A stretch of DNA of 34,846 nucleotides. It comes from Porpidia crustulata (lineage: Eukaryota). The notes below the pieces were generated by a model. That model made no database searches and was not told where the DNA came from. It saw nothing but the letters and a program-made list of their open reading frames with translations. Every line of letters starts with the position of its first letter. The first letter of the stretch is position 1. The position numbers and the translations under genes are program-made. The stretch is from assembly GCA_964255105.1 (NCBI GenBank), contig CAXUWE010000009.1, positions 1-34,846 of the forward strand, written 5' to 3'. This document shows positions 1 through 34,846 of the stretch, piece after piece.

Positions 1-414
1 GTTTGGGGTCGTGAAAGGACCATTCCGCCTTCTAGACGGACGCAAGCTCTTTGGCTGACACTTCAATTTTCAAAAGGGGTGATTTTTGATCGAATTAGGA
101 CAGAGTGCAAAGAAGCGATTTGACAAGGGAAAGGTTTATAACCCTATCACTAAGCCCTATTTGAGTCATATTAAGCCCCAAATGGAGGGGTGTATGAGTA
201 GGCAAAAGGGGTGTACGGTTAGTGATTCTTTATAATAATAATACTCAGTCTTTCAACCTTTAATTTTTAAGCGCCCAATATTAACCGAGTTTCTCATTAT
301 CTCCAGTCGAAAAGACTTGAATATCCGTCTTAAACCAACAGTTTCTCCTTATACCCCCCTCATTCTGATCTCTCATCAGGCATTAGCTGCTCAGAAGCTT
401 CAAAGTTTCTAGGT

Positions 415-2734
415 ATGGTTGCTTCTGCGTCCAAAATAATTGATGAGAATAGTTGTGAGTCCAAGTACGAGCCGAACTTTAAACACGATCCACTACCAGA
501 AGGCCACGTTCGACTCTTAAGGGTCCAAGAGAGTCTGAACGCTTCATACTCCGATGATGAGATAGAAATCTCGCTGATCTCAGCATCGCTTTCCGCATGC
601 CCGCCTTACAACACGTTGTCCTACACTTGGGCGGACCCCGAACCATTCCAATATCCCAAGACCGTCGTTTTTACAAAGATAGCCCAATGTTATCCCGTTA
701 AGTGTGGTGGGGGATTGATTCTCGTGACCCGCAATCTTCGCAATGCTCTACGTTCATTGCAGAATGTCCCGACATTAGCCACATCTAGAACTGATATTAA
801 TAAGATCACGAATATGCATCTGTATTGGATTGACGCTATATGTATCAATCAAGAAGATATCCAAGAGCGATCTCGACAGATTCCGCTGATGGGTCGGATT
901 TACGGTCAAGCTCAATGCACTATTGTCTGGCTCGGGGAGCGTGATTTTTACACGGAGCTAGCGATGCGGGTTTTACGAAAGATAGCGGGTGATCAGATCT
1001 CCAGCGATAGCCTTTTCCAGTTAAATGGCGATAGATTATTGACGAACACCAAATTTGAGGGTTTTCATAGTCTAAGTGACGATGAAACTGTAGCGCTCGG
1101 CATGCTGTTAACGCGGAAATGGTTTTCCAGAACATGGGTCCTTCAGGAGGTCGTTTTATCCCCAACTGTGATGACATTGTGGGGTCCAGTCAATTTTTCC
1201 TTCACTCTCCTCCTCAAGGCAGCTAGCGTTCTGTTAGAATCGAGATCATCAGTACCTTTCTTCGGACGCCTCGTGGCTCTCCTAAAAGAAAAGCGCTGGG
1301 ATAGCTCGCGCCCTGACATATATAGGGAAATTTTAGGAGCTCAGTCGGCCCTGTTAATGATTCAATACGGCCGAAAATGCTCGCAAAAGAACATAAAACC
1401 CAGCTTCCTGATAGTTGCAAGAATGTGCCGTGGTTCTCAATCGTCAGACCTACGAGATAAGATCTATGGAGTCCTTAGTATAGCTGCAGAACTCGAAGAG
1501 AGCGGTCAAGGGGACAATAAACCAGACTACAATCTCACTGTGGCAGAAGTGTATATGAGGGCGACAGTAGTGGTTATAAGATCAAGATCTGATCTCGCTT
1601 GCCTCAATCTTACCTGCGATGCAGCTTACAAGAATATCGAGGGCCTCCCCTCTTGGTGTCCAGATTATAGCACGTTTCAGGTACCTCTTATAGAAGTCTA
1701 TGACATGGAAAGGACGGAGCAGCTAGGATTATCCTGGTCAAATGCACTGTCTCCCGAGATCGTTGAAACCTCCAGCCTCAGGGTAGACGGCTGCAAGTTC
1801 GACATCGTTGCGGAAACCTCACAATTAATGAAGAACGGACTAGATGGTTCGATACCTCATGGTTTGAGCGCTGTGTTCAATTTAGCCACATGTTTGGAAG
1901 ATGAAGTTGCATCTACTTCGATTGCGAGGTAGGACTCTGGGCTTTTGTGGAGCACTCCAGAACTGACAGCCCAGGTATGATCAAGTTCCATTCGAGAAAT
2001 TATGGAGAACCATTATCTATGACCAATATGACGAGCATACGCCAGCGCCGGCGACTGTAGCCTTGTTTATTCCTGCATTCCTTCTATACATTCTGATTAT
2101 GATCTACGATATAGATGGCACTGAACCTCGTGATACCGGCCACGTTTGTTCCATCGAGGTTCTTCTGACGAAGACGTCCCTAATTGAAGAAATTTCAAGA
2201 TTGGAGTCGATTAAGAATCGGCTCAAGCGCCAGACACATTATGAGACTTTCGGCATGCCCAATTTCAGCCGTATACGTAAGTCGGTCATCGAACATCCAT
2301 CTTGGAAGGAAAGTTCCAGCGTCGATGACTTAAGAGAAATCCTCACAGACATCAGCGTAGAAGAACTTCGTCTGTCATACCAGGAGCACAAGGCTGGAAG
2401 CTCGACAGTGGGTCTATTGAGCTTAGGTACGACCAGCTCAACGTCGAGCCTCGAAGAGTTGTACAACCTTCTAGTACAGAATTTCGGTGCCTTTTTGTTT
2501 GATGGTCGCATGCCAAGAGTCTATTTTAGGACAAGAAGTACCTTAGGCGTCGGACAGACATCAGTCCGAGCTGGAGACGAGATATGGCTCCTATATGGTG
2601 CTACCGCACCTGTTATACTTAGATCCTTGCCCAACGGTAATTACCGTTTCATGGGCGAGGCATATGTGCATGGTATTATGTACGGAAAAGCAGCTGGCCG
2701 ATGCGAATCGCATAGCCCTATCATACTTGAATGA
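415..2734 (+). CDS. HET-domain (heterokaryon incompatibility, HET-6-like) protein, ~757 aa, 2 exons (415-1928, 1975-2734)
   Basis: Motifs YNTLSYTW, YWIDAICINQED..ERSRQIPLMGRIY..A..TIVWLG, WFSRTWVLQE, DLRDKIYGVL, LPSWCPDY and C-terminal GEAYVHGIMYG. A 46-nt intron 1929-1974 (GTAGGA...CTGAC...CAG) joins ORF 415..1932 to the frame of ORF 2063..2734 and restores KLWRTII. Confidence 0.9.
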
Positions 2735-3257
2735 CTTTTGTATCCAAGTTTTATACAAATATATATCTAGATATGTGAATGCAAGTGCCAGAAGAAAAGA
2801 TTCTCGAAAAAGCTGAACATTGCTTATCCTTTATTTCTTAGTAGAATACGGAAAGGAAATTCTACAACGACCGCTCGATGATAGAGCAAGGGGGCGTGAT
2901 AAGAAAGTACTATTAGGGCAAGGGGAGCAAAAGGGGCGCACGAGAAAAGGGGGGGACACGAGAGAGGATTAAGGAAGTAGATGAACGAATTGGGTTTAAG
3001 CGCGCGAGCTACATGTAGATGCCTTATAGTAATGTAGGATACTCTATAGATCTATATTCCTAGAGTTTCTACTAAGGTCAACAGATACGGATAGCATCAG
3101 CCTTACTACTATACTGATTGAATTTGAAATTTTTTTAAGGGTTATCATTACACATGAATCTACAAGATCTTTAGAAGACAATAACGAACAACCTAGAAAC
3201 AAGACACTACCTTTGACACCTAAAAGACTATATCCCGCTCCTTCCGCATCTTTCGCA

Positions 3258-6200
3258 TTACGCCGCTTGAACAATATCGCGTACAATTCTCGCAGCACGG
3301 TGTAGCTGCTTGACAAAAGCTGCGGTCCGTTCCGGCGAACCACCGGTGAGGCAAACACGAATCCTACGGTCAGAGGTTAATCAGGGTTTCTAGCAGAACT
3401 TTGATTGGACGTGACTTACTCGCTTTTCTCCGGCCATATGATAGTCCAAAACCCCTCGGCATCGGGTAATAGGGTGGCGAAGTCCTCGACGACCATTTCC
3501 GTGTCGAGTCCGTTGCTCTGAGCAAAGATGGTGGGGAACGGTTTGCCGAAAAAGATGTGCTCGCTGAGGAAACGCGGCTTTGGCGTGCCGGCGTCGGATG
3601 GCCACAGCCAGCTCAGCACCTCGAAGACTCGCATGTAGCTGCGCCCGTTAAGCATGGTTAGCATATCGGCGTGCATCTGCTTGGTGGCGGGCGATAGGAG
3701 AGCCGCCAGTCGGGCTGTCTGGCCAGGTTGGCTCTGATCTTGATCTTGATAGGCCTTGGCGGCTGCGTCGCAGAAAGTAACAACCGTGGGCGTGGCTTTT
3801 TGCACGGCATCAGAACGGCCGGTGTGGTAGTGAGCTGCGCTGGTAGGCTCCCACGAAGGGATGTTTCGTCCAAAGAAGAGCCGCAAAGCGAGTTGAAAGG
3901 TGATGTCAACGACTGCCTTGATAGATACTTTGCCCTGCACTAGGAAGTCGGTGCCAAATTCTGTGAGATGCTCTCGCACGTATGTTCTATTTGCCGGCGA
4001 GGTATACTCGAGGAAGCGATTCCTAAGCACACTTATGTGACCCTCAATTTCAGGCGTTGTTTGAAGAATGACTTCGGCGAGCTCGGTTCTTGACGTAAGC
4101 CTGCCGTTCAGCTGATCCTGGTTGGAACTGGGCATATACTCATCGATGGCGGTGACCATCCATTCCAAGAGACGTGCAGGAGTGGTGCCATCGATGATTC
4201 CATGCTCGGTGATCGAGCCTGAGCGACCATTCGCGCTTACGTAAAACTGTAACACTTTGTCAAACCAGCGATTCGAACCATCGCCGATGTAGCCCTGTCG
4301 CGCGTTTTCTTCGGGCGTTTCGGGGCATCCATCATCCAAGCACAAGACGAACATAGCGGCATCAATGACGTGGAAGTATTTGGCATTAGCAAGGCTCAAT
4401 GCCGACAGCTTCTCTCTCTTCTGTGAACAAGAATGTGAGCACGGAGTAAAAAAAAACGATATGGGTGATTAGCGTTGACTTACTAGCGCCCACGAGTCTC
4501 TCTCATCCGTGGTCAGTATACCTGGCCAGACACCATCGTCTTCCACTTGCGCTACGATGGCTTCAAACGTGGACTTAAGCTCTTCAAACGGCACGTCTTT
4601 TCCATGATCCTGATCTTGAAGCATCACCTTGAAAACGTGACCTCTCCTCAATACTGCGATATAATCGCGAGCACTTTGGTCTTCCGAATCGTAGCGCATC
4701 ATCTTGTCGCACCCAACATGGGGCACTCGCACCGAATTGAAGAGCCAGTCCCATCTCCACGTGCACTCAGGCTTGCCACCGATTCGAAGAGGCTCGATTG
4801 TACCGGCCTTCATCGCCCGCTTGAAGGACAGGGCCGTCGAAGAGATGATGGCGGCACGTTCGGCCTGCGATTGAGGTCTCTTGCTATTGCGGTGTGCCCC
4901 CATAATACTAGCGTACGGAGCGATCGGGCTCCGTCTGGACAGCCATCGAGCATCCGTGAGGATGTCGTTATACCAGCCATTGCTCTTGTCATGGTCGTGC
5001 GTCTTGAACAATTCCTGAAAAACCTGGCGAGAAGGGCTACCCGGGGCTCTCATGGCCCGAATTTCTTGTTGAATCGACTCGAGCTGTTGAGGGCTGTAGA
5101 GATGTCTATTCGCCTCGAGCCAGAAGTTGAGAGCATCGTCCAGGTCCGGCAGGGGCTGGTCGGGCAGCTCTTCGTTAAGCCGGCAACAATCCCAGCCATG
5201 GCGAGGCTTAGTATTATCGTTATGTTCATGGCCATTTGCAATTACACCATTCATATTCTCAGGCGATGGCATTGTTCCACTCTTATTTGCGCTCTCCTGT
5301 TTCTCGTCGTCGTCGGCTTTGACTTTGACTCTGCACTTCAGATCCATCCTCGATACAATTAGTTTGGCGAGGGCAATAATGCTTTGTGCGCCAATTAGCT
5401 CGGATGTCTGCAAGGGCGTCTGGAAGATATGCTTGATCCAATTCTTAAGTTCGATAGAGACCAGGGAATCCAGCCCGAGTGACATTATAGGTTGATCGGC
5501 TGGCACGTCGTCGCCTATAAAGGCAGCGAATTTGTCGAGAAGGGCCTGCTCAACGATATCCTCGGCTTCCTCCACCGACTCGGCTCGTTCAACGGCCTGC
5601 GTGGCACTTGGCTTTTTGCTGTCGGCCGCACTGTTGATTGTTGCTTCTTCTTGGCTCCTCTTACTAGGCACGTGGTCGAATAGATGGTCACTTAAAGCTG
5701 TCTGGCCTATGGCGTCTTCCATGGTGTCGCGATCGAAGGGCATAATACATTGCAGGGCTTCATCAACTCGGGCTTGCGGTCCCATGGCATACTTGAGCGT
5801 AGCGAGGAGCTCGCGAAACGTTACAGCGCCAATGATGCGCGCGATCTCGCTGTTCTGATCGAGGGCCCGGGCAATCTGTTCCGACCCCTCCACGGCGCCA
5901 ACATTGATAGTAGTGTACTGGGTGATGCCTTGATTGCCTTGGGTGTGGACGCGGGCAAAGGCGTCCTGGAAAGCATTGCCTGCCGCATAGTTGCTTTGGG
6001 AGGGCGAGCCGATGAGACTAGCCACGGACGAAAGCATGATGAAGAAATCTGTTGTCTCCGGCGAAACAAACGCCTTGTGCATGTTCCGCGTGCCCCAGAC
6101 CTTGGGGTTCACGGCTGTTTCCCAGTGCTCGAGCTCCATGTACTCCAAAGGGTGGTCACAAAGCACCAATGCACTCTGGATAACGCCTCTCACCGGTGGG

Positions 6201-9200
6201 AGTGCCGCTATTTCGTTGGTAGCAGCACGTGTGCTCTCCTCATCGCCGATGTCACACTTGAGAATGTGGAGTGTACCTCCAAGTTGGCTAATACTCTCCT
6301 CTAACGACACCCGTTGCTGAGAATCGACACTCCGGCGCGATAGGGCCACGATATGACCAGCCCCGTGCTCAACGAGGAAGCGGCCCATTCTCTTGCCCAG
6401 ATCACCGAGGCCACCTCCAATGACATACGTCCCCTCGTGATGTAGTCGGAGCGGAGGGACCTTTGGCCTGGGTGCTTGCACAACCGTCTGTTCGTCGGCC
6501 ACCAACACTAGCTTTCCTACGTGTTTCCTCGCAGCGATGAGACGGAAGGTTTCCTCGATGCGACTTATAGGGTACGTCGTCACTGGGTAGACGGGCTTCA
6601 CAAGGCCCTTGTCAGCCATGGCGAATACTTCTCTGAGCCCGCGGGACACATATTCAGGACGCAGTCGGTACATGTGCGAAACGTCCACGGCAGCAAAGGT
6701 CGCCTGCTTTTCGAAATTGGCCATGTTCAACTGGCTGCGGCCAAATATATCCGACTTGCCAATCTCGACAAACGTCCCGAATTGGGCAACGCAGTCCCAG
6801 CTGTCCATCAGGAGCTCGCCCGAGAGGGAATTAAGGACTACGTCAACACCTTTGCCCTGAGTCGAGCGCAGGATGCCTTTCTTGAAATAACGGGAATGTG
6901 AGGAGAAGATGTGGTTTTCAGGTATGCCGTACTGGTCCTGGATCAGCTTTCGCTTAGGGACGCTACTCACCGTGGCAAATATCTCAGCTCCGATGAGCTT
7001 CGCGAGCTGGATGGCGGCTTGACCTACACCTCCCGAGGCTGCGTGAATCAAAACGGTTTGGCCCTTCTCAAGCCGGGCAACGTGGGTGAGACAGTACCAA
7101 GCCGTGTAGTAGACAACGGCGAGAGAGGCGGCGTCGGCGAAGGTAATGGAATCTGGGATGGCTACTGTACCAGCGCTGTCAATTCGCACCAGGTTTCCAA
7201 AGGGGGCTACCATGAGTCCAAGGACCCTGTCGCCGGTTTTCCACAACGATTGAACATTAGAGCCGACTGCAGTAACTACTCCAGCTGCCTCGCCGGTCAT
7301 TGCTGATCCCGGTTGCATCTGGCCCAAGGAAATGAATACATCTTTGAAGTTAACACCGTGCGCGTAAGCCTGTACCTCGATCTGGTCTGGGCCAAGCGGC
7401 TCTGCCATCATGTTGTTGTCCACGAAGCGAATAGTGTTGAGCAAGCCCGGTACCTGGACGTCAAACATTAGAGGCCTATCTTTGTCGAGATATTTGCACT
7501 CTATCATAGATGTAGCGCCCTGGTCTTGGTCTTGGTTCTGACTGTCGGTGTAACTTGCAAAGCGGTCGTCGGGAATGACTCTGGGGATGGTCAATTTGCC
7601 ATCGCAAATAGTGTACTCCAGCTCTTCAGCGCAAACCGTCGGAGAGACAGGCCAGAAGGATGACATGGCGATTTTGGTGAGGGTCTGCACAATACGCTCA
7701 ATCTCCAGGCTTCCGTGTCCGCTTCCGGAAAGCTGGATCTGGTCTTGGATGTCGACCGTGATGAGCCGCAGACCAGGATTCTCGCGTCGGACTACCCTCC
7801 TCATGCCGTTAACCATGTTCTTCAGGGCCGCAGTCTCAGCAGATGGTGGCGAATATTGAAAGCTGACCCAGAGGACACTCCTGCCTTGGAGCAGAAGCTG
7901 TTTTGTCTGCTCAAATGCTTCCTGGGTCGGATCCAGCAGGAGCGGGTGCTCGGCAGAGTCAATAACTATCAGAAGCTTGTCGGCATCTGTTGCAGTGTCG
8001 GTCGTGCCCCAGGCTTGCTGGCTGCATGTAACACCTTTTTTGCCCAAAGAGAGACGTATTGCGTCTCCGAGGGCCACCTGAGAGGAATGCGAGTACCCGA
8101 GACGCACACTCGCTTTCATCTCCATCACAGAACCTGGACCTTGAATGTCCTGGCTGTCACTTCTGTCCAATGTGCCTGTAGCTTGAGTCACAATCATAGT
8201 ACTGATTGCGCTCGAACTGCCAGTGTGAGCTGGAATGGCAAGATCCGTGCCGCTGAAGCCATGACGCTTCAATACACTGTCCCATTCAGATACGGAGAGG
8301 AGCGGCCCATCCTTGCGTCCATCTTCAGACATCCACCAGCCCTCCAATGTGCCAAAAATGACGTTTTGGGCGGCCGCGAGCTGCGTAAGTTCTATGAGGA
8401 TGAGTCGACCGCCTGGCTTTAACAATTTCCGCACATTTGTCATCGTGACGTCCATCAGAGGTGTGGCATGCAACACGATGGAGGCAACAATCACATCAAA
8501 TGTATGAGCGGTGTAGCTCTGAGCGAGCGGATCGCGTGAAATATCGAGTGTCTTGAAGTCGATCTGGCCAGTCCACTTGCTGAACGTATTTTGCGCACGC
8601 ACGAAGAAGCCCGAGGAGATATCGGTATAGGTGTACTTATCTAAAAGTAGCCGGCCGTTGCGGTTGATGCTTTCCATGAGCGGCAGGGTTGCGCTGCCGG
8701 TACCAGCACCAATCTCCAAAATCTTCATCTTGGGGTTTTTGTGAACGAGAGTTAGCAGATACTCGGCCCCTTGCGCATAGTGGCAGTTGAACAGGGTGGC
8801 CTCGGAGTAAAGTCGCCCTAGCAAGTTGTCCTGAATCAGGAGCTCGAGTGAGTCCGCTTTTCCAGTGAAGAGATCAAAAAGCCACGGCCCGAAGCGACTC
8901 AAGGTGAACCCGACGATATTATCATTCCTTGCCTGCTCTATGAGCTGGGCTTCGTCTTCAGGAGTGACACCGGCCAGAAACCGTTCGGCCTCGTACTGGT
9001 TCCACTCTGCCATCCAGCTTAGGAGTTTGGAGAGGTGGGGAGAGCATGCCGTGGATATGTTCTCCTCTCGCATGCGGTTGACTACCCTGCGAATGAAAAT
9101 CGTTGCGACTTGGTCGTTGAGACGCAGTTGCTCCTCGGCGATGAGCTTACTCAGCGTTCCGTACCCGACATCGAGGAGGCTGTGGCGAGAAACGTGATCC

Positions 9201-12200
9201 ATGAAGTCGTTTTGTGTGATATGATCGGCGTCGGGCTTGTATTCTAGTCGGTAACTTGTTTTCTGCTTAAGGGAATTGGTCGAATTGACTTCTCCAACGA
9301 CTTGAGGCCGAATCGCGCTACCCGTGAACACGGGACGGAACGTTCCATTGCTCTGCTTCTGAAAGGCACAGAAGTTCCCTGACGCTGACCGTCGACTTTC
9401 TGGAAACAAATAGAAAGTCACCAGAATCTCGGCGCCTGGCGTAGTATCAATGTCGGCAGATATTGATACTTCGCCGATCGTGACGGGCATCATGGGTGCG
9501 ATAGTGCACTCTCGTCGGAACACTACGGCCTCTAGCTGGATCATGGAGTCGAAGGCAGTAGGATGAATGGTATGCGGCTGCATATAGTGCCCAGGCATCA
9601 TTTGCGCGACATTGTCAACGACAATCCTGGCAAGACCGCAGCACTTGCCAACATGGATCTCTTTTAGACCCTGAAAGCTGGGGCCATAGGCATTCCCTGA
9701 TGCTGTGAGTTCACCATAGAGCTCTGCTGGATCGACTTGGATATTAGAGTTTGTCTGGATGTCCGCCAACATTTCAGTGGCGGCTGCCATCGTCAGATGA
9801 CCCAGGCCATCATCAATTCTGGTGCCCTTGAATTCATCGAACTGGGATTGAGACTTGCTAGTATCGGATTCGCTTGCGGTAAGGCCGGTGCAGTGTTCGA
9901 TCCAAGAGTCGATCTGAGAATCGTAGGAGAGGACCCGGAAGTACTCCCAGGGACTTCCCGCATATTGACGCGCAGGGCTAAGTGTGAGTTGCAATTCGAC
10001 CTCGCGGTCGCCTTTCGCACCTGCACCGTCACTAGGGACCACGACGGGTTTCGCGAAGGTGACGTCTCGGAAATTGATGCACTTGAGACGACTTGGAATC
10101 TTACGTATGTGGAACAGTTGCTTCATGGCTTCGGTAACCATGGTCAAATAGCCGACACCCGGGAAAATGACGAATCCCTCGACAACGTGGTCTCGCAGCC
10201 ATGGGAGAGTTTGTAGGCTAACGTGATATCTCCATCGCGGCTCATTTGGAGAGCTATGGACGTCGAAGAGGCCGAGAAGGTCATGGTTAGGGAAGGGACG
10301 AAGACGGTGGCCTTTGCTGAGCCTTGATTCGTGCCAGTAGGTAGAGTGTTCCCACGCATACGTTGGAAGATTGTCAACGACCTGATACTGAGAGTTTGAG
10401 CTAACATTTCCACGCATTACAGCATCTAGCTGAACGGGGTATCCAGCTTCGAACGCCTTGCCTACTAAGCCAAGGATAGTACTCACTGCGCTTTCGTTGC
10501 GGACAAGGCATGGAAGGTAGGTGTACTTGAAGGAACCACCCGAAACTTTGAAATCGGACAAGGACTGCCTCAACGGTCCAGCGAGCGCGGAGTGGGGACC
10601 AATTTCTACCAGGACGTTGTTGGCTGCGGAACCAACAACAGATAAGTGCTCTGCCACCAACCGAGACGCGGCACTGAATTTGACTTGTGAAACCAGGTTG
10701 GAGACCCAGTAAGAAGGCCCAAAATCGGACAGCTTGCGGGTACCAGTGACCGATGAGTAGAAGGCAAGATCCTTCCGTGCCATACCATGAGCCATGTTGT
10801 CCAGGGACGAGAGATATGATTGTGCCACCACCTCCATATGATGAGAATGGTAGGCCGAATCCACCTGGAGTCGTCGATTGAAGACAGACGCAGTGTCCAA
10901 GATAGCTTGGAGCGCTTCGATGGCCGCCAGGTCGCCAGAAATGGTGGTACTCTCGGGACTGTTCACGCAGGCTACGGTCACTTTGCCCTTGCCGCTGGCG
11001 ATGCCCTGGATTCTTTGTTTGATTGCTTCCTCTCCTTCGCCAACAGCCAGCATAGTCCCCGATGTCGCGTTCAAGCCTTTGGCCACGGAGGACCAAATGC
11101 CTCTGTTGTAGGAGGCTTGCATAGCGGCCTCCTTGCCGAGAGCACCCGCAGCGTAAGCGGCTGCAATTTCTCCTGAGCTGTGGCCACACACAGTCTGCGG
11201 TCGGATGCCGTAACTCTCAAGTAGGTCAACCAGGGCGATCTGAATCGCTGTTGTACATGGCTGGGAGAACCTGCTATCACCGAGTCGCACTGTCTTCTTG
11301 TCCCGAGACAGTTCCTCGAGAAGGTCCCATTCGCATCCAAGGCCTTTCATGATCTGGTCACAAAGTGCTACTGAGGATGCAAAGACTCGTGAGGTTGTCA
11401 AAAGCTCGCGACCCATGGCGAACCACTGAGCTCCCTGGCCCGTGAAGATGAAGGCCATGCCGACTCCATTTGCTGACTTGATAGGGCGTAGCTTCGAGTC
11501 TCCTAANNNNNNNNNNTTCTTTAGCTCTTCCGTTTTGCTTGCCAGGACTCTTGAGCGCCAAGGGAGTTTTGAGCGACGAATATTCAATGTGTAAGCCAGG
11601 TCAATGAAGGGAGTGCAACGGTCCTGGTCGGACGCGAGCCATTGTTGTAGCTTGGAAATCACATTGCTGAGCGACGTTTCAGAGTTTGCCGAGAGAACTA
11701 CCGGCATTCTTTGGGTGTGGTGATATTTGTAATCTCTGTCGGCAATTCCATTAGAGTGTCCATTGGAGTGTCCATTTGTAAGTCCATTGGCGTGTACGTT
11801 AGCATGTCCGTTAGAAAGTCCATTAAAGTTTCTATTGGAGTGTCCATTGGGTAGACGAGAATTAGTAATAGGGGCGTGGTCGTATGCCTCAAGAATGGCA
11901 TGAGCATTAGTTCCCCCGTAGCCAAAGCTGTTGACAGAGACTCGCCTGGGTCCAACATGACCTTCTGGCGTGAGCGATGTAAGTTCCAGTGGCACCTGGG
12001 CACAAATATCAGCAGCTAAGTAAAACAAGTGGGCCTCTCCATCGAAATAGACCTCAACTCACTTTGATGCCTCTCTCTTTAAGACGCAGAGTTGGCTTGG
12101 GGTTGATGAAATTAAGATGCGGCGGGATCTGATTCTTTTTCAAGACCATGACAGCTTTGATCACGCTTGCTACTCCGCTAGCAGATTCCAGATGGCCAAT

Positions 12201-13562
12201 ATTGGTCTTTATGCTCCCCTAATGCGACACGGATATCAGCCTTTCATCGGCCAGGGTTTGGATACAAAAGCTTTGTAATTTTTCTGTCTGGGGCGAGAGA
12301 TGCTGCAAAGAATGTCTGACACGCTAGAAACGGGGTAGCATGAGGGACAAGACGATTGGTTCAACGTACAACGGGTATATCAGACTTTCGCCCTGCTTCG
12401 CGCCCGAACACCTTGGAAATGGATTGAATTTCAGCATTGTCGCCTGCAGGACTACCGTGTTAGCATTACCAATGCTAACGAAGGAGGAGGGAAGTAAAAA
12501 ACATACCAGCCGCGGTCCCTGTACCATGAGTTTCCACATACAAAGTCTCGCGGGGGTCAAGGCCAGCCTTGGCATATATTGATCGTGCCAAAGCTTCCTG
12601 TGCATCGGCATTGGGCAGGAAAATGCCAGAAGTCTTGCCATCGTGACCAACCCCTGAGTCCACGATGACTGCATGGACCGCGTCACCGTCGGCCAGGGCT
12701 CGGTCAAGGCGCTTCAGAACAAGAACACCAAGACCCTCGCCTCGCCCATATCCAGCGCCACGATCATCGAAGGTGTAACATTTCCCGTCTTTATTGGTGA
12801 GTTGGCTAGGCTGGTCAGCATCGAGCAATTACGTTTGTAGCGAGGCCACTCACGACATGGCAATGGACTGGTCAGGCGTCAGCAGCAGTTGACTGGCCCC
12901 GGCAAGGGCCAGCGTAGACTCATTTGCCCTCAGCGTACCACACGCTTGGTGTAATGCCACGAGACTGCCAGACTGTATTAAATTACGTTCCGTGAGCAGA
13001 GCAAACATATGGCAGGACTGGTAATACTTACACATCCCGTATCTAGGGTGTTAGAAGAGCCTTTCAGATCCAAGACATATGAGATTCTGTTAGACAGAAT
13101 GGCATCTCCCGACCCTATAATGTGAGTCTTGTGAAGCTGAGGCCCGTCTCTGTAACCCATTCTGTCGTAATCTCGTGCAAACATTGCCATGTGCACAGAA
13201 GTGTTCGAGCCACGCAAGCTCTTGATGGGAATGCCAGCATTCTCGATTGCTTCGTAAGTAGTTTCGAGTAGAAGTCTCTGCTGGGGATCGATACCTGTAG
13301 CCTCAGCGCCGGGGATGCCAAAGAATCGCGCGTCGAAGGCTGATACGTCCTGATCCACATAATATCCGTGACTGAAATTCGTAGCTTCTCTAGCATCTGG
13401 ATTCTCGTGGTAGAAAGACTTCCAGTCCCAGCGGTCTTTGGGCACCTCTCTTAATCCATCCCTCCCCTCAGCCAACATAGACCATAGGCTCTCTGGATTA
13501 TCGGCGCCTCCTGGAAGGCGACAGGCCATTCCGATGACGGCGATCTTGCTTTCCGTTGCCAT
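3258..13562 (-). CDS. Highly reducing iterative type I PKS with C-terminal carnitine/choline acyltransferase-like domain (KS-AT-DH-cMT-ER-KR-ACP-cAT), ~3265 aa, 8 exons
   Basis: Exons 13562-13032, 12972-12854, 12805-12507, 12443-12370, 12218-12063, 11995-4484, 4420-3420 and 3363-3258. All introns are GT-AG; exons total 9798 nt, in frame. KS DTGCSGSL / ETHGTGT / [34 protein letters not shown]; c[49 protein letters not shown]; c[28 protein letters not shown] 10-N gap at 11507-11516 lies in the KS-AT linker. Confidence 0.95.
11507..11516. other. Assembly gap (10 N) inside the HR-PKS coding exon
   Basis: Run of ten N. Confidence 1.
11745..11855 (-). repeat. Coding low-complexity (S/T/A)NG(H/L) repeat in the KS-AT linker of the HR-PKS
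   Basis: Translation [35 protein letters not shown]; imperfect 12-nt units such as ggagtgtccatt on the + strand. Confidence 0.8.
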
Positions 13563-15760
13563 TTTGAATATCGAATCGGCAAGAACTGACGCGTAGGAAC
13601 AGACCAGGAATAATGAAAGAAATGTTGAAGTCTTGACCACCAACGAGAGAATTGAAAGTTCGGTTGTGACGAATGGGAGTACGTAGCCCTGATATAAAAC
13701 TTTGGCAGGATTGTACGCATTTCGCAACCAATCTGGCTGATACACCTTCTGCGTTTGCCTGGTCTGTCTTCCATATCTACCTGTGCCGCCGCGAAGTTTT
13801 TAGACCACCTATCACACTGACCGGGCCATGTACTAGCCATGTTAGTGAGGCTTCTGCAATGTGTGATTCGTGATCTAAACAACTTCTTGGCGACACGAGT
13901 ATAGATTACGTCTGATCCTATTGAGAAATCCCAGTCAGTGGATTTCACATCTGCTTTTACTATCAGCGCCGCGAATAATTGGGCTAGCTCAGTCTTACGC
14001 CTCAAGCTGAGCTGCGAAGTCAGCGGCGTTAGGCTAGATTAGCTAGTTCAGATACTAGAGCTGTCAGCTTGCTAGCTCGACTATTAGAGTTGTCGGCTTA
14101 CCCCTGTGTTCCATCGACCGCTGAATCGGAACGTTGGCACCCACCATCTTGTACCGCCGAGACTACTGACGCCTAGGCAAAGTGCTTGGGGCACTTTTGC
14201 CGGGACGCAGATATTGCGCTAGCGAGAAGAAACACGAAATTCAAGCTTACAGAACGATATTACAGTGTCGTAAATTTCAATCGCAAAAAAACCATGAATG
14301 TATTAAGTTACCTTACAGTGTTGTAATTTACAGATGGACATTAAACAATATGTAATATTGAATGAATTAAAGCTTTGGACCTTCGCGTGTTAAAACTAAA
14401 AACTAAAAGACAAACGTTTTCGTTTTTTGAGCACTTCTTTTTATTGAGGTTTGTATGTTCACTTAACATAAATCCAAGAGTTCGCATTCAAATCTGACAC
14501 CCAGAGCGTTGAACAAGTCCCGCGAATTAATTCCCTAATCGTGGTGCACTTGCCTACACGATTGATTTTCTAAGGCGAGTAAATAGCGACGGGATACACC
14601 TACAGTACCCCCCACTGTTCCAAAGATCGTCGTTTGATATGGAGATATAAATAAACAATTAGCACAACCAGTCAAAGGGATAAGTCAATTAATTAAGCAT
14701 CTGTTGAGTAAATCAAATTACGATTGGCATGGCCACGACAGCACTAGCAAGTTACTCTATTTCAACAAGGAGGGGATATTGTGCTATGTATAGCCTCCGG
14801 CATCTTCTAGACCTCTTTTATCTATCAAACCTTACACACCACACCTATTCTAGGGGTGCTCTGCCGCAACACATCGTCCACAGACCTTTGCGGGTGGGCT
14901 CGTAAGGACGTCAAGCTTACCATACCGCTTATAATCTCCCTCCATGCCCGCCTCCTCCTCTTATCGCTCTCGGTAGTGTCCTCGGGGCTCGACTCATGAC
15001 TCGTGAACTCGCTCCAGGTGCGGGACACCTGGAAGAGTGTTGGAAAAGCTACTTCGGCAACTCGCATCTGGCCATGCTCGGCTCCGGGAACGTTGTGTCC
15101 AGACTCTTGTTCTAGTGCAAAGGCTTGCAGCTTCTCTGGACTAATCTATTATCCATCAGTCCTCAGCTTGTCGCGAGCTGGCCCCTCGTATGGGTCCCAA
15201 CCCAAAGCCCAAAGGATCAGGTTATCGCATTACTAAACCGATGGACAGGAGGAAATTGAGATCCTAGCGGCAATATTAATTTGGGGAGTCCGGTAAGCAG
15301 CAGCAGCCGGCTCCGTGTTTATTGCTTACGCTACCTGCCCTGGCCCCGTTCCCAGGTTTAGCATGGTGGCCTCCATGATCCTCGGTTTCGCCATCGTCTT
15401 GAAAACAATCGTCCTTCGACGTCGCTTAGGGTCGGCTATAGCAACTACGACCAGCCATTGTGCACAGTAAGGCTGTAGAGACGTTGGAATAGTTAGAATA
15501 GAAGTAAATGAGGCGAACTCCTATTGACGTGAAAGAGTGTGAGGGGTCTTATATGTGTCAAACAAGGTTCCTTGAAATTCGTAAGATCAGCTGCAGTCGA
15601 GGGGGTATTAAATACAATTAAAGATTGACCAAGGGCGACTGTAAAGAATTAAAGCATACAAATAAGGAGCTAAGAAAGAATCAATGATAAGCAAAAAGAT
15701 TGCATGGATATTCGGAGTTGGAATAAATTATATAATACTTAAATATGACTTGTCGGTATC

Positions 15761-16545
15761 TCAATGGTCTTTCAGGCTTTCCCTGTCCATGATGTTGACA
15801 TTGATATTGGCCCGACGTCGAAGCCAAGTTTCCCTGGTCTTGGTTTCACCTCTACTCGCGTAACAAAGTGCCCTGAAAGCCGAGCCTTCGTCGTTCAAGA
15901 GGTCCTTGGCCGCCCCAACCTCGACCGGACGGCCCGAATCAAACACAAACACCCTGTCCAAGTTCACCAAGCTCTACAGACTATGGGTGACCATGATGAC
16001 TGTTCGGTCCTAGAAACCTCCCCTGATGATGCCCAAAATTGTGGCATTCGTGATGGGATCCATACTGGTTTCATATCAGCCTGATTGTGCGCTTTGTGAA
16101 CCATGGTGGGACGGTAGGGGCGAAGGAACAGACTGCAAGATCAAACTGGAATGAAATACACGCTTATAGGCCCGTCGACTCGTCTAGTATCAGTATACTG
16201 CTTTCTTACAAAAGAGCTCTCCCGAGGTAGAAAACTTGTCATTGGCCATGTGAACGTGAATTTTCGTTCAAAGTGGTACCAAGGCCGCCAGAGGACGTCA
16301 CTTTACTCCATAAGTCAACTCGTTCCAGAGCCTACATTTTTGAGTAATCTGAGACTGCGTCTTCCCAGGGGCTTGCATTCTTCCTCACAGTCCCCTCAAA
16401 CGGAAAAGGCTTCTAAGTGACGAGATTGAGCTTGAACCGAACAAAGCCAGAGTTCAGAGTAACGATGTTGACTCTATCAATCAGTCTATACCATTGGTAA
16501 GATGGTAGCAGACATAGCAAAGCTGCTACAAGGCTACTTTTCCAC
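15761..16545 (-). pseudogene. Decayed C-terminal nucleotide-binding domain (NBD2) of an ABCC/MRP-type ABC transporter
   Basis: Manual translation: (G)KSSLVAALL (Walker A tail, 1-nt frameshift) ... LNLVT*KPFPFEGTVRKN (Q-loop) ... ALERVDLW..GGLGTTL ... SHGQ*QVFYLGRALL*ESSILILDEST (signature + Walker B), then an intron, then MDPITNATILGIIRGGF*DRTVIMVTHSL*SLVNLDRVFVFDSGRPVEVG. Six in-frame stops (16413, 16332, 16239, 16206, 16010, 15974); intron donor reads ATAAGC instead of GTAAGC at 16167. Confidence 0.9.
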
Positions 16546-17147
16546 TATGAATATCTTAGGAAGGTGTAGAGGGAAGTAAAATAGAAAGGGTTGCGATGCA
16601 ATAATGTCAGAATACATGGGAAACGTAATGCTGAAGCAAACAGAACCATGTTGGTCCTCGTATTTTTTTCAGAAAAAAGCACTAGAACTCAGATAGACTC
16701 TTCTCGTTTTCTGGTCATCATCAAAATCTGATTTTGTTTGCTAACCGAGGAGTATATCAGTCGCAATCAAAGATCGCAATGCTCCGCTCGATCATCATAC
16801 TATCAGAACAGTGAGGAAGGAGATGGAAAAAATCGTTGCTGGTCGGCGCTGTAGAAATCCTATTATGGTTTGCTAAGCGTGTTAGCGCCTACCTAACAGT
16901 ACTCTAGGGCTAGCCCTACAAAATTCGCCTCCTCAATCAGCTGACTAATCGATAGCATCACGTGCACCGCACTATTCTCAATCTGAAATGAAAGGAACAA
17001 TAAGGTCACACTGTATGAAGAACGATCATCATCCTCAAGGGGGAAGAGACATCAGTGAGGCAATACATTCTACTAAGACAGTCGTGTCAGAACTCATATC
17101 AACTCAAATCTTGAGTGGGACGATATATTCTAGCAATATCTGTTACA

Positions 17148-20100
17148 TCAGAAATTGTACACGCTCAACTTTTCAATGTACCGACATGCTTTCCAAAGCT
17201 GAGCTCCAGTTTCGCCAATCTAGGATGAGTTAGTATTGACAAGGTATATCGAGAAGATAGTGAAATTACGTTTTTCTGTGAGAAGGCCTCGAAATGGTTT
17301 CCTGGAATTGGGAGAACCTCGACATGACCACCAACCAATCCTTCCCAGGCTACGATTGCAGCAGCTCGAGCATCCTGGTCACTGAGCCAGTCATAGCGAA
17401 CCCCACAAAGGCTTTCAGTATCCAAGACGTCCTGGCTTCTCAACATGACCGTCTTCAGCCTCAGTCCATTCCTTTGGGAGGAGGGTGTTGCCTCGTAATT
17501 TCCTAGCAGAGATGCGTTGAATTGGAATTCTTCCCTGAGTGCAGCATTGGCATTCAATGCATGAGTCTGACTGCTCCGTTTAATAATGTTGTCAATGACT
17601 TCATTCGGAAGAGGTTTGTGATCAATAGGATTTGGAGAGTCGATCAATATGAGGCCCTTCACCTCAAAACCATTCGCTACGAGCTGTTGAGCCGCCTCAA
17701 AGGCCACTATTCCGCCAAAAGACCAACCTTAAATTATTAGCTAGGTCCAAAAGCAGGCGGGAGCCAGACTCACCACTCACTATCAAGGGGGATAGTTTAG
17801 ATCTTGAGAGGAGCGAGACGTAGTACTCAGTCATCTGGTTTACGCTACTATGAGGTCGTTTGTTACTCCCAAAATGCGGGTCGAAGAAGGCGTACGCACT
17901 GCGGTCGTGATCACGCAGTCGTGCATACGTGCTGACCTGCCCACTCCCGTCATGAAAAAGGCAGAGCGGTGCTAGCTCTCCGTGTGAAAAATGCAGCGCT
18001 ACTGGATTTTTCTGCAAACCATCAGATGGAGAATAGTCTGAGGGAACAAGTGTAGACTGACGTGAATCTCTCTGACTCGCGGATGCGGGAACCCCAATAA
18101 GTGAAGTGAGTTCCACTGACGATTGCAGAATGGATGCCAGTGTGCTCTCCAAGGACTCGAGAGTTTCGCATTCTGATAAAACATTATGGTCCAGCCCTAT
18201 TTGACCGGGAAATTTGCGTGTCAGTTTCGAGATAATTTCAATTCGCATAAGAGAATCGATCCCAAGCTCATCTAGTGAATTCGTGTAATCTATATCTTGT
18301 TTGGAAAAACCGCCAAACTCCATGACGATGTTGTGCAGCGCTATTCTAAGGTCATGAAGAAGACTACCACCAGACTCGAAGGGAGTGTTTGTAACCTCGC
18401 CACTTGTGGGAGGAGTATCCAAACCAGTCGGTAGCTGCGGTTTCTCTTGCTCTACAAGAAAATTCCAAGGCTCAACGGCAGTGGACTTGCGAGACAACGC
18501 TTGCTGGAAAGCAGATAATCGGAGTCTTTTAAATTCCATGTCCCGGATGACGGCAACGACTTTCCCAGACGCAGTCAAGGCTATTGCGTCTGCTAGAATT
18601 GCACCTTTGGTTTCGAGCAAGCTACAGTAGACCGTGAAAGTATCCGCGTAATCGATATCACGGTAAGATATCTCGATCGACTCGACGCGGGTGCAAATAC
18701 ATACTTCATGGGACGTTACAGCAAGATTTGCGATGAAACCTGCAGCATGCAGAAGTGTGTCTGTAAAGACAGGGGGTGCAAGGTAACCGGTCTGAGAACT
18801 AGAAGGTATCTTAAAGGAGCCAATACCTTCGAGATTGGAGCTTGCCACACTCAAATACACCAAGCTCTGGTACTCTGGGGAATATCTAACAACGCGTGTA
18901 AAGATAGCCTCATAAAGGATTTTAGTTTGGAAGGTACTGATGTGGTTTTTCCTACCATCAGAGAAGGATTGACTTTGTCTGTTCACAACTGCCGCATCCT
19001 TCATCCAGTGGGATGCGTTGATCCGGAAGTTTTGCAGGGAGACACGACCAGTGCAGTGTGTATTCTCCTTAAGATCTTTGGTCGAGTATGAGGCAATCTT
19101 AAAGTCCACCCCGGAATCTAAATCGTGTTTTGTGATGTACACAGTCACAAAATCTGCTTTCTGTGACGGTACATATATCAACGGACTGGCAAAGGTCATC
19201 CTGCTGACGACCAACAACTGGCTCTCGAGAGGCTCAAGCATGGTTTGTGCTCCTTCCAGGGCGAGCTCATGGAATACTGACGCTGGGCAGATGGAAATCC
19301 CGCCAACGTCATGGCCTGAGATTAGTGGCCCAAGAATTGCTAATGTTGTCTCAAGCACAAATTCTTCGCTCGAAGACGCTTGAGTCTTCAGCCATGGTAA
19401 CAGGTTAAATTCAGTCTTGGTGCGGAGCTCCATGGAAAATTGCTCAATGGAACCGACAACTTGACGAGTTTCCTGGTAAGGTATCATATAGGTCGAACCC
19501 TCTAAAGGATGGCCTGGTAAGCCTGTGACTTTTGCAGACGTCCCAATAAAAACTTCGCGCCAGTTGACAGGTAATTTGAGCAATGAAATTGCGGCCAGCG
19601 TTGAACTAATCGAGGTCCATGCATCTTGGCCCTTTTGTAAGGTACCAAGGTAGGTACAAGATTCTGGATGAATAGAGCTCCGTAGCATTGGTATAGTTGT
19701 GGGTTGTGGACCTACCTCAAGGAAGACAGCACCGTCGAGCAGCTCTCTTGCTTGTAAATTTAGCAGATCTTCTGTAAAGCGCACTGGCTGCCTCGCGTGA
19801 AGCGCGAAGTAGTCACTAGAAAAGTCTTCCTCTTCGAAAAATCGCCCGAAAACATTAGAACTGACGGGAATTGTAGGTCGTGCGAACCTAATTGACCGTC
19901 CCAAGGCTTTCAGGGGTTCCACGATTGGATCCATAGCTGGTGAGTGGAAGGCGTAGGGGACGTCCATCGACTTCACGTTGACCTTACGGGCCTTGCAATC
20001 CTTCCTAAACATTTCGATTTGGCCTAGCGGTCCACCAACGACACAGTCACTGATGCCATTTAAGCATGCCACGGTCAGCTGGGACACGTTCGGGTTTTCC

Positions 20101-23100
20101 AGTATTAATTCCTCGGCCTTTTTAGGGGATAATCTGCACGCCAGCATCCCAGACGCGCTAGCCACACAATTATCGGTCATCATCTTCGCTCGGGATGCCA
20201 CAACACGCAGTGTATCCTCTAATGTCAGCACCCCCGAGAAGCATAAAGCAGCGTATTCGCCGAGACTGTTGAGATCAGCCCGCTAGTAGATAAGAGACCT
20301 CCAGGGCGCTGACGTACCTATGACCCATAACATATTCGGGCACTATCCCCCATGACATGAATATTTTCGCGAGCGCATATTCTAGTGCAACGCACGCACA
20401 TTGTGATGCGATGACCTGTTCAGCGCCGTCTAATGCTTTTACTTCCCTCCGATCTTTACATAAATTACTGAGAATGCTTGGGTATCCCAATCCTTGAATA
20501 ATGCCATCACAGTTCATGATGATCTCTCTAAAAAGAGGGAATGCGTACATCAGTTCTTCTCCCATACCGTGATACAGACCGCCTTGTCCAGAAAAGACGA
20601 AAATAATGGCTGAAATCTTCTGAGCAGGAATAGAGTTGACAGCTTTGCAATGTTCTAACCTTGTCCGCAGATCATCAATAGAGGTGCATACCACGGAGAT
20701 GCGATAATCATAGATCTGACGTCGCGCAGTTGCAGTATAGCAGATGTCTTTCAACAACGGCTGACGTTCTGTTCCCTCCAGGAATCGAAGATGTCGACGT
20801 ACAGCCGTTCCTAAGGCAATCTGTGATTTTGCAGAAAGTGCAAAGACGTACGCTGATCGCTCCTGATGTTCGGGCTGAGGATTTGATGGCTCAACCCAAT
20901 CTTCTAGGAGGAGGGACGTGTTTGAACCAGCAGCCCCGAAATTATTCAGCATAGCTCTCCTTGGGGTTTTTTGCAAGTGGTTCCATGCTGTAGTCTGCCT
21001 TGGTATGATGAAGCCAGAGCTTTCCAGGTCCGCGAAACTTGGATTGATGTTCTTAAATCCGACTTGTACTGGGATTTTTTTCTCGCGAAGCATGAGCAAC
21101 AACTTAGCCAAACCAGCTGCTCCAGACGCGGACTCACAATGGCCTATGTTACCCTTGATAGAACTGACCACGAGGGGGTTCACCGTTGAGTGATGTGGGC
21201 CAAAGATAGTTCTCAAACTTTCAATTTCGCGTGTATCTCCGGCCTATCAAGTAAGATTAAATAAGTCTGACAAATCAGAGCAAAGGGTAGAAACCTGTGT
21301 GCCTGTCCCGTGTGCTTCTATGACACCAATGGATCCAGGGTCGACATTCGTCTGTTGGAGCAGTCGCTGAAATAGGTCGATTTGCGTTTGACTATGAGGA
21401 TGTGTAATAGAATGGGCATTGCCGCTTTGATTTATCATTACGTTTCTAATTACTCCGTGTATGTGATCGTTTTCCGCGATAGCATCAGACAATCGTTTGA
21501 GAACAAAGAGAACACATCCCTCAGCTCGACAATATCCGTCAGCAGCTGCATCGAAGGGTTTGCAGCCTCCGGTTGGGCTGAGGAAGTGACCTCGGGCTAA
21601 TCCAAGGTACATCTGTTACTTATCAGCAAACAATTTTGTATTTCTGAAATCTGCATGACGAAGATACTGACATCGGGGCTAGAAACCACATTGGCGCCGC
21701 CCGCGATAGCTGCTGTGCAATCGCCGCGTTGCAGAGCTCGGCACGCCTGGTACACGGAGACAATTGAAGACGAACATGCAGTATCAGTGACAATGGATGG
21801 GCCACTGAGCTTATAAAAGTAAGAAATCCTCCCACTGTGAAATGCTCGCAGTGTCCCGGGGGAGTAGAAAACATCAATATCATTGCGAAGATTGTCTGTA
21901 TAATCCCCAGTGGCAAGGCCAATATAGCATCCAGTGGAAGCTCTTTGGAAAGATCGTGATGAGTCCCCTACATATCCAGCGTCTTCGAAGGCTTCCTGAG
22001 CTGCATGCAACAGAATGCGCTGCTGAGGATCCATGGATGTTGCTTCTCGAGGGGAAATGTTGAAAAAGGCGTTATCAAAGCTGCAGGATCTTGGTTTTAG
22101 TTTTCTTGATCAGGTAGGATTTAGGAGTTTGGGAATATCTATACAGGAGCTTATAGTATGCCGAAAAAGAGTGAGTCAAGAGTTGAGACATGCTTAAACT
22201 CCTGATAACAACTGAAAGAGAAGAGACAAACTCAGAAAATCCGAAGACTCACGAGAAGGGATCGTCCAGGAAAGCGCCGTGCTTTGTGGGCATCGAGCGC
22301 GTCTTACGCGAATCCTCCTCTGAACAGTAGTCAGAGACTTTGAACCTGGACTCAGGGATCTCTTGCACGGCATTCAACCCTTGGGACAGCGTTTCCCATA
22401 GCTCTTCGGTCCCCTTCCCTTTAGGAAGATGCACGCTCAGCCCAACAATGGCGATGCTATCTTGGTGGTCACAAGACAAGTGAGATTTACTACTAGCTCT
22501 AAATGGCGAGAGATCCAAAAGTTCTATTCTAGGATCAAGAGGCTGAAAATCTGGGAATAGGGAGCCGGAGCCTGGTCCGAAGGAAAGGAGCTTTACGACT
22601 GTTGCGGGCTCCTGTATTAATAACCCCCTCACACTTGCTGCGATCTCATGAGCTGTGTCGCTCCAATTTACACAGTGTATCAAAAAGTGCCGAACTAACC
22701 ACCCAAGCAGCTCTGAAGTATCGGTATTTGCAGGATCAAATAACGTGCCGTCCAAGGTTGAACGAATGGGTTTTGTAAGTGTGGAGTAAGAGGGGAAGGA
22801 GACGGCCCGACGCCGTAAATCTTCAAGAACTTCGTGGACAACACCTTCGAGTTGATGTCCTCCATGATACCATCCATGAACGTGCGCGAAAGTTGTTGTA
22901 AAATCGGGGACGGCCTGCGCCCTGAACGCACTGAGGTCGACTTTAGGGCCAGAGATAGACACAACGCTAGAATTAGAGATAGCAGATACCTGGACTCGTC
23001 GAGGTGGTTGCTGGGACGACGTGCTAGGTCCCTGCGTCGCAAAGTGCTTTACTAATCTTTCTTCGACCTGACTTGGGGAAAGACCCCAAATTACGAGGGA

Positions 23101-23664
23101 CGATGTCGCTTCTGAGTCGACGACATCGCCAACGGGGTCGCTTGCATTGGCATTGAGGCTCCAGAAGAGACTACGACATGCAATCCAAAAGGCAAGACGA
23201 AATCCTTGAATTCCATTTGTCACAAAGTCGTCCAAGCTGCGCGAGCGTGCAACTATCGCAGCCGGGAGCAAGCCCGAAGAGAAGCCCGTTGTCTCTCGAA
23301 GTCGGTCAAACGAGTCCTCGAATGGTCCATCGACACGCTGTGTCTCGGCCAGATAATGTAACAGCTGGTAGAGGTAGATGGTGGTTACCTGGAGCACCGC
23401 ATGTGTGTGATATTGTGTGACCGGCTTGAGCAAGTCATGTGGGGAGGAGAACAGGGCGGGATCGATGGCGAGAAGATGCTGTGAGTGGGGGTCTAGACTC
23501 GCTATCTCCTGTAAGAAAACCGCATGGCATCTTGACAGAAGAATACTGCCAGCGCTCGCGGATCGAGTATCTTCCTGTGCTGTCTCGGCCGCATTGGGCG
23601 AGAAAATGGACGGCGAACCCTGACCTCCAAATAACACCAGACACTGTACTCTCCGCGCGGGCAT
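17148..23664 (-). CDS. Non-reducing PKS (SAT-KS-AT-PT-ACP-TE), orsellinic acid synthase (OrsA-like), ~2028 aa, 7 exons
   Basis: Exons 23664-22253, 22080-21672, 21612-21295, 21243-20318, 20265-17774, 17727-17270 and 17219-17148 (6087 nt, in frame). SAT FGGQG / [37 protein letters not shown] (split by intron), YAFHS; PT GHDVGG..CPAS and DTLLHAAGF; single ACP GIDSL; TE HDGSG, GWSFGG (split by intron), PGNHF. No methyltransferase or reductive domains. Confidence 0.93.
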
Positions 23665-24013
23665 GGCTGTGCTAAGCGTCGTACTGATTCCAGGCGTGAG
23701 TATACATGGACTACGTGGAGCATGAAAGAGCTACGAGGATTATAAGGACGAAGCCATTACTAGTAAACTATGGAGAATACTACTAATGACTGAGATAACT
23801 AAGGTACTGAGGAGCCATATCCTCGCTGTGCCATAAGGGTCATTCTATGGACAGTAATGTATCAATAATAGGAATTTTAGGCTCAAGAGCTCTGTTGCTG
23901 TGGCACGCCATAGAGCTGTAAAGCTCCCTTGGTCTAGTCTACGGCTCAACATAGTACTGTCTTGGGGGGGGGGGGGCGGAGAAAAAGCAAGTCGCCCCGC
24001 TCCACCAACCCAC

Positions 24014-24023
24014 NNNNNNNNNN
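24014..24023. other. Assembly gap (10 N) flanked by poly-G and poly-T runs
   Basis: Run of ten N; G13 at 23964-23976 and a T-run at ~24029-24041. Confidence 1.
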
Positions 24024-24925
24024 ATACATTTTTTTTTTTTTCTCTCTGCTCCAACACAACCCCGCCCCGCCCCCCAAAGACCAGTCAACCGATAGTGCTG
24101 CTCTAGGGAGGACTTCTTGAGTCCCTGGCCGCTGGAGCTTCCCTGTTAGTAGCCTAGCAGGGTTGATACTTAACACCACCCCCCTCTCCAGGTGACGTCT
24201 ATAAAACGAAAGATGTCCTACCGAGATAACGCCGTTCTTCTTTGACATCGCCTTTCGACTTAGACTGTAATGTCATCTTGCCCAGATTTCCATATCAGCA
24301 ACAGGTAAAACTATCTCAACGCCAACTCCACCAACTATCTATTATACATCCCCGCAAGCTATGCATGTGCTAGACAGGCTTATATCATCCTAGAGGACAG
24401 TAAGAAATGTAGACTATATACTTACCAGACAAGGAGATTTACGTACTTAACATCAATTTAACGAAACAACTTTTAAATTATATTTAAGAAACATATCTTG
24501 TATTTTTTTCTATGTTTGTATTTAAAATTATACAGATTACAGAAAACTTCACTCGCAAAATATAAGCTACACATGGAAGTTCTACGGGAAGCAGAACTTT
24601 TTGCGAAATCCTAAAAAATACGTTTACAACACGTTACAACCAAATAAACCAGCGGCTCGATCCCACAGTTGTTATCGAGGTAGCACAAACTTGTAACAAA
24701 AATACAGCGCTAAACATATATAGTTGGACACAGCAATTGTACACGATAACGGCAGGATCTCCCGAGAATCCTCTGACCCGTGCAGAAACGTCAGAAACAA
24801 GGGTGATATCGCATCGCATCAAGATCGGTATCAGCTGTCAGCGTGAAGATCAGGCATCAGCATTCAGCAATCAGCATCAGCAATTGGACCGGTACCAGGC
24901 AACCAGTACCATCAGCACCAAGACC

Positions 24926-25003
24926 ACGCGAAGGATTCACACGAAGGATTCGCACGAAGGATTCGCACGAAGGATTCGCACGAAGGATTCGCACGAAGGA
25001 TTC
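24926..25003. repeat. Minisatellite: 6 tandem copies of a 13-bp unit (GCACGAAGGATTC)
   Basis: acgcgaaggattc, acacgaaggattc, then 4 exact copies of gcacgaaggattc; no spacers. Confidence 0.95.
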
Positions 25004-25860
25004 ACGCTAAAACCCTCATTCCCAAAATCAAAAATCAAATAGATACCTGGCGCTTGGTATCCCAGGGGTTGGTTCCCCAGGGCCCAGAGGTTGGCTTCCT
25101 CCGACAGGGGACCGGGATTTGGCGCGTGTACTTTAGTGCTGACCAGGCTGACGGGTAGGTGCGGAGATGTCGCAAGAGTTTCCAAATTAACGGGATTTTT
25201 GGGAATGCCCACGTGGGGGGCTAGTGCGAGGCCGAGGGTGTGAGGGTGGAGGGTGAGGTATGGTATGGAAAGGTGGATTGGCGGTATTGAAAGGGGATGG
25301 TATTTCATGGGTGGGGGTTTTTGTTTTGAAGGGTACAGAACGGTAATGATTTTGGGTATAATTGGTAAGATGGTGTGAATTTCGCTGGTATCGGTTTACA
25401 CGGCTTTCTTATATTTAATTTATATGGAGATTTGACTTTGTTTAGGATGGATCTGTTATGTTTTTCTTGAGGGTGTCGTTAGGGAGTCATGTCGAGATTT
25501 CCGTTGTGATTTAATGATGTGTTAATCAACTCTTCGAAAATGTCCGTTATAACTCGATTTCCGTACAAACTTGATATTTTTGCCACTACCTTATCACTTG
25601 TCTACTCTTAATCTATTACTTGAGGTGTAGGGAAAATAACTCCATGTCGGTATTATTATGGATCACAAGATAGTTGAGACTCTTGAGTCACATCCTCGCG
25701 GCCCATCCAATACTTACCTATTTAAGGATCCTACTTTCTTCGGGAGTTTTATGAGAACCAAGCCAGCTCGCATGAATTAAATGCACACGTTACTCTATAT
25801 ATTGCTTTACATAAGATGTCAAAAGGAGGCAAATGAGCAGGCCCTAGAAATTATTGGATA

Positions 25861-26936
25861 TTACAAGTGGAACCGCGTTTCGATACATGACACTTGTCGC
25901 GAATGCCAGAGACCAAACAGTCTCTCTGCATTACCTGAATATACGGCGCTTCTCTGACCTGCGTCAAACAATTCTTTACAGCCTTTATCCATCTGATCTG
26001 CTTGGTCGATGACAATTTTCTCACGGGTGAAAGGATAGTCAGTCCCATAGACCAGTCTTTGCTCTCCTCCCTTCCCTAAAGTCCTGAGCAGCCCGTGGAT
26101 CTGATCCGGGAAGGGAAATCCAGCCAAGTCAAAGAAAAATCTCTCTCGCAGTAACTTTCGGAATTTATTGCTCTGATTCTCTCCTCCTTTGAAAAGAGTC
26201 GCAAAAGCGCCGATACGATCCACGATAGAGGGAAGCGCACAGCCACAGTGCGACATGATGTAGGTGATATGGGGATACTTCGATACCGTGCCTGAGAGGA
26301 GTAGGTTGGCAATGGCACGTGTCTCATCAAACATAAATTCCATCATGGGACGAGGATATTCTTCAAGTGGTTCTATCGCCTGCACTCGACCCCCAGGAAC
26401 AAGCAAATTGCAAGAAGTAGGATGAATAAAGGTGATGGCTTTGCGTGCGTTGAGCTTTTCAAAGACTGGGTCCAGCGCCTTGTCTCCAAGATACACTCCA
26501 TTTGCGTTAGACATAATTGCAAGTCCTACTGCCCCAAGTTTGTCCAGTGCATGATCAATTTCAACAATGGACTCCAGAACAAGAGGAAGTGGCAAAGAAG
26601 CAAAAAATCCAAATTGCGAAGGATGATTGGTACAGATTGCAGAGAGCTCCTCGTTGGTTCGACGGGTCATGTTTGCAGCTTGTTCATCATGATTGGGGGT
26701 CAGGTGTGTTCCTGGGGATGTAATGCTTAAAATTGACTTGCTGATATTCAGTCTCTTCATGACGGCAATATGCTCTTCTGCACTCCAGGCCTGGGCTCGT
26801 CAGTGACACAACATGGTACGAGAAGCTGGCTTACAGGAAGGGCAGGCATCCCATCAGGCTTCTCATGGCCATTATCGAGGGCATATTGACGATAGCCTGG
26901 GGCCACAGCATGACAGTGAACATCAATTCGCTCCAT
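25861..26936 (-). CDS. Amidohydrolase-2 family metal-dependent aromatic acid decarboxylase (OrsB / PatG 6-methylsalicylate decarboxylase-like), ~343 aa, 2 exons (26936-26835, 26790-25861)
   Basis: N-terminal RIDVHCH (HxH metal motif), PDGMPALP|AWS, SILSITSPG, FIHP, MEFMFDETRA, MSHCG, FDLAGFP, YGTDYPF. 44-nt GT-AG intron at 26834-26791. Confidence 0.9.
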
Positions 26937-27724
26937 ATGAATATCTAAAGAATTTTGTAGTACCAAAGTGTGAACAAGGAGCAATCTGGGGTGAGTGATG
27001 GGTTCACGAATTCTCAGATAAAGACAAATACCATTTTATAAATACTTGAGGAAATTTTTTTTAAAAAAAAAGAGCTGGCTATTTAGTATGCGGCGCAACC
27101 GGCTGTGTTGGGGCCTACCTACTAGAGCCATTTTTGCATCCCTTGTACAATTAGTGAGCACATCCTGAATAAAAGTTTGGAAAAACAGCAAGCGCATACA
27201 ACCTCTTGAACGAACGTTAGCAAATTTGAATACGCGCCGTCAATATTCACTTGTATTATTAGGCTAATATAAAATCTTGTCGAGACTTGAACATGATCAT
27301 AGTATTATATGTTTTTGCACAGGTTCTGGGCATATTTCAATAAACGACTATATTTTCTCACAAGGAATGATCTGTCATAACTTTTGAAGCTATAATCGTG
27401 TTTAGAAACAGTTGCGTATTAAAACACGGTCAATACAGAAAAGACATCATCGTACTAGCACCAATAGAAACCGAACCTATTATAATTTTAAATCAACGGC
27501 AAACAAATAGTCAGATTAATTGTATTCAGATTAAAACCAGCATATGCTCAGTCGTTAGCAGAAAGCTGCTTACTTCCTATTTCACAAATAATACCTCAGT
27601 AGTAGATTGAGCTGACAGTAGTATATAATGCTACGCTTCCTATTTCACATTATTTGTCTTTTGCTGTTGAAGTTTCCTCTTATTTCGTACAGAACAAATA
27701 GTTGTATTTTCTTATTTCATTATC
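26937..27724. promoter_or_regulatory. AT-rich divergent intergenic region (probable bidirectional promoter) between decarboxylase and glycosyltransferase
   Basis: Head-to-head genes 788 bp apart; TATA-like elements near 27033-27040 (minus) and 27622-27628 (plus); one CGG-N5-CCG at 27091-27101. Confidence 0.45.
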
Positions 27725-29226
27725 ATGGCGGTACCAAACAAGCCCCTCGTGCTCGTATGCAGCACGCCAGTATCTGGACATATTATACCCATGCTATCAA
27801 TCGCAAAACATCTCGTCGCCCGGGGCTATGATGTCTGCTTTGTATCTGGCTCGGGCTATCGCCAACAGATTGAAGCTATCGGCGCGTCTTTTGTCCCGGT
27901 CGAAGGATATGGCGACTTCTATGACCTCAGGGCACGAGACCTCGATCCCCGTTGTATGCGATTTTCAATGTTTAATTTTCCCTTTCAGAAATTACACGGA
28001 ATTGAACCAAAAAATTTTCTTCCAAAATAGCCTATGATCAATTTTTGAACTTCATAATTAATTCCTGATTAAGTAAACTAACTCCAAGATCCTCACTTAA
28101 AGGGCCCATCGTCCAAAAGACACTACAAGGACCTGACAATTTCAACCACGACTTGGTACATATATTTTGTAAATCACTACCCTCACAACATGAGGCTCTA
28201 CAGAGAGCCCTGAAAATTCTCAGCGACAAGCACCCAGAAAAGCCCATTATTCTCATGACCGAGAGCTTAAATTTTGGAGCTTTGCCTATGACCCTCGGTG
28301 TTCCAGGAATCCGACCTAAAGGGTATATAGCCGTTGGGCTCAACCCTGTTCTACTGACCAGTATTGACCATCCACCTTTTGGTCCCGGTTTGCCGCCAGA
28401 CAGCTCTCCGGAGGGCCGAGAGCGAAACAAGTCTGCGAATGAAAGGCAGAAGCAGATTTTTGCTCTATCTCAAACGGCATTCGGGGAAGCACTCATGAGC
28501 GTGGGAGCTAAGAAACCAGATATTTTCTTACTCGACGCTCTCTATGTTTTAGCGGATCGTTTCATACAAATGTGCACACCCAGCGTAGAATACCCGAGAA
28601 GCGATGCTCCAAAAACCTTGCGGTTTGCGGGTGGCTATCCTAAGGCTCCTCGAGACTTGAACCCCACGAGACCGGCCTGGTGGCATGAAGTTACCAGCAG
28701 CAATACCAGGAAGATCATCTTTGTCTGTCAAGGAACCGTTGCTACGGATATTAATAATCTGGTCATCCCTACCATGAATGCGTTGAAGGAACGCTCAGAC
28801 ATCATTGTCGTCGTCGCAGTAGGAAAAAAAGGAGCTGTGCTGCCAGCAGACGTTCCCATCCCGTCAAATTGCAGAGTGGCAGACTATATCCCTTACGACG
28901 ATTTCCTCCCGTACTGTGACGTCTTCGTCACAACCGGGGGCTACGGGTCTTTCCAACGCGCGCTCAATAACGGTACCCCTTTGGTAATGGCTGCTGAGAC
29001 GGAAGAAAAGCCGGAGACAGCTGCGAGGGCTGAATGGGCGGGCGTCGCGGTGAATCTCCGAACAAGTAATCCCTCGATTGACCAGCTCGAACAAGCTATC
29101 GATGAAATTCTTTCAAATAAGAAATACAAAATCAGAGCTTTAGAGATACAAGCCGAGATTGCGATGTATGATCCTGTAGGTGTCATAATAGAGAATATCG
29201 AGGAGTTGGCAGGGAGAAGCGTGTGA
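27725..29226 (+). CDS. GT1-family UDP-glycosyltransferase (fungal phenolic O-/C-glycosyltransferase type), ~450 aa, 2 exons (27725-27953, 28103-29226)
   Basis: N-terminal STPVSGHIIPM with catalytic His; EYPRSDAP; VCQGTVA; UDP-sugar binding box DYIPYDDFLPYCDVFVTTGGYGS..ALNNGTPLVMAAETEEKPE. Intron 27954-28102 (GTATGC...CTAAC...AAG) gives DLDPRWP; acceptor chosen by frame. Confidence 0.9.
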
Positions 29227-29617
29227 TTTGGGAGCTGGTACAGAGACTCGGTTTGGTGTGTTTTAGGAAAAGCTGGGGGTTTTTGCTTACTAGGTAAGGA
29301 AACCCATTCCATTTCCGTTTCCGTTTTCGGCGATCGGCTGGGTATTTAGATTTCAACCGATCATGCATACATTCGATTCAATTTCTTACATCATTCCATT
29401 CTCGAACCTCGATGTCAAGTCCTTTTGAGGTGAGAAGGATAAGGCTGAGGATATTAGGATCGGAGGTGAGGAGGAGCAGATGAGACGAACAAGGTGATGA
29501 CTGGAACAGCCACACCATGACTTCATACATCCAGCTAGATGCTAAGATCCAGCAGAACCTAACTTATTACCCTGAAGATCCTACAAGTCTGCCCTCCTCG
29601 CTTCCTCCCTATCCTTC

Positions 29618-30037
29618 TCAAACTTGTTCACAATCTCCTCTATACACCTCCAAAACCTCTATCAATTTCTCAGTCCCTGATATCCCGCCAAGCAAACACT
29701 TTCTACCAGTACAAATCAAACGAATCCCTCTCGTCATGAACTCAACTTTTACCTTCCAGCTCCCTCCGCTCCCAAAGTCCACAAATTTTCTTGCGCTACA
29801 GAGGTCTTGATCCGGTATTGCGGCAAGTGTCCTAATGGTCTCAAGTTGAGCCTCCGATTCGCGATAATTGAGGTAATCGAGGATTTCGCCAAGGACCTCG
29901 TTTTGGAAGAGTATGTTCTTGTCGCTGTCCTCAACGGAGAATCGACCCCGCGATGGATTGCCAGGGGTTCGATGAATCGGATGAAATATCTCAGATGCCA
30001 GGTGAGTGTCCTGCTGCGGTGGATCTAGGGGGACCAT
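29618..30037 (-). CDS. Hypothetical 139-aa ORF (possibly spurious or a gene relic)
   Basis: ATG-initiated ORF with protein-like composition downstream of an AT-rich tract; no recognisable motif. Confidence 0.25.
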   Translation of the reverse strand: MVPLDPPQQDTHLASEIFHPIHRTPGNPSRGRFSVEDSDKNILFQNEVLGEILDYLNYRESEAQLETIRTLAAIPDQDLCSARKFVDFGSGGSWKVKVEFMTRGIRLICTGRKCLLGGISGTEKLIEVLEVYRGDCEQV

Positions 30038-31274
30038 GTGCTGTCATCCCTGATACTATATAGGAAATGACTTTTCTTATGCTCGAGGTTATTCTAAGTA
30101 TTTGATTTATTACTAGTATTTACAAGACAATAATCACAACATGTTATATTTAATAAAACCGGACCTAATTATATTTAATTATTATAAGTTTTACAACAAT
30201 ATTTCCTTTTTAAATTAAAATTAGAAAAGAATTCATTTAACATATTGAAACAATTACAGTAGTTTCATATTAAAGATAGTAAACCAAGTCTATATCCATG
30301 GAGCCCCGGCCCAACTGATCTGCCCTTAGACAAGTGAGGCTGCGCCGCGCTATGAATCTTAGCTGACGGTACATGGTGAAATGTGCCGCTTTGCCAACAC
30401 TAGCATGCTGTCATCCTCGCAGCCGCTAGTCTCCTGAGCCGTCCATTCTAAGTATTTTTGGCGTGCACCAACTATGTGTTAGCTCGAGACGAAGCTCCTC
30501 CGCAGACCACACAGGCTGACCGCATAAGCAACCTCCCACATTTCCCCACATTCCCCTTTCTACTGATCCTTCGTCTGGTCAGCGTCTCTTCCTGCTGGAT
30601 CTGAGGGATCGAGGCGATGCGCACGGGACTGGCTGACCATCACTCTTTGTGATTTGGATGCAGTCGCATAGGCAGACACCGGCCTTTTCAAGAAATCCGA
30701 CCGCAGAGCCACCGAAGCCATAGTAGTCTCCGGCACAGTTTGGAAAAGAGTCAGCTATTAGTCGTGAGGCATTTTCTTGATTCGTTAGGTCACAGCGTAG
30801 AGGGCATCTTCCAAGGCAGAGCCCGTGGGTTGTCGTCAGCGTTACAAGTGATGCTTTGTAGTCGCGTAGACAGACACCGGCCTGCCGAACGTGAAAAATG
30901 TAAAATACAGACGGTAATTATACAATCCAATTAGGACGTTTTGTACAAGAACAAACACCCATAGCATGTCAAGTTTTCCTTGGACTTGATCGGGAAAGAT
31001 GATATTAACCCCAATGTGTGGCCTAATTGGGTCGATATCAAGTAGGATACTGAGGCTCAATGATCAAGAGGCCCTTAATTAAGTGGGTAATTCTTGGTGG
31101 CCTCTGCTGACGATAAGGTCCTAGAGCTGTGAAACCGTCAGATAAGCCAAGTTCTCCTCCCCCACATGGTATACTTAGTTTTACTAAAGCTAGGACTACA
31201 TCTCATCCCAGAGACTACGTCTTCTGTATATTCAAATAGGGTTTATCGTACTGCAAAGATCTTATTGCGACAGA

Positions 31275-33127
31275 ATGGGACTCGCAGACACAATAAGTTT
31301 TTCAATTATCAGTCTATGCCTTCCCATAGCTCTGGCCATAGCTGTTCTCTCTAAATACTTTCTTGCAAGCTGTCGACCTCGGAATTTTCCGCCTGGCCCC
31401 CCGACAATTCCTTTTATTGGGAACATTAGCCAAGTGCCCAAAGTAAGAGCTTTTCTAAAGTATGCATCTGTTATCTTACTCGACTCGCGATACTCGCAAT
31501 AACAACAACTAGATTTCATGAATTTGGAGCTGATTATGGCTCAATTGTTGGCTTAAAATTGGGTTCTCAGAGTGTCGTGGTCCTGAATAGCTATGAGCAT
31601 GTAAGGGCGTAAGTTGAAATCCAGTATATCATGGATCCAGTGCAGGAGTTGAAAGGGACCAAGGCTTTTCGACAAGAGGGGTGCTATCTACTCCAGCCGC
31701 CCGAACAGCTACGTCGCCACTGAAATTGTTTGTCCAAATGAGATACATCTCCTGCTCCTTCCGTATGGTAGCGAATGGCGAAAACAACGTAAGATTGTAC
31801 AATCGCTCCTGAACGTGAACGCCGTGGACAATGTACTTCCCATTCAAAACGCCGAAGCAATACAGACCATGTTCCAGCTTCTCCATGATCCTCAAGGCTA
31901 TTATGATCACATTCGCCGATATACCACTGCTGTAATCCTGGCATCGGTTTATGGCCAGCGTGGTGCGCGCTTCGATTCTCCAAACGTGCAGGCTCTCTAT
32001 CATGCTCAAGATCAATTCACGGCAATCTTAGAGCAAGGGGCGACCCCGCCTGTCGATGCATTTCCGTTCTTGAAGATGTTGCCGGAGTTCATGGCGCCGT
32101 GGAAAACGTGGGCCAAGGCGGTTCGCAAGGAGCAGAAGAGTTTGTATCTGTCGCTCATACGAGAGACTAGAGAGCGAATGGAATCAGGAAAGGGCCCCGA
32201 TTGCTTCTTGCATCTGATGCTACAAGATCAAGAGAAGAATGACATGGATGATGAGCACATTGCATATCTGGCTGGGAATCTGGTAAACCAAAGCCCTACT
32301 CCCAGAAGTTCGACTGTTTTTTCTGACATCTACAGATGGAAGCTGGCTCAGACACCACTGCTTCTACGTTACTTTCATTTCTTCTAGCAATGATCAAATA
32401 TCCGGAAGAATTCAAGAAGGCGCAAAGGGAGGTCGATCAAGTGTGTGGCTCATTGAGATCCCCAACATCCGATGATATCAGTCATATGCCTTTCATTAGC
32501 GCATGCATGGATGAGGTAACTACTATCTTAAATTCCCTGTATAGCTCTGACTTGGCATTTCAGACACTTCGATGGCGTCCGGTGGCAGCCGGTGGAATTC
32601 CCCACCTGCTGACGCAGGATGATACCTACCAAGGATATCTCCTGCCTAAAGGCACCATCTTCCTTGCCAACACCTGGGCAATTCACCATGACGAGACCCA
32701 GTACGACCAGCCTGCCGAGTTTAGACCCGACCGTTTCTTAAACAACAAATTTGGGACCCGTATTCCTGTTGACGAGAGCACGGAGGATCATCGGAGAATC
32801 TCATATGGATTTGGTGCGGGAAGACGAGTGTGTCCAGGGCAGCGGTTAGCCAGGAATTCATTGGTAAGTGGCTTGTCTGATTTCAGAAGATCCATTGCTA
32901 ATAGGAGATTGGAGATGGTGAATATGGCCAAGATAGCTTGGGGCTTTGATCTTTCCCCTGGGTCGGGGGCTGTTAATATTGACATTAATACAGCTTTCTC
33001 GGATGGATTTCTCATCGCGCCAAAGAAATTTCCTATCTTGTTTACACCACGATCTGACAGGCATAAAGAGGTCATTACAAAGGAATACGAAGCTATTAAA
33101 CCATTCTTTGTAAAGTATGAAAAGTAA
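31275..33127 (+). CDS. Cytochrome P450 monooxygenase, CYP619/PatH-PatI-like (methylphenol hydroxylase type), ~530 aa, 6 exons
   Basis: Exons 31275-31459, 31513-31608, 31664-32282, 32336-32515, 32564-32863 and 32915-33127 (1593 nt). N-terminal TM helix + FPPGPPTIPFIGN; LFDKRGAIYSSRP; GATPPVD; I-helix EAGSDTT; ExxR (E|TLR after splicing); PDRF; heme motif FGAGRRVCPG. Subfamily call is from recalled motif similarity. Confidence 0.92.
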
Positions 33128-34099
33128 AACTATATAACTAACGTATCTGATATCTGAAACACTTCTACGTTTAATGTTGATTGAGACTTTTCTTAACCAT
33201 TTCCAGATTTCGCACAGCTTCTTCTCCGGCGTGCACCAGAGGCGCTAGCGCCGTTGATCATCAGCGATAGGGTAAGATAAACAATCAAATTGGGAAGGAA
33301 CAGTGCTAGATAGAGAGACAGGTATGGATTTGAAGAACTGTATATCAAGGAAAGTGCGGAATGCTAGTCCAAGCTCAATCTATCGCTATAGATTCAACCA
33401 TAGGGCCAGAAGATTGGACGAGTTATATAGCCCCAGGAGATTGATTTGAAAAAAATTAATTAGTAAACCTAAGTCCTCAACTCCAAAATACCGCGATACA
33501 CACGTTCCATTTAGAAGCTTAGAAAATACCATACCAAAATTCTTTTGTAAGGAATCTCTGTGCTAAATAAATTTTAAGCGGAATGTAACCAATCACTTCG
33601 AGGCCTACCTTACAAATGTGCACGCGGACCACGTGACTTGGACTAACCTACCTTAGGTAGTCGTCTATACCAGGGCTGACACAATCCACCTAGCTTCGTC
33701 AACTTTAATCCAACGTTGAGCCTACCTTACACTTCTCTAAATCCTTCGATTCGCCCGCCCGACCACTCGGCTTTCCTACTACTTACCTACCTAGAAAGTT
33801 AAATACACGCTCTAGATTGAATGGGGGTTGAAAAGAGAATAGAAATGATAGAAATGCGTTGATTTGCATTGATGTATTGGATATTTCCTAGGCAATGGGT
33901 ATCTTTTTGGAGGATTAGCTTCGTGACTTGTTTATCCCGGGATTTAGATTTTTCTTATGACATTTTGGGAAAGTTGGCTAGGGCACGTATGCGAAAATGC
34001 CGCCGCGGGGGTGTCTAAATTTTCGATGCCTTCTCTGGGTTGCTTCGCGTCCTCCTGGTGTAGCTGCTGTTGATATTCGAGAGCCATGGATAATTCCGC

Positions 34100-34530
34100 G
34101 TTAAGAAGGTTGGAGCTGGACTCTCCGATGCCGATCGAACGTCACCTTCCGGCACTGAAATATACCAACAGCAATTGCCAGGAGCACGGGATTTTGAATC
34201 TTTTAAGGAGGAAATTGCGGAGTTCGAAGAGATCAAGACGCTGCGTATATGTGACTTCGATGGTTTTTGTTTTCACTTGCCGACATTTCTACAACCCAAA
34301 TGATAATTCTAGGTCTCGTCATCAAGAAGGTACAGTCGATCTAGACCTTCATAAACACTGCTCAAGACAGATAAACCGAATGGGTCAACACATTGCAGCG
34401 CTGCATCCATGGTTCAAAGCAATGAAATCAACACTGAAGACTTTGACTGAGCAAGTCAATCATCAATGAGAAGTAGAAAGATTAGTCACTCTGCATTCAA
34501 GATAGTCGGACATATAGAGCGATACCGTAG
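34100..34530 (+). pseudogene. Possible decayed gene relic of unknown family
   Basis: Protein-like frame ..ARDFESFKEEIAEFEEIKTL, a candidate intron 34245-34312 (GTATAT...TAG), then RLVIKKVQSI*TFINTAQDR*TEWVNTLQR.. with many TAG/TAA/TGA stops. Confidence 0.25.
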
Positions 34531-34846
34531 AAACCCCAAAAACCATAGCTATAACAACATCAAGGTCTAAAACAAAACCTTGAGCCCAGCACCTTTTGCT
34601 CCTTGTCCTGTCCTAACTCATAAACCCTCCCACAACCCCCACAAACCACTACATCACCTTCCATCTCTTTCCGCCAGCTCTTCCTACCACACTCCCATCA
34701 ATCCCACCAACAAAGTTCCAAGGGCTTCCTTTCCGTTTGTGCGCTTATTGCTTTCGTCTTGTATTGTAGCGATGGGATTGATGTTTAGGATATGATTGTT
34801 TTTTATTATTATTGAGATGTGGGGAGGGTTTAGGATGTGATAGGGA

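Follow-up and report, generated by a model that had tools for sequence, protein, structure and literature searches.

Fungal beta-1,3-glucan synthase is the target of the papulacandins, a classic group of inhibitors that never became drugs, in part since their analogues are hard to make. No published gene cluster for this class of compounds was found in the literature searched, so that a gene-by-gene comparison is not possible. In the ors cluster of Aspergillus nidulans, the orsellinic acid synthase OrsA, an NR-PKS without cMT, adjoins the amidohydrolase OrsB; the cluster is not known to hold a glycosyltransferase (GT) or an HR-PKS with a cAT domain. A cAT domain acts in the formation of luteodienoside A in Aspergillus luteorubrus, where, according to the available text of PMC10901484, that of LtbA unloads the polyketide onto a glycoside made by the clustered glycosyltransferase LtbB. 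The same text describes a C-terminal cAT as release domain of the HR-PKSs Tv6-931 (Trichoderma virens), which uses polyols, and MaPKS17a (Metarhizium), which hydrolyses. In Fusarium, FGSG_03964 (PKS14) lies inside the published 'Orcinol' cluster interval FGSG_03971-03956 (available text of PMC4198257), and a published paper connects PKS14 with orsellinic acid and orcinol. For the PKS48 cluster, the available text of PMC6480918 states no product.

The window analysed here is a stretch of 34,846 nt from Porpidia crustulata (contig CAXUWE010000009.1). From the final base of the HR-PKS stop codon at 3258 to the final base of the P450 stop codon at 33127 it holds five intron-bearing, intact genes according to Pfam and gene models: an HR-PKS with a cAT domain, an NR-PKS, an amidohydrolase-2 decarboxylase, a GT1 glycosyltransferase and a P450 (Table 1). 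A sequence-only reading of the same DNA had described these five enzymes as co-located and apparently intact, and both statements hold. The gene models were derived from homologue alignments and GT..AG introns (44-172 nt across all five), and each forms a single open frame; the statement on intactness covers everything except ten masked bases (N) in the linker between the KS and AT domains of the HR-PKS. An in-frame stop in the cAT domain (4469-4471) does not affect this assessment, because it sits within a 63-nt intron, whose 21 codons are missing from homologues and which is flanked by Carn_acyltransf profile positions 2-231 and 226-505, one on each side. All catalytic motifs of the cluster proteins are present when read by eye, and the cluster genes are under purifying selection, since dN/dS amounts to 0.05-0.37 in all 17 exon comparisons with relatives. 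Between the five genes, none of the 109 intergenic ORFs (at least 45 aa) of the window reached the Pfam cut-off. The contig extends 3.2 kb and 1.7 kb past the two ends of the cluster.

Table 1. Position, strand, exon structure and domain content of the cluster genes and of selected features within them.
Feature	Position	Strand	Exons	Pfam matches	Remarks
HR-PKS-cAT	3258..13562	-	13032-13562, 12854-12972, 12507-12805, 12370-12443, 12063-12218, 4484-11995, 3420-4420, 3258-3363	KS, AT, DH, cMT, ER, KR, ACP, Carn_acyltransf; 3416-13799 (-)	KS-AT-DH-cMT-ER-KR-ACP-cAT; 3265 aa; 8 exons; Pfam and homologue-based model
cAT domain and C-terminal tail of HR-PKS	3258..5155	-		Carn_acyltransf profile	Alignment with 7 full-length homologues
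cAT-domain intron	4421..4483	-			63 nt; GTAAGT donor, CACAG acceptor
10-N masked run	11507..11516				HR-PKS exon 6, KS-AT linker; 4 X residues at 553-556
NR-PKS	17148..23664	-	22253-23664, 21672-22080, 21295-21612, 20318-21243, 17774-20265, 17270-17727, 17148-17219	SAT, KS, AT, PT (PKS_DH_N/PS-DH), one PP-binding domain, Thioesterase; 17165-23730 (-)	SAT-KS-AT-PT-ACP-TE; 2028 aa; 7 exons; Pfam and homologue-based model
Amidohydrolase-2 (ACMSD/LigW-type) non-oxidative decarboxylase	25861..26936	-	26835-26936, 25861-26790	Amidohydro_2; 25861-26799 (-); E-value 2.4e-25	343 aa
GT1 (MGT/OleD-like) glycosyltransferase	27725..29226	+	27725-27953, 28103-29226	Glyco_transf_28 N-terminal domain and EryCIII-like_C/UDPGT; 27671-29226 (+)	450 aa
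Cytochrome P450	31275..33127	+	31275-31459, 31513-31608, 31664-32282, 32336-32515, 32564-32863, 32915-33127	p450; 31653-33127 (+)	530 aa; 6 exons

With a confidence only a little above even, we read the locus as a two-branch fungal cluster for an acylated aryl glycoside, the likeliest class being a papulacandin D- or chaetiacandin-like monoglycoside. In the first branch, the NR-PKS would assemble acetyl and malonyl units into orsellinic acid, which the amidohydrolase-2 enzyme would decarboxylate to orcinol; the P450 would oxidise the ring unit, most plausibly at its methyl group, and the GT1 would add a hexose. In the second branch, the HR-PKS, whose reducing loop is complete and whose C-methyltransferase is intact, would build a methyl-branched, partly reduced chain, and its cAT would release this chain by transferring it to a hydroxyl of the glycoside from the first branch. 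The sequence-only reading had proposed such a route, and in outline it is plausible, with all chemical steps, the C-glycosidic bond, the ester site and the product as predictions. The acylated aryl glycoside is supported by the orthology to PKS14 with its orsellinic acid and orcinol, by synteny and by the precedent for cAT offloading; the full papulacandin/fusacandin gene set is not. The gene content includes enzymes predicted to supply the resorcinol-type ring, to attach one hexose and to provide an acyl ester with methyl branches. A second GT (galactose), a second chain-forming synthase and a separate spiroketal oxidase were all lacking from the window, with Pfam matching none of its 109 intergenic ORFs. 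Since the window has neither a second GT nor a second acyl-chain synthase, the expected product would go no further than a papulacandin D- or chaetiacandin-like monoglycoside; the missing genes could be located beyond the ends of the contig. A spiroketal is further disfavoured by the need to oxidise the anomeric carbon with the single oxidase present.

The HR-PKS continues from its ACP into a C-terminal Carn_acyltransf domain in the same open frame, and the claim that it carries its own acyltransferase domain is thus borne out by Pfam. An EH..DG stretch is found in the window's cAT and aligned in the homologues; we presume its His to be catalytic, in keeping with the available passage of PMC10901484. 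The window HR-PKS matches LtbA in its domains and their order (KS-AT-DH-MT-ER-KR-ACP-cAT), and both are accompanied by a clustered glycosyltransferase. However, LtbB is a family-2-like enzyme that makes glucosyl-inositol, whereas the window encodes a GT1, and the likely acceptor here is an aromatic unit provided by NR-PKS, decarboxylase and P450. A PKS of Pyrenophora tritici-repentis with 40% identity to the window HR-PKS may be the ltb homologue mentioned in PMC10901484. Tv6-931 and MaPKS17a share the C-terminal release domain, but they use small polyols or water as acceptors, and the available text of PMC10901484 describes no NR-PKS or GT partner for them.

Over its full length the HR-PKS is 71% identical to a protein of Diplogelasinospora grovesii and 62% to one of Apiospora hydei, and it shares 55% with F. 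sambucinum FSST1_010126 across the C-terminal 1800 aa. It falls in the same group as F. poae pks48, whose gene adjoins pks14, and is orthologous to Fusarium 'PKS48', which is uncharacterised. Among the best 120 matches, the Fusarium PKS48 group shows 49-54% identity; F. graminearum is absent from this group, its top match reaching 40%. The named species closest to the window in their NR-PKS, Xylographa bjoerkii and Pseudomassariella vexata, are absent from the best 120 HR-PKS matches.

The NR-PKS has the order SAT-KS-AT-PT-ACP-TE and no methyltransferase family was detected by Pfam in any of its ORFs, in agreement with the earlier description of a synthase without cMT. Calling it OrsA-like is correct at the level of kind. 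As in the A. nidulans ors cluster, a cMT-less NR-PKS stands beside an amidohydrolase-type decarboxylase, but the Aspergillus relatives are only about 40% identical and carry Cys instead of Ser in the SAT motif, in contrast to all 26 aligned members of the PKS14-containing clade, which have Ser. Identity is higher to X. bjoerkii MMC18_006267 (82%), F. sambucinum FSST1_010125 (57%) and FGSG_03964 (56%). In a FastTree phylogeny of 37 sequences, of which we use the topology alone, the window NR-PKS belongs to one larger clade with FGSG_03964, which nests among Fusarium NR-PKSs whose genes adjoin HR-PKS-cAT and GT; a F. poae protein named pks14 is also a member of the clade. Judged by its sequence, the window NR-PKS is an orthologue of Fusarium PKS14. 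Both window synthases have the domain sets of the PKS14/PKS48 pair and group with them, yet identity is 52-57%, the window is not Fusarium, and F. graminearum seemingly keeps the PKS14 part alone.

The orthology to PKS14 and the published link of PKS14 to orsellinic acid and orcinol would fit a route from orsellinic acid to orcinol, with a ring start that needs no HR-PKS primer. Indeed, NR-PKSs of this type apparently work without an HR-PKS, because F. graminearum possesses PKS14 but no close PKS48 among the best 120 matches. Pairs in which an HR-PKS supplies the primer of an NR-PKS are nonetheless common in fungi, and the two PKS genes are neighbours here. In such a pair, the HR-PKS chain would be loaded through the SAT domain and lead to an alkyl- or alkenyl-resorcylic acid, to be decarboxylated and oxidised towards an alkylresorcinol glycoside. 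We regard this as very improbable: the window HR-PKS possesses its own release domain, the cAT, which primer-supplying HR-PKSs are not known to have. The connection of the F. graminearum orthologue with orsellinic acid and orcinol, as far as the available sources go, also implies an acetyl starter, in a species without a close PKS48 among those 120 matches.

All 23 PDB relatives of the decarboxylase are of the hydrolase/decarboxylase type, among them 5-carboxyvanillate, gamma-resorcylate, 2,3-dihydroxybenzoate, uracil-5-carboxylate and ACMS decarboxylases, and the His-x-His, His, His and Asp, which we take to be the metal-binding motif of an Amidohydro_2 decarboxylase, were recognised by eye. 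Its predicted action on orsellinic acid has indirect support from the link of the PKS14 cluster to orcinol. The P450 displays I-helix, ExxR, PERF-like and heme-binding Cys-pocket stretches; its nearest full-length relatives, from Fonsecaea (54%) and Anthostomella (43%), carry uninformative names, and the PatH-like character given to it by the sequence-only reading, like hydroxylation of the methyl group, is a tentative prediction. The GT is a GT-B fold GT1 enzyme according to Pfam and its PDB relatives; it shares 83% of its residues with X. bjoerkii MMC18_006268 and 70% with F. sambucinum FSST1_010127. With similarly weak scores, its PDB relatives comprise the O-glycosyltransferases OleD and YjiC as well as the C-glycosyltransferases SsfS6 and UrdGT2 (2p6p). 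We know of no sequence mark for aryl C-C bond formation by GT1 enzymes, and C- versus O-glycosylation is not readable from the sequence of this GT.

The two branches may hence converge in the same manner on an O-glycoside of orcinol, orsellinate or a benzyl alcohol, in which case the product would be a new acylated phenolic O-glycoside outside the papulacandins. Most GT1 enzymes of the MGT/OleD/YjiC type are O-glycosyltransferases, and the window has no enzyme clearly required for a spiroketal. Nevertheless, we consider an O-glycoside unlikely. In the papulacandin structure, the sugar is borne by the carbon that is presumably freed when orsellinic acid is decarboxylated. Moreover, the cluster occurs in F. 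sambucinum, Apiospora, Sporocadaceae and Sordariales, lineages from which papulacandin-class compounds are reported in the available sources.

The distribution of the genes was assessed by eye in the tables of the best 120 matches for NR-PKS, GT and HR-PKS. NR-PKS, HR-PKS-cAT and GT fall within a span of five gene numbers in at least six named genomes: F. sambucinum, the fusacandin species, where they are consecutive (FSST1_010125/126/127), F. lateritium (ACHAPO_009549-551, ACHAPJ_011576-578), Fusarium sp. (F66182_7767-7769), Cercophora sp. (OQA88_7921/7922/7925) and A. hydei (KAK8066684/687/688). In at least 12 named genomes all three are on a contig of equal size in these tables, and at least 15 further equal-sized contigs are common to the GT and HR-PKS lists (best 120 each). 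This neighbourhood is found across many Sordariomycetes, including several species of Apiospora, the genus of a papulacandin producer. Synteny of the gene set thus extends to many genomes, some of them from genera known to produce compounds of the papulacandin class. Two F. sambucinum assemblies and at least six Apiospora species contain the cluster; A. sphaerosperma is not among the matches listed, and the correspondence with producers is one of species or genus. The cluster also occurs in many fungi that are not known as makers of papulacandin-class compounds.

Among the relatives of the window, a more distant one from a metagenome (L009; GT 77%) has P450, GT, NR-PKS and decarboxylase adjoining in a different order, and its contig (335,892 bases) also carries an HR-PKS 79% identical to that of the window. 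Six close relatives (L002, L005, L006, L008, L010 and L011) combine NR-PKS, GT and P450, with no decarboxylase or HR-PKS within the 16-21 kb examined. The GT stands alone in L001 and L004, and in L010 and L011 it is 39 residues shorter around the sugar-donor loop. The six partial clusters, together with F. graminearum, which keeps PKS14 with no close PKS48 among the best 120 matches, could be taken to indicate two separate pathways: one for orcinol or an aryl glycoside, and a cAT-HR-PKS that releases its chain by hydrolysis or to a common polyol or sugar, with no joint ester. The hydrolysis by the MaPKS17a cAT and the polyol use by that of Tv6-931, as given in the available text of PMC10901484, would be compatible with this. 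On the other hand, HR-PKS-cAT directly adjoins GT and/or NR-PKS across several orders (at least 12 named genomes), GT and HR-PKS are fused in one gene model in Stylonectria, at least 15 further contigs are shared by their match lists, and the set stays together although its gene order varies between the window, L009, Fusarium and Apiospora. Two independent pathways are accordingly quite unlikely in our view.

A two-branch pathway with a joint ester invites comparison with the papulacandin class itself (papulacandins A-D and G, chaetiacandin, Mer-WF3010, fusacandins, saricandin and BE-29602), whose parts match those predicted for the window: a ring of the resorcinol type bearing a side group of one carbon, a hexose, and an acyl ester that is methyl-branched and partly unsaturated. 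Available reports place such compounds in Apiospora sphaerosperma, Monochaetia, Tainosphaeria and Garciamycella as well as in F. sambucinum and other Fusarium; the cluster itself is found in F. sambucinum and in genera to which producers belong. The same literature describes a long acyl chain with two methyl branches, attached to C-3 of the glucose; a chain of this kind fits an HR-PKS with cMT and ER. In contrast to papulacandins A-C and the fusacandins, the window provides no gene for galactose or a second acyl chain, and unlike for the spiroketal papulacandins, none for a separate spiroketal-forming step.

It is a tentative proposal, to which we give somewhat less than an even chance, that NR-PKS (PKS14 type), HR-PKS-cAT (PKS48 type), GT1, decarboxylase and P450 constitute the core papulacandin/chaetiacandin/fusacandin cluster. 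The ring would then derive from orsellinic acid, with the sugar on the carbon that loses the carboxyl, and the long acyl chain would be passed directly from its synthase by the cAT. The window would represent a minimal version of the cluster in a fungus outside Sordariomycetes; for two of its proteins, a lichen-forming fungus supplies the nearest named relatives. The cluster may have arrived by horizontal transfer, and a papulacandin D-like compound would be its product.

If this proposal is true, papulacandin-type compounds and new variants would be reachable by heterologous expression and enzyme swapping, and a fungal aryl C-glycosyltransferase and an aryl-glycoside-acylating cAT domain would become available as new tools. 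With a simple O-glycoside ester as product, the locus would nonetheless carry the glycoside-mediated release known from LtbA over to an aromatic acceptor. For Fusarium, the core-cluster proposal would provide a product for the orphan PKS14/PKS48 cluster, which is found in several cereal and potato pathogens.

The window is one entire contig of 34,846 bases from a filamentous ascomycete, with ten masked bases at 11507-11516 and ten more at 24014-24023; the latter run falls outside all gene models, in the spacer 5' of the NR-PKS start. Features were taken from stop-to-stop ORFs and Pfam matches, and gene models were built by tblastn with annotated homologues, inspection of each junction and assembly by script (see table). 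The NR-PKS model spans 17148-23664 and the GT model 27725-29226. None of the 109 further ORFs of at least 45 aa between or beside the genes reached the Pfam cut-off (two gave sub-threshold matches), so that the set on the contig consists of exactly the five enzymes named in the sequence-only reading, co-located as claimed there and with nothing further with a Pfam match among them. At the same ORF threshold, no regulator, transporter, second glycosyltransferase or second synthase was found by Pfam within the contig.

Features of the window (domains from Pfam, spliced models) and neighbouring genes in named genomes
Genome	Feature	Coordinates or locus tags	Strand	Domains or family	Model
Window	HET-domain gene	334-1932	+	HET
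Window	HR-PKS		-	KS, AT, DH, C-methyltransferase, ER, KR, ACP, carnitine/choline O-acyltransferase (cAT)	3265 aa, 8 exons
Window	NR-PKS		-	SAT, KS, AT, product-template (PT), one ACP, thioesterase (TE); no methyltransferase	2028 aa, 7 exons
Window	Decarboxylase		-	Amidohydro_2	343 aa, 2 exons
Window	Glycosyltransferase (GT)		+	GT1	450 aa, 2 exons
Window	P450		+	P450	530 aa, 6 exons
F. sambucinum	NR-PKS, HR-PKS-cAT, GT (in this order)	FSST1_010125, _010126, _010127
F. lateritium	NR-PKS, HR-PKS-cAT, GT	ACHAPO_009549-009551
F. lateritium	NR-PKS, HR-PKS-cAT, GT	ACHAPJ_011576-011578
Fusarium sp. NRRL 66182	NR-PKS, HR-PKS-cAT, GT	F66182_7767-7769
Cercophora sp.	NR-PKS, HR-PKS-cAT, GT	OQA88_7921, 7922, 7925
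Apiospora hydei	NR-PKS, HR-PKS-cAT, GT	KAK8066684, 687, 688

The HET (heterokaryon incompatibility) gene is 1.3 kb away from the stop codon of the HR-PKS, and the cluster probably has its left edge here. Next to the HET gene comes a 255-aa ORF (1967-2734) without a Pfam match, which may be its second exon. About 770 bases 3' of the GT (29227-29998) are conserved in close relatives and absent from L009, a more distant metagenome locus; alignment blocks that cover them show 79-85% identity, and every block extends over all or part of the GT as well. ORFs within the stretch lack Pfam matches; the longest (29621-30043, minus strand) reaches only about 40% protein identity. The stretch may be conserved non-coding DNA or a small intron-bearing gene.

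All five genes form single open frames once spliced, and all 20 introns (44-172 nt) have GT..AG borders. Midway through the cAT domain, an in-frame stop (4469-4471) had suggested a pseudogene, a reading that we reject: the stop belongs to a 63-nt intron whose donor is GTAAGT and whose 21 codons are absent from all three homologue alignments inspected. In the HR-PKS an N run masks four residues of the KS-AT linker. By eye, the NR-PKS retains stretches that we take to be the KS Cys/His, AT GHSxG, PT His/Asp, ACP Ser and TE Ser/Asp/His. The HR-PKS retains those of the KS and AT, the DH HxxxGxxxxP, the glycine-rich motif of the methyltransferase, the ER GGVG, the KR glycine motif with its Ser/Tyr/Asn, the ACP Ser and the cAT His, and what we assume to be the metal ligands of the decarboxylase and the Cys pocket of the P450 are likewise present. 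The description of the genes as apparently intact is thus borne out by the open frames, the intronic position of the stop and the active-site stretches. In comparisons of the window with four related metagenome loci, dN/dS ranged from 0.05 to 0.37 in all 17 exon comparisons, a set that leaves out a piece of NR-PKS exon 5 and for which three of the four loci offer no counterpart to the decarboxylase. No RNA records were listed for window positions 24000-33900; the single record listed there, of unstated kind, is probably the source assembly.

The proposed pathway presupposed that the genes stay together in other genomes, and for three of the five this is what we found. Judged by locus tags and accession numbers in lists of the best 120 matches per query, NR-PKS, HR-PKS-cAT and GT lie within five gene numbers of each other in at least six named genomes among the best matches listed (see table), and the GT and HR-PKS searches recovered the same species. 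Adjacent pairs occur in F. coffeatum, F. poae (pks14 beside pks48), F. sporotrichioides, Stachybotrys chartarum, X. bjoerkii and another F. lateritium group, and one Stylonectria gene model fuses GT and HR-PKS. As counted in the match tables, all three genes sit on a contig of identical size in at least 12 named genomes, and at least 15 additional contig sizes are shared between the GT and HR-PKS lists. The cluster family extends over F. sambucinum, at least six Apiospora species, several Sordariales and, among Sporocadaceae, Pestalotiopsis, Neopestalotiopsis, Seiridium and Truncatella.

A metagenome scan with the GT alignment yielded 13 loci. Six of them, with 85-89% DNA identity to the window, carry NR-PKS, GT and P450 consecutively, the NR-PKS having the opposite orientation to that in the window. 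At L009, where the GT is 77% identical and dS exceeds 1, the row reads P450 (-), GT (+), NR-PKS (-), decarboxylase (-), and the contig has the same size as one bearing an HR-PKS 79% identical to that of the window. The genes thus remain together although their order shifts, which normally points to a working cluster. Decarboxylase and HR-PKS were not found within the 16-21 kb covered at each of the six close loci; no HR-PKS of X. bjoerkii or P. vexata is among the best 120 HR-PKS matches, and F. graminearum has neither a close PKS48 (an uncharacterised Fusarium HR-PKS) nor a close GT among the matches listed. The acyl branch therefore looks expendable in some lineages, and a core of NR-PKS, GT and P450 may work alone. 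Two loci (L010:10614-10615 and L011:10614-10615) have lost 39 GT residues in frame, about 333-371 of the window protein, a stretch that contains the glycine-rich sugar-donor loop; their GT is probably dead, though NR-PKS and P450 look whole. At L006:2844-3184 the NR-PKS is less similar (78-81% protein identity versus 85-89% in sister loci), its KS region aligns in broken pieces, and the gene may be decaying. Two further loci (L001:9359-11768 and L004:9359-11768) hold a GT 88% identical to that of the window in AT-rich DNA (GC 0.40-0.41) with neither NR-PKS nor P450; the GT of L001 is neighboured by DIT1_PvcA (isocyanide-synthase-like) fragments, an MFS transporter and an SGL/arylesterase-like gene.

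For the aromatic branch, the sequence-only reading had proposed orsellinic acid and its decarboxylation to orcinol. Relatives of the NR-PKS were sought with the AT-PT-ACP exon, and full-length identities were obtained separately. Among the closest named matches listed is the NR-PKS of Xylographa bjoerkii (78% over the exon, 82% full length); Pseudomassariella vexata follows with 74% and 76%, and exon identities of 50-62% are found in Pestalotiopsis, Podospora, Cercophora, Monosporascus, several Apiospora, Seiridium, Epichloe and many Fusarium. Full-length identity is 57% to the F. sambucinum protein and 56% to FGSG_03964, the F. graminearum PKS14, which is a member of the 90% cluster of the F. 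graminearum match; the F. poae member of the group carries the source name pks14. In a FastTree phylogeny of 37 proteins FGSG_03964 falls within the Fusarium branch, other members of which adjoin HR-PKS-cAT and GT genes. Throughout the clade, the window included, Ser replaces the Cys of the SAT motif that more distant relatives (lichens, Aspergillus, Pyronema) possess. In the accessible portions of the literature PKS14 is linked to orsellinic acid and orcinol, and orthology to this studied enzyme argues for orsellinic acid as the product of the window NR-PKS. The link to orcinol fits the clustered decarboxylase, whose nearest solved relatives decarboxylate aromatic acids non-oxidatively (5-carboxyvanillate, gamma-resorcylate and 2,3-dihydroxybenzoate). 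In the same tree the window NR-PKS and that of the lichen fungus X. bjoerkii form a pair beside Pseudomassariella (Xylariales) within a Sordariomycete clade, with the NR-PKSs of other lichen fungi outside it. This placement suggests either horizontal transfer of the cluster or an origin of the contigs from a non-lichenised fungus.

That the HR-PKS primes the NR-PKS is unlikely, because the HR-PKS has a release domain of its own, the cAT, and because the product linked to the orthologous NR-PKS is one that starts from acetyl. The best reading is that two branches are joined through the cAT domain: NR-PKS, decarboxylase, P450 and GT together would supply an aryl glycoside, to a hydroxyl of which the cAT would transfer the methyl-branched, partly reduced HR-PKS chain. 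The model is LtbA, whose cAT domain, according to the available part of the report by Arishi et al., is required for chain unloading and uses as acceptor a glycoside from the clustered glycosyltransferase LtbB (PMC10901484); by analogy, the window cAT should acylate the aryl glycoside. The same portion of that source describes small polyols as acceptors for the cAT of Tv6-931, hydrolysis by that of MaPKS17a, and a role still unexplained for those of the AF-toxin and sordarin synthases (PMC10901484), from which the database names 'AFT9-1' and 'sdnO' among our HR-PKS matches derive. Treconorin employs a separate hydrolase instead of a cAT domain. Fusarium PKS48-type proteins align to the window HR-PKS in a single block only from about residue 1457 (residues ~1-1460 lie outside). 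Precomputed Pfam lists show no methyltransferase family in the relatives from F. coffeatum, Stachybotrys and Rhypophila, and lineages that make products with unbranched chains may have lost the C-methyltransferase. A genome paper on the FIESC, in the part available, names no product for the PKS48 cluster that it lists and infers that this cluster moved horizontally within Fusarium (PMC6480918). The 'PKS48' of an Apiospora paper is local numbering for another synthase and was rejected as a counterpart.

In the papulacandins the sugar-bearing ring carbon has a hydroxyl on one side, the CH2O group on the other and the second hydroxyl in the para position, and it corresponds to the carboxyl-bearing carbon of orsellinic acid. 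Papulacandin D lacks the galactose, consistent with its formula C31H42O10. As far as the accessible text goes, it is also the form without one acyl chain; the long chain is attached to glucose C-3 and has two methyl branches, an oxymethine and a saturated tail, and a second chain is placed at galactose C-6' (PMC12824588). The same text names Apiospora sphaerosperma, Monochaetia dimorphospora, Tainosphaeria simplex and Garciamycella as sources (PMC12824588), and a second source, also available in part, assigns fusacandins to F. sambucinum and saricandin and BE-29602 to other Fusarium (PMC10142451). The parts of the cluster fit these structures well. The fit is circumstantial, because the same fungi are heavily sequenced, because fungi from which no such compound has been reported carry the cluster too, because the GT sequence is mute on C- versus O-glycosylation, and because the P450 is tied neither to PatH nor to any studied enzyme. 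A PDB search with the GT did not separate C- from O-glycosyltransferases, and nothing in its sequence distinguishes the two activities. For the P450, a search of representatives returned 55 proteins at E up to 1e-30, of which all ten looked up have generic names, and the ESM Atlas labels its relatives only 'Cytochrome P450'. In the literature searched, a fungal C-glycosyltransferase together with orsellinic acid appeared only as a citation of the epipyrone enzyme, and the matches listed include no report of a stromemycin cluster. A papulacandin-class gene cluster was not found either in this search, outside which most subscription journals lie, and a published one may exist; in its available part, a 2026 description of new papulacandins goes no further than a 'presumed common biosynthetic origin' (PMC12824588).

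The acylated aryl-glycoside pathway that had been predicted is supported in part. Overall, the joining of two branches by the cAT explains the locus best, and the most likely product, though unproven, is of the papulacandin class. Since the window has a single GT, HR-PKS and oxidase, it would encode at most papulacandin D or a chaetiacandin-like monoglycoside. By analogy, we file the cluster as a putative case of glycoside-mediated release by a cAT-terminated HR-PKS, novel in that the glycoside would be aromatic, and there is a fair chance that it represents the core cluster, so far missing, of a well-known class of antifungals.

What the first reader, a model, noticed from the sequence alone, without database searches (positions are those of the whole stretch)
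3258..5180. HR-PKS carries a fused carnitine-acyltransferase-like domain with catalytic His kept but acceptor pocket remodelled
Seen: after the ACP (GLDSL, ~5470) the protein continues ~600 aa with [27 protein letters not shown] and EHGIIDG (His at 4204-4202), plus a last exon (3363-3258) absent from the ORF track. The canonical YESA.TR.F..GRTE motif is changed to [15 protein letters not shown], and no STS carnitine-binding motif is visible. Established (recalled): PKS-cAT fusions are uncommon and release chains onto alcohols, polyols or sugars (Trichoderma virens Tv6-931; sordarin SdnO). Inference: here it esterifies a sugar hydroxyl of the aryl-glycoside, so no stand-alone acyltransferase is needed.
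Basis: partly seen in the sequence, partly recalled or inferred. Interest (0 to 1): 0.72.

Follow-up and report, generated by a model that had tools for sequence, protein, structure and literature searches.

The report
Polyketide synthase with sugar-acylating end domain
This fungal polyketide synthase ends in a known kind of acyltransferase domain and sits in a five-gene cluster that looks like those for papulacandin-type antifungal glycolipids; the 'remodelled pocket' is ordinary for such fusions, but the cluster seems to belong to a relative of lichen-forming fungi.

Summary
A 3,265-aa HR-PKS (KS-AT-DH-MT-ER-KR-ACP-cAT; seven GT-AG introns) ends in a ~596-aa carnitine-acyltransferase (cAT) domain with the catalytic His at 4204-4202 and a real last exon at 3363-3258.

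The 'pocket remodelling' is not special. Of 95 PKS-fused cAT homologues, none keeps Tyr452 or the STS motif, and all keep His343 and Arg518. The published LtbA domain shows the same changes.

The context is more informative. This cAT lies in a clade that includes a Fusarium sacchari PKS (58.8% identical). In that group 29 of 53 proteins share a contig with orthologues of the window's glycosyltransferase or decarboxylase, against 0 of 62 more distant PKS-cATs.

With the neighbouring NR-PKS and P450, this fits a papulacandin/fusacandin-type pathway in which the cAT esterifies an aryl-C-glucoside. I recall this being shown for fusacandin SacB (2025; not in the library, unverified).

Verdict: new member of a known kind. 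What may be new is a minimal, intact version in a close relative of the lichen fungi Trapelia and Xylographa.

The parts
3258..13562 (-). HR-PKS gene, KS-AT-DH-MT-ER-KR-ACP-cAT, 3,265 aa spliced; introns 13031-12973, 12853-12806, 12506-12444, 12369-12219, 12062-11996, 4483-4421, 3419-3364; 10 N at 11507-11516 keep the frame
   Evidence: 91.5% identical to a Trapelia coarctata protein (P0141), 87.8% to Xylographa soralifera (P0143), 58.8% to Fusarium sacchari ALQ32954.1 (P0037)
5462..5476 (-). ACP phosphopantetheine-attachment motif (Ser at 5467-5465)
   Evidence: PF23297, PF00550
4484..5167 (-). cAT N-terminal part, in the same 7.5-kb exon as AT-DH-MT-ER-KR-ACP
   Evidence: PF00755 2-231, E 2e-43; dN/dS 0.10-0.22 against 4 loci
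3420..4420 (-). cAT middle exon with the catalytic His and the acceptor-side residues
   Evidence: (PF00755 226-505, E 7e-50); dN/dS 0.14-0.25
4202..4204 (-). Catalytic His (His343 of mouse carnitine acetyltransferase)
   Evidence: kept in 95 of 95 homologues
3809..3853 (-). Stretch matching mouse CrAT 452-466: Tyr452 to Trp, Ser454 to Pro, Thr465 to Ser
   Evidence: Trp in 91 of 95 homologues
3512..3523 (-). Stretch in place of the STS motif; Ser probably at the Ser554 position
   Evidence: register not settled
3258..3363 (-). Last exon (35 aa plus stop): final strand and helix of the cAT fold
15761..16330 (-). Degenerate remnant of an ABC-transporter C-terminus (stops, frame changes)
   Evidence: read by eye; no Pfam hit
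17165..23664 (-). Non-reducing PKS, SAT-KS-AT-PT-ACP-TE, orsellinic-acid-synthase type by architecture; 3' end approximate
   Evidence: orthologues at 53-55% on the same contigs as GT and decarboxylase orthologues in Fusarium lateritium and Rhypophila
25861..26936 (-). Amidohydrolase-fold aromatic acid decarboxylase
27725..29226 (+). GT1 UDP-glycosyltransferase (proposed C-glucosyltransferase), single copy in the genome
31275..33127 (+). Cytochrome P450 (proposed benzylic hydroxylase)
   Evidence: joined to the cAT exon by a deletion in relative L012

Best explanation
The cAT is the release enzyme of a papulacandin/fusacandin-type pathway. Inferred steps: the NR-PKS makes orsellinic acid, the decarboxylase turns it into orcinol, the P450 hydroxylates the methyl group to give 3,5-dihydroxybenzyl alcohol, and the GT1 C-glucosylates the ring. 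In parallel the HR-PKS builds a C-methylated, partly reduced polyene chain on its ACP. The ACP arm enters the cAT tunnel from the CoA side and the aryl-glucoside enters from the old carnitine side. The His at 4204-4202 deprotonates a glucose hydroxyl (O-3 in papulacandins), which attacks the thioester and releases the ester. Shown here: anatomy, fold of a homologue, residue conservation, selection and gene co-location. Inferred: every substrate, the order of steps and the product. The tunnel mechanism is established knowledge for carnitine acyltransferases (recalled).
For: Five apparently intact genes on one contig match the parts of papulacandin D: aryl unit, glucose, one acyl chain on O-3 (chemistry from PMC12824588 and PMC3388860). 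29 of 53 close PKS-cATs share a contig length with a GT or decarboxylase orthologue, against 0 of 62 distant ones. Consecutive locus tags for PKS and GT occur in Fusarium sp. NRRL 66182, Stachybotrys and Cercophora. Two gene models merge the PKS with the GT. All 18 co-located rows fall in one 37-row clade with the window (support 99). The clade's hosts include Apiospora and Fusarium, genera of known producers, and a GT orthologue comes from F. sambucinum, the fusacandin producer. A cAT using a glycoside acceptor has precedent in LtbA (PMC10901484). Purifying selection acts on the cAT. Recalled only: F. sacchari SacB cAT esterifies the aryl-glucoside in fusacandin biosynthesis.
Against: No expression, metabolite or enzyme data. 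Co-location rests on matching contig lengths and locus tags, not on reading those contigs (could not open them). 24 of 53 close homologues had no match. Kin share clusters, so this is about one evolutionary event. I could not confirm that P0037 is SacB, and the paper was not found. No second glycosyltransferase, membrane acyltransferase or oxygenase lies in the window. Motifs cannot predict the acceptor. cATs also hydrolyse or use small polyols (PMC10901484). 5 of 11 related loci are broken. P450 orthologue co-location was not tested outside L012.
Confidence: 0.72

Rival explanations
1. The HR-PKS hands its chain to the NR-PKS as a starter unit, giving an alkyl-resorcinol C-glucoside (stromemycin/carnemycin logic, recalled). 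The cAT then serves as hydrolase or shuttle.
For: HR-PKS, SAT-bearing NR-PKS and GT1 occur together. Such compounds exist in fungi (their biosynthesis is recalled).
Against: A complete cAT under purifying selection would be redundant. Decarboxylase plus P450 fit the hydroxymethyl-resorcinol unit of papulacandins. Clade hosts match papulacandin-producing genera.
Confidence: 0.1
2. The cAT releases the chain to water or to a small polyol (as for MaPKS17a or Tv6-931), and any ester with the glucoside is made by an unlinked acyltransferase.
For: Both outcomes are reported for cATs. The genome has MBOAT-family genes on 7 other contigs. The window's motifs are generic.
Against: Tight clade-wide linkage to one GT family. 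21 alignment columns are conserved in the clade but not outside it, as expected of a fixed acceptor.
Confidence: 0.08
3. The cAT acylates the benzylic or phenolic hydroxyl of the aglycone, before or after glycosylation.
For: The P450 would create a primary alcohol, which is a good nucleophile. Nothing in the sequence excludes it.
Against: In described papulacandins the long chain sits on glucose O-3.
Confidence: 0.05
4. The cluster is a silent or decaying relic in this lineage and makes nothing (compatible with the ancestral function above).
For: Stops in L007, L011, L015 and L016, and a ~28-kb deletion in L012. A broken ABC-transporter remnant lies inside the window's cluster.
Against: The window's HR-PKS has an open frame over 3,265 codons with canonical introns. 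GT and decarboxylase align full length with homologues. dN/dS is mostly 0.07-0.25.
Confidence: 0.12

Closest known systems
SacB of the fusacandin (sac) cluster, Fusarium sacchari (recalled: J Am Chem Soc 2025; not found in the library, nothing of it seen)
   Same: As recalled: HR-PKS with C-terminal cAT that esterifies an aryl-C-glucoside made by a neighbouring C-glycosyltransferase. An F. sacchari PKS-cAT (ALQ32954.1) is 58.8% identical overall and in the same cAT clade.
   Different: Identity of ALQ32954.1 with SacB is unverified. Its methyltransferase motif is degenerate whereas the window's is intact. The recalled O-galactosyltransferase and membrane acyltransferase are not in the window.
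LtbA, luteodienoside A HR-PKS-cAT, Aspergillus luteorubrus (PMC10901484)
   Same: Same domain order, catalytic His kept, glycoside acceptor, same loss of the Tyr452 and STS motifs in the printed sequence.
   Different: Separate clade: LtbA-like proteins are 35-38% identical in the cAT (placed by eye from the printed sequence). The acceptor is glucinol, made by a GT2. No NR-PKS, decarboxylase or P450.
Tv6-931 (Trichoderma virens), MaPKS17a, SdnO, AF-toxin PKS
   Same: HR-PKS-cAT architecture (passages).
   Different: Polyol release and recapture, hydrolysis, or unclear function. Sequences were not compared here; Hang et al. 2017 is not held.
Carnitine/choline acyltransferases (mouse CrAT, ChAT, CPT2; own-genome L001, L002)
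   Same: Fold (homologue model: TM 0.82-0.87, Z 36-37.6, rmsd about 3 A over 552-573 residues); His343 and Arg518 kept.
   Different: 22-26% identity to the genome's own enzymes. Tyr452, Ser454 and Ser552/Thr553 replaced. Fused behind an ACP.
Lichen reducing-PKS group R-IX (PMC9146135)
   Same: Lichen HR-PKSs with an optional cAT after the ACP.
   Different: Membership of this gene in R-IX not tested. The passages read assign no product or cluster of this type.

Membership tests
Choline/carnitine acyltransferase domain (PF00755) | Profile match above cut-off across the domain | tested here: met
   149 and 171 bits for the two halves, cut-off 22.3
Choline/carnitine acyltransferase domain (PF00755) | Catalytic His (His343) in place | tested here: met
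Choline/carnitine acyltransferase domain (PF00755) | Two-lobed CrAT/ChAT fold, complete to the C-terminal helix | tested here: met
   model of a 68%-identical homologue (P0004), pLDDT 89.4; Z 36-37.6; the window's own protein was not folded
True carnitine acyltransferase (carnitine as acceptor) | Tyr452, Ser454, Thr465 and the STS motif of the carnitine site (roles recalled; numbering) | tested here: not met
   Trp, Pro, Ser; no STS; Arg518 is kept
Fungal HR-PKS-cAT (Tv6-931, LtbA type) | KS-AT-DH-(MT)-ER-KR-ACP-cAT in one reading frame | tested here: met
   ACP and the first 230 aa of the cAT lie in one exon; spliced model 3,265 aa
Fungal HR-PKS-cAT (Tv6-931, LtbA type) | cAT-dependent chain release | not testable with these tools
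   needs mutants
Papulacandin/fusacandin cluster | NR-PKS, decarboxylase, P450 and GT1 linked to a PKS-cAT (gene set inferred from product chemistry and recall) | tested here: met
Papulacandin/fusacandin cluster | Orthology to the characterised SacB | tested here: inconclusive
   clade with an F. sacchari PKS-cAT; its identity with SacB could not be checked
Papulacandin/fusacandin cluster | Genes for galactosylation, second acylation and spiroketal closure | tested here: inconclusive
   none within the contig; the assembly has 2,447 contigs and unlinked genes were not identifiable; MBOAT genes exist elsewhere
Papulacandin/fusacandin cluster | Product is an O-acylated aryl-C-glucoside | not testable with these tools
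   needs chemistry

The most novel reading that the evidence does not exclude
A lineage of lichen-forming fungi (close relatives of Trapelia and Xylographa) carries a stripped-down five-gene papulacandin-type cluster with an active methyltransferase. It would make a mono-acylated, non-galactosylated aryl-C-glucoside, an undescribed lichen metabolite that could inhibit beta-1,3-glucan synthase of competing or parasitic fungi. The cluster is being lost independently in some related lichens.
Probability: 0.4. Interest if true: 0.55.

Novelty: new member of a known kind. Interest (0 to 1): 0.33.

Why it matters
The domain fusion and its motif changes add nothing new. The cluster could matter: papulacandins inhibit fungal beta-1,3-glucan synthase and their acyl tails decide activity (PMC3388860, PMC12824588). 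A compact five-gene version with a different chain programme would be a simple route to new analogues. It would also point to glycolipid antifungal defence in lichens, where the papers I searched describe none. The cAT clade defined here is a usable genome-mining marker for this compound family.

Tried and rejected
1. Motif changes as a sign of a special pocket: rejected, they are universal among 95 PKS-cATs.
2. Mis-joined genes (cAT as a separate gene): rejected, ACP and cAT start share one exon and homologues are fused.
4. Reading relatives' contigs beyond 10 kb: records not held.
5. Literature on fusacandin or papulacandin biosynthesis: not found in searches. Residue-level CrAT papers: none. 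Hang et al. 2017: not held. Lichen plus papulacandin/cAT cluster: nothing relevant. Subscription papers are mostly absent, so these blanks do not show absence in print.
6. IQ-TREE run timed out; FastTree used instead, with long-branch warnings.
7. Register of the STS region: the profile alignment stops before it, and the column I labelled Phe566 is probably position 564, so I make no claim on 564/566.
8. The KR-ACP row of the dN/dS table was out of frame and is discarded.
9. Solved structures: no close structure for the GT or decarboxylase. The Atlas gave only generic PKS clusters.
10. Downstream flanks of relatives are not conserved; an O-fucosyltransferase-like gene near L013 could not be tied to the cluster.
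11. Earlier findings: none.
12. Docking is not available. The SAT motif comparison and the L012 junction analysis were not done.

Full report
OBSERVATION. The minus strand carries one long gene from 13562 to 3258. A model guided by the closest homologue has seven GT-AG introns, 3,265 codons and no internal stop; 10 N at 11507-11516 keep the frame. Pfam gives KS, AT, DH, MT, ER, KR, ACP and then PF00755 in two halves (E 2e-43 and 7e-50). The ACP and the first ~230 residues of the cAT lie in one exon, so the fusion does not depend on a splice guess. The last exon, 3363-3258, splices the same way in 9 of 11 related loci. In the other two, DNA similarity ends at the stop codon. An AlphaFold model of a 68%-identical homologue (P0004; pLDDT 89.4, pTM 0.91) matches choline and carnitine acyltransferases over its whole length (TM 0.82-0.87; Z 36-37.6, rmsd about 3 A). 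The last exon supplies the final strand and helix. Against four related loci, dN/dS is 0.10-0.25 for the two main cAT parts, 0.07-0.44 for the short last exon and 0.07-0.15 for the AT (one out-of-frame row discarded).

IS THE POCKET SPECIAL? No. A search with the KR-ACP-cAT junction found 165 proteins and listed 120. Of these, 95 cover the whole cAT; 25 were dropped as partial, mostly ending at the intron. I numbered positions on mouse CrAT from the alignment; the roles of the residues are recalled. His343, the Asp four residues on, the Arg of the Gly-Arg pair and Arg518 are kept in 95 of 95. Tyr452 is kept in 0 of 95 (Trp 91, Thr 4), STS in 0 of 95, Ser454 in 5 and Thr465 in 9. The genome's two stand-alone carnitine acetyltransferases keep Tyr452 and an STS-like triplet, but one has Pro at 454, as the window does. 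The LtbA cAT printed in the supplement of PMC10901484 shows the same Trp and no STS. The third STS position seems to hold Ser in the window and Ser/Thr in 33 of 34 close homologues, but this register is not settled. Loss of the carnitine site is therefore the ground state of PKS-fused cATs and says nothing about this acceptor.

CONTEXT. The contig (the window is all of G000:C9) holds, in order: HR-PKS-cAT, a broken ABC-transporter remnant, an NR-PKS (SAT-KS-AT-PT-ACP-TE), an amidohydrolase-fold decarboxylase, a GT1 and a P450. A HET gene flanks the other side. I searched homologues of the GT (392 hits, 120 listed) and the decarboxylase (1,345 hits, 120 listed) and matched contig lengths. Among the 65 more distant ones, 62 had a length and 0 match. 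Locus tags agree: F66182_7764/7768/7769, S7711_06084/06085/06088 and OQA88_7921/7922/7926. Two gene models run the PKS into the GT (61-69% identical to the window's GT); I read these as merged neighbours. NR-PKS orthologues sit on the same contigs as GT and decarboxylase orthologues in Fusarium lateritium (ACHAPU_007044/47/50) and Rhypophila (10 of 150 hits looked up). In a FastTree of 100 rows the window falls in a 37-row clade (support 99) with all 18 co-located rows and F. sacchari ALQ32954.1; LtbA-like proteins form a separate clade. Limits: contig-length matching is indirect, misses are expected on short contigs, and relatives share clusters by descent.

WHAT IT MAKES. Papulacandins are aryl-C-glucosides of a hydroxymethyl-resorcinol, acylated at glucose O-3 and often galactosylated and acylated again; they block beta-1,3-glucan synthase (PMC12824588, PMC3388860; passages). 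Producers include Apiospora, Fusarium sambucinum and Sordariales. These groups hold the clade, and a GT orthologue comes from F. sambucinum. The five genes map one-to-one on a papulacandin D-like core without spiroketal closure. I recall a 2025 paper on the fusacandin cluster of F. sacchari: SacA C-glucosylates 3,5-dihydroxybenzyl alcohol, the SacB cAT makes one ester, and a membrane acyltransferase and an O-galactosyltransferase finish the molecule. Six searches did not find it, so it is a lead, not evidence. The window's MT motif is intact while that of F. sacchari and several others is degenerate, suggesting a methyl-branched chain as in papulacandin D (inference).

MECHANISM AND ODDS. Most likely (0.72) the cAT transfers the ACP-bound chain to a glucose hydroxyl of the aryl-C-glucoside using the His as base. 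Rivals are starter-unit hand-over to the NR-PKS (0.10), release to water or a polyol (0.08) and acylation of the aglycone (0.05). A silent relic (0.12) is partly compatible with the main reading. For the relic reading: of 11 related loci, four carry in-frame stops in the PKS (L007, L011, L015, L016; L011 and L016 may be one event), and L012 has lost about 28 kb, joining the P450 3' end to the cAT exon. Against it: the window's PKS frame is open, and its GT and decarboxylase align full length with homologues. No RNA data were available.

NOVELTY. HR-PKS-cAT fusions, glycoside acceptors for them (LtbA) and their presence in lichen genomes (group R-IX, PMC9146135) are published. The finding as posed is a new member of a known kind. 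The closest named proteins come from Trapelia coarctata (91.5%) and Xylographa (87.8% PKS, 82% GT), so the host is probably a related lichen-forming fungus. I found no report of a papulacandin-type cluster in lichens (passages of PMC13062703 and PMC9146135), within a library that lacks most subscription papers. Beyond the P450 the window has 1.7 kb without a recognisable gene, and in L012 unrelated genes follow, so the cluster may end there. Unlinked tailoring genes cannot be excluded in a 2,447-contig assembly.

PAPERS SEEN. PMC10901484: first quarter of the text, passages, supplement search and part 7 of 8 (figures, including the alignment, not visible). Passages only: PMC12824588, PMC10142451, PMC3388860, PMC9146135, PMC10512364, PMC12422058, PMC11441467, PMC13062703, PMC13267043. 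Nothing seen (recalled or cited second-hand): Hang et al. 2017, the fusacandin paper, CrAT structure papers, stromemycin biosynthesis.

VERDICT. Real feature, correctly located. The acceptor inference is probably right, but for reasons other than the motifs. Interest 0.33; the lichen-cluster reading would deserve about 0.55 if shown.

Noticed in passing
L012:9206-11307 (window 33175-32413 joined to 4446-3115): A relative has lost about 28 kb of the cluster, joining the P450 3' part directly to the cAT middle exon; both remnants are still 88% identical to the window.
   Followed up: partly
L007, L011, L015, L016: In-frame stops in the PKS of several close relatives (5 in L007, 1 each in the others): the cluster appears to be decaying in part of this lineage.
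   Followed up: partly
L005:1294-4437 (G000:C166): Another cAT-like domain in the genome, His kept but other motifs strongly changed, fused in one frame to an Asparaginase_2 domain and a further C-terminal region; the open frame is 1,580 aa, so more domains lie upstream.
   Followed up: partly
window 15761-16330 (-): Degenerate ABC-transporter C-terminal remnant between the two PKS genes; possibly the cluster's former exporter. Identified by eye, no Pfam hit.
   Followed up: partly
window 334-2734 (+): HET-domain (heterokaryon incompatibility) gene next to the PKS 3' end; not conserved in the flanks of related loci.
   Followed up: partly
P0143 and P0280 (Xylographa soralifera MMC17_002405 and _002406): PKS-cAT and decarboxylase have consecutive locus tags, so the NR-PKS that lies between them in the window is missing, moved or unannotated there.
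   Followed up: no
P0141, P0143: Public gene models of the two closest named proteins stop before the last cAT exon and so lack the C-terminal strand and helix.
   Followed up: yes
L013:15498-17108: O-fucosyltransferase-family gene 4 kb downstream of the PKS-cAT in one soil-type relative; link to the cluster unknown.
   Followed up: partly
P0016, P0019, P0031, P0037, P0038, P0044, P0045: The methyltransferase SAM-binding motif is degenerate in many members of the clade (Fusarium, Stachybotrys, Seiridium and others), predicting unmethylated acyl chains there.
   Followed up: partly
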